Below, piece by piece: positions 1-64,000 of a DNA stretch of 64,000 nt (the first letter of the stretch is position 1; each line of letters starts with the position of its first letter). The notes beneath the pieces are model-generated. The model was not told the DNA's origin, ran no database searches, and saw only the letters and a list, made by a program, of their open reading frames with translations. Location of the stretch: the NCBI RefSeq assembly GCF_022045235.1, contig NW_027266286.1:68510001-68574000 (forward strand). The letters are read 5' to 3'. The translations under genes and the position numbers were made by a program. The stretch comes from Haliotis cracherodii (Eukaryota).

Positions 1-69
1 TACAATCTTGAATTTGATTGTACTTGAAGAAAATATAACCAAAGATATATTTACAATATAAACCACAGC

Positions 70-75
70 TTTATT
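70..75 (-). terminator. Polyadenylation signal AATAAA, repeated in each gene-bearing unit
   Basis: tttatt on + (AATAAA on minus) lies 112 nt past the TAA. It is followed on the minus strand by GU/U-rich sequence (gctgtggtttatattgt...tctttggttatattttc). Confidence 0.8.
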
Positions 76-187
76 TGTACTCGTTGAGAAATAGACAGAA
101 TGAATGGATGCAGCATGGTGAGTGCAATCGACAAATATGATATCAAATGTCCAGCACTTGATGTGAATATGATGATCCTTGAATCTT

Positions 188-782
188 TTAACCGTGGTGT
201 CCGCCTCCATGACCACCACCTCCATGACCACCTCCTCCGTGACCACCTCCTCCGTGGCCACCACCTCCGTGTCCTCCTCCTCCTCCTCCATGGCCACCAC
301 CTCCGTGTCCTCCTCCTCCTCCATGGCCACCACCTCCGTGTCCTCCTCCTCCTCCTCCATGGCCACCACCTCCGTGACCTCCACCACCGTGACCGCCGCC
401 TCCGTGACCACCTCCACCACCACCGTGGCCGCCTCCGCCTCCGCCTCCGTGGCCTCCGCCTCCATGGCCGCCACCACCACCACCATGGCCACCAAGGGCG
501 GAGCCAAGGAAGACTGTGAAGAATGTACAGAAACAACAATACATAAGTGGTCATATATGACAGGATACACACACACACACAAAATCCGTCCACCATTCCT
601 GATACAGTTTAGACCATGGTAGAAACTATCCTATTCATTACGTTGTCAGCAAATCGAAAAGCCACTTAAAACTCAGCAAGAGCTAATAAAGTTGATTATT
701 ACAAAGTTGAAGATTGCGAATTCTCATCAGATAAGGCACACTTACCCAAGACTACAACAACTGCAACGTTAAGAAGGCGCAT
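188..782 (-). CDS. Secreted Gly/His-rich protein, copy 1 (exons 746-782, 188-513; 120 aa)
   Basis: ATG at 782 gives MRLLNVAVVVVL+G, then the GTAAGT donor. The acceptor is ttcttcacag|TC at 514/513. Splicing rebuilds GTC (Val) in frame with FLGSALG-GHGGGGGGH...GGGHHG-TAA. TATA lies upstream and AATAAA downstream. The predicted mature part is 81 Gly + 19 His. Confidence 0.92.
514..745 (-). other. Phase-1 spliceosomal intron (232 nt) interrupting the signal peptide; present in every copy (230-236 nt)
   Basis: The minus strand reads G|GTAAGT ... attgttgtttctgtacattcttcacAG|. This is a consensus donor, a pyrimidine-rich tract and a CAG acceptor. Length varies only through the (AC)n tract. Confidence 0.92.
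567..580. repeat. Intronic (AC)n microsatellite
   Basis: (AC)7 in most copies, (AC)9 in copies 20 and 23, (AC)6 in copy 22, and interrupted in copy 16. Confidence 0.85.
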
Positions 783-850
783 CCTGTCAGTTACGTTGTT
801 TATCCACGAGAGAATAAACAATTTAAATGTCTCTTTTGGGATTCACACCG

Positions 851-859
851 CCTTATATA
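851..859 (-). promoter_or_regulatory. TATA box (TATATAAGG), repeated in each gene-bearing unit
   Basis: TATATAAGG on the minus strand, 31 nt upstream of an Inr-like CA(+1)TT at 829-826 and ~70 nt upstream of the ATG. Confidence 0.8.
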
Positions 860-900
860 CATGTGGTACAGGAAATCAGGATGTTGAATATAAATGCCCA

Positions 901-933
901 CATTGGAAGATTTTAGTAAATAAAATTCCAATG
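901..933. promoter_or_regulatory. Pair of inverted CCAAT boxes (about -75 and -100 from the inferred TSS)
   Basis: The + strand reads cattggaa-gattttagtaaataaaa-ttccaatg. CCAAT lies on the minus strand at 906-902 and on the plus strand at 928-932, at a canonical distance from TATA. Confidence 0.5.
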
Positions 934-1590
934 AGACTTTTTACAACTTTAGAGCGTGAAGAATGAATCTCTATTTTGTAATATCACATACGACACTGCC
1001 ACCTGCCTCTCTGTATTAGGCATATCTTCCTGCATAATTATTAAATGCAAACTGTGTATTTGTGACCTAACCTGGCACCCTGTGGCTATCTCACTGCCGG
1101 GAAGCATGATAGATTTAGTGGTTCATCCAATGCAATTACAGCTACAGACCGTTTTGTGAAAAACTTGAATGGAGATAGAATATTTTAAATGAAGGATAAA
1201 TGCTGACCTTTAGAATTTCGTTGGGTGCAAGTACTGAGTCTACTGAGCTACCATGACTTGGAGTCAAAGGACGTTTATCAACGTATGTCAAATACGTCTT
1301 TAAAAGCAGAGGTTGTGGGAAGCTAATTATTCATCTATTCATAATCAAACTTTATGTGAAGTTGGATTTTTCAAGTGTGTGATATATTTCAAAGTTTGAA
1401 TACCTGCCCGAATAATTTCAAAGTCTCATTATTTTCTACAATAAAACAGGGTGAAAGCTGATGATATACGCTCTTTGGTTTTCTGGCCTATAACACACGA
1501 ATGAACACAGGGAAATCATTCCATCCCTGCCCACATTACTTTTCAAAGGAACTCTTCCATCTAAGTTTATCTCGTGTGTGTATATGTGTG

Positions 1591-1610
1591 TGTTTGGGAG
1601 TGTTTGGGAG
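1591..1610. repeat. 10-bp direct repeat TGTTTGGGAG x2 in the spacer
   Basis: Two copies in most units, three near 61633-61662, and collapsed by an 11-bp deletion in the spacers after copies 19-21. Confidence 0.8.
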
Positions 1611-2983
1611 AGAAAGTTCACGTCACATTTTATGCTATTTCGTAACTGGCCCAAACACTAAACAATGATGAAATGCATGAACATTTTCTAAAGAGTGGTA
1701 AAATCTCAGCTTTCGAACACCACATGTGGACAGGATATATTTATCCATCACACGAATACCTGATGAAACCACTATCTCCGCAGGAACATGGATGTGGTGG
1801 TAGTTTATGACAGGCACTAGGGGCTTCAACCGTCAATCTATGACCCATGTATGAACCCCTTCCTGCCAAGCATTACCCACACCCACCCACCAAGCTACAG
1901 CACCAGAGATGAACATTCATCTGGCGTCAGAGCACAATTATTCGTCATTCTTTGCTATCTACAGTGGCATGCCAATTCATACTGATTAATATCGCCCTTG
2001 CTGACTAACCTGTTACTTATCATTTGAACAGCAAAATACCAGTCTGGGTCCACCAGCTCGACTTCCAAGTAAACGCTGTCAACAACGGTCACTGAAAGTA
2101 TCGAGCCGAAACACACCCATCGGCCTTCAACTGGGGGTCAAATCATGGGAAGTTCGAGTCAATATCATGCACACATTTTGGATCAAAACAAATTACCAAC
2201 ACAATACAATGTCCAATCTTGCATTTAAGCTATCACAAGTCACTCCAAACATATCTGACACAGACTCAACAACCCATTCAAACGGGGGACTATATTCTCC
2301 TATTTACCTTCCGGGTCATGGTAAAACTTAGGGGACGTAACTGTGGTCTCGGGCCTAGTCTATCTTAGAGCGAATCTGCTCCTTGACCATTCATATTGCG
2401 CTGGACTCTTGAAAAAAACAGAAAACAAACCAATTGGATTTGGTTTAGAGTGGGCTTTCTCTTGAGATCGTGCCGTTGTATTGGTGGATCGCTGCTCAAC
2501 TGTATAAGCTCTTAATTCTATCGGCATTGCATGAGTGCATTGAGGCACGTGCCACAGTTTTATTTGGACATGCACACGGCTGTAATTATAAGCCAGGTGG
2601 ACGTTTAGAGGCCATAATGATAGTACGATACTAAATGGGACTTCATGCATTTTCGGACAGAAACAGTCTACTTGCTTTGTTCAACATGTGTATAGGTTTA
2701 TTGGCAGGCCTTCGAGGTTCCTAACCTTGGTGGGAATGATTCCAAAGTGACAATCACTATGCAGGACACTGAAAAGTAAGTAGGGAAACTAGCTCATACA
2801 ATCTTGAATTTGATTGTACTTGAAGAAAATATAACCAAAGATATATTTACAATATAAACCACAGCTTTATTTGTACTCGTTGAGAAATAGACAGAATGAA
2901 TGGATGCAGCATGGTGAGTGCAATCGACAAATATGATATCAAATGTCCAGCACTTGATGTGAATATGATGATCCTTGAATCTT

Positions 2984-3581
2984 TTAACCGTGGTGTCCGC
3001 CTCCATGACCACCACCTCCATGACCACCTCCTCCGTGACCACCTCCTCCGTGGCCACCACCTCCGTGTCCTCCTCCTCCTCCTCCATGGCCACCACCTCC
3101 GTGTCCTCCTCCTCCTCCTCCATGGCCACCACCTCCGTGTCCTCCTCCTCCTCCTCCATGGCCACCACCTCCGTGACCTCCACCACCGTGACCGCCGCCT
3201 CCGTGACCACCTCCACCACCACCGTGGCCGCCTCCGCCTCCGCCTCCGTGGCCTCCGCCTCCATGGCCGCCACCACCACCACCATGGCCACCAAGGGCGG
3301 AGCCAAGGAAGACTGTGAAGAATGTACAGAAACAACAATACATAAGTGGTCATATATGACAGGATACACACACACACACAAAATCCGTCCACCATTCCTG
3401 ATACAGTTTAGACCATGGTAGAAACTATCCTATTCATTACGTTGTCAGCAAATCGAAAAGCCACTTAAAACTCAGCAAGAGCTAATAAAGTTGATTATTA
3501 CAAAGTTGAAGATTGCGAATTCTCATCAGATAAGGCACACTTACCCAAGACTACAACAACTGCAACGTTAAGAAGGCGCAT
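2984..3581 (-). CDS. Secreted Gly/His-rich protein, copy 2 (exons 3545-3581, 2984-3312; 121 aa)
   Basis: Same exon/intron structure; frame intact; mature region only G and H. Confidence 0.92.
3065..3172. repeat. Three tandem 36-nt coding modules (G4-H-G6-H) inside exon 2 (copy 2 shown)
   Basis: gtgtcctcctcctcctcctccatggccaccacctcc x3. Copies 15 and 23 have two modules, and the (GGA)n run length varies between copies. Confidence 0.9.
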
Positions 3582-5782
3582 CCTGTCAGTTACGTTGTTT
3601 ATCCACGAGAGAATAAACAATTTAAATGTCTCTTTTGGGATTCACACCGCCTTATATACATGTGGTACAGGAAATCAGGATGTTGAATATAAATGCCCAC
3701 ATTGGAAGATTTTAGTAAATAAAATTCCAATGAGACTTTTTACAACTTTAGAGCGTGAAGAATGAATCTCTATTTTGTAATATCACATACGACACTGCCA
3801 CCTGCCTCTCTGTATTAGGCATATCTTCCTGCATAATTATTAAATGCAAACTGTGTATTTGTGACCTAACCTGGCACCCTGTGGCTATCTCACTGCCGGG
3901 AAGCATGATAGATTTAGTGGTTCATCCAATGCAATTACAGCTACAGACCGTTTTGTGAAAAACTTGAATGGAGATAGAATATTTTAAATGAAGGATAAAT
4001 GCTGACCTTTAGAATTTCGTTGGGTGCAAGTACTGAGTCTACTGAGCTACCATGACTTGGAGTCAAAGGACGTTTATCAACGTATGTCAAATACGTCTTT
4101 AAAAGCAGAGGTTGTGGGAAGCTAATTATTCATCTATTCATAATCAAACTTTATGTGAAGTTGGATTTTTCAAGTGTGTGATATATTTCAAAGTTTGAAT
4201 ACCTGCCCGAATAATTTCAAAGTCTCATTATTTTCTACAATAAAACAGGGTGAAAGCTGATGATATACGCTCTTTGGTTTTCTGGCCTATAACACACGAA
4301 TGAACACAGGGAAATCATTCCATCCCTGCCCACATTACTTTTCAAAGGAACTCTTCCATCTAAGTTTATCTCGTGTGTGTATATGTGTGTGTTTGGGAGT
4401 GTTTGGGAGAGAAAGTTCACGTCACATTTTATGCTATTTCGTAACTGGCCCAAACACTAAACAATGATGAAATGCATGAACATTTTCTAAAGAGTGGTAA
4501 AATCTCAGCTTTCGAACACCACATGTGGACAGGATATACTTATCCATCACACGAATACCTGATGAAACCACTATCTCCGCAGGAACATGGATGTGGTGGT
4601 AGTTTATGACAGGCACTAGGGGCTTCAACCGTCAATCTATGACCCATGTATGACCCCCTTCCTGCCAAGCATTACCCACACCCACCCACCAAGCTACAGC
4701 ACCAGAGATGAACATTCATCTGGCGTCAGAGCACAATTATTCGTCATTCTTTGCTATCTACAGTGGCATGCCAATTCATACTGATTAATATCGCCCTTGC
4801 TGACTAACCTGTTACTTATCATTTGAACAGCAAAATACCAGTCTGGGTCCACCAGCTCGACTTCCAAGTAAACGCTGTCAACAACGGTCACTGAAAGTAT
4901 CGAGCCGAAACACACCCATCGGCCTTCAACTGGGGGTCAAATCATGGGAAGTTCGAGTCAATATCATGCACACATTTTGGATCAAAACAAATTACCAACA
5001 CAATACAATGTCCAATCTTGCATTTAAGCTATCACAAGTCACTCCAAACATATCTGACACAGACTCAACAAGCCATTCAAACGGGGGACTATATTCTCCT
5101 ATTTACCTTCCGGGTCATGGTAAAACTTAGGGGACGTAACTGTGGTCTCGGGCCTAGTCTATATTAGAGCGAATCTGCTCCTTGACCATTCATATTGCGC
5201 TGGACTCTTGAAAAAAACAGAAAACAAACCAATTGGATTTGGTTTAGAGTGGGCTTTCTCTTGAGATCGTGCCGTTGTATTGGTGGATCGCTGCTCAACT
5301 GTATAAGCTCTTAATTCTATCGGCATTGCATGAGTGCATTGAGGCACGTGCCACAGTTTTATTTGGACATGCACACGGCTGTAATTATAAGCCAGGTGGA
5401 CGTTTAGAGGCCATAATGATAGTACGATACTAAATGGGACTTCATGCATTTTCGGACAGAAACAGTCTACTTGCTTTGTTCAACATGTGTATAGGTTTAT
5501 TGGCAGGCCTTCGAGGTTCCTAACCTTGGTGGGAATGATTCCAAAGTGACAATCACTATGCAGGACACTGAAAAGTAAGTAGGGAAACTAGCTCATACAA
5601 TCTTGAATTTGATTGTACTTGAAGAAAATATAACCAAAGATATATTTACAATATAAACCACAGCTTTATTTGTACTCGTTGAGAAATAGACAGAATGAAT
5701 GGATGCAGCATGGTGAGTGCAATCGACAAATATGATATCAAATGTCCAGCACTTGATGTGAATATGATGATCCTTGAATCTT

Positions 5783-6380
5783 TTAACCGTGGTGTCCGCC
5801 TCCATGACCACCACCTCCATGACCACCTCCTCCGTGACCACCTCCTCCGTGGCCACCACCTCCGTGTCCTCCTCCTCCTCCTCCATGGCCACCACCTCCG
5901 TGTCCTCCTCCTCCTCCTCCATGGCCACCACCTCCGTGTCCTCCTCCTCCTCCTCCATGGCCACCACCTCCGTGACCTCCACCACCGTGATCGCCGCCTC
6001 CGTGACCACCACCACCACCACCGTGGCCGCCTCCGCCTCCGCCTCCGTGGCCTCCGCCTCCATGGCCGCCACCACCACCACCATGGCCACCAAGGGCGGA
6101 GCCAAGGAAGACTGTGAAGAATGTACAGAAACAACAATACATAAGTGGTCATATATGACAGGATACACACACACACACAAAATCCGTCCACCATTCCTGA
6201 TACAGTTTAGACCATGGTAGAAACTATCCTATTCATTACGTTGTCAGCAAATCGAAAAGCCACTTAAAACTCAGCAAGAGCTAATAAAGTTGATTATTAC
6301 AAAGTTGAAGATTGCGAATTCTCATCAGATAAGGCACACTTACCCAAGACTACAACAACTGCAACGTTAAGAAGGCGCAT
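5783..6380 (-). CDS. Secreted Gly/His-rich protein, copy 3 (exons 6344-6380, 5783-6111; 121 aa)
   Basis: Intact; one Gly->Asp (GGGDH). Confidence 0.92.
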
Positions 6381-8581
6381 CCTGTCAGTTACGTTGTTTA
6401 TCCACGAGAGAATAAACAATTTAAATGTCTCTTTTGGGATTCACACCGCCTTATATACATGTGGTACAGGAAATCAGGATGTTGAATGTAAATGCCCACA
6501 TTGGAAGATTTTAGTAAATAAAATTCCAATGAGACTTTTTACAACTTTAGAGCGTGAAGAATGAATCTCTATTTTGTAATATCACATACGACACTGCCAC
6601 CTGCCTCTCTGTATTAGGCATATCTTCCTGCATAATTATTAAATGCAAACTGTGTATTTGTGACCTAACCTGGCACCCTGTGGCTATCTCACTGCCGGGA
6701 AGCATGATAGATTTAGTGGTTCATCCAATGCAATTACAGCTACAGACCGTTTTGTGAAAAACGTGAATGGAGATAGAATATTTTAAATGAAGGATAAATG
6801 CTGACCTTTAGAATTTCGTTGGGTGCAAGTACTGAGTCTACTGAGCTACCATGACTTGGAGTCAAAGGACGTTTATCAACGTATGTCAAATACGTCTTTA
6901 AAAGCAGAGGTTGTGGGAAGCTAATTATTCATCTATTCATAATCAAACTTTATGTGAAGTTGGATTTTTCAAGTGTGTGATATATTTCAAAGTTTGAATA
7001 CCTGCCCGAATAATTTCAAAGTCTCATTATTTTCTACAATAAAACAGGGTGAAAGCTGATGATATACGCTCTTTGGTTTTCTGGCCTATAACACACGAAT
7101 GAACACAGGGAAATCATTCCATCCCTGCCCACATTACTTTTCAAAGGAACTCTTCCATCTAAGTTTATCTCGTGTGTGTATATGTGTGTGTTTGGGAGTG
7201 TTTGGGAGAGAAAGTTCACGTCACATTTTATGCTATTTCGTAACTGGCCCAAACACTAAACAATGATGAAATGCATGAACATTTTCTAAAGAGTGGTAAA
7301 ATCTCAGCTTTCGAACACCACATGTGGACAGGATATACTTATCCATCACACGAATACCTGATGAAACCACTATCTCCGCAGGAACATGGATGTGGTGGTA
7401 GTTTATGACAGGCACTAGGGGCTTCAACCGTCAATCTATGACCCATGTATGACCCCCTTCCTGCCAAGCATTACCCACACCCACCCACCAAGCTACAGCA
7501 CCAGAGATGAACATTCATCTGGCGTCAGAGCACAATTATTCGTCATTCTTTGCTATCTACAGTGGCATGCCAATTCATACTGATTAATATCGCCCTTGCT
7601 GACTAACCTGTTACTTATCATTTGAACAGCAAAATACCAGTCTGGGTCCACCAGCTCGACTTCCAAGTAAACGCTGTCAACAACGGTCACTGAAAGTATC
7701 GAGCCGAAACACACCCATCGGCCTTCAACTGGGGGTCAAATCATGGGAAGTTCGAGTCAATATCATGCACACATTTTGGATCAAAACAAATTACCAACAC
7801 AATACAATGTCCAATCTTGCATTTAAGCTATCACAAGTCACTCCAAACATATCTGACACAGACTCAACAAGCCATTCAAACGGGGGACTATATTCTCCTA
7901 TTTACCTTCCGGGTCATGGTAAAACTTAGGGGACGTAACTGTGGTCTCGGGCCTAGTCTATATTAGAGCGAATCTGCTCCTTGACCATTCATATTGCGCT
8001 GGACTCTTGAAAAAAACAGAAAACAAACCAATTGGATTTGGTTTAGAGTGGGCTTTCTCTTGAGATCGTGCCGTTGTATTGGTGGATCGCTGCTCAACTG
8101 TATAAGCTCTTAATTCTATCGGCATTGCATGAGTGCATTGAGGCACGTGCCACAGTTTTATTTGGACATGCACACGGCTGTAATTATAAGCCAGGTGGAC
8201 GTTTAGAGGCCATAATGATAGTACGATACTAAATGGGACTTCATGCATTTTCGGACAGAAACAGTCTACTTGCTTTGTTCAACATGTGTATAGGTTTATT
8301 GGCAGGCCTTCGAGGTTCCTAACCTTGGTGGGAATGATTCCAAAGTGACAATCACTATGCAGGACACTGAAAAGTAAGTAGGGAAACTAGCTCATACAAT
8401 CTTGAATTTGATTGTACTTGAAGAAAATATAACCAAAGATATATTTACAATATAAACCACAGCTTTATTTGTACTCGTTGAGAAATAGACAGAATGAATG
8501 GATGCAGCATGGTGAGTGCAATCGACAAATATGATATCAAATGTCCAGCACTTGATGTGAATATGATGATCCTTGAATCTT

Positions 8582-9182
8582 TTAACCGTGGTGTCCGCCT
8601 CCATGACCACCACCTCCATGACCACCTCCTCCGTGACCACCTCCTCCGTGGCCACCACCTCCGTGTCCTCCTCCTCCTCCTCCATGGCCACCACCTCCGT
8701 GTCCTCCTCCTCCTCCTCCATGGCCACCACCTCCGTGTCCTCCTCCTCCTCCTCCTCCATGGCCACCACCTCCGTGACCTCCACCACCGTGATCGCCGCC
8801 TCCGTGACCACCACCACCACCACCGTGGCCGCCTCCGCCTCCGCCTCCGTGGCCTCCGCCTCCATGGCCGCCACCACCACCACCATGGCCACCAAGGGCG
8901 GAGCCAAGGAAGACTGTGAAGAATGTACAGAAACAACAATACATAAGTGGTCATATATGACAGGATACACACACACACACAAAATCCGTCCACCATTCCT
9001 GATACAGTTTAGACCATGGTAGAAACTATCCTATTCATTACGTTGTCAGCAAATCGAAAAGCCACTTAAAACTCAGCAAGAGCTAATAAAGTTGATTATT
9101 ACAAAGTTGAAGATTGCGAATTCTCATCAGATAAGGCACACTTACCCAAGACTACAACAACTGCAACGTTAAGAAGGCGCAT
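8582..9182 (-). CDS. Secreted Gly/His-rich protein, copy 4 (exons 9146-9182, 8582-8913; 122 aa)
   Basis: Intact; shares Gly->Asp with copy 3; +1 Gly. Confidence 0.92.
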
Positions 9183-11383
9183 CCTGTCAGTTACGTTGTT
9201 TATCCACGAGAGAATAAACAATTTAAATGTCTCTTTTGGGATTCACACCGCCTTATATACATGTGGTACAGGAAATCAGGATGTTGAATGTAAATGCCCA
9301 CATTGGAAGATTTTAGTAAATAAAATTCCAATGAGACTTTTTACAACTTTAGAGCGTGAAGAATGAATCTCTATTTTGTAATATCACATACGACACTGCC
9401 ACCTGCCTCTCTGTATTAGGCATATCTTCCTGCATAATTATTAAATGCAAACTGTGTATTTGTGACCTAACCTGGCACCCTGTGGCTATCTCACTGCCGG
9501 GAAGCATGATAGATTTAGTGGTTCATCCAATGCAATTACAGCTACAGACCGTTTTGTGAAAAACGTGAATGGAGATAGAATATTTTAAATGAAGGATAAA
9601 TGCTGACCTTTAGAATTTCGTTGGGTGCAAGTACTGAGTCTACTGAGCTACCATGACTTGGAGTCAAAGGACGTTTATCAACGTATGTCAAATACGTCTT
9701 TAAAAGCAGAGGTTGTGGGAAGCTAATTATTCATCTATTCATAATCAAACTTTATGTGAAGTTGGATTTTTCAAGTGTGTGATATATTTCAAAGTTTGAA
9801 TACCTGCCCGAATAATTTCAAAGTCTCATTATTTTCTACAATAAAACAGGGTGAAAGCTGATGATATACGCTCTTTGGTTTTCTGGCCTATAACACACGA
9901 ATGAACACAGGGAAATCATTCCATCCCTGCCCACATTACTTTTCAAAGGAACTCTTCCATCTAAGTTTATCTCGTGTGTGTATATGTGTGTGTTTGGGAG
10001 TGTTTGGGAGAGAAAGTTCACGTCACATTTTATGCTATTTCGTAACTGGCCCAAACACTAAACAATGATGAAATGCATGAACATTTTCTAAAGAGTGGTA
10101 AAATCTCAGCTTTCGAACACCACATGTGGACAGGATATACTTATCCATCACACGAATACCTGATGAAACCACTATCTCCGCAGGAACATGGATGTGGTGG
10201 TAGTTTATGACAGGCACTAGGGGCTTCAACCGTCAATCTATGACCCATGTATGACCCCCTTCCTGCCAAGCATTACCCACACCCACCCACCAAGCTACAG
10301 CACCAGAGATGAACATTCATCTGGCGTCAGAGCACAATTATTCGTCATTCTTTGCTATCTACAGTGGCATGCCAATTCATACTGATTAATATCGCCCTTG
10401 CTGACTAACCTGTTACTTATCATTTGAACAGCAAAATACCAGTCTGGGTCCACCAGCTCGACTTCCAAGTAAACGCTGTCAACAACGGTCACTGAAAGTA
10501 TCGAGCCGAAACACACCCATCGGCCTTCAACTGGGGGTCAAATCATGGGAAGTTCGAGTCAATATCATGCACACATTTTGGATCAAAACAAATTACCAAC
10601 ACAATACAATGTCCAATCTTGCATTTAAGCTATCACAAGTCACTCCAAACATATCTGACACAGACTCAACAAGCCATTCAAACGGGGGACTATATTCTCC
10701 TATTTACCTTCCGGGTCATGGTAAAACTTAGGGGACGTAACTGTGGTCTCGGGCCTAGTCTATCTTAGAGCGAATCTGCTCCTTGACCATTCATATTGCG
10801 CTGGACTCTTGAAAAAAACAGAAAACAAACCAATTGGATTTGGTTTAGAGTGGGCTTTCTCTTGAGATCGTGCCGTTGTATTGGTGGATCGCTGCTCAAC
10901 TGTATAAGCTCTTAATTCTATCGGCATTGCATGAGTGCATTGAGGCACGTGCCACAGTTTTATTTGGACATGCACACGGCTGTAATTATAAGCCAGGTGG
11001 ACGTTTAGAGGCCATAATGATAGTACGATACTAAATGGGACTTCATGCATTTTCGGACAGAAACAGTCTACTTGCTTTGTTCAACATGTGTATAGGTTTA
11101 TTGGCAGGCCTTCGAGGTTCCTAACCTTGGTGGGAATGATTCCAAAGTGACAATCACTATGCAGGACACTGAAAAGTAAGTAGGGAAACTAGCTCATACA
11201 ATCTTGAATTTGATTGTACTTGAAGAAAATATAACCAAAGATATATTTACAATATAAACCACAGCTTTATTTGTACTCGTTGAGAAATAGACAGAATGAA
11301 TGGATGCAGCATGGTGAGTGCAATCGACAAATATGATATCAAATGTCCAGCACTTGATGTGAATATGATGATCCTTGAATCTT

Positions 11384-11981
11384 TTAACCGTGGTGTCCGC
11401 CTCCATGACCACCACCTCCATGACCACCTCCTCCGTGACCACCTCCTCCGTGGCCACCACCTCCGTGTCCTCCTCCTCCTCCTCCATGGCCACCACCTCC
11501 GTGTCCTCCTCCTCCTCCTCCATGGCCACCACCTCCGTGTCCTCCTCCTCCTCCTCCATGGCCACCACCTCCGTGACCTCCACCACCGTGACCGCCGCCT
11601 CCGTGACCACCACCACCACCACCGTGGCCGCCTCCGCCTCCGCCTCCGTGGCCTCCGCCTCCATGGCCGCCACCACCACCACCATGGCCACCAAGGGCGG
11701 AGCCAAGGAAGACTGTGAAGAATGTACAGAAACAACAATACATAAGTGGTCATATATGACAGGATACACACACACACACAAAATCCGTCCACCATTCCTG
11801 ATACAGTTTAGACCATGGTAGAAACTATCCTATTCATTACGTTGTCAGCAAATCGAAAAGCCACTTAAAACTAAGCAAGAGCTAATAAAGTTGATTATTA
11901 CAAAGTTTAAGATTGCGAATTCTCATCAGATAAGGCACACTTACCCAAGACTACAACAACTGCAACGTTAAGAAGGCGCAT
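11384..11981 (-). CDS. Secreted Gly/His-rich protein, copy 5 (exons 11945-11981, 11384-11712; 121 aa)
   Basis: Intact; same structure. Confidence 0.92.
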
Positions 11982-14182
11982 CCTGTCAGTTACGTTGTTT
12001 ATCCACGAGAGAATAAACAATTTAAATGTCTCTTTTGGGATTCACACCGCCTTATATACATGTGGTACAGGAAATCAGGATGTTGAATGTAAATGCCCAC
12101 ATTGGAAGATTTTAGTAAATAAAATTCCAATGAGACTTTTTACAACTTTAGAGCGTGAAGAATGAATCTCTATTTTGTAATATCACATACGACACTGCCA
12201 CCTGCCTCTCTGTATTAGGCATATCTTCCTGCATAATTATTAAATGCAAACTGTGTATTTGTGACCTAACCTGGCACCCTGTGGCTATCTCACTGCCAGG
12301 AAGCATGATAGATTTAGTGGTTCATCCAATGCAATTACAGCTACAGACCGTTTTGTGAAAAACTTGAATGGAGATAGAATATTTTAAATGAAGGATAAAT
12401 GCTGACCTTTAGAATTTCGTTGGGTGCAAGTACTGAGTCTACTGAGCTACCATGACTTGGAGTCAAAGGACGTTTATCAACGTATGTCAAATACGTCTTT
12501 AAAAGCAGAGGTTGTGGGAAGCTAATTATTCATCTATTCATAATCAAACTTTATGTGAAGTTGGATTTTTCAAGTGTGTGATATATTTCAAAGTTTGAAT
12601 ACCTGCCCGAATAATTTCAAAGTCTCATTATTTTCTACAATAAAACAGGGTGAAAGCTGATGATATACGCTCTTTGGTTTTCTGGCCTATAACACACGAA
12701 TGAACACAGGGAAATCATTCCATCCCTGCCCACATTACTTTTCAAAGGAACTCTTCCATCTACGTTTATCTCGTGTGTGTATATGTGTGTGTTTGGGAGT
12801 GTTTGGGAGAGAAAGTTCACGTCACATTTTATGCTATTTCGTAACTGGCCCAAACACTAAACAATGATGAAATGCATGAACATTTTCTAAAGAGTGGTCA
12901 AATCTCAGCTTTCGAACACCACATGTGGACAGGATATACTTATCCATCACACGAATACCTGATGAAACCACTATCTCCGCAGGAACATGGATGTGGTGGT
13001 AGTTTATGACAGGCACTAGGGGCTTCAACCGTCAGTCTATGACCCATGTATGACCCCCTTCCTGCCAAGCATTACCCACACCCACCCACCAAGCTACAGC
13101 ACCAGAGATGAACATTCATCTGGCGTCAGAGCACAATTATTCGTCATTCTTTGCTATCTACAGTGGCATGCCAATTCATACTGATTAATATCGCCCTTGC
13201 TGACTAACCTGTTACTTATCATTTGAACAGCAAAATACCAGTCTGGGTCCACCAGCTCGACTTCCAAGTAAACGCTGTCAACAACGGTCACTGAAAGTAT
13301 CGAGCCGAAACACACCCATCGGCCTTCAACTGGGGGTCAAATCATGGGAAGTTCGAGTCAATATCATGCACACATTTTGGATCAAAACAAATTACCAACA
13401 CAATACAATGTCCAATCTTGCATTTAAGCTATCACAAGTCACTCCAAACATATCTGACACAGACTCAACAAGCCATTCAAACGGGGGACTATATTCTCCT
13501 ATTTACCTTCCGGGTCATGGTAAAACTTAGGGGACGTAACTGTGGTCTCGGGCCTAGTCTATCTTAGAGAGAATCTGCTCCTTGACCATTCATATTGCGC
13601 TGGACTCTTGAAAAAAACAGAAAACAAACCAATTGGATTTGGTTTAGAGTGGGCTTTCTCTTGAGATCGTGCCGTTGTATTGGTGGATCGCTGCTCAACT
13701 GTATAAGCTCTTAATTCTATCGGCATTGCATGAGTGCATTGAGGCACGTGCCACAGTTTTATTTGGACATGCACACGGCTGTAATTATAAGCCAGGTGGA
13801 CGTTTAGAGGCCATAATGATAGTACGATACTAAATGGGACTTCATGCATTTTCGGACAGAAACAGTCTACTTGCTTTGTTCAACATGTGTATAGGTTTAT
13901 TGGCAGGCCTTCGAGGTTCCTAACCTTGGTGGGAATGATTCCAAAGTGACAATCACTATGCAGGACACTGAAAAGTAAGTAGGGAAACTAGCTCATACAA
14001 TCTTGAATTTGATTGTACTTGAAGAAAATATAACCAAAGATATATTTACAATATAAACCACAGCTTTATTTGTACTCGTTGAGAAATAGACAGAATGAAT
14101 GGATGCAGCATGGTGAGTGCAATCGACAAATATGATATCAAATGTCCAGCACTTGATGTGAATATGATGATCCTTGAATCTT

Positions 14183-14780
14183 TTAACCGTGGTGTCCGCC
14201 TCCATGACCACCACCTCCATGACCACCTCCTCCGTGACCACCTCCTCCGTGGCCACCACCTCCGTGTCCTCCTCCTCCTCCTCCATGGCCACCACCTCCG
14301 TGTCCTCCTCCTCCTCCTCCATGGCCACCACCTCCGTGTCCACCTCCTCCTCCTCCATGGCCACCACCTCCGTGACCTCCACCACCGTGACCGCCGCCTC
14401 CGTGACCACCACCACCACCACCGTGGCCGCCTCCGCCTCCGCCTCCGTGGCCTCCGCCTCCATGGCCGCCACCACCACCACCATGGCCACCAAGGGCGGA
14501 GCCAAGGAAGACTGTGAAGAATGTACAGAAACAACAATACATAAGTGGTCATATATGACAGGATACACACACACACACAAAATCCTTCCACCATTCCTGA
14601 TACAGTTTAGACCATGGTAGAAACTATCCTATTCATTACGTTGTCAGCAAATCGAAAAGCCACTTAAAACTCAGCAAGAGCTAATAAAGTTGATTATTAC
14701 AAAGTTTAAGATTGCGAATTCTCATCAGATAAGGCACACTTACCCAAGACTACAACAACTGCAACGTTAAGAAGGCGCAT
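14183..14780 (-). CDS. Secreted Gly/His-rich protein, copy 6 (exons 14744-14780, 14183-14511; 121 aa)
   Basis: Intact; synonymous GGA->GGT variant. Confidence 0.92.
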
Positions 14781-16981
14781 CCTGTCAGTTACGTTGTTTA
14801 TCCACGAGAGAATAAACAATTTAAATGTCTCTTTTGGGATTCACACCGCCTTATATACATGTGGTACAGGAAATCAGGATGTTGAATGTAAATGCCCACA
14901 TTGGAAGATTTTAGTAAATAAAATTCCAATGAGACTTTTTACAACTTTAGAGCGTGAAGAATGAATCTCTATTTTGTAATATCACATACGACACTGCCAC
15001 CTGCCTCTCTGTATTAGGCATATCTTCCTGCATAATTATTAAATGCAAACTGTGTATTTGTGACCTAACCTGGCACCCTGTGGCTATCTCACTGCCAGGA
15101 AGCATGATAGATTTAGTGGTTCATCCAATGCAATTACAGCTACAGACCGTTTTGTGAAAAACTTGAATGGAGATAGAATATTTTAAATGAAGGATAAATG
15201 CTGACCTTTAGAATTTCGTTGGGTGCAAGTACTGAGTCTACTGAGCTACCATGACTTGGAGTCAAAGGACGTTTATCAACGTATGTCAAATACGTCTTTA
15301 AAAGCAGAGGTTGTGGGAAGCTAATTATTCATCTATTCATAATCAAACTTTATGTGAAGTTGGATTTTTCAAGTGTGTGATATATTTCAAAGTTTGAATA
15401 CCTGCCCGAATAATTTCAAAGTCTCATTATTTTCTACAATAAAACAGGGTGAAAGCTGATGATATACGCTCTTTGGTTTTCTGGCCTATAACACACGAAT
15501 GAACACAGGGAAATCATTCCATCCCTGCCCACATTACTTTTCAAAGGAACTCTTCCATCTACGTTTATCTCGTGTGTGTATATGTGTGTGTTTGGGAGTG
15601 TTTGGGAGAGAAAGTTCACGTCACATTTTATGCTATTTCGTAACTGGCCCAAACACTAAACAATGATGAAATGCATGAACATTTTCTAAAGAGTGGTCAA
15701 ATCTCAGCTTTCGAACACCACATGTGGACAGGATATACTTATCCATCACACGAATACCTGATGAAACCACTATCTCCGCAGGAACATGGATGTGGTGGTA
15801 GTTTATGACAGGCACTAGGGGCTTCAACCGTCAGTCTATGACCCATGTATGACCCCCTTCCTGCCAAGCATTACCCACACCCACCCACCAAGCTACAGCA
15901 CCAGAGATGAACATTCATCTGGCGTCAGAGCACAATTATTCGTCATTCTTTGCTATCTACAGTGGCATGCCAATTCATACTGATTAATATCGCCCTTGCT
16001 GACTAACCTGTTACTTATCATTTGAACAGCAAAATACCAGTCTGGGTCCACCAGCTCGACTTCCAAGTAAACGCTGTCAACAACGGTCACTGAAAGTATC
16101 GAGCCGAAACACACCCATCGGCCTTCAACTGGGGGTCAAATCATGGGAAGTTCGAGTCAATATCATGCACACATTTTGGATCAAAACAAATTACCAACAC
16201 AATACAATGTCCAATCTTGCATTTAAGCTATCACAAGTCACTCCAAACATATCTGACACAGACTCAACAAGCCATTCAAACGGGGGACTATATTCTCCTA
16301 TTTACCTTCCGGGTCATGGTAAAACTTAGGGGACGTAACTGTGGTCTCGGGCCTAGTCTATCTTAGAGAGAATCTGCTCCTTGACCATTCATATTGCGCT
16401 GGACTCTTGAAAAAAACAGAAAACAAACCAATTGGATTTGGTTTAGAGTGGGCTTTCTCTTGAGATCGTGCCGTTGTATTGGTGGATCGCTGCTCAACTG
16501 TATAAGCTCTTAATTCTATCGGCATTGCATGAGTGCATTGAGGCACGTGCCACAGTTTTATTTGGACATGCACACGGCTGTAATTATAAGCCAGGTGGAC
16601 GTTTAGAGGCCATAATGATAGTACGATACTAAATGGGACTTCATGCATTTTCGGACAGAAACAGTCTACTTGCTTTGTTCAACATGTGTATAGGTTTATT
16701 GGCAGGCCTTCGAGGTTCCTAACCTTGGTGGGAATGATTCCAAAGTGACAATCACTATGCAGGACACTGAAAAGTAAGTAGGGAAACTAGCTCATACAAT
16801 CTTGAATTTGATTGTACTTGAAGAAAATATAACCAAAGATATATTTACAATATAAACCACAGCTTTATTTGTACTCGTTGAGAAATAGACAGAATGAATG
16901 GATGCAGCATGGTGAGTGCAATCGACAAATATGATATCAAATGTCCAGCACTTGATGTGAATATGATGATCCTTGAATCTT

Positions 16982-17579
16982 TTAACCGTGGTGTCCGCCT
17001 CCATGACCACCACCTCCATGACCACCTCCTCCGTGACCACCTCCTCCGTGGCCACCACCTCCGTGTCCTCCTCCTCCTCCTCCATGGCCACCACCTCCGT
17101 GTCCTCCTCCTCCTCCTCCATGGCCACCACCTCCGTGTCCACCTCCTCCTCCTCCATGGCCACCACCTCCGTGACCTCCACCACCGTGACCGCCGCCTCC
17201 GTGACCACCACCACCACCACCGTGGCCGCCTCCGCCTCCGCCTCCGTGGCCTCCGCCTCCATGGCCGCCACCACCACCACCATGGCCACCAAGGGCGGAG
17301 CCAAGGAAGACTGTGAAGAATGTACAGAAACAACAATACATAAGTGGTCATATATGACAGGATACACACACACACACAAAATCCTTCCACCATTCCTGAT
17401 ACAGTTTAGACCATGGTAGAAACTATCCTATTCATTACGTTGTCAGCAAATCGAAAAGCCACTTAAAACTCAGCAAGAGCTAATAAAGTTGATTATTACA
17501 AAGTTTAAGATTGCGAATTCTCATCAGATAAGGCACACTTACCCAAGACTACAACAACTGCAACGTTAAGAAGGCGCAT
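16982..17579 (-). CDS. Secreted Gly/His-rich protein, copy 7 (exons 17543-17579, 16982-17310; 121 aa)
   Basis: Intact; same structure. Confidence 0.92.
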
Positions 17580-19780
17580 CCTGTCAGTTACGTTGTTTAT
17601 CCACGACAGAATAAGCAATTTAAATGTCTCTTTTGGGATTCACACCGCCTTATATACATGTGGTACAGGAAATCAGGATGTTGAATGTAAATGCCCACAT
17701 TGGAAAATTTTAGTAAATAAAATTCCAATGAGACTTTTTACAACTTTAGAGCGTGAAGAATGAATCTCTATTTTGTAATATCACATACGACACTGCCACC
17801 TGCCTCTCTGTATTAGGCATATCTTCCTGCATAATTATTAAATGCAAACTGTGTATTTGTGACCTAACCTGGCACCCTGTGGCTATCTCACTGCCAGGAA
17901 GCATGATAGATTTAGTGGTTCATCCAATGCAATTACAGCTACAGACCGTTTTGTGAAAAACGTGAATGGAGATAGAATATTTTAAATGAAGGATAAATGC
18001 TGACCTTTAGAATTTCGTTGGGTGCAAGTACTGAGTCTACTGAGCTACCATGACTTGGAGTCAAAGGACGTTTATCAACGTATGTCAAATACGTCTTTAA
18101 AAGCAGAGGTTGTGGGAAGCTAATTATTCATCTATTCATAATCAAACTTTATGTGAAGTTGGATTTTTCAAGTGTGTGATATATTTCAAAGTTTGAATAC
18201 CTGCCCGAATAATTTCAAAGTCTCATTATTTTCTACAATAAAACAGGGTGAAAGCTGATGATATACGCTCTTTGGTTTTCTGGCCTATAACACACGAATG
18301 AACACAGGGAAATCATTCCATCCCTGCCCACATTACTTTTCAAAGGAACTCTTCCATCTAAGTTTATCTCGTGTGTGTATATGTGTGTGTTTGGGAGTGT
18401 TTGGGAGAGAAAGTTCACGTCACATTTTATGCTATTTCGTAACTGGCCCAAACACTAAACAATGATGAAATGCATGAACATTTTCTAAAGAGTGGTCAAA
18501 TCTCAGCTTTCGAACACCACATGTGGACAGGATATACTTATCCATCACACGAATACCTGATGAAACCACTATCTCCGCAGGAACATGGATGTGGTGGTAG
18601 TTTATGACAGGCACTAGGGGCTTCAACCGTCAATCTATGACCCATGTATGACCCCCTTCCTGCCAAGCATTACCCACACCCACCCACCAAGCTACAGCAC
18701 CAGAGATGAACATTCATCTGGCGTCAGAGCACAATTATTCGTCATTCTTTGCTATCTACAGTGGCATGCCAATTCATACTGATTAATATCGCCCTTGCTG
18801 ACTAACCTGTTACTTATCATTTGAACAGCAAAATACCAGTCTGGGTCCACCAGCTCGACTTCCAAGTAAACGCTGTCAACAACGGTCACTGAAAGTATCG
18901 AGCCGAAACACACCCATCGGCCTTCAACTGGGGGTCAAATCATGGGAAGTTCGAGTCAATATCATGCACACATTTTGGATCAAAACAAATTACCAACACA
19001 ATACAATGTCCAATCTTGCATTTAAGCTATCACAAGTCACTCCAAACATATCTGACACAGACTCAACAAGCCATTCAAACGGGGGACTATATTCTCCTAT
19101 TTACCTTCCGGGTCATGGTAAAACTTAGGGGACGTAACTGTGGTCTCGGGCCTAGTCTATCTTAGAGCGAATCTGCTCCTTGACCATTCATATTGCGCTG
19201 GACTCTTGAAAAAAACAGAAAACAAACCAATTGGATTTGGTTTAGAGTGGGCTTTCTCTTGAGATCGTGCCGTTGTATTGGTGGATCGCTGCTCAACTGT
19301 ATAAGCTCTTAATTCTATCGGCATTGCATGAGTGCATTGAGGCACGTGCCACAGTTTTATTTGGACATGCACACGGCTGTAATTATAAGCCAGGTGGACG
19401 TTTAGAGGCCATAATGATAGTACGATACTAAATGGGACTTCATGCATTTTCGGACAGAAACAGTCTACTTGCTTTGTTCAACATGTGTATAGGTTTATTG
19501 GCAGGCCTTCGAGGTTCCTAACCTTGGTGGGAATGATTCCAAAGTGACAATCACTATGCAGGACACTGAAAAGTAAGTAGGGAAACTAGCTCATACAATC
19601 TTGAATTTGATTGTACTTGAAGAAAATATAACCAAAGATATATTTACAATATAAACCACAGCTTTATTTGTACTCGTTGAGAAATAGACAGAATGAATGG
19701 ATGCAGCATGGTGAGTGCAATCGACAAATATGATATCAAATGTCCAGCACTTGATGTGAATATGATGATCCTTGAATCTT

Positions 19781-20378
19781 TTAACCGTGGTGTCCGCCTC
19801 CATGACCACCACCTCCATGACCACCTCCTCCGTGACCACCTCCTCCGTGGCCACCACCTCCGTGTCCTCCTCCTCCTCCTCCATGGCCACCACCTCCGTG
19901 TCCTCCTCCTCCTCCTCCATGGCCACCACCTCCGTGTCCTCCTCCTCCTCCTCCATGGCCACCACCTCCGTGACCTCCACCACCGTGACCGCCGCCTCCG
20001 TGACCACCACCACCACCACCGTGGCCGCCTCCGCCTCCGCCTCCGTGGCCTCCGCCTCCATGGCCGCCACCACCACCACCATGGCCACCAAGGGCGGAGC
20101 CAAGGAAGACTGTGAAGAATGTACAGAAACAACAATACATAAGTGGTCATATATGACAGGATACACACACACACACAAAATCCCTCCACCATTCCTGATA
20201 CAGTTTAGACCATGGTAGAAACTATCCTATTCATTACGTTGTCAGCAAATCGAAAAGCCACTTAAAACTCAGCAAGAGCTAATAAAGTTGATTATTACAA
20301 AGTTTAAGATTGCGAATTCTCATCAGATAAGGCACACTTACCCAAGACTACAACAACTGCAACGTTAAGAAGGCGCAT
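19781..20378 (-). CDS. Secreted Gly/His-rich protein, copy 8 (exons 20342-20378, 19781-20109; 121 aa)
   Basis: Intact; same structure. Confidence 0.92.
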
Positions 20379-22579
20379 CCTGTCAGTTACGTTGTTTATC
20401 CACGACAGAATAAGCAATTTAAATGTCTCTTTTGGGATTCACACCGCCTTATATACATGTGGTACAGGAAATCAGGATGTTGAATGTAAATGCCCACATT
20501 GGAAAATTTTAGTAAATAAAATTCCAATGAGACTTTTTACAACTTTAGAGCGTGAAGAATGAATCTCTATTTTGTAATATCACATACGACACTGCCACCT
20601 GCCTCTCTGTATTAGGCATATCTTCCTGCATAATTATTAAATGCAAACTGTGTATTTGTGACCTAACCTGGCACCCTGTGGCTATCTCACTGCCAGGAAG
20701 CATGATAGATTTAGTGGTTCATCCAATGCAATTACAGCTACAGACCGTTTTGTGAAAAACGTGAATGGAGATAGAATATTTTAAATGAAGGATAAATGCT
20801 GACCTTTAGAATTTCGTTGGGTGCAAGTACTGAGTCTACTGAGCTACCATGACTTGGAGTCAAAGGACGTTTATCAACGTATGTCAAATACGTCTTTAAA
20901 AGCAGAGGTTGTGGGAAGCTAATTATTCATCTATTCATAATCAAACTTTATGTGAAGTTGGATTTTTCAAGTGTGTGATATATTTCAAAGCTTGAATACC
21001 TGCCCGAATAATTTCAAAGTCTCATAATTTTCTACAATAAAACAGGGTGAAAGCTGATGATATACGCTCTTTGGTTTTCTGGCCTATAACACACGAATGA
21101 ACACAGGGAAATCATTCCATCCCTGCCCACATTACTTTTCAAAGGAACTCTTCCATCTAAGTTTATCTCGTGTGTGTATATGTGTGTGTTTGGGAGTGTT
21201 TGGGAGAGAAAGTTCACGTCACATTTTATGCTATTTCGTAACTGGCCCAAACACTAAACAATGATGAAATGCATGAACATTTTCTAAAGAGTGGTCAAAT
21301 CTCAGCTTTCGAACACCACATGTGGACAGGATATACTTATCCATCACACGAATACCTGATGAAACCACTATCTCCGCAGGAACATGGATGTGGTGGTAGT
21401 TTATGACAGGCACTAGGGGCTTCAACCGTCAATCTATGACCCATGTATGACCCCCTTCCTGCCAAGCATTACCCACACCCACCCACCAAGCTACAGCACC
21501 AGAGATGAACATTCATCTGGCGTCAGAGCACAATTATTCGTCATTCTTTGCTATCTACAGTGGCATGCCAATTCATACTGATTAATATCGCCCTTGCTGA
21601 CTAACCTGTTACTTATCATTTGAACAGCAAAATACCAGTCTGGGTCCACCAGCTCGACTTCCAAGTAAACGCTGTCAACAACGGTCACTGAAAGTATCGA
21701 GCCGAAACACACCCATCGGCCTTCAACTGGGGGTCAAATCATGGGAAGTTCGAGTCAATATCATGCACACATTTTGGATCAAAACAAATTACCAACACAA
21801 TACAATGTCCAATCTTGCATTTAAGCTATCACAAGTCACTCCAAACATATCTGACACAGACTCAACAAGCCATTCAAACGGGGGACTATATTCTCCTATT
21901 TACCTTCCGGGTCATGGTAAAACTTAAGGGACGTAACTGTGGTCTCGGGCCTAGTCTATCTTAGAGCGAATCTGCTCCTTGACCATTCATATTGCGCTGG
22001 ACTCTTGAAAAAAACAGAAAACAAACCAATTGGATTTGGTTTAGAGTGGGCTTTCTCTTGAGATCGTGCCGTTGTATTGGTGGATCGCTGCTCAACTGTA
22101 TAAGCTCTTAATTCTATCGGCATTGCATGAGTGCATTGAGGCACGTGCCACAGTTTTATTTGGACATGCACACGGCTGTAATTATAAGCCAGGTGGACGT
22201 TTAGAGGCCATAATGATAGTACGATACTAAATGGGACTTCATGCATTTTCGGACAGAAACAGTCTACTTGCTTTGTTCAACATGTGTATAGGTTTATTGG
22301 CAGGCCTTCGAGGTTCCTAACCTTGGTGGGAATGATTCCAAAGTGACAATCACTATGCAGGACACTGAAAAGTAAGTAGGGAAACTAGCTCATACAATCT
22401 TGAATTTGATTGTACTTGAAGAAAATATAACCAAAGATATATTTACAATATAAACCACAGCTTTATTTGTACTCGTTGAGAAATAGACAGAATGAATGGA
22501 TGCAGCATGGTGAGTGCAATCGACAAATATGATATCAAATGTCCAGCACTTGATGTGAATATGATGATCCTTGAATCTT

Positions 22580-23177
22580 TTAACCGTGGTGTCCGCCTCC
22601 ATGACCACCACCTCCATGACCACCTCCTCCGTGACCACCTCCTCCGTGGCCACCACCTCCGTGTCCTCCTCCTCCTCCTCCATGGCCACCACCTCCGTGT
22701 CCTCCTCCTCCTCCTCCATGGCCACCACCTCCGTGTCCTCCTCCTCCTCCTCCATGGCCACCACCTCCGTGACCTCCACCACCGTGACCGCCGCCTCCGT
22801 GACCACCACCACCACCACCGTGGCCGCCTCCGCCTCCGCCTCCGTGGCCTCCGCCTCCATGGCCGCCACCACCACCACCATGGCCACCAAGGGCGGAGCC
22901 AAGGAAGACTGTGAAGAATGTACAGAAACAACAATACATAAGTGGTCATATATGACAGGATACACACACACACACAAAATCCTTCCACCATTCCTGATAC
23001 AGTTTAGACCATGGTAGAAACTATCCTATTCATTACGTTGTCAGCAAATCGAAAAGCCACTTAAAACTCAGCAAGAGCTAATAAAGTTGATTATTACAAA
23101 GTTTAAGATTGCGAATTCTCATCAGATAAGGCACACTTACCCAAGACTACAACAACTGCAACGTTAAGAAGGCGCAT
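22580..23177 (-). CDS. Secreted Gly/His-rich protein, copy 9 (exons 23141-23177, 22580-22908; 121 aa)
   Basis: Intact; same structure. Confidence 0.92.
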
Positions 23178-25378
23178 CCTGTCAGTTACGTTGTTTATCC
23201 ACGACAGAATAAGCAATTTAAATGTCTCTTTTGGGATTCACACCGCCTTATATACATGTGGTACAGGAAATCAGGATGTTGAATGTAAATGCCCACATTG
23301 GAAAATTTTAGTAAATAAAATTCCAATGAGACTTTTTACAACTTTAGAGCGTGAAGAATGAATCTCTATTTTGTAATATCACATACGACACTGCCACCTG
23401 CCTCTCTGTATTAGGCATATCTTCCTGCATAATTATTAAATGCAAACTGTGTATTTGTGACCTAACCTGGCACCCTGTGGCTATCTCACTGCCAGGAAGC
23501 ATGATAGATTTAGTGGTTCATCCAATGCAATTACAGCTACAGACCGTTTTGTGAAAAACGTGAATGGAGATAGAATATTTTAAATGAAGGATAAATGCTG
23601 ACCTTTAGAATTTCGTTGGGTGCAAGTACTGAGTCTACTGAGCTACCATGACTTGGAGTCAAAGGACGTTTATCAACGTATGTCAAATACGTCTTTAAAA
23701 GCAGAGGTTGTGGGAAGCTAATTATTCATCTATTCATAATCAAACTTTATGTGAAGTTGGATTTTTCAAGTGTGTGATATATTTCAAAGCTTGAATACCT
23801 GCCCGAATAATTTCAAAGTCTCATAATTTTCTACAATAAAACAGGGTGAAAGCTGATGATATACGCTCTTTGGTTTTCTGGCCTATAACACACGAATGAA
23901 CACAGGGAAATCATTCCATCCCTGCCCACATTACTTTTCAAAGGAACTCTTCCATCTAAGTTTATCTCGTGTGTGTATATGTGTGTGTTTGGGAGTGTTT
24001 GGGAGAGAAAGTTCACGTCACATTTTATGCTATTTCGTAACTGGCCCAAACACTAAACAATGATGAAATGCATGAACATTTTCTAAAGAGTGGTCAAATC
24101 TCAGCTTTCGAACACCACATGTGGACAGGATATACTTATCCATCACACGAATACCTGATGAAACCACTATCTCCGCAGGAACATGGATGTGGTGGTAGTT
24201 TATGACAGGCACTAGGGGCTTCAACCGTCAATCTATGACCCATGTATGACCCCCTTCCTGCCAAGCATTACCCACACCCACCCACCAAGCTACAGCACCA
24301 GAGATGAACATTCATCTGGCGTCAGAGCACAATTATTCGTCATTCTTTGCTATCTACAGTGGCATGCCAATTCATACTGATTAATATCGCCCTTGCTGAC
24401 TAACCTGTTACTTATCATTTGAACAGCAAAATACCAGTCTGGGTCCACCAGCTCGACTTCCAAGTAAACGCTGTCAACAACGGTCACTGAAAGTATCGAG
24501 CCGAAACACACCCATCGGCCTTCAACTGGGGGTCAAATCATGGGAAGTTCGAGTCAATATCATGCACACATTTTGGATCAAAACAAATTACCAACACAAT
24601 ACAATGTCCAATCTTGCATTTAAGCTATCACAAGTCACTCCAAACATATCTGACACAGACTCAACAAGCCATTCAAACGGGGGACTATATTCTCCTATTT
24701 ACCTTCCGGGTCATGGTAAAACTTAGGGGACGTAACTGTGGTCTCGGGCCTAGTCTATCTTAGAGAGAATCTGCTCCTTGACCATTCATATTGCGCTGGA
24801 CTCTTGAAAAAAACAGAAAACAAACCAATTGGATTTGGTTTAGAGTGGGCTTTCTCTTGAGATCGTGCCGTTGTATTGGTGGATCGCTGCTCAACTGTAT
24901 AAGCTCTTAATTCTATCGGCATTGCATGAGTGCATTGAGGCACGTGCCACAGTTTTATTTGGACATGCACACGGCTGTAATTATAAGCCAGGTGGACGTT
25001 TAGAGGCCATAATGATAGTACGATACTAAATGGGACTTCATGCATTTTCGGACAGAAACAGTCTACTTGCTTTGTTCAACATGTGTATAGGTTTATTGGC
25101 AGGCCTTCGAGGTTCCTAACCTTGGTGGGAATGATTCCAAAGTGACAATCACTATGCAGGACACTGAAAAGTAAGTAGGGAAACTAGCTCATACAATCTT
25201 GAATTTGATTGTACTTGAAGAAAATATAACCAAAGATATATTTACAATATAAACCACAGCTTTATTTGTACTCGTTGAGAAATAGACAGAATGAATGGAT
25301 GCAGCATGGTGAGTGCAATCGACAAATATGATATCAAATGTCCAGCACTTGATGTGAATATGATGATCCTTGAATCTT

Positions 25379-25976
25379 TTAACCGTGGTGTCCGCCTCCA
25401 TGACCACCACCTCCATGACCACCTCCTCCGTGACCACCTCCTCCGTGGCCACCACCTCCGTGTCCTCCTCCTCCTCCTCCATGGCCACCACCTCCGTGTC
25501 CTCCTCCTCCTCCTCCATGGCCACCACCTCCGTGTCCTCCTCCTCCTCCTCCATGGCCACCACCTCCGTGACCTCCACCACCGTGACCGCCGCCTCCGTG
25601 ACCACCACCACCACCACCGTGGCCGCCTCCGCCTCCGCCTCCGTGGCCTCCGCCTCCATGGCCGCCACCACCACCACCATGGCCACCAAGGGCGGAGCCA
25701 AGGAAGACTGTGAAGAATGTACAGAAACAACAATACATAAGTGGTCATATATGACAGGATACACACACACACACAAAATCCTTCCACCATTCCTGATACA
25801 GTTTAGACCATGGTAGAAACTATCCTATTCATTACGTTGTCAGCAAATCGAAAAGCCACTTAAAACTCAGCAAGAGCTAATAAAGTTGATTATTACAAAG
25901 TTTAAGATTGCGAATTCTCATCAGATAAGGCACACTTACCCAAGACTACAACAACTGCAACGTTAAGAAGGCGCAT
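25379..25976 (-). CDS. Secreted Gly/His-rich protein, copy 10 (exons 25940-25976, 25379-25707; 121 aa)
   Basis: Intact; same structure. Confidence 0.92.
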
Positions 25977-28177
25977 CCTGTCAGTTACGTTGTTTATCCA
26001 CGACAGAATAAGCAATTTAAATGTCTCTTTTGGGATTCACACCGCCTTATATACATGTGGTACAGGAAATCAGGATGTTGAATGTAAATGCCCACATTGG
26101 AAAATTTTAGTAAATAAAATTCCAATGAGACTTTTTACAACTTTAGAGCGTGAAGAATGAATCTCTATTTTGTAATATCACATACGACACTGCCACCTGC
26201 CTCTCTGTATTAGGCATATCTTCCTGCATAATTATTAAATGCAAACTGTGTATTTGTGACCTAACCTGGCACCCTGTGGCTATCTCACTGCCAGGAAGCA
26301 TGATAGATTTAGTGGTTCATCCAATGCAATTACAGCTACAGACCGTTTTGTGAAAAACTTGAATGGAGATAGAATATTTTAAATGAAGGATAAATGCTGA
26401 CCTTTAGAATTTCGTTGGGTGCAAGTACTGAGTCTACTGAGCTACCATGACTTGGAGTCAAAGGACGTTTATCAACGTATGTCAAATACGTCTTTAAAAG
26501 CAGAGGTTGTGGGAAGCTAATTATTCATCTATTCATAATCAAACTTTATGTGAAGTTGGATTTTTCAAGTGTGTGATATATTTCAAAGCTTGAATACCTG
26601 CCCGAATAATTTCAAAGTCTCATAATTTTCTACAATAAAACAGGGTGAAAGCTGATGATATACGCTCTTTGGTTTTCTGGCCTATAACACACGAATGAAC
26701 ACAGGGAAATCATTCCATCCCTGCCCACATTACTTTTCAAAGGAACTCTTCCATCTAAGTTTATCTCGTGTGTGTATATGTGTGTGTTTGGGAGTGTTTG
26801 GGAGAGAAAGTTCACGTCACATTTTATGCTATTTCGTAACTGGCCCAAACACTAAACAATGATGAAATGCATGAACATTTTCTAAAGAGTGGTCAAATCT
26901 CAGCTTTCGAACACCACATGTGGACAGGATATACTTATCCATCACACGAATACCTGATGAAACCACTATCTCCGCAGGAACATGGATGTGGTGGTAGTTT
27001 ATGACAGGCACTAGGGGCTTCAACCGTCAATCTATGACCCATGTATGACCCCCTTCCTGCCAAGCATTACCCACACCCACCCACCAAGCTACAGCACCAG
27101 AGATGAACATTCATCTGGCGTCAGAGCACAATTATTCGTCATTCTTTGCTATCTACAGTGGCATGCCAATTCATACTGATTAATATCGCCCTTGCTGACT
27201 AACCTGTTACTTATCATTTGAACAGCAAAATACCAGTCTGGGTCCACCAGCTCGACTTCCAAGTAAACGCTGTCAACAACGGTCACTGAAAGTATCGAGC
27301 CGAAACACACCCATCGGCCTTCAACTGGGGGTCAAATCATGGGAAGTTCGAGTCAATATCATGCACACATTTTGGATCAAAACAAATTACCAACACAATA
27401 CAATGTCCAATCTTGCATTTAAGCTATCACAAGTCACTCCAAACATATCTGACACAGACTCAACAAGCCATTCAAACGGGGGACTATATTCTCCTATTTA
27501 CCTTCCGGGTCATGGTAAAACTTAGGGGACGTAACTGTGGTCTCGGGCCTAGTCTATCTTAGAGCGAATCTGCTCCTTGACCATTCATATTGCGCTGGAC
27601 TCTTGAAAAAAACAGAAAACAAACCAATTGGATTTGGTTTAGAGTGGGCTTTCTCTTGAGATCGTGCCGTTGTATTGGTGGATCGCTGCTCAACTGTATA
27701 AGCTCTTAATTCTATCGGCATTGCATGAGTGCATTGAGGCACGTGCCACAGTTTTATTTGGACATGCACACGGCTGTAATTATAAGCCAGGTGGACGTTT
27801 AGAGGCCATAATGATAGTACGATACTAAATGGGACTTCATGCATTTTCGGACAGAAACAGTCTACTTGCTTTGTTCAACATGTGTATAGGTTTATTGGCA
27901 GGCCTTCGAGGTTCCTAACCTTGGTGGGAATGATTCCAAAGTGACAATCACTATGCAGGACACTGAAAAGTAAGTAGGGAAACTAGCTCATACAATCTTG
28001 AATTTGATTGTACTTGAAGAAAATATAACCAAAGATATATTTACAATATAAACCACAGCTTTATTTGTACTCGTTGAGAAATAGACAGAATGAATGGATG
28101 CAGCATGGTGAGTGCAATCGACAAATATGATATCAAATGTCCAGCACTTGATGTGAATATGATGATCCTTGAATCTT

Positions 28178-28775
28178 TTAACCGTGGTGTCCGCCTCCAT
28201 GACCACCACCTCCATGACCACCTCCTCCGTGACCACCTCCTCCGTGGCCACCACCTCCGTGTCCTCCTCCTCCTCCTCCATGGCCACCACCTCCGTGTCC
28301 TCCTCCTCCTCCTCCATGGCCACCACCTCCGTGTCCACCTCCTCCTCCTCCATGGCCACCACCTCCGTGACCTCCACCACCGTGACCGCCGCCTCCGTGA
28401 CCACCACCACCACCACCGTGGCCGCCTCCGCCTCCGCCTCCGTGGCCTCCGCCTCCATGGCCGCCACCACCACCACCATGGCCACCAAGGGCGGAGCCAA
28501 GGAAGACTGTGAAGAATGTACAGAAACAACAATACATAAGTGGTCATATATGACAGGATACACACACACACACAAAATCCTTCCACCATTCCTGATACAG
28601 TTTAGACCATGGTAGAAACTATCCTATTCATTACGTTGTCAGCAAATCGAAAAGCCACTTAAAACTCAGCAAGAGCTAATAAAGTTGATTATTACAAAGT
28701 TTAAGATTGCGAATTCTCATCAGATAAGGCACACTTACCCAAGACTACAACAACTGCAACGTTAAGAAGGCGCAT
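28178..28775 (-). CDS. Secreted Gly/His-rich protein, copy 11 (exons 28739-28775, 28178-28506; 121 aa)
   Basis: Intact; same structure. Confidence 0.92.
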
Positions 28776-30976
28776 CCTGTCAGTTACGTTGTTTATCCAC
28801 GACAGAATAAGCAATTTAAATGTCTCTTTTGGGATTCACACCGCCTTATATACATGTGGTACAGGAAATCAGGATGTTGAATGTAAATGCCCACATTGGA
28901 AAATTTTAGTAAATAAAATTCCAATGAGACTTTTTACAACTTTAGAGCGTGAAGAATGAATCTCTATTTTGTAATATCACATACGACACTGCCACCTGCC
29001 TCTCTGTATTAGGCATATCTTCCTGCATAATTATTAAATGCAAACTGTGTATTTGTGACCTAACCTGGCACCCTGTGGCTATCTCACTGCCAGGAAGCAT
29101 GATAGATTTAGTGGTTCATCCAATGCAATTACAGCTACAGACCGTTTTGTGAAAAACTTGAATGGAGATAGAATATTTTAAATGAAGGATAAATGCTGAC
29201 CTTTAGAATTTCGTTGGGTGCAAGTACTGAGTCTACTGAGCTACCATGACTTGGAGTCAAAGGACGTTTATCAACGTATGTCAAATACGTCTTTAAAAGC
29301 AGAGGTTGTGGGAAGCTAATTATTCATCTATTCATAATCAAACTTTATGTGAAGTTGGATTTTTCAAGTGTGTGATATATTTCAAAGCTTGAATACCTGC
29401 CCGAATAATTTCAAAGTCTCATAATTTTCTACAATAAAACAGGGTGAAAGCTGATGATATACGCTCTTTGGTTTTCTGGCCTATAACACACGAATGAACA
29501 CAGGGAAATCATTCCATCCCTGCCCACATTACTTTTCAAAGGAACTCTTCCATCTAAGTTTATCTCGTGTGTGTATATGTGTGTGTTTGGGAGTGTTTGG
29601 GAGAGAAAGTTCACGTCACATTTTATGCTATTTCGTAACTGGCCCAAACACTAAACAATGATGAAATGCATGAACATTTTCTAAAGAGTGGTAAAATCTC
29701 AGCTTTCGAACACCACATGTGGACAGGATATACTTATCCATCACACGAATACCTGATGAAACCACTATCTCCGCAGGAACATGGATGTGGTGGTAGTTTA
29801 TGACAGGCACTAGGGGCTTCAACCGTCAATCTATGACCCATGTATGACCCCCTTCCTGCCAAGCATTACCCACACCCACCCACCAAGCTACAGCACCAGA
29901 GATGAACATTCATCTGGCGTCAGAGCACAATTATTCGTCATTCTTTGCTATCTACAGTGGCATGCCAATTCATACTGATTAATATCGCCCTTGCTGACTA
30001 ACCTGTTACTTATCATTTGAACAGCAAAATACCAGTCTGGGTCCACCAGCTCGACTTCCAAGTAAACGCTGTCAACAACGGTCACTGAAAGTATCGAGCC
30101 GAAACACACCCATCGGCCTTCAACTGGGGGTCAAATCATGGGAAGTTCGAGTCAATATCATGCACACATTTTGGATCAAAACAAATTACCAACACAATAC
30201 AATGTCCAATCTTGCATTTAAGCTATCACAAGTCACTCCAAACATATCTGACACAGACTCAACAAGCCATTCAAACGGGGGACTATATTCTCCTATTTAC
30301 CTTCCGGGTCATGGTAAAACTTAGGGGACGTAACTGTGGTCTCGGGCCTAGTCTATCTTAGAGCGAATCTGCTCCTTGACCATTCATATTGCGCTGGACT
30401 CTTGAAAATAACAGAAAACAAACCAATTGGATTTGGTTTAGAGTGGGCTTTCTCTTGAGATCGTGCCGTTGTATTGGTGGATCGCTGCTCAACTGTATAA
30501 GCTCTTAATTCTATCGGCATTGCATGAGTGCATTGAGGCACGTGCCACAGTTTTATTTGGACATGCACACGGCTGTAATTATAAGCCAGGTGGACGTTTA
30601 GAGGCCATAATGATAGTACGATACTAAATGGGACTTCATGCATTTTCGGACAGAAACAGTCTACTTGCTTTGTTCAACATGTGTATAGGTTTATTGGCAG
30701 GCCTTCGAGGTTTATAAATTTGGTGGGAATGATTCCAAAGTGACAATCACTATGCAGGACACTGAAAAGTAAGTAGGGAAACTAGCTCATACAATCTTGA
30801 ATTTGATTGTACTTGAAGAAAATATAACCAAAGATATATTTACAATATAAACCACAGCTTTATTTGTACTCGTTGAGAAATAGACAGAATGAATGGATGC
30901 AGCATGGTGAGTGCAATCGACAAATATGATATCAAATGTCCAGCACTTGATGTGAATATGATGATCCTTGAATCTT

Positions 30977-31577
30977 TTAACCGTGGTGTCCGCCTCCATG
31001 ACCACCACCTCCATGACCACCTCCTCCGTGACCACTTCCTCCGTGGCCACCACCTCCGTGTCCTCCTCCTCCTCCTCCTCCATGGCCACCACCTCCGTGT
31101 CCTCCTCCTCCTCCTCCATGGCCACCACCTCCGTGTCCACCTCCTCCTCCTCCATGGCCACCACCTCCGTGACCTCCACCACCGTGACCGCCGCCTCCGT
31201 GACCACCACCACCACCACCGTGGCCGCCTCCGCCTCCGCCTCCGTGGCCTCCGCCTCCATGGCCGCCACCACCACCACCATGGCCACCAAGGGCTGAGCC
31301 AAGGAAGACTGTGAAGAATGTACAGAAACAACAATACATAAGTGGTCATATATGACAGGATACACACACACACACAAAATCCTTCCACCATTCCTGATAC
31401 AGTTTAGACCATGGTAGAAACTATCCTATTCATTACGTTGTCAGCAAATCGAAAAGCCACTTAAAACTCAGCAAGAGCTAATAAAGTTGATTATTACAAA
31501 GTTTAAGATTGCGAATTCTCATCAGATAAGGCACACTTACCCAAGACTACAACAACTGCAACGTTAAGAAGGCGCAT
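30977..31577 (-). CDS. Secreted Gly/His-rich protein, copy 12 (exons 31541-31577, 30977-31308; 122 aa)
   Basis: Intact; one Gly->Ser, a synonymous TCC->TCA, +1 Gly. Confidence 0.92.
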
Positions 31578-33778
31578 CCTGTCAGTTACGTTGTTTATCC
31601 ACGACAGAATAAGCAATTTAAATGTCTCTTTTGGGATTCACACCGCCTTATATACATGTGGTACAGGAAATCAGGATGTTGAATGTAAATGCCCACATTG
31701 GAAGATTTTAGTAAATAAAATTCCAATGAGACTTTTTACAACTTTAGAGCGTGAAGAATGAATCTCTATTTTGTAATATCACATACGACACTGCCACCTG
31801 CCTCTCTGTATTAGGCATAGCTTCCTGCATAATTATTAAATGCAAACTGTGTATTTGTGACCTAACCTGGCACCCTGTGGCTATCTCACTGCCGGGAAGC
31901 ATGATAGATTTAGTGGTTCATCCAATGCAATTACAGCTACAGACCGTTTTGTGAAAAACGTGAATGGAGATAGAATATTTTAAATGAAGGATAAATGCTG
32001 ACCTTTAGAATTTCGTTGGGTGCAAGTACTGAGTCTACTGAGCTACCATGACTTGGAGTCAAAGGACGTTTATCAACGTATGTCAAATACGTCTTTAAAA
32101 GCAGAGGTTGTGGGAAGCTAATTATTCATCTATTCATAATCAAACTTTATGTGAAGTTGGATTTTTCAAGTGTGTGATATATTTCAAAGCTTGAATACCT
32201 GCCCGAATAATTTCAAAGTCTCATAATTTTCTACAATAAAACAGGGTGAAAGCTGATGATATACGCTCTTTGGTTTTCTGGCCTATAACACACGAATGAA
32301 CACAGGGAAATCATTCCATCCCTGCCCACATTACTTTTCAAAGGAACTCTTCCCTCTAAGTTTATCTCGTGTGTGTATATGTGTGTGTTTGGGAGTGTTT
32401 GGGAGAGAAAGTTCACGTCACATTTTATGCTATTTCGTAACTGGCCCAAACACTAAACAATGATGAAATGCATGAACATTTTCTAAAGAGTGGTCAAATC
32501 TCAGCTTTCGAACACCACATGTGGACAGGATATACTTATCCATCACACGAATACCTGATGAAACCACTATCTCCGCAGGAACATGGATGTGGTGGTAGTT
32601 TATGACAGGCACTAGGGGCTTCAACCGTCAATCTATGACCCATGTATGACCCCCTTCCTGCCAAGCATTACCCACACCCACCCACCAAGCTACAGCACCA
32701 GAGATGAACATTCATCTGGCGTCAGAGCACAATTATTCGTCATTCTTTGCTATCTACAGTGGCATGCCAATTCATACTGATTAATATCGCCCTTGCTGAC
32801 TAACCTGTTACTTATCATTTGAACAGCAAAATACCAGTCTGGGTCCACCAGCTCGACTTCCAAGTAAACGCTGTCAACAACGGTCACTGAAAGTATCGAG
32901 CCGAAACACACCCATCGGCCTTCAACTGGGGGTCAAATCATGGGAAGTTCGAGTCAATATCATGCACACATTTTGGATCAAAACAAATTACCAACACAAT
33001 ACAATGTCCAATCTTGCATTTAAGCTATCACAAGTCACTCCAAACATATCTGACACAGACTCAACAACCCATTCAAACGGGGGACTATATTCTCCTATTT
33101 ACCTTCCGGGTCATGGTAAAACTTAGGGGACGTAACTGTGGTCTCGGGCCTAGTCTATCTTAGAGCGAATCTGCTCCTTGACCATTCATATTGCGCTGGA
33201 CTCTTGAAAATAACAGAAAACAAACCAATTGGATTTGGTTTAGAGTGGGCTTTCTCTTGAGATCGTGCCGTTGTATTGGTGGATCGCTGCTCAACTGTAT
33301 AAGCTCTTAATTCTATCGGCATTGCATGAGTGCATTGAGGCACGTGCCACAGTTTTATTTGGACATGCACACGGCTGTAATTATAAGCCAGGTGGACGTT
33401 TAGAGGCCATAATGATAGTACGATACTAAATGGGACTTCATGCATTTTCGGACAGAAACAGTCTACTTGCTTTGTTCAACATGTGTATAGGTTTATTGGC
33501 AGGCCTTCGAGGTTTATAAATTTGGTGGGAATGATTCCAAAGTGACAATCACTATGCAGGACACTGAAAAGTAAGTAGGGAAACTAGCTCATACAATCTT
33601 GAATTTGATTGTACTTGAAGAAAATATAACCAAAGATATATTTACAATATAAACCACAGCTTTATTTGTACTCGTTGAGAAATAGACAGAATGAATGGAT
33701 GCAGCATGGTGAGTGCAATCGACAAATATGATATCAAATGTCCAGCACTTGATGTGAATATGATGATCCTTGAATCTT

Positions 33779-34379
33779 TTAACCGTGGTGTCCGCCTCCA
33801 TGACCACCACCTCCATGACCACCTCCTCCGTGACCACCTCCTCCGTGGCCACCACCTCCGTGTCCTCCTCCTCCTCCTCCTCCATGGCCACCACCTCCGT
33901 GTCCTCCTCCTCCTCCTCCATGGCCACCACCTCCGTGTCCACCTCCTCCTCCTCCATGGCCACCACCTCCGTGACCTCCACCACCGTGACCGCCGCCTCC
34001 GTGACCACCACCACCACCACCGTGGCCGCCTCCGCCTCCGCCTCCGTGGCCTCCGCCTCCATGGCCGCCACCACCACCACCATGGCCACCAAGGGCGGAG
34101 CCAAGGAAGACTGTGAAGAATGTACAGAAACAACAATACATAAGTGGTCATATATGACAGGATACACACACACACACAAAATCCTTCCACCATTCCTGAT
34201 ACAGTTTAGACCATGGTAGAAACTATCCTATTCATTACGTTGTCAGCAAATCGAAAAGCCACTGAAAACTCAGCAAGAGCTAATAAAGTTGATTATTACA
34301 AAGTTTAAGATTGCGAATTCTCATCAGATAAGGCACACTTACCCAAGACTACAACAACTGCAACGTTAAGAAGGCGCAT
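33779..34379 (-). CDS. Secreted Gly/His-rich protein, copy 13 (exons 34343-34379, 33779-34110; 122 aa)
   Basis: Intact; +1 Gly shared with copies 12 and 14. Confidence 0.92.
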
Positions 34380-36580
34380 CCTGTCAGTTACGTTGTTTAT
34401 CCACGACAGAATAAGCAATTTAAATGTCTCTTTTGGGATTCACACCGCCTTATATACATGTGGTACAGGAAATCAGGATGTTGAATGTAAATGCCCACAT
34501 TGGAAGATTTTAGTAAATAAAATTCCAATGAGACTTTTTAGAACTTTAGAGCGTGAAGAATGAATCTCTATTTTGTAATATCACATACGACACTGCCACC
34601 TGCCTCTCTGTATTAGGCATATCTTCCTGCATAATTATTAAATGCAAACTGTGTATTTGTGACCTAACCTGGCACCCTGTGGCTATCTCACTGCCGGGAA
34701 GCATGATAGATTTAGTGGTTCATCCAATGCAATTACAGCTACAGACCGTTTTGTGAAAAACTTGAATGGAGATAGAATATTTTAAATGAAGGATAAATGC
34801 TGACCTTTAGAATTTCGTTGGGTGCAAGTACTGAGTCTACTGAGCTACCATGACTTGGAGTCAAAGGACGTTTATCAACGTATGTCAAATACGTCTTTAA
34901 AAGCAGAGGTTGTGGGAAGCTAATTATTCATCTATTCATAATCAAACTTTATGTGAAGTTGGATTTTTCAAGTGTGTGATATATTTCAAAGTTTGAATAC
35001 CTGCCCGAATAATTTCAAAGTCTCATAATTTTCTACAATAAAACAGGGTGAAAGCTGATGATATACGCTCTTTGGTTTTCTGGCCTATAACACACGAATG
35101 AACACAGGGAAATCATTCCATCCCTGCCCACATTACTTTTCAAAGGAACTCTTCCATCTAAGTTTATCTCGTGTGTGTATATGTGTGTGTTTGGGAGTGT
35201 TTGGGAGAGAAAGTTCACGTCACATTTTATGCTATTTCGTAACTGGCCCAAACACTAAACAATGATGAAATGCATGAACATTTTCTAAAGAGTGGTCAAA
35301 TCTCAGCTTTCGAACACCACATGTGGACAGGATATACTTATCCATCACACGAATACCTGATGAAACCACTATCTCCGCAGGAACATGGATGTGGTGGTAG
35401 TTTATGACAGGCACTAGGGGCTTCAACCGTCAGTCTATGACCCATGTATGACCCCCTTCCTGCCAAGCATTACCCACACCCACCCACCAAGCTACAGCAC
35501 CAGAGATGAACATTCATCTGGCGTCAGAGCACAATTATTCGTCATTCTTTGCTATCTACAGTGGCATGCCAATTCATACTGATTAATATCGCCCTTGCTG
35601 ACTAACCTGTTACTTATCATTTGAACAGCAAAATACCAGTCTGGGTCCACCAGCTCGACTTCCAAGTAAACGCTGTCAACAACGGTCACTGAAAGTATCG
35701 AGCCGAAACACACCCATCGGCCTTCAACTGGGGGTCAAATCATGGGAAGTTCGAGTCAATATCATGCACACATTTTGGATCAAAACAAATTACCAACACA
35801 ATACAATGTCCAATCTTGCATTTAAGCTATCACAAGTCACTCCAAACATATCTGACACAGACTCAACAACCCATTCAAACGGGGGACTATATTCTCCTAT
35901 TTACCTTCCGGGTCATGGTAAAACTTAGGGGACGTAACTGTGGTCTCGGGCCTAGTCTATCTTAGAGCGAATCTGCTCCTTGACCATTCATATTGCGCTG
36001 GACTCTTGAAAATAACAGAAAACAAACCAATTGGATTTGGTTTAGAGTGGGCTTTCTCTTGAGATCGTGCCGTTGTATTGGTGGATCGCTGCTCAACTGT
36101 ATAAGCTCTTAATTCTATCGGCATTGCATGAGTGCATTGAGGCACGTGCCACAGTTTTATTTGGACATGCACACGGCTGTAATTATAAGCCAGGTGGACG
36201 TTTAGAGGCCATAATGATAGTACGATACTAAATGGGACTTCATGCATTTTCGGACAGAAACAGTCTACTTGCTTTGTTCAACATGTGTATAGGTTTATTG
36301 GCAGGCCTTCGAGGTTTATAAATTTGGTGGGAATGATTCCAAAGTGACAATCACTATGCAGGACACTGAAAAGTAAGTAGGGAAACTAGCTCATACAATC
36401 TTGAATTTGATTGTACTTGAAGAAAATATAACCAAAGATATATTTACAATATAAACCACAGCTTTATTTGTACTCGTTGAGAAATAGACAGAATGAATGG
36501 ATGCAGCATGGTGAGTGCAATCGACAAATATGATATCAAATGTCCAGCACTTGATGTGAATATGATGATCCTTGAATCTT

Positions 36581-37181
36581 TTAACCGTGGTGTCCGCCTC
36601 CATGACCACCACCTCCATGACCACCTCCTCCGTGACCACCTCCTCCGTGGCCACCACCTCCGTGTCCTCCTCCTCCTCCTCCTCCATGGCCACCACCTCC
36701 GTGTCCTCCTCCTCCTCCTCCATGGCCACCACCTCCGTGTCCACCTCCTCCTCCTCCATGGCCACCACCTCCGTGACCTCCACCACCGTGACCGCCGCCT
36801 CCGTGACCACCACCACCACCACCGTGGCCGCCTCCGCCTCCGCCTCCGTGGCCTCCGCCTCCATGGCCGCCACCACCACCACCATGGCCACCAAGGGCGG
36901 AGCCAAGGAAGACTGTGAACAATGTACAGAAACAACAATACATAAGTGGTCATATATGACAGGATACACACACACACACAAAATCCTTCCACCATTCCTG
37001 ATACAGTTTAGACCATGGTAGAAACTATCCTATTCATTACGTTGTCAGCAAATCGAAAAGCCACTTAAAACTCAGCAAGAGCTAATAAAGTTGATTATTA
37101 CAAAGTTTAAGATTGCGAATTCTCATCAGATAAGGCACACTTACCCAAGACTACAACAACTGCAACGTTAAGAAGGCGCAT
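36581..37181 (-). CDS. Secreted Gly/His-rich protein, copy 14 (exons 37145-37181, 36581-36912; 122 aa)
   Basis: Intact; SNP in the polypyrimidine tract shared with copy 15. Confidence 0.92.
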
Positions 37182-39381
37182 CCTGTCAGTTACGTTGTTT
37201 ATCCACGACAGAATAAGCAATTTAAATGTCTCTTTTGGGATTCACACCGCCTTATATACATGTGGTACAGGAAATCAGGATGTTGAATGTAAATGCCCAC
37301 ATTGGAAGATTTTAGTAAATAAAATTCCAATGAGACTTTTTACAACTTTAGAGCGTGAAGAATGAATCTCTATTTTGTAATATCACATACGACACTGCCA
37401 CCTGCCTCTCTGTATTAGGCATATCTTCCTGCATAATTATTAAATGCAAACTGTGTATTTGTGACCTAACCTGGCACCCTGTGGCTATCTCACTGCCGGG
37501 AAGCATGATAGATTTAGTGGTTCATCCAATGCAATTACAGCTACAGACCGTTTTGTGAAAAACTTGAATGGAGATAGAATATTTTAAATGAAGGATAAAT
37601 GCTGACCTTTAGAATTTCGTTGGGTGCAAGTACTGAGTCTACTGAGCTACCATGACTTGGAGTCAAAGGACGTTTATCAACGTATGTCAAATACGTCTTT
37701 AAAAGCAGAGGTTGTGGGAAGCTAATTATTCATCTATTCATAATCAAACTTTATGTGAAGTTGGATTTTTCAAGTGTGTGATATATTTCAAAGCTTGAAT
37801 ACCTGCCCGAATAATTTCAAAGTCTCATAATTTTCTACAATAAAACAGGGTGAAAGCTGATGATATACGCTCTTTGGTTTTCTGGCCTATAACACACGAA
37901 TGAACACAGGGAAATCATTCCATCCCTGCCCACATTACTTTTCAAAGGAACTCTTCCATCTAAGTTTATCTCGTGTGTGTATATGTGTGTGTTTGGGAGT
38001 GTTTGGGAGAGAAAGTTCACGTCACATTTTATGCTATTTCGTAACTGGCCCAAACACTAAACAATGATGAAATGCATGAACATTTTCTAAAGAGTGGTCA
38101 AATCTCAGCTTTCGAACACCACATGTGGACAGGATATACTTATCCATCACACGAATACCTGATGAAACCACTATCTCCGCAGGAACATGGATGTGGTGGT
38201 AGTTTATGACAGGCACTAGGGGCTTCAACCGTCAGTCTATGACCCATGTATGACCCCCTTCCTGCCAAGCATTACCCACACCCACCCACCAAGCTACAGC
38301 ACCAGAGATGAACATTCATCTGGCGTCAGAGCACAATTATTCGTCATTCTTTGCTATCTACAGTGGCATGCCAATTCAAACTGATTAATATCGCCCTTGC
38401 TGACTAACCTGTTACTTATCATTTGAACAGCAAAATACCAGTCTGGGTCCACCAGCTCGACTTCCAAGTAAACGCTGTCAACAACGGTCACTGAAAGTAT
38501 CGAGCCGAAACACACCCATCGGCCTTCAACTGGGGGTCAAATCATGGGAAGTTCGAGTCAATATCATGCACACATTTTGGATCAAAACAAATTACCAACA
38601 CAATACAATGTCCAATCTTGCATTTAAGCTATCACAAGTCACTCCAAACATATCTGACACAGACTCAACAACCCATTCAAACGGGGGACTATATTCTCCT
38701 ATTTACCTTCCGGGTCATGGTAAAACTTAGGGGACGTAACTGTGGTCTCGGGCCTAGTCTATCTTAGAGCGAATCTGCTCCTTGACCATTCATATTGCGC
38801 TGGACTCTTGAAAAAACAGAAAACAAACCAGTTGGATTTGGTTTAGAGTGGGCTTTCTCTTGAGATCGTGCCGTTGTATTGGTGGATCGCTGCTCAACTG
38901 TATAAGCTCTTAATTCTATCGGCATTGCATGAGTGCATTGAGGCACGTGCCACAGTTTTATTTGGACATGCACACGGCTGTAATTATAAGCCAGGTGGAC
39001 GTTTAGAGGCCATAATGATAGTACGATACTAAATGGGACTTCATGCATTTTCGGACAGAAACAGTCTACTTGCTTTGTTCAACATGTGTATAGGTTTATT
39101 GGCAGGCCTTCGAGGTTCCTAACCTTGGTGGGAATGATTCCAAAGTGACAATCACTATGCAGGACACTGAAAAGTAAGTAGGGAAACTAGCTCATACAAT
39201 CTTGAATTTGATTGTACTTGAAGAAAATATAACCAAAGATATATTTACAATATAAACCACAGCTTTATTTGTACTCGTTGAGAAATAGACAGAATGAATG
39301 GATGCAGCATGGTGAGTGCAATCGACAAATATGATATCAAATGTCCAGCACTTGATGTGAATATGATGATCCTTGAATCTT

Positions 39382-39928
39382 TTAACCGTGGTGTCCGCCT
39401 CCATGACCACCACCTCCATGACCACCTCCTCCGTGACCACCTCCTCCGTGGCCACCACCTCCGTGTCCTCCTCCTCCTCCTCCATGGCCACCACCTCCGT
39501 GTCCTCCTCCTCCTCCTCCATGGCCACCACCTCCGTGACCTCCACCACCGTGACCGCCGCCTCCGTGACCACCACCACCACCACCGTGGCCGCCTCCGCC
39601 TCCGCCTCCATGGCCGCCACCACCACCACCATGGCCACCAAGGGCGGAGCCAAGGAAGACTGTGAACAATGTACAGAAACAACAATACATAAGTGGTCAT
39701 ATATGACAGGATACACACACACACACAAAATCCGTCCACCATTCCTGATACAGTTTAGACCATGGTAGAAACTATCCTATTTATTACGTTGTCAGCAAAT
39801 CGAAAAGCCACTTAAAACTCAGCAAGAGCTAATAAAGTTGATTATTACAAAGTTTAAGATTGCGAATTCTCATCAGATAAGGCACACTTACCCAAGACTA
39901 CAACAACTGCAACGTTAAGAAGGCGCAT
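39382..39928 (-). CDS. Secreted Gly/His-rich protein, copy 15, short variant (exons 39892-39928, 39382-39659; 104 aa)
   Basis: Intact; in-frame loss of 15 nt (HGGGG) and of one 36-nt module. Confidence 0.9.
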
Positions 39929-42129
39929 CCTGTCAGTTACGTTGTTTATCCACGAGAGAATAAACAATTTAAATGTCTCTTTTGGGATTCACACCGCCTT
40001 ATATACATGTGGTACAGGAAATCAGGATGTTGAATGTAAATGCCCACATTGGAAGATTTTAGTAAATAAAATTCCAATGAGACTTTTTACAACTTTAGAG
40101 CGTGAAGAAGGAATCTCCATTTTGTAATATCACATGGGACAGTGTCACCTGCCTCTCTGTATTAGGCATATCTTCCTGCATAATTATTAAATGCAAACTG
40201 TGTATTTGTGACCTAACCTGGCACCCTGTGGCTATCTCACTGCCGGGAAGCATGATAGATTTAGTGGTTCATCCAATGCAATTACAGCTACAGACCGTTT
40301 TGTGAAAAACTTGAATGGAGATAGAATATTTTAAATGAAGGATAAATGCTGACCTTTAGAATTTCGTTGGGTGCAAGTACTGAGTCTACTAAGCTACCAT
40401 GACTTGGAGTCAAAGGACGTTTATCAACGTATGTCAAATACGACTTTAAAAGCAGAAGTTGTGGGAAGCTAATTATTCATCTATTCAAAATCAAACTTTA
40501 TGTGAAGTTGGATTTTTCAAGTGTGTGATATATTTCAAAGTTTGAATACCTGCCCGAATAATTTCAAAGTCTCATTATTTTCTACAATAAAACAGGGTGA
40601 AAGCTGATGATATACGCTCTTTGGTTTTCTGGCCTATAACACACGAATGAACACAGGGAAATCATTCCATCCCTGCCCATATTACTTTTCAAAGGAACTC
40701 TGCCATCTAAGTTTATCTCGTGTGTGTATATGTGTGTGTTTGGGAGTGTTTGGGAGAGAAAGTTCACGTCACATTTTATGCTATTTCGTAACTGGCCCAA
40801 ACACTAAACAATGATGAAATGCATGAACATTTTCTAAAGAGTGGTCAAATCTCAGCTTTCGAACACCACATGTGGACAGGATATACTTATCCATCACACG
40901 AATACCTGATGAAACCACTATCTCCGCAGGAACATGGATGTGGTGGTAGTTTATGACAGGCACTAGGGGCTTCAACCGTCAATCTATGACCCATGTATGA
41001 CCCCCTTCCTGCCAAGCATTACCCACACCCACCCACCAAGCTATAGCACCAGAGATGAACATTCATCTGGCGTCAGAGCACAATTATTCGTCATTCTTTG
41101 CTATCTACAGTGGCATGCCAAGTCATACTGATTAATATCGCCCTTGCTGACTAACCTGTTACTTATCATTTGAACAGCAATATACCAGTCTGGGTCCACC
41201 AGCTCGACTTCCAAGTAAACGCTGTCAACAACGGTCACTGAAAGTATCGAGCCGAAACACACCCATCGGCCTTCAACTGGGGGTCAAATCATGGGAAGTT
41301 CGAGTCAATATCATGCACACATTTTGGATCAAAACAAATTACCAACACAATACAATGTCCAATCTTGCATTTAAGCTATCACAAGTCACTCCAAACATAT
41401 CTGACACAGACTCAACAACCCATTCAAACGGGGGACTATATTCTCCTATTTACCTTCCGGGTCATGGTAAAACTTAGGGGACGTAACTGTGGTCTCGGGC
41501 CTAGTCTATCTTAGAGCGAATCTGCTCCTTGACCATTCATATTGCGCTGGACTCTTGAAAAAAACAGAAAACAAACCAGTTGGATTTGGTTTAGAGTGGG
41601 CTTTCTCTTGAGATCGTGCCGTTGTATTGGTGGATCGCTGCTCAACTGTATAAGCTCTTAATTCTATCGGCATTGCATGAGTGCATTGAGGCACGTGCCA
41701 CAGTTTTATTTGGACATGCACACGGCTGTAATTATAAGCCAGGTGGACGTTTAGAGGCCATAATGATAGTACGATACTAAATGGGACTTCATGCATTTTC
41801 GGACAGAAACAGTCTACTTGCTTTGTTCAACATGTGTATAGGTTTATTGGCAGGCCTTCGAGGTTCCTAACCTTGGTGGGAATGATTCCAAAGTGACTAT
41901 CACTATGCAGGACACTGAAAAGTAAGTAGGGAAACTAGCTCATACAATCTTGAATTTGATTGTACTTGAAGAAAATATAACCAAAGATATATTTACAATA
42001 TAAACCACAGCTTTATTTGTACTCGTTGAGAAATAGACAGAATGAATGGATGCAGCATGGTGAGTGCAATCGACAAATATGATATCAAATGTCCAGCACT
42101 TGATGTGAATATGATGATCCTTGAATCTT

Positions 42130-42733
42130 TTAACCGTGGTGTCCGCCTCCATGACCACCACCTCCATGACCACCTCCTCCGTGACCACCTCCTCCGTGGC
42201 CACCACCTCCGTGTCCTCCTCCTCCTCCTCCATGGCCACCACCTCCGTGTCCTCCTCCTCCTCCTCCATGGCCACCACCTCCGTGTCCTCCTCCTCCTCC
42301 TCCTCCTCCATGGCCACCACCTCCGTGACCTCCACCACCGTGACCGCCGCCTCCGTGACCACCACCACCACCACCGTGGCCGCCTCCGCCTCCGCCTCCG
42401 TGGCCTCCGCCTCCATGGCCGCCACCACCACCACCATGGCCACCAAGGGCGGAGCCAAGGAAGACTGTGAAGAATGTACAGAAACAACAATACATAAGTG
42501 GTCATATATGACAGGATACACACACACTCACAAAATCCGTCCACCATTCCTGATACAGTTTAGACCATGGTAGAAACTATCCTATTCATTACGTTGTCAG
42601 CAAATCGAAAAGCCACTTAAAACTCAGCAAGAGCTAATAAAGTTGATTATTACAAAGTTTAAGATTGCGAATTCTCATCAGATAAGGCACACTTACCCAA
42701 GACTACAACAACTGCAACGTTAAGAAGGCGCAT
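42130..42733 (-). CDS. Secreted Gly/His-rich protein, copy 16 (exons 42697-42733, 42130-42464; 123 aa)
   Basis: Intact; G8 run. Confidence 0.92.
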
Positions 42734-44932
42734 CCTGTCAGTTACGTTGTTTATCCACGAGAGAATAAACAATTTAAATGTCTCTTTTGGGATTCACACC
42801 GCCTTATATACATGTGGTACAGGAAATCAGGATGTTGAATGTAAATGCCCACATTGGAAGATTTTAGTAAATAAAATTCCAATGAGACTTTTTACAACTT
42901 TAGAGCGTGAAGAAGGAATCTCTATTTTGTAATATCACATGGGACAGTGTCACCTGCCTCTCTGTATTAGGCATATCTTCCTGCATAATTATTAAATGCA
43001 AACTGTGTATTTGTGACCTAACCTGGCACCCTGTGGCTATCTCACTGCCGGGAAGCATGATAGATTTAGTGGTTCATCCAATGCAATTACAGCTACAGAC
43101 CGTTTTGTGAAAAACTTGAATGGAGATAGAATATTTGAAATGAAGGATAAATGCTGACCTTTAGAATTTCGTTGGGTGCAAGTACTGAGTCTACTAAGCT
43201 ACCATGACTTGGAGTCAAAGGACGTTAATCAACGTATGTCAAATACGTCTTTAAAAGCAGAGGTTGTGGGAAGCTAATTATTCATCTATTCATAATCAAA
43301 CTTTATGTGAAGTTGGATTTTTCAAGTGTGTGATATATTTCAAAGTTTGAATACCTGCCCGAATAATTTCAAAGTCTCATTATTTTCTACAATAAAACAG
43401 AGTGAAAGGTGATGATATACGCTCTTTGGTTTTCTGGCCTATAACACATGAATGAACACAGGGAAATCATTCCATCCCTGCCCACATTACTTTTCAAAGG
43501 AACTCTTCCATCTAAGTTTATCTCGTGTGTGTATATGTGTGTGTTTGGGAGTGTTTGGGAGAGAAAGTTCACGTCACATTTTATGCTATTTCGTAACTGG
43601 CCCAAACACTAAACAATGATGAAATGCATGAACATTTTCTAAAGTGGTCAAATCTCAGCTTTCGAACACCACATGTGGACAGGATATACTTATCCATCAC
43701 ACGAATACCTGATGAAACCACTATCTCCGCAGGAACATGGATGTGGTGGTAGTTTATGACAGGCACTAGGGGCTTCAACCGTCAATCTATGACCCATGTA
43801 TGACCCCCTTCCTGCCAAGCATTACCCACACCCACCCACCAAGCTACAGCACCAGAGATGAACATTCATCTGGCGTCAGAGCACAATTATTCGTCATTCT
43901 TTGCTATCTACAGTGGCATGCCAATTCATACTGATTAATATCGCCCTTGCTGACTAACCTGTTACTTATCATTTGAACAGCAATATACCAGTCTGGGTCC
44001 ACCAGCTCGACTTCCAAGTAAACGCTGTCAACAACGGTCACTGAAAGTATCGAGCCGAAACACACCCATCGGCCTTCAACTGGGGGTCAAATCATGGGAA
44101 GTTCGAGTCAATATCATGCACACATTTTGGATCAAAACAAATTACCAACACAATACAATGTCCAATCTTGCATTTAAGCTATCACAAGTCACTCCAAACA
44201 TATCTGACACAGACTCAACAACCCATTCAAACGGGGGACTATATTCTCCTATTTACCTTCCGGGTCATGGTAAAACTTAGGGGACGTAACTGTGGTCTCG
44301 GGCCTAGTCTATCTTAGAGCGAATCTGCTCCTTGACCATTCATATTGCGCTGGACTCTTGAAAAAAACAGAAAACAAACCAGTTGGATTTGGTTTAGAGT
44401 GGGCTTTCTCTTGAGATCGTGCCGTTGTATTGGTGGATCGCTGCTCAACTGTATAAGCTCTTAATTCTATCGGCATTGCATGAGTGCATTGAGGCACGTG
44501 CCACAGTTTTATTTGGACATGCACACGGCTGTAATTATAAGCCAGGTGGACGTTTAGAGGACATAATGATAGTACGATACTAAATGGGACTTCATGCATT
44601 TTCGGACAGAAACAGTCTACTTGCTTTGTTCAACATGTGTATAGGTTTATTGGCAGGCCTTCGAGGTTCCTAACCTTGGTGGGAATGATTCCAAAGTGAC
44701 AATCACTATGCAGGACACTGAAAAGTAAGTAGGGAAACTAGCTCATACAATCTTGAATTTGATTGTACTTGAAGAAAATATAACCAAAGATATATTTACA
44801 ATATAAACCACAGCTTTATTTGTACTCGTTGAGAAATAGACAGAATGAATGGATGCAGCATGGTGAGTGCAATCGACAAATATGATATCAAATGTCCAGC
44901 ACTTGATGTGAATATGATGATCCTTGAATCTT

Positions 44933-45536
44933 TTAACCGTGGTGTCCGCCTCCATGACCACCACCTCCATGACCACCTCCTCCGTGACCACCTCCTCCGT
45001 GGCCACCACCTCCGTGTCCTCCTCCTCCTCCTCCATGGCCACCACCTCCGTGTCCTCCTCCTCCTCCTCCATGGCCACCACCTCCGTGTCCTCCTCCTCC
45101 TCCTCCTCCTCCATGGCCACCACCTCCGTGACCTCCACCACCGTGACCGCCGCCTCCGTGACCACCACCACCACCACCGTGGCCGCCTCCGCCTCCGCCT
45201 CCGTGGCCTCCGCCTCCATGGCCGCCACCACCACCACCATGGCCACCAAGGGCGGAGCCAAGGAAGACTGTGAAGAATGTACAGAAACAACAATACATAA
45301 GTGGTCATATATGACAGGATACACACACACACACAAAATCCGTCCACCATTCCTGATACAGTTTAGACCATGGTAGAAACTATCCTATTCATTACGTTGT
45401 CAGCAAATCGAAAAGCCACTTAAAACTCAGCAAGAGCTAATAAAGTTGATTATTACAAAGTTTAAGATTGCGAATTCTCATCAGATAAGGCACACTTACC
45501 CAAGACTACAACAACTGCAACGTTAAGAAGGCGCAT
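44933..45536 (-). CDS. Secreted Gly/His-rich protein, copy 17 (exons 45500-45536, 44933-45267; 123 aa)
   Basis: Intact; G8 run. Confidence 0.92.
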
Positions 45537-47738
45537 CCTGTCAGTTACGTTGTTTATCCACGAGAGAATAAACAATTTGAATGTCGCCTTTGGGATTCAC
45601 ACCGCCTTATATACATGTGGTACAGGAAATCAGGATGTTGAATGTAAATGCCCACATTGGAAGATTTTGGTAAATAAAATTCCAATGAGACTTTTTACAA
45701 CTTTAGAGCGTGAAGAAGGAATCTCTATTTTGTAATATCACATGGGACAGTGTCACCTGCCTCTCTGTATTAGGCATATCTTCCTGCATAATTATTAAAT
45801 GCAAACTGTGTATTTGTGACCTAACCTGGCACCCTGTGGCTATCTCACTGCCGGGAAGCATGATAGATTTAGTGGTTCATCCAATGCAATTACAGCTACA
45901 GACCGTTTTGTGAAAAACTTGAATGGAGATAGAATATTTTAAATGAAGGATAAATGCTGACCTTTAGAATTTCGTTGGGTGCAAGTACTGAGTCTACTAA
46001 GCTACCATGACTTGGAGTCAAAGGACGTTAATCAACGTATGTCAAATACGTCTTTAAAAGCAGAGGTTGTGGGAAGCTAATTATTCATCTGTTCATAATC
46101 AAACTTTATGTGAAGTTGGATTTTTCAAGTGTGTGATATATTGCAAAGTTTGAATACCTGCCCGAATAATTTCAAAGTCTCATTATTTTCTACAATAAAA
46201 CAGAGTGAAAGGTGATGATATACGCTCTTTGGTTTTCTGGCCTATAACACATGAATGAACACAGGGAAATCATTCCATCCCTGCCCACATTACTTTTCAA
46301 AGGAACTCTTCCATCTAAGTTTATCTCGTGTGTGTATATGTGTGTGTTTGGGAGTGTTTGGGAGAGAAAGTTCACGTCACATTTTATGCTATTTCGTAAC
46401 TGGCCCAAACACTAAACAATGATGAAATGCATGAACATTTTCTAAAGAGTGGTCAAATCTCAGCTTTCGAACACCACATGTGGACAGGATATACTTATCC
46501 ATCACACGAATACCTGATGAAACCACTATCTCCGCAGGAACATGGATGTGGTGGTAGTTTATGACAGGCACTAGGGGCTTCAACCGTCAATCTATGACCC
46601 ATGTATGACCCCCTTCCTGCCAAGCATTACCCACACCCACCCACCAAGCTACAGCACCAGAGATGAACATTCATCTGGCGTCAGAGCACAATTATTCGTC
46701 ATTCTTTGCTATCTACAGTGGCATGCCAATTCATACTGATTAATATCGCCCTTGCTGACTAACCTGTTACTTATCATTTGAACAGCAATATACCAGTCTG
46801 GGTCCACCAGCTCGACTTCCAAGTAAACGCTGTCAACAACGGTCACTGAAAGTATCGAGCCGAAACACACCCATCGGCCTTCAACTGGGGGTCAAATCAT
46901 GGGAAGTTCGAGTCAATATCATGCACACATTTTGGATCAAAACAAATTACCAACACAATACAATGTCCAATCTTGCATTTAAGCTATCACAAGTCACTCC
47001 AAACATATCTGACACAGACTCAACAACCCATTCAAACGGGGGACTATATTCTCCTATTTACCTTCCGGGTCATGGTAAAACTTAGGGGATGGTAACTGTG
47101 GTCTCGGGCCTAGTCTATCTTAGAGCGAATCTGCTCCTTGACCATTCATATTGCGCTGGACTCTTGAAAAAAACAGAAAACAAACCAGTTGGATTTGGTT
47201 TAGAGTGGGCTTTCTCTTGAGATCGTGCCGTTGTATTGGTGGATCGCTGCTCAACTGTATAAGCTCTTAGTTCTATCGGCATTGCATGAGTGCATTGAGG
47301 CACGTGCCACAGTTTTATTTGGACATGCACACGGCTGTAATTATAAGCCAGGTGGACGTTTAGAGGCCATAATGATAGTACGATACTAAATGGGACTTCA
47401 TGCATTTTCGGACAGAAACAGTCTACTTGCTTTGTTCAACATGTGTATAGGTTTATTGGCAGGCCTTCGAGGTTCCTAACCTTGGTGGGAATGATTCCAA
47501 AGTGACAATCACTATGCAGGACACTGAAAAGTAAGTAGGGAAACTAGCTCATACAATCTTGAATTTGATTGTACTTGAAGAAAATATAACCAAAGATATA
47601 TTTACAATATAAACCACAGCTTTATTTGTACTCGTTGAGAAATAGACAGAATGAATGGATGCAGCATGGTGAGTGCAATCGACAAATATGATATCAAATG
47701 TCCAGCACTTGATGTGAATATGATGATCCTTGAATCTT

Positions 47739-48327
47739 TTAACCGTGGTGTCCGCCTCCATGACCACCACCTCCATGACCACCTCCTCCGTGACCACCTC
47801 CTCCGTGGCCACCACCTCCGTGTCCTCCTCCTCCTCCTCCATGGCCACCACCTCCGTGTCCTCCTCCTCCTCCTCCATGGCCACCACCTCCGTGTCCTCC
47901 TCCTCCTCCTCCTCCTCCATGGCCACCACCTCCGTGACCTCCACCACCGTGACCGCCGCCTCCGTGACCACCACCACCACCACCGTGGCCGCCTCCGCCT
48001 CCGCCTCCATGGCCGCCACCACCACCACCATGGCCACCAAGGGCGGAGCCAAGGAAGACTGTGAAGAATGTACAGAAACAACAATACATAAGTGGTCATA
48101 TATGACAGGATACACACACACACACAAAATCCGTCCACCATTCCTGATACAGTTTAGACCATGGTAGAAACTATCCTATTTATTACGTTGTCAGCAAATC
48201 GAAAAGCCACTTAAAACTCAGCAAGAGCTAATAAAGTTGATTATTACAAAGTTTAAGATTGCGAATTCTCATCAGATAAGGCACACTTACCCAAGACTAC
48301 AACAACTGCAACGTTAAGAAGGCGCAT
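47739..48327 (-). CDS. Secreted Gly/His-rich protein, copy 18 (exons 48291-48327, 47739-48058; 118 aa)
   Basis: Intact; same 15-nt in-frame deletion as copy 15, plus the G8 run. Confidence 0.9.
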
Positions 48328-50527
48328 CCTGTCAGTTACGTTGTTTATCCACGAGAGAATAAACAATTTAAATGTCTCTTTTGTGATTCACACCGCCTTA
48401 TATACATGTGGTACAGGAAATCAGGATGTTGAATGTAAATGCCCACATTGGAAGATTTTAGTAAATAAAATTCCAATGAGACTTTTTACAACTTTAGAGC
48501 GTGAAGAAGGAATCTCTATTTTGTAATATCACATACGACACTGCCACCTGCCTCTCTGTATTAGGCATATCTTCCTGCATAATTATTAAATGCAAACTGT
48601 GTATTTGTGACCTAACCTGGCACCCTGTGGCTATCTCACTGCCGGGAAGCATGATAGATTTAGTGGTTCATCCAATGCAATTACAGCTACAGACCGTTTT
48701 GTGAAAAACTTGAATGGAGATAGAATATTTGAAATGAAGGATAAATGCTGACCTTTAGAATTTCGTTGGGTGCAAGTACTGAGTCTACTAAGCTACCATG
48801 ACTTGGAGTCAAAGGACGTTAATCAACGTATGTCAAATACGTCTTTAAAAGCAGAGGTTGTGGGAAGCTAATTATTCATCTGTTCATAATCAAACTTTAT
48901 GTGAAGTTGGATTTTTCAAGTGTGTGATATATTTCAAAGTTTGAATACCTGCCCGAATAATTTCAAAGTCTCATTATTTTCTACAATAAAACAGAGTGAA
49001 AGGTGATGATATACGCTCTTTGGTTTTCTGGCCTATAACACATGAATGAACACAGGGAAATCATTCCATCCCTGCCCACATTACTTTTCAAAGGAACTCT
49101 TCCATCTAAGTTTATCTCGTGTGTGTATATGTGTGTGTTTGGGAGTGTTTGGGAGAGAAAGTTCACGTCACATTTTATGCTATTTCGTAACTGGCCCAAA
49201 CACTAAACAATGATGAAATGCATGAACATTTTCTAAAGAGTGGTCAAATCTCAGCTTTCGAACACCACATGTTGACAGGATATACTTATCCATCACACGA
49301 ATACCTGATGAAACCACTATCTCCGCAGGAACATGGATGTGGTGGTAGTTTATGACAGGCACTAGGGGCTTCAACCGTCAATCTATGACCCATGTATGAC
49401 CCCCTTCCTGCCAAGCATTACCCACACCCACCCACCAAGCTACAGCACCAGAGATGAACATTCATCTGGCGTCAGAGCACAATTATTCGTCATTCTTTGC
49501 TATCTACAGTGGCATGCCAATTCATACTGATTAATATCGCCCTTGCTGACTAACCTGTTACTTATCATTTGAACAGCAAAATACCAGTCTGGGTCCACCA
49601 GCTCGACTTCCAAGTAAACGCTGTCAACAACGGTCACTGAAAGTATCGAGCCGAAACACACCCATCGGCCTTCAACTGGGGGTCAAATCATGGGAAGTTC
49701 GAGTCAATATCATGCACACATTTTGGATCAAAACAAATTACCAACACAATACAATGTCCAATCTTGCATTTAAGCTATCACAAGTCACTCCAAACATATC
49801 TGACACAGACTCAACAACCCATTCAAACGGGGGACTATATTCTCCTATTTACCTTCCGGGTCATGGTAAAACGTAGGGGACGTAACTGTGGTCTCGGGCC
49901 TAGTCTATCTTAGAGCGAATCTGCTCCTTGACCATTCATATTGCGCTGGACTCTTGAAAAAACAGAAAACAAACCAATTGGATTTGGTTTAGAGTGGGCT
50001 TTCTCTTGAGATCGTGCCGTTGTATTGGTGGATCGCTGCTCAACTGTATAAGCTCTTAATTCTATCGGCATTGCATGAGTGCATTGAGGCACGTGCCACA
50101 GTTTTATTTGGACATGCACACGGCTGTAATTATAAGCCAGGTGGACGTTTAGAGGCCATAATGATAGTACGATACTAAATGGGACTTCATGCATTTTCGG
50201 ACAGAAACAGTCTACTTGCTTTGTTCAACATGTGTATAGGTTTATTGGCAGGCCTTCGAGGTTCCTAACCTTGGTGGGAATGATTCCAAAGTGACAATCA
50301 CTATGCAGGACACTGAAAAGTAAGTAGGGAAACTAGCTCATACAATCTTGAATTTGATTGTACTTGAAGAAAATATAACCAAAGATATATTTACAATATA
50401 AACCACAGCTTTATTTGTACTCGTTGAGAAATAGACAGAATGAATGGATGCAGCATGGTGAGTGCAATCGACAAATATGATACCAAATGTCCAGCACTTG
50501 ATGTGAATATGATGATCCTTGAATCTT

Positions 50528-51131
50528 TTAACCGTGGTGTGCGCCTCCATGACCACCACCTCCATGACCACCTCCTCCGTGACCACCTCCTCCGTGGCCA
50601 CCACCTCCGTGTCCTCCTCCTCCTCCTCCATGGCCACCACCTCCGTGTCCTCCTCCTCCTCCTCCATGGCCACCACCTCCGTGTCCTCCTCCTACTCCTC
50701 CTCCTCCATGGCCACCACCTCCGTGACCTCCACCACCGTGACCGCCGCCTCCGTGACCACCACCACCACCACCGTGGCCGCCTCCGCCTCCGCCTCCGTG
50801 GCCTCCGCCTCCATGGCCGCCACCACCACCACCATGGCCACCAAGGACGGAGCCAAGGAAGACTGTGAAGAATGTACAGAAACAACAATACATAAGTGGT
50901 CATATATGACAGGATACACACACACACACAAAATCCGTCCACCATTCCTGATACAGTTTAGACCATGGTAGAAACTATCCTATTCATTACGTTGTCAGCA
51001 AATCGAAAAGCCACTTAAAACTCAGCAAGAGCTAATAAAGTTGATTATTACAAAGTTTAAGATTGCGAATTCTCATCAGATAAGGCACACTTACCCAAGA
51101 CTACAACAACTGCAACGTTAAGAAGGCGCAT
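50528..51131 (-). CDS. Secreted Gly/His-rich protein, copy 19 (exons 51095-51131, 50528-50862; 123 aa)
   Basis: Intact; A18V in the signal peptide, one Gly->Val, C-terminus GGAHHG. Confidence 0.9.
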
Positions 51132-53321
51132 CCTGTCAGTTACGTTGTTTATCCACGAGAGAATAAACAATTTGAATGTCGCCTTTGGGATTCACACCGC
51201 CTTATATACATGTGGTACAGGAAATCAGGATGTTGAATGTAAATGCCCACATTGGAAGATTTTAGTAAATAAAATTCCAATGAGACTTTTTACAACTTTA
51301 GAGCGTGAAGAAGGAATCTCTATTTTGTAATATCACATACGACACTGCCACCTGCCTCTCTGTATCAGGCATATCTTTCTGCATAATTATTAAATGCAAA
51401 CTGTGTATTTGTGACCTAACCTGGCACCCTGTGGCTATCTCACTGCCGGGAAGCATGATAGATTTAGTGGTTCATCCAATGCAATTACAGCTACAGACCG
51501 TTTTGTGAAAAACTTAAATGGAGATAGAATATTTGAAATGAAGGATAAATGCTGACCTTTAGAATTTCGTTGGGTGCAAGTACTGAGTCTACTAAGCTAC
51601 CATGACTTGGAGTCAAAAAACGTTTATCAACGTATGTCAAATACGTCTTTAAAAGCAGAGGTTGTGGGAAGCTAATTATTCATCTATTCATAATCAAACT
51701 TTATGTGAAGTTGGATTTTTCAAGTGTGTGATATATTTCAAAGTTTGAATACCTGCCCGAATAATTTCAAAGTCTCATTACTTTCTACAATAAAACAGGG
51801 TGAAAGCTGATGATATACGCTCTTTGGTTTTCTGACCTATAACACATGAATGAGCACAGGGAAATCATGCCATCCCTGCCCACATTACTTTTCAAAGGAA
51901 CTCTTCCATCTAAGTTTATCTCGTGTGTGTATATGTGTGTGTTTTGGAGAGAAAGTTCACGTCACATTTTATGCTATTTCGTAACTGGCCCAAACACTAA
52001 ACAATGATGAAATGCATGAACATTTTCTAAAGAGTGGTCAAATCTCAGCTTTCGAACACCACATGTGGACAGGATATACTTATCCATCACACGAATACCT
52101 GATGAAACCACTATCTCCGCAGGAACATGGATGTGGTGGTAGTTTGTGACAGGCACTAGGGGCTTCAACCGTCAATCTATGACCCATGTATGACCCCCTT
52201 CCTGCCAAGCATTACCCACACCCACCCACCAAACAACAGCACCAGAGATGAACATTCATCTGGCGTCAGAGCACAATTATTCGTCATTCTTTGCTATCTA
52301 CAGTGGCATGCCAGTTCATACTGATTAATATCGCCCTTGCTGACTAACCTGTTACTTATCATTTGAACAGCAAAATACCAGTCTGGGTCCACCAGCTCGA
52401 CTTCCAAGTAAACGCTGTCAACAACGGTCACTGAAAGTATCGAGCCGAAACACACCCATCGGCCTTCAACTGGGGGTCAAATCATGGGAAGTTCGAGTCA
52501 ATATCATGCACACATTTTGGATCAAAACAAATTACCAACACAATACAATGTCCAATCTTGCATTTAAGCTATCACAAGTCACTCCAAACATATCTGACAC
52601 AGACTCAACAACCCATTCAAACGGGGGACTATATTCTCCTATTTACCTTCCGGGTCATGGTAAAACGTAGGGGACGTAACTGTGGTCTCGGGCCTAGTCT
52701 ATCTTAGAGCGAATCTGCTCCTTGACCATTCATATTGCGCTGGACTCTTGAAAAAACAGAAAACAAACCAATTGGATTTGGTTTAGAGTGGGCTTTCTCT
52801 TGAGATCGTGCCGTTGTATTGGTGGATCGCTGCTCAACTGTATAAGCTCTTAATTCTATCGGCATTGCATGAGTGCATTGAGGCACGTGCCACAGTTTTA
52901 TTTGGACATGCACACGGCTGTAATTATAAGCCAGGTGGACGTTTAGAGGCCATAATGATAGTACGATACTAAATGGGACTTCATGCATTTTCGGACAGAA
53001 ACAGTCTACTTGCTTTGTTCAACATGTGTATAGGTTTATTGGCAGGCCTTCGAGGTTCCTAACCTTGGTGGGAATGATTCCAAAGTGACAATCACTATGC
53101 AGGACACTGAAAAGTAAGTAGGGAAACTAGCTCATACAATCTTGAATTTGATTGTACTTGAAGAAAATATAACCAAAGATATATTTACAATATAAACCAC
53201 AGCTTTATTTGTACTCGTTGAGAAATAGACAGAATGAATGGATGCAGCATGGTGAGTGCAATCGACAAATATGATACCAAATGTCCAGCACTTGATGTGA
53301 ATATGATGATCCTTGAATCTT

Positions 53322-53929
53322 TTAACCGTGGTGTGCGCCTCCATGACCACCACCTCCATGACCACCTCCTCCGTGACCACCTCCTCCGTGGCCACCACCT
53401 CCGTGTCCTCCTCCTCCTCCTCCATGGCCACCACCTCCGTGTCCTCCTCCTCCTCCTCCATGGCCACCACCTCCGTGTCCTCCTCCTCCTCCTCCTCCTT
53501 CATGGCCACCACCTCCGTGACCTCCACCACCGTGACCGCCGCCTCCGTGACCACCACCACCACCACCGTGGCCGCCTCCGCCTCCGCCTCCGTGGCCTCC
53601 GCCTCCATGGCCGCCACCACCACCACCATGGCCACCAAGGGCGGAGCCAAGGAAGACTGTGAAGAATGTACAGAAACAACAATACATAAGTGGTCATATA
53701 TGACAGGATACACACACACACACACACAAAATCCGTCCACCATTCCTGATACAGTTTAGACCATGGTAGAAACTATCCTATTCATTACGTTGTCAGCAAA
53801 TCGAAAAGCCACTTAAAACTCAGCAAGAGCTAATAAAGTTGATTATTACAAAGTTTAAGATTGCGAATTCTCATCAGATAAGGCACACTTACCCAAGACT
53901 ACAACAACTGCAACGTTAAGAAGGCGCAT
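53322..53929 (-). CDS. Secreted Gly/His-rich protein, copy 20 (exons 53893-53929, 53322-53656; 123 aa)
   Basis: Intact; Gly->Glu, C-terminus GGAHHG; intron 4 nt longer. Confidence 0.9.
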
Positions 53930-56119
53930 CCTGTCAGTTACGTTGTTTATCCACGAGAGAATAAACAATTTGAATGTCGCCTTTGGGATTCACACCGCCT
54001 TATATACATGTGGTACAGGAAATCAGGATGTTGAATGTAAATGCCCACATTGGAAGATTTTAGTAAATAAAATTCCAATGAGACTTTTTACAACTTTAGA
54101 GCGTGAAGAAGGAATCTCTATTTTGTAATATCACATACGACACTGCCACCTGCCTCTCTGTATCAGGCATATCTTTCTGCATAATTATTAAATGCAAACT
54201 GTGTATTTGTGACCTAACCTGGCACCCTGTGGCTATCTCACTGCCGGGAAGCATGATAGATTTAGTGGTTCATCCAATGCAATTACAGCTACAGACCGTT
54301 TTGTGAAAAACTTAAATGGAGATAGAATATTTGAAATGAAGGATAAATGCTGACCTTTAGAATTTCGTTGGGTGCAAGTACTGAGTCTACTAAGCTACCA
54401 TGACTTGGAGTCAAAAAACGTTTATCAACGTATGTCAAATACGTCTTTAAAAGCAGAGGTTGTGGGAAGCTAATTATTCATCTATTCATAATCAAACTTT
54501 ATGTGAAGTTGGATTTTTCAAGTGTGTGATATATTTCAAAGTTTGAATACCTGCCCTAATAATTTCAAAGTCTCATTACTTTCTACAATAAAACAGGGTG
54601 AAAGCTGATGATATACGCTCTTTGGTTTTCTGGCCTATAACACATGAATGAGCACAGGGAAATCATGCCATCCCTGCCCACATTACTTTTCAAAGGAACT
54701 CTTCCATCTAAGTTTATCTCGTGTGTGTATATGTGTGTGTTTTGGAGAGAAAGTTCACGTCACATTTTATGCTATTTCGTAACTGGCCCAAACACTAAAC
54801 AATGATGAAATGCATGAACATTTTCTAAAGAGTGGTCAAATCTCAGCTTTCGAACACCACATGTGGACAGGATATACTTATCCATCACACGAATACCTGA
54901 TGAAACCACTATCTCCGCAGGAACATGGATGTGGTGGTAGTTTGTGACAGGCACTAGGGGCTTCAACCGTCAATCTATGACCCATGTATGACCCCCTTCC
55001 TGCCAAGCATTACCCACACCCACCCACCAAACAACAGCACCAGAGATGAACATTCATCTGGCGTCAGAGCACAATTATTCGTCATTCTTTGCTATCTACA
55101 GTGGCATGCCAGTTCATACTGATTAATATCGCCCTTGCCGACTAACCTGTTACTTATCATTTGAACAGCAAAATACCAGTCTGGGTCCACCAGCTCGACT
55201 TCTAAGTAAACGCTGTCAACAACGGTCACTGAAAGTATCGAGCCGAAACACACCCATCGGCCTTCAACTGGGGGTCAAATCATGGGAAGTTCGAGTCAAT
55301 ATCATGCACACATTTTGGATCAAAACAAATTACCAACACAATACAATGTCCAATCTTGCATTTAAGCTATCACAAGTCACTCCAAACATATCTGACACAG
55401 ACTCAACAACCCATTCAAACGGGGGACTATATTCTCCTATTTACCTTCCGGGTCATGGTAAAACGTAGGGGACGTAACTGTGGTCTCGGGCCTAGTCTAT
55501 CTTAGAGCGAATCTGCTCCTTGACCATTCATATTGCGCTGGACTCTTGAAAAAACAGAAAACAAACCAATTGGATTTGGTTTAGAGTGGGCTTTCTCTTG
55601 AGATCGTGCCGTTGTATTGGTGGATCGCTGCTCAACTGTATAAGCTCTTAATTCTATCGGCATTGCATGAGTGCATTGAGGCACGTGCCACAGTTTTATT
55701 TGGACATGCACACGGCTGTAATTATAAGCCAGGTGGACGTTTAGAGGCCATAATGATAGTACGATACTAAATGGGACTTCATGCATTTTCGGACAGAAAC
55801 AGTCTACTTGCTTTGTTCAACATGTGTATAGGTTTATTGGCAGGCCTTCGAGGTTCCTAACCTTGGTGGGAATGATTCCAAAGTGACAATCACTATGCAG
55901 GACACTGAAAAGTAAGTAGGGAAACTAGCTCATACAATCTTGAATTTGATTGTACTTGAAGAAAATATAACCAAAGATATATTTACAATATAAACCACAG
56001 CTTTATTTGTACTCGTTGAGAAATAGACAGAATGAATGGATGCAGCATGGTGAGTGCAATCGACAAATATGATACCAAATGTCCAGCACTTGATGTGAAT
56101 ATGATGATCCTTGAATCTT

Positions 56120-56723
56120 TTAACCGTGGTGTGCGCCTCCATGACCACCACCTCCATGACCACCTCCTCCGTGACCACCTCCTCCGTGGCCACCACCTCC
56201 GTGTCCTCCTCCTCCTCCTCCATGGCCACCACCTCCGTGTCCTCCTCCTCCTCCTCCATGGCCACCACCTCCGTGTCCTCCTCCTCCTCCTCCTCCTTCA
56301 TGGCCACCACCTCCGTGACCTCCACCACCGTGACCGCCGCCTCCGTGACCACCACCACCACCACCGTGGCCGCCTCCGCCTCCGCCTCCGTGGCCTCCGC
56401 CTCCATGGCCGCCACCACCACCACCATGGCCACCAAGGGCGGAGCCAAGGAAGACTGTGAAGAATGTACAGAAACAACAATACATAAGTGGTCATATATG
56501 ACAGGATACACACACACACACAAAATCCGTCCACCATTCCTGATACAGTTTAGACCATGGTAGAAACTATCCTATTCATTACGTTGTCAGCAAATCGAAA
56601 AGCCACTTAAAACTCAGCAAGAGCTAATAAAGTTGATTATTACAAAGTTTAAGATTGCGAATTCTCATCAGATAAGGCACACTTACCCAAGACTACAACA
56701 ACTGCAACGTTAAGAAGGCGCAT
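56120..56723 (-). CDS. Secreted Gly/His-rich protein, copy 21 (exons 56687-56723, 56120-56454; 123 aa)
   Basis: Intact; same protein as copy 20. Confidence 0.9.
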
Positions 56724-58269
56724 CCTGTCAGTTACGTTGTTTATCCACGAGAGAATAAACAATTTGAATGTCGCCTTTGGGATTCACACCGCCTTATATA
56801 CATGTGGTACAGGAAATCAGGATGTTGAATGTAAATGCCCACATTGGAAGATTTTAGTAAATAAAATTCCAATGAGACTTTTTACAACTTTAGAGCGTGA
56901 AGAAGGAATCTCTATTTTGTAATATCACATACGACACTGCCACCTGCCTCTCTGTATCAGGCATATCTTTCTGCATAATTATTAAATGCAAACTGTGTAT
57001 TTGTGACCTAACCTGGCACCCTGTGGCTATCTCACTGCCGGGAAGCATGATAGATTTAGTGGTTCATCCAATGCAATTACAGCTACAGACCGTTTTGTGA
57101 AAAACTTAAATGGAGATAGAATATTTGAAATGAAGGATAAATGCTGACCTTTAGAATTTCGTTGGGTGCAAGTACTGAGTCTACTAAGCTACCATGACTT
57201 GGAGTCAAAAAACGTTTATCAACGTATGTCAAATACGTCTTTAAAAGCAGAGGTTGTGGGAAGCTAATTATTCATCTATTCATAATCAAACTTTATGTGA
57301 AGTTGGATTTTTCAAGTGTGTGATATATTTCAAAGTTTGAATACCTGCCCTAATAATTTCAAAGTCTCATTACTTTCTACAATAAAACAGGGTGAAAGCT
57401 GATGATATACGCTCTTTGGTTTTCTGGCCTATAACACATGAATGAGCACAGGGAAATCATGCCATCCCTGCCCACATTACTTTTCAAAGGAACTCTTCCA
57501 TCTAAGTTTATCTCGTGTGTGTATATGTGTGTGTTTTGGAGAGAAAGTTCACGTCACATTTTATGCTATTTCGTAACTGGCCCAAACACTAAACAATGAT
57601 GAAATGCATGAACATTTTCTAAAGAGTGGTCAAATCTCAGCTTTCGAACACCACATGTGGACAGGATATACTTATCCATCACACGAATACCTGATGAAAC
57701 CACTATCTCCGCAGGAACATGGATGTGGTGGTAGTTTGTGACAGGCACTAGGGGCTTCAACCGTCAATCTATGACCCATGTATGACCCCCTTCCTGCCAA
57801 GCATTACCCACACCCACCCACCAAACAACAGCACCAGAGATGAACATTCATCTGGCGTCAGAGCACAATTATTCGTCATTCTTTGCTATCTACAGTGGCA
57901 TGCCAGTTCATACTGATTAATATCGCCCTTGCCGACTAACCTGTTACTTATCATTTGAACAGCAAAATACCAGTCTGGGTCCACCAGCTCGACTTCTAAG
58001 TAAACGCTGTCAACAACGGTCACTGAAAGTATCGAGCCGAAACACACCCATCGGCCTTCAACTGGGGGTCAAATCATGGGAAGTTCGAGTCAATATCATG
58101 CACACATTTTGGATCAAAACAAATTACCAACACAATACAATGTCCACTCTTACATTTAAGCTATCACAAGTCTCTCCAAACATATCTGGCAGAGACTCAA
58201 CAACCCATTCAAACGGGGGACTATATTCTCCTATTTACCTTCCGGGTCATGGTAAAACTTAGGGGACGT

Positions 58270-58300
58270 AACTGTGGTCTCGGGCCTGTGTATTTGTGAC
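58270..58300. other. Rearrangement junction: ~1.5-kb deletion removing one whole gene copy
   Basis: ...ggtctcgggc[ct]gtgtatttgtgacc... joins unit position ~2356 (normally gggcct|agtc) to position ~1054 of the next unit (normally aaact|gtgtattt). Gene spacing here is 4097 bp. Confidence 0.93.
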
Positions 58301-60216
58301 CTAACCTTGCACCCTGTGGCTATCTCACTGCCGGGAAGCATGATAGATTTAGTGGTTCATCCAATGCAATTACAGCTACAGACCGTTTTGTGAAAATTTG
58401 AATGGAGATAGAATATTTGAAATGAAGGATAAATGCTGACCTTTAGAATTTCGTTGGGTGCAAGTACTGAGTCTACTAAGCTACCATGACTTGGAGTCAA
58501 AAGACGTTTATCAACGTATGTCAAATACGTCTTTAAAAGCAGAGGTTGTGGGAAGCTAATTATTCATCTATTCATAATCAAACTTTATGTGAAGTTGGAA
58601 TTTTCAAGTGTGTGATATATTTCAAAGTTTGAATACCTGCCCTAATAATTTCAAAGTCTGATTACTTTCTACAATAAAACAGAGTGAAAGCTGATGATAT
58701 ACGCTCTTTGGTTTTCTGGCCTATAACACATGAATGAACACAGGGAAATCATTCCATCCCTGCCCATATTACTTTTAAAAGGAACTCTTCCATCTAAGTT
58801 TATCTCGTGTGTGTATATGTGTGTGTTTGGGAGTGTTTGGGAGAGAAAGTTCACGTCACATTTTATGCTATTTCGTAACTGGCCCAAACACTAAACAATG
58901 ATAAAATGCATGAACATTTTCTAAAGAGTGGTCAAATCTCAGCTTTCGAACACCACATGTTGACAGGATATACTTATCCATCACACGAATACCTGATGAA
59001 ACCACTATCTCCGCAGGAACATGGATGTGGTGGTAGTTTATGACAGGCACTAGGGGCTTCAACCGTCAATCTATGACCCATGTATGACCCCCTTCCTGCC
59101 AAGCATTACCCACACCCACCCACCAAACCACAGCACCAGAGATGAACATTCATCTGGCGTCAGAGCACAATTATTCGTCATTCTTTGCTATCTACAGTGG
59201 CATGCCAATTCATACTGATTAATATCGCCTTTGCTGACTAACCTGTTACTTATCATTTGAACAGCAAAATACCAGTCTGGGTCCACCAGCTCGACTTCCA
59301 AGTAAACGCTGTCAACAACGGTCACTGAAAGTATCGAGCCGAAACACACCCATCGGCCTTCAACTGGGGGTCAAATCATGGGAAGTTCGAGTCAATATCA
59401 TGCACACATTTTGGATCAAAACAAATTACCAACACAATACAATGTGCAATCTTGCATTTAAGCTATCACAAGTCACTCCAAACATATCTGGAACAGACTC
59501 AACAACCCATTCAAACGGGGGACTATATTCTCCTATTTACCTTCCGGGTCATGGTAAAACTTAGGGGACGTAACTGTGGTCTCGGGCCTAGTCTATCTTA
59601 GAGCGAATCTGCTCCTTGACCATTCATATTGCGCTGGACTCTTGAAAAAACAGAAAACAAACCAATTGGATTTGGTTTAGAGTGGGCTTTCTCTTGAGAA
59701 CGTGCCGTTGTATTGGTGGAGCGCTGCTCAACTGTATAAGCTCTTAATTCTATCGGCATTGCATGAGTGAATTGAGGCACGTGCCACAGTTTTATTTGGA
59801 CATGCACACGGCTGTAATTATAAGCCAGGTGGACGTTTAGAGGCCATAATGATAGTACGATACTAAATGGGACTTCATGCATTTTCGGACAGAAACAGTC
59901 TACTTGCTTTGTTCAACATGTGTATAGGTTTATTGGCAGGCCTTCGAGGTTCCTAACCTTTGTGGGCAATGATTCCAAAGTGACAATCACTATGCAGGAC
60001 ACTGAAAAGTAAGTAGGGAAACTAGCTCATACAATCTTGAATTTGATTGTACTTGAAGAAAATATAACCAAAGATATTTTTACAATATAAACCACAGCTT
60101 TATTTGTACTCGTTGAGAAATAGACAGAATGGATGGATGCAGCATGGTGAGTGCAATCGACAAATATGATATCAAATGTCCAGCACTTGATGTGAATATG
60201 ATGATCCTTGAATCTT

Positions 60217-60824
60217 TTAACCGTGGTGTCCGCCTCCATGACCACCACCTCCATGACCGCCTCCTCCGTGACCACCTCCTCCGTGGCCACCACCTCCGTG
60301 TCCTCCTCCTCCTCCTCCGTGGCCACCACCTCCGTGTCCTCCTCCTCCTCCTCCTCCATGGCCACCACCTCCGTGTCCTCCTCCTCCTCCTCCTCCATGG
60401 CCACCACCTCCGTGACCTCCACCACCGTGACCGCCGCCTCCGTGACCACCACCACCACCACCGTGGCCGCCACCTCCATGGCCTCCGCCTCCGTGGCCTC
60501 CGCCTCCATGGCCGCCACCACCACCACCATGGCCACCAAGGGCGGAGCCAAGGAAGACTGTGAAGAATGTACAGAAACATTAATACATAAGTGGTCATAT
60601 ATGACAGGATACACACACACACAAAATCCGTCCACCATTCCTGATACAGTTTAGACCATGGTAGAAACTATCCTATTCATTACGTTGTCAGCAAATCGAA
60701 AAGCCACTTAAAACTCAGCAAGAGCTAATAAAGTTGATTATTACAAAGTTTAAGATTGCGAATTCTCATCAGATAAGGCACACTTACCCAAGACTACAAC
60801 AACTGCAACGTTAAGAAGGCGCAT
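60217..60824 (-). CDS. Secreted Gly/His-rich protein, copy 22 (exons 60788-60824, 60217-60557; 125 aa); absent from the ORF track
   Basis: The spliced frame is intact (mature 85 Gly + 20 His). The unspliced MYCC... ORF is broken by an intronic TAA, so the ORF finder missed it. Confidence 0.9.
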
Positions 60825-63034
60825 CCTGTCAGTTACGTTGTTTATCCACGAGAGAATAAACAATTTGAATGTCGCTTTTGGGATTCACACCGCCTTATAT
60901 ACATGTGGTACAGGAAATCAGGATGTTGAATGTAAATGCCCACATTGGAAGATTTTAGTAAATAAAATTCCAATGAGACTTTTTACAACTTTAGAGCGTG
61001 AAGAATGAATCTCTATTTTGTAATATCACATGTGACAGTGTCACCTGCCTCTCTGTATTAGGCATATCTTCCTGCATAATTATTAAATGCAAACTGTGTA
61101 TTTGTGACCTAACCTGGCACCCTGTGGCTATCTCACTGCCGGGAAGCATGATAGATTTAGTGGTTCATCCAATGCAATTACAGCTACAGACCGTTTTGTG
61201 AAAAACTTGAATGGAGATAGAATATTTGAAATGAAGGTTAAATGCTGACCTTTAGAATGTCATTGGGTGCAAGTACTGAGTCTACTGAGCTACCATGACT
61301 TGGAGTCAAAGGACGTTTATCAACGTATGTCAAATACGTCTTTAAAAGCAGAGGTTGTGGGAAGCTAATTATTCATCTATTCATAATCAAACTTTATGTG
61401 AAGTTGGATTTTTCAAGTGTGTGATATATTTCAAAGTTTGAATACCTGCCCTAATAATTTCAAAGTCTCAATACTTTCTGCAATAAAACAGGGTGAAAGC
61501 TGATGATATACGCTCTTTGGTTTTCTGGCCTATAACACATGAATGAACACAGGGAAATCATGCCATCCCTGCCCATATTACTTTTAAAAGGAACTCTTCC
61601 ATCTAAGTTTATCTCGTGTGTGTATATGTGTGTGTTTGGGAGTGTTTGGGAGTGTTTGGGAGAGAAAGTTCACGTCACATTTTATGCTATTTCGTAACTA
61701 GCCCAAACACTAAACAATGGTGAAATGCATGAACATTTTCTAAAGAGTGGTCAAATCTCAGCTTTCGAACACCACATGTGGACAGGATATACTTATCCAT
61801 CACACGAATACCTGATGAAACCACTATCTCCGCAGGAACATGGATGTGGTGGTAGTTTATGACAGGCACTAGGGGCTTCAACCGTCAATCTATGACCCAT
61901 GTATGACCCCCTTCCTGCCAAGCATTACCCACACCCACCCACCAAACAACAGCACCAGAGATGAACATTCATCTGGCGTCAGAGCACAATTATTCGTCAT
62001 TCTTTGCTATCTACAGTGGCATGCCTATTCATACTGATTAATATCGCCCTTGCTGACTAACCTGTTACTTATCATTTGAACAGCAAAATACCAGTCTGGG
62101 TCCACCAGCTCGACTTCCAAGTAAACGCTGTCAACAACGGTCACTGAAAGTATCGAGCCGAAACACACCCATCGGCCTTCAACTGGGGGTCAAATCATGG
62201 GAAGTTCGAGTCAATATCATGCACACATTTTGGATCAAAACAAATTACCAACACAATACAATGTCCAATCTTGCATTTAAGCTATCACAAATCACTCCAA
62301 ACATATCTGGAACAGACTCAACAACCCATTCAAACGGGGGACTATATTCTCCTATTTACCTTCCGGGTCATGGTAAAACTTAGGGGACGTAACTGTGGTC
62401 TCGGGCCTAGTCTATCTTAGAGCGAATCTGCTCCTTGACCATTCATATTGCGCTGGACTCTTGATGAAACAGAAAACAAACCAATTGGATTTGGTTTAGA
62501 GTGGGCTTTCTCTTGAGAACGTGCCGTTGTATTGGTGGATCGCTGCTCAACTGTATAAGCTCTTAATTCTATCGGCATTGCATGAGTGCATTGAGGCACG
62601 TGCCACAGTTTTATTTGGACATGCACACGGCTGTAATTATAAGCCAGGTGGACGTTTAGAGGCCATAATGATAGTACGATACTAAATGGGACTTCATGCA
62701 TTTTCGGACAGAAAAAGTCTACTTGATTGTTCAACATGTGTATAGGTTTATTGGCAGGCCTTCGAGGTTCCTTACCTTTGTGGGCAATGATTCCAAAGTG
62801 ACAATCACTATGCAGGACACTGAAAAGTAAGTAGGGAAACTAGCTCTTACAATCTTGAATTTGATTGTACTTGAAGAAAATATAACCAAAGATATTTTTA
62901 CAATATAAACCACAGCTTTATTTGTACTCGTTGAGAAATAGACAGAATGGATGGATGCAGCATGGTGAGTGCAATCGACAAGTATGATATCAAATGTCCA
63001 GCACTTGATGTGAATATGATGATCCTTGAATCTT

Positions 63035-63606
63035 TTAACCGTGGTGTCCGCCTCCATGACCACCACCTCCATGACCACCTCCTCCGTGACCACCTCCTCC
63101 GTGGCCACCACCTCCGTGTCCTCCTCCTCCTCCTCCATGGCCACCACCTCCGTGTCCTCCTCCTCCATGGCCACCACCTCCGTGACCTCCACCACCGTGA
63201 CTGCCGCCTCCGTGACCTCCACCACCACCACCACCACCGTGGCCGCCACCTCCATGGTCTCCGCCTCCGTGGCCTCCGCCTCCATGGCCGCCACCACCAC
63301 CACCATGGCCACCAAGGGCGGAGCCAAGGAAGACTGTGAAGAATGTACAGAAACAACAATACATAAGTGGTCATATATGACAGGATACACACACACACAC
63401 ACACAAAATCCGTCCACCATTCCTGATACAGTTTAGACCATGGTAGAAACTATCCTATTCATTACGTTGTCAGCAAATCGAAAAGCCACTTAAAACTCAG
63501 CAAGAGCTAATAAAGTTGATTATTACAAAGTTTAAGATTGCGAATTCTCATCAGATAAGGCACACTTACCCAAGACTACAACAACTGCAACGTTAAGAAG
63601 GCGCAT
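63035..63606 (-). CDS. Secreted Gly/His-rich protein, copy 23, divergent (exons 63570-63606, 63035-63333; 111 aa)
   Basis: Intact; Gly->Asp, Gly->Ser, two modules, altered Gly run lengths. Confidence 0.9.
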
Positions 63607-64000
63607 CCTGTCAGTTACGTTGTTTATCCACGAGAGAATAAACAATTTGAATGTCGCTTTTGGGATTCACACCGCCTTATATACATGTGGTACAGGAAAT
63701 CAGGATGTTGAATGTAAATACCCACATTGGACGATTTTAGTAAATAAAATTCCAATGAGACTTTTTACAACTTTAGAGCGTGAAGAAGGAATCTCTATTT
63801 TGTAATATCACATGTGACAGTGTCACCTGCCTCTCTGTATTAGGCATATCTTCCTGCATAATTATTAAATGCAAACTGTGTATTTGTGACCTAACCTGGC
63901 ACCCTGTGGCTATCTCACTGCCGGGAAGCATGATAGATTTAGTGGTTCATCCAATGCAATTACAGCTACAGACCGTTTTGTGAAAAACTTGAATGGAGAT

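Follow-up and report, generated by a model that had tools for sequence, protein, structure and literature searches.

Shepherins I and II are peptides of 28 and 38 aa that are cut from one precursor and contain GGH triplets and a Tyr. Metallohistins of Alnus nodules are likewise secreted, Gly/His-rich and metal-binding, and the prion octarepeat HGGGW constitutes a Cu(II) site. Gly-rich antimicrobial peptides (AMPs) of arthropods carry a signal peptide followed by a chain of 5-10 kDa with >50-70% Gly and interspersed His or basic residues, and several of them are C-terminally amidated. Holotricin-3, tenecin-3, acanthoscurrin, ctenidins and armadillidin have been named as members of the Gly-rich AMP class (PMC11206429, PMC5031766). 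For shepherin I from Capsella bursa-pastoris the sequence and Zn(II)/Cu(II) binding have been reported, Zn triggering both fibril formation and antifungal activity (PMC10698721). The jaw proteins MTP of Glycera (49% Gly, 40% His) and Nvjp-1 of Nereis (36% Gly, 27% His) are hardened by Cu or Zn, their assembly being set off by pH or metal (PMC9999432). In mucus of the land snail Cornu aspersum, an antibacterial small-peptide fraction yielded Gly-rich peptides with H and K, one of which includes the 10-residue sequence GGGGHGGGGK (PMC11206429).

The locus described here is a stretch of 64,000 nt from the genome of the abalone Haliotis cracherodii (hereafter the window), which belongs to one of four tandem arrays (A to D) encoding a predicted Gly/His or Gly/His/Lys peptide. 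Like shepherins I and II, the abalone product would be a secreted precursor composed almost entirely of Gly and His. Unlike in the plant peptides, the chain of about 100 aa is uncut, its Gly runs are 4-8 long and it is encoded by at least 119 genes in the four arrays. Protein searches, which are blind to low complexity, gave no match indicative of shared descent, and the Gly/His likeness of shepherins and abalone peptides is likely to be convergence. MTP and Nvjp-1 share with the predicted abalone product the signal peptide, secretion and the dominance of Gly and His, their His residues binding Cu or Zn, but are proteins of 30-40 kDa that also include Asp, Glu, Lys, Ala and Tyr, whereas the abalone chain has 7.3 kDa and Gly runs of 3-9. 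MTP, unlike this chain, never has more than 2 consecutive Gly, and for these proteins expression in the jaw pulp, though no tandem gene array, is described (PMC9999432). With arthropod Gly-rich AMPs the predicted abalone product has in common the signal peptide, a Gly-dominated chain and interspersed His; the arthropod peptides have Tyr, Leu, Phe, Gln or Arg in addition and are encoded by single genes or small clusters, and homology between the two groups was not found by any search run. The GGGGHGGGGK of the land-snail peptide is also present in array D products, and both animals are gastropods, although of distant lineages; the snail peptides are 1-3 kDa de novo MS readings that also include Leu, Asn, Pro and Glu. 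In such readings Gly-Gly is isobaric with Asn. Metallohistins are plant proteins and the prion protein is a vertebrate membrane protein, and the octarepeat Trp is absent from the abalone peptide.

The window covers the right-hand part of array A, 47 of whose 48 copies are intact. It contains 22 full units, which measure 2.75-2.82 kb except for one of 4.1 kb that owes its length to an internal duplication of 1.3 kb of spacer; a transposon insertion as the source of this extra sequence in unit 21 was ruled out. The last array A unit extends about 1.4 kb beyond the window end. Identity from unit to unit is 98.0-100%, with a local identity gradient. A 43-nt string comprising exon 1 and the splice donor gave 65 genome matches compared to 0 in the reversed control, and chance is therefore excluded. 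Moreover, the tandem joint and the whole unit are present in DNA runs of another sample (two DNA data sets). Head-to-tail organisation of gene plus spacer, the identity gradient and products of unequal exchange are shared with histone, 5S/rDNA and fish antifreeze-protein arrays, from which the abalone family differs by its two-letter secreted product and by four arrays of graded His/Lys content. A first-pass annotation, made from the letters of the window alone, had proposed a histone/rDNA-style tandem amplification of at least 23 genes. This mode of amplification is upheld, together with concerted evolution, and the count of 23 holds for the window, being a lower bound for an array that totals 48.

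Table 1. Features of array A in the window (window positions; copies 1 to 23 from left to right).
Feature	Position	Strand	Remarks
Tandem array A, right-hand 64 kb	1..64000	-	whole array about C23:68,440,000-68,575,419, 48 gene copies
Gene copy 1	188..782	-	stop to ATG, 120 aa
Gene copy 2	2984..3581	-	121 aa, commonest product; reference copy
Copy 2 exon 1	3545..3581	-	37 nt; codes MRLLNVAVVVVL and first base of Val codon; then donor GTAAGT
Copy 2 intron	3313..3544	-	232 nt, phase 1, (GT)n microsatellite inside
Copy 2 exon 2	2984..3312	-	leader end FLGSALG, Gly/His chain, HHG, stop codon
Copy 2 TATA box TATATAA	3652..3658	-	-77 from ATG; conserved in sister arrays
Copy 2 CCAAT	3701-3705	-	conserved in sister arrays
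Copy 2 AATAAA signal	2870..2875	-	high-depth contig of run X1 stops at 2862
Gene copy 3	5783..6380	-	
Gene copy 4	8582..9182	-	
Gene copy 5	11384..11981	-	
Gene copy 6	14183..14780	-	
Gene copy 7	16982..17579	-	
Gene copy 8	19781..20378	-	
Gene copy 9	22580..23177	-	
Gene copy 10	25379..25976	-	
Gene copy 11	28178..28775	-	
Gene copy 12	30977..31577	-	
Gene copy 13	33779..34379	-	
Gene copy 14	36581..37181	-	
Gene copy 15	39382..39928	-	short, 104 aa
Gene copy 16	42130..42733	-	
Gene copy 17	44933..45536	-	
Gene copy 18	47739..48327	-	
Gene copy 19	50528..51131	-	leader A18V
Gene copy 20	53322..53929	-	
Gene copy 21	56120..56723	-	
Extra ~1.3 kb in unit 21	58286..59590		second copy of spacer positions 878-2179, from unequal exchange
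Gene copy 22	60217..60824	-	125 aa
Gene copy 23	63035..63606	-	111 aa; last gene of the array

Twenty-three intact, near-identical minus-strand copies of a two-exon gene were found in the window, all of them where the first-pass annotation had placed them (Table 1). Each copy has an ATG and comprises exon 1 (37 nt), exon 2 and, between the two, a GT-AG intron measuring 230-236 nt, whose length varies because of the (GT)n microsatellite. In all 23 copies exon 1 ends with GTCTTGG in front of the donor GTAAGT, the acceptor CACAG is followed by TCTTCC, and the stop codon stands right behind ...HHG. The products of 104-125 aa start with a hydrophobic 20-aa leader (MRLLNVAVVVVLVFLGSALG) that is the same in 22 copies, the remaining one carrying the substitution A18V. 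This leader is followed by a chain of 84-105 residues, 99.7% of which are Gly or His (80.9% Gly and 18.8% His among 4,519 mature codons). A chain of only G and H had been claimed for most copies, which is true of 16 of the 23, while 7 include 1-2 residues of another kind (D, S, E, A, V); the 81 G and 19 H stated for copy 1 match exactly. A His spacing of 4-8 Gly had been described; the Gly runs are mostly 4, 6 or 7 long, with a full range of 3-9. The frame is indeed kept in all copies; on its own this is weak evidence, because all six reading frames are open across the Gly/His repeat and slippage in DNA with a 3-nt period occurs by multiples of three, and it is the codon-position tests that carry the argument.

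The product is predicted to be secreted via a cleavable signal peptide. By inspection, the leader is composed of MR, a 13-residue hydrophobic core (leader GRAVY 2.1) and A-L-G before the cleavage site, a layout that is the same in the four arrays. Cleavage between ...SALG and GH... would leave a poly-Gly chain of ~7.3 kDa with about 19 His, which starts with a free Gly-His and terminates in His-His-Gly, whose final Gly may serve as amidation donor. The Gly directly before the stop in ...HHG matches the C-terminal amidation feature, and arrays A and B do not differ over the last 45 nt; however, in a chain that is 81% Gly, a Gly at the C-terminus says little about amidation. AlphaFold assigned the mature chain a pLDDT of 53 and no secondary structure, and the chain is thus predicted to be disordered. 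The calculated charge of the His form changes from about +17 at pH 5 to about 0 at the pH of seawater (8.1). A motif scan of the conserved promoter was uninformative: kappa-B, AP-1, HSE and STAT sites were not found, and a single MRE core (TGCRCNC) is shared by arrays A and B at about -445.

The whole family, which is previously undescribed, comprises at least 119 genes in four tandem arrays of one abalone genome. Arrays B, C and D are located on another chromosome and include 16, 27 and at least 28 copies, respectively, the counts for C and D being based on pattern matches and their sequences on 3-4 units sampled from either end. The four arrays have in common the promoter, the exon-intron plan, Gly-His at the N-terminus and His-His-Gly at the C-terminus, and ...HHG followed by the stop was found in all intact copies of A and B and all sampled copies of C and D. 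Leader exon, GT/AG splice sites, TATA, CCAAT and AATAAA are retained in the sister arrays, and the proposed gene model and its two-letter product are upheld. Over the whole unit arrays A and B are 71-87% identical; conservation exceeds this background in exon 1 (97%; 36 of the 37 nt for copy 2), in the leader end (96%) and in the last 45 nt (100%). Arrays C and D can be aligned only in the promoter, exon 1, which has the same length and phase, and the coding region. Across the sister arrays His is progressively replaced by Lys at unchanged spacing, up to an array D product with 13 K and 6 H. Array A is the all-His member of this graded series, in which B, C and D have Lys for His.

Identities of 98-100% within the array compared to 71-87% between A and B indicate concerted evolution, the four paralogous arrays apparently being homogenised separately. 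Within the chain there is hardly any variation at codon positions 1 and 2, whereas position 3 is a free mix of A, T and C, GGG being used once among 3,657 Gly codons. Third codon positions account for 23 of 39 variable sites within arrays (P = 9e-4) and, when arrays are compared, for 40 of the 61 mismatches (P = 3e-7). Nearly all of the remaining between-array mismatches are paired GG<->CA shifts of a His position; in addition, Gly is changed to Lys once and, in the leader, Ala to Val once. As the differences fall mainly at third codon positions, the peptide itself is under selection. Concordantly, 63 of the 64 copies in arrays A and B are intact, with one nonsense copy.

Run X1, a probable RNA data set classed as RNA by guess, had a depth of 498 on the 3'UTR and the end of exon 2 compared to 7-15 on intron and spacer. 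This corresponds to an about 70-fold exon 2/3'UTR excess for a relative: the abundant contig, which stops 8 nt beyond AATAAA, has Lys codons and is therefore assigned to a B-type relative, not to array A. A splice junction skipping the 232-nt intron was not seen in any read, and the sole X1 contig spanning exon 1 (depth 15) retains the intron. Fourteen small runs, also guessed to be RNA, contain 22-35% of the words.

Exon 2 and the unspliced ORF served as queries in the protein searches; the 12 aa of exon 1 are too short for this. The exon 2 homology search gave no match at E <= 0.001, a query of 40 residues from the N-terminus of the unspliced ORF none at E <= 10, a full HMMER scan of 1.84 billion representatives 0 matches and the ESM Atlas no usable match; exact look-up of three unspliced ORFs in the protein collection found none of them present. 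Since biased composition, which HMMER discounts, is expected to defeat all of these searches, the blank results show neither novelty nor absence of relatives. HGGGGH-type or GGGGK-repeat strings were not printed for abalone in the literature searched, the papers on abalone shell, mantle and silk-like proteins that were checked mention nothing similar, and one on the chiton radula proved irrelevant. The sequence, which the first-pass annotation had not recognised as any named gene, has no named relative in the homology searches, which are blind to low complexity, or in the literature searched.

A non-functional 2.8-kb satellite with a GC-rich, 3-nt periodic core, its 'gene' being a relic or untranslated, would account for the six open frames, for indels in multiples of three, which slippage alone predicts, for the spliced read not being seen and for the blank protein searches, although the latter are expected for such a composition. 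This explanation is very improbable. The third-position excess is found both within and between arrays, pure Gly/His or Gly/His/Lys chains are kept despite roughly 15-30% divergence of the adjoining non-coding DNA, and leader, splice sites, TATA, CCAAT, AATAAA and stop position are conserved in four arrays, with one nonsense copy among the 64 of A and B and an exon-biased depth in X1. Judged by its sequence, the family is made up of genuine protein-coding genes whose amplification serves dosage, and is no satellite.

The metal-chelating, sclerotising or defence peptide suggested by the first-pass annotation needs revising because the sister arrays have Lys at the places of His. This pattern speaks for cationic or nucleophilic side chains at regular intervals in general, rather than for metal binding alone. 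We tentatively favour an extracellular polycation, its charge switched by pH and metal, that serves in defence or mucus. Each unit carries its own TATA/CCAAT promoter, leader exon, intron, second exon and AATAAA, and tandem amplification with continual homogenisation would supply the dose. The family is read as mass-produced polycations with regular His or Lys along poly-Gly because B, C and D put Lys for His at the same spacing. Each His-Gly-Gly-Gly unit could bind Cu(II) or Zn(II), and a host-defence or mucus peptide of epithelial secretions may bind metals, anionic surfaces or polymers and then condense on them, by analogy with Zn and shepherin I. Three observations argue against defence: the lack of hydrophobic and aromatic residues is unusual for membrane-active AMPs, 119 near-identical copies far exceed typical AMP clusters and are more typical of bulk structural products, and the conserved promoter has no kappa-B-like site. 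A cross-linked structural matrix is nearly as likely as the defence or mucus polycation, though doubtful. It would be a bulk sclerotising material of radula, jaw, periostracum, shell matrix or pedal adhesive, modelled on worm jaws, squid beak or mussel byssus, with His and Lys as cross-linking points that coordinate Zn/Cu or add to quinones, condensation being triggered by the jump from acidic granule to seawater pH. Extreme gene dosage and concerted evolution fit bulk products, the composition is nearest to Glycera MTP and Nereis Nvjp-1, the calculated charge drops from +17 to 0 between pH 5 and 8.1, and the absence of hydrophobic residues argues against a membrane-lytic role. His and Lys are the nucleophilic residues in quinone tanning, and it is these two that interchange across the arrays. 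However, the peptide has 7-9 kDa compared to 30-40 kDa for the jaw proteins, Tyr/DOPA and Asp or Ala blocks are missing, and the long Gly runs are absent from MTP. The abalone shell proteome and mantle papers searched print no such sequence, but would miss an all-His chain because it has no Lys or Arg and hence yields no tryptic peptides.

The range of poly-Gly polycations, from His only through His with a few Lys to mostly Lys, could also constitute a tunable pH- and metal-responsive extracellular material or coacervate (adhesive, coating or defensive mucus gel), a reading we regard as rather unlikely. Improbable, too, is a buffer or carrier of metal, in which the peptide, as a secreted imidazole-based counterpart of metallothionein, would store, detoxify or deliver Cu, Zn or Ni (haemocyanin, for instance, might be supplied with copper) and in which gene amplification would parallel that of metallothionein genes under metal stress. 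Consistent with this role are the His-Gly-Gly-Gly units with their total of about 19 His per chain, the N-terminal Gly-His, termini conserved in four arrays and the MRE core at about -445 in A and B. His-Gly-Gly-Gly resembles the prion octarepeat copper site and N-terminal Gly-His the copper peptide GHK. Nevertheless, the sister arrays swap most His for Lys, which at physiological pH is a poor ligand; one MRE core is no more than chance would produce, and the chain has no Cys, Asp or Glu.

If expressed as predicted, the product, with its two residue types, would rank with the simplest secreted polypeptides known to be encoded by genes, and histones apart, its array would be one of the largest that consist of near-identical protein-coding copies. 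The four paralogous arrays offer a clear case of concerted evolution, and their His and Lys versions side by side a natural experiment in sequence-minimal pH- or metal-responsive polymers. Should the tunable-material reading be true, the family would add a new class to the biological material proteins, and no known secreted polymer encoded by genes would be simpler in composition. Black abalone is critically endangered and has been devastated by bacterial disease, and a mass-produced defence or mucus peptide would be of practical interest for this species. The family also marks two blind spots: composition filters hide such peptides from homology search, and the all-His form, having no Lys or Arg, is hidden from trypsin-based proteomics.

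A small RNA as driver of the amplification was rejected: an Rfam scan of the spacer gave one chance-level match (prion pseudoknot, E = 0.39), located inside the coding repeat, and a tRNA scan of the spacer found none. An apparent 14-kb periodicity of the composition profile was ruled out as a feature of the locus, being an aliasing effect of 2.0-kb bins against the 2.8-kb unit. The flanking ORFs encode ankyrin repeats only and lie 8-9 kb downstream.

The window is filled by a tandem repeat with a 2.8-kb unit, as found by Tandem Repeats Finder and by direct reading, and each unit encloses a GC-rich core with 36-nt periodicity. On the minus strand an identical small gene plan recurs in every unit: a 37-nt exon 1 beginning with ATG and ending in GTCTTGG, the donor GTAAGT, an intron of 230-236 nt with the acceptor CACAG, and an exon 2 that encodes the rest of a hydrophobic leader and then 84-105 codons up to a TAA stop. 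The predicted splice joint connects GTCTTGG at the end of exon 1 with TCTTCCTT at the start of exon 2, and the leader reads MRLLNVAVVVVLVFLGSALG. The spread of intron sizes arises because the length of a (GT)n run varies. An in-frame ATG within the intron (MYCCFC...) opens an unspliced ORF; it is present in the sister array B too, where its retention is probably due to chance. All these gene elements, from ATG to stop, were read in 23 of 23 copies, which are intact and specify products of 104-125 aa, as the first-pass annotation had proposed in describing at least 23 genes with one complete gene per unit. Its composition for copy 1 (81 Gly, 19 His) was exact, and the chain following the leader is indeed purely Gly/His in most copies (16 of 23), the other seven containing one or two other residues. 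Units within the window share 98.0-100% identity, adjacent ones being the most similar. In genomic organisation the array qualifies as a tandem multigene family shaped by concerted evolution, in agreement with the tandem amplification suggested earlier.

Coordinates of the arrays and associated features (C23 and C16, contigs 23 and 16; L-numbers, fetched loci)
Feature	Location	Strand	Copies or size	Details
Array A	C23:~68,440,000-68,575,419		48 copies	window is its right-hand half
Broken array A copy	C23, ATG at 68,485,825 (L011), outside window			GGA-to-TGA nonsense at codon 57; chain beyond otherwise intact
Inverted fragment	C23:68,711,856-68,712,232 (L003:2856-3232)	+	377 bp	97% identity; promoter, exon 1, first half of intron
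Ankyrin-repeat ORFs	L005:8413-9412	+		8-9 kb beyond window end; Ank_2, E = 4e-43
Array B	C16:4,973,414-5,023,387 (L001, L014-L017, L002)		16 copies, all intact	period ~3.1 kb
Array C	C16:3,425,076 to ~3,490,000 (L019, L020)		27 copies (from pattern matches)	period 2.45 kb
Array D	C16:5,231,559-5,293,549 (L021, L022)		at least 28 copies (from pattern matches)	period 2.29 kb
Intron microsatellite	window 3313-3544 and equivalent site in each unit		(GT)6-9	
Spacer duplication, unit 21	window 58,286-59,590		~1.3 kb	second copy of spacer positions 878-2179; unit length 4.1 kb
Prion pseudoknot match (Rfam)	window 3251-3287	-		sub-threshold; 22.8 bits, E = 0.39

The array is real and striking, and larger than the first-pass annotation had seen. 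A 43-nt string of exon 1 plus donor occurred 65 times in the genome (1,182,234,246 bases in 80 contigs) and not once in the reversed control sequence; 48 of these occurrences lie in array A, 16 in array B and one in the inverted fragment. In array A, to which the window belongs, 47 of 48 copies are intact, and a single broken copy was found among the 64 genes of arrays A and B. Array B encodes products of 124-147 aa with the same leader but for A18V and with 2-3 Lys per chain; its His residues lie closer together than in array A, and the ending GHGGGHHG is common to both. Arrays C and D were found with degenerate patterns for His-Gly4-His-Gly4-His and Lys-Gly4-Lys-Gly4-Lys, and only their end units were read. 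These sampled units repeat the gene plan of array A, with a 37-nt exon 1, GTAAGT and a phase-1 intron of ~212-220 nt; their leader ends in GSAYG, followed by GH..., and the chain ends in ...HHG before the stop. The sampled products of array C consist of Gly, Lys and His (132-143 aa), and array D yields 108 aa, of which 13 are Lys and 6 His. A 4.5-kb spacer sets the last copy of array D apart. Alignment of the four arrays over the interval -110 to +45 relative to the ATG revealed the retained blocks TGATTTCCT, a TATA box, GTTTATTCT, the ATG and CTTGGGTAAGT, which shows that the arrays are homologous. The family comprises at least 119 genes over four arrays. The inverted fragment stands alone 138 kb beyond array A, and no Gly/His exon follows it; it may be a remnant, or another gene may have taken over this promoter and leader. 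The ankyrin-repeat ORFs are the first recognisable gene past array A.

The earlier statement that all 23 copies keep the frame holds as an observation, but is weak proof of coding: six of six reading frames are open in the repeat core, and slippage in DNA with a 3-nt period occurs in steps of three, so that coding is not proved by undisturbed frames or by indels that preserve them. Arrays A and B were compared over the full length of the unit, where they are homologous with 71-87% identity, and gene features are better conserved than this background. Exon 1 is identical at 36 of 37 positions, the single change being synonymous; the leader end matches at 22 of 23, no difference occurs in the final 45 coding nucleotides, and the TATA (-77) and CCAAT (-124) motifs, both splice sites and AATAAA are retained. 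In the codons of the Gly/His chain, positions 1 and 2 are nearly invariant while position 3 is freely A, T or C, with GGG used once in 3,657 Gly codons. Third positions account for 23 of 39 variable coding sites within arrays (P = 9e-4), where non-synonymous variants are almost all singletons, and for 40 of the 61 mismatches between A and B (P = 3e-7). Nearly all other mismatches between the two arrays are paired GG<->CA changes that shift one His, the exceptions being one Gly-to-Lys codon and, in the leader, one Ala-to-Val substitution. These codon-position tests contradict the reading of the array as a non-coding satellite, which we regard as very improbable. Under neutral evolution a pure Gly/His chain in array A and Gly/His/Lys chains in the others could not have been preserved alongside ~15-30% divergence of adjacent non-coding DNA; hence purifying selection acts on the peptide.

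Parts of the window are held by 20 public runs. Organism F contributes two runs, each from a separate study, that contain the full unit at uniform high depth, including the joint between unit end and unit start; they differ by ~2%, and 15 of 33 checked differences recur between units of the window itself. Organism C is represented by a run that includes the tandem joint and, given its uniform low depth, behaves as DNA. In X1, a run of organism A guessed to be RNA, a 331-nt contig spans the 3'UTR and the exon 2 end at depth 498 and terminates at 2862, 8 nt beyond AATAAA; contigs of intron and spacer have depths of 7-15. As the letters of the 331-nt contig outside the alignment encode Lys, it belongs to a B-type relative. 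As to the transcript check proposed in the first-pass annotation, depth is biased towards the exon in this guessed RNA run of a B-type relative, no intron-skipping joint occurs among the run contigs, and the sole contig across exon 1 retains the intron. From X1, expression of the family is likely.

The commonest mature chain of array A has 101 residues (81% Gly, 19% His), with an average mass of 7,301.9 Da as free acid that would fall to ~7,244 Da on amidation of the terminal Gly, and a calculated charge of +17 at pH 5, +4 at pH 6.5 and ~0 at pH 8.1. AlphaFold assigned it no secondary structure (pLDDT 53, pTM 0.10). Cleavage predicted after ...ALG would leave an N-terminal Gly-His in all four arrays, which also share a His-His-Gly C-terminus. 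In general bioinorganic terms, Cu(II) binds well to an N-terminal Gly-His and to His-Gly-Gly-Gly units, Zn(II) is bound by several imidazoles together, and a terminal Gly is convertible to an amide.

The four arrays have in common fixed ends and a flexible poly-Gly backbone that carries, at intervals of 4-8 residues, a nucleophilic side chain that is cationic or can take up a proton. This His/Lys series on a shared backbone suggests a polycation made in bulk, of which the all-His form of array A would be switchable by pH and metal. We tentatively favour an extracellular defence or mucus peptide, since the antimicrobial peptides of invertebrates include a recognised Gly-rich class of 5-10 kDa. 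By analogy, the same reading is suggested by the Capsella root Gly/His peptide shepherin I, which becomes antifungal through Zn binding and fibril formation (PMC10698721), and by the string GGGGHGGGGK, which in the literature searched is printed only for Gly-rich peptides of an antibacterial land-snail mucus fraction (PMC11206429). A structural matrix protein cross-linked via His and Lys is nearly as likely, though itself only a possibility; the analogy with worm-jaw proteins (PMC9999432), the huge gene dosage and a peptide devoid of hydrophobic residues speak for it. The array A peptide falls outside the jaw-protein family (Glycera MTP, Nereis Nvjp-1) in size, residue set and Gly-run length. 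A role as metal buffer is weakened by the Lys-rich sister arrays and seems improbable. In composition the nearest neighbours are shepherins, MTP, Nvjp-1 and arthropod Gly-rich peptides. All sequence searches for relatives, with exon 2 or the unspliced ORF as query, were blank, as expected for such a composition, and gave no demonstrable kinship to these neighbours. The kinds to which the family belongs, secreted Gly/His-rich low-complexity peptides and tandem multigene families, are both already known.

In the spacer, Rfam and tRNA scans located no small RNA or tRNA, and we reject such an element as the one truly amplified. The prion pseudoknot match is most likely a composition effect, this pseudoknot being a motif in the mRNA of the Gly/His-containing PrP octarepeat. 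The additional 1.3 kb of unit 21 was considered as a mobile element and rejected as such, being an internal spacer copy from unequal exchange. Several contigs of DNA runs match the spacer at ~3855-4001 and 4997-5148 and then continue into unrelated sequence, so that parts of the array A spacer are probably interspersed repeats present elsewhere in the genome.
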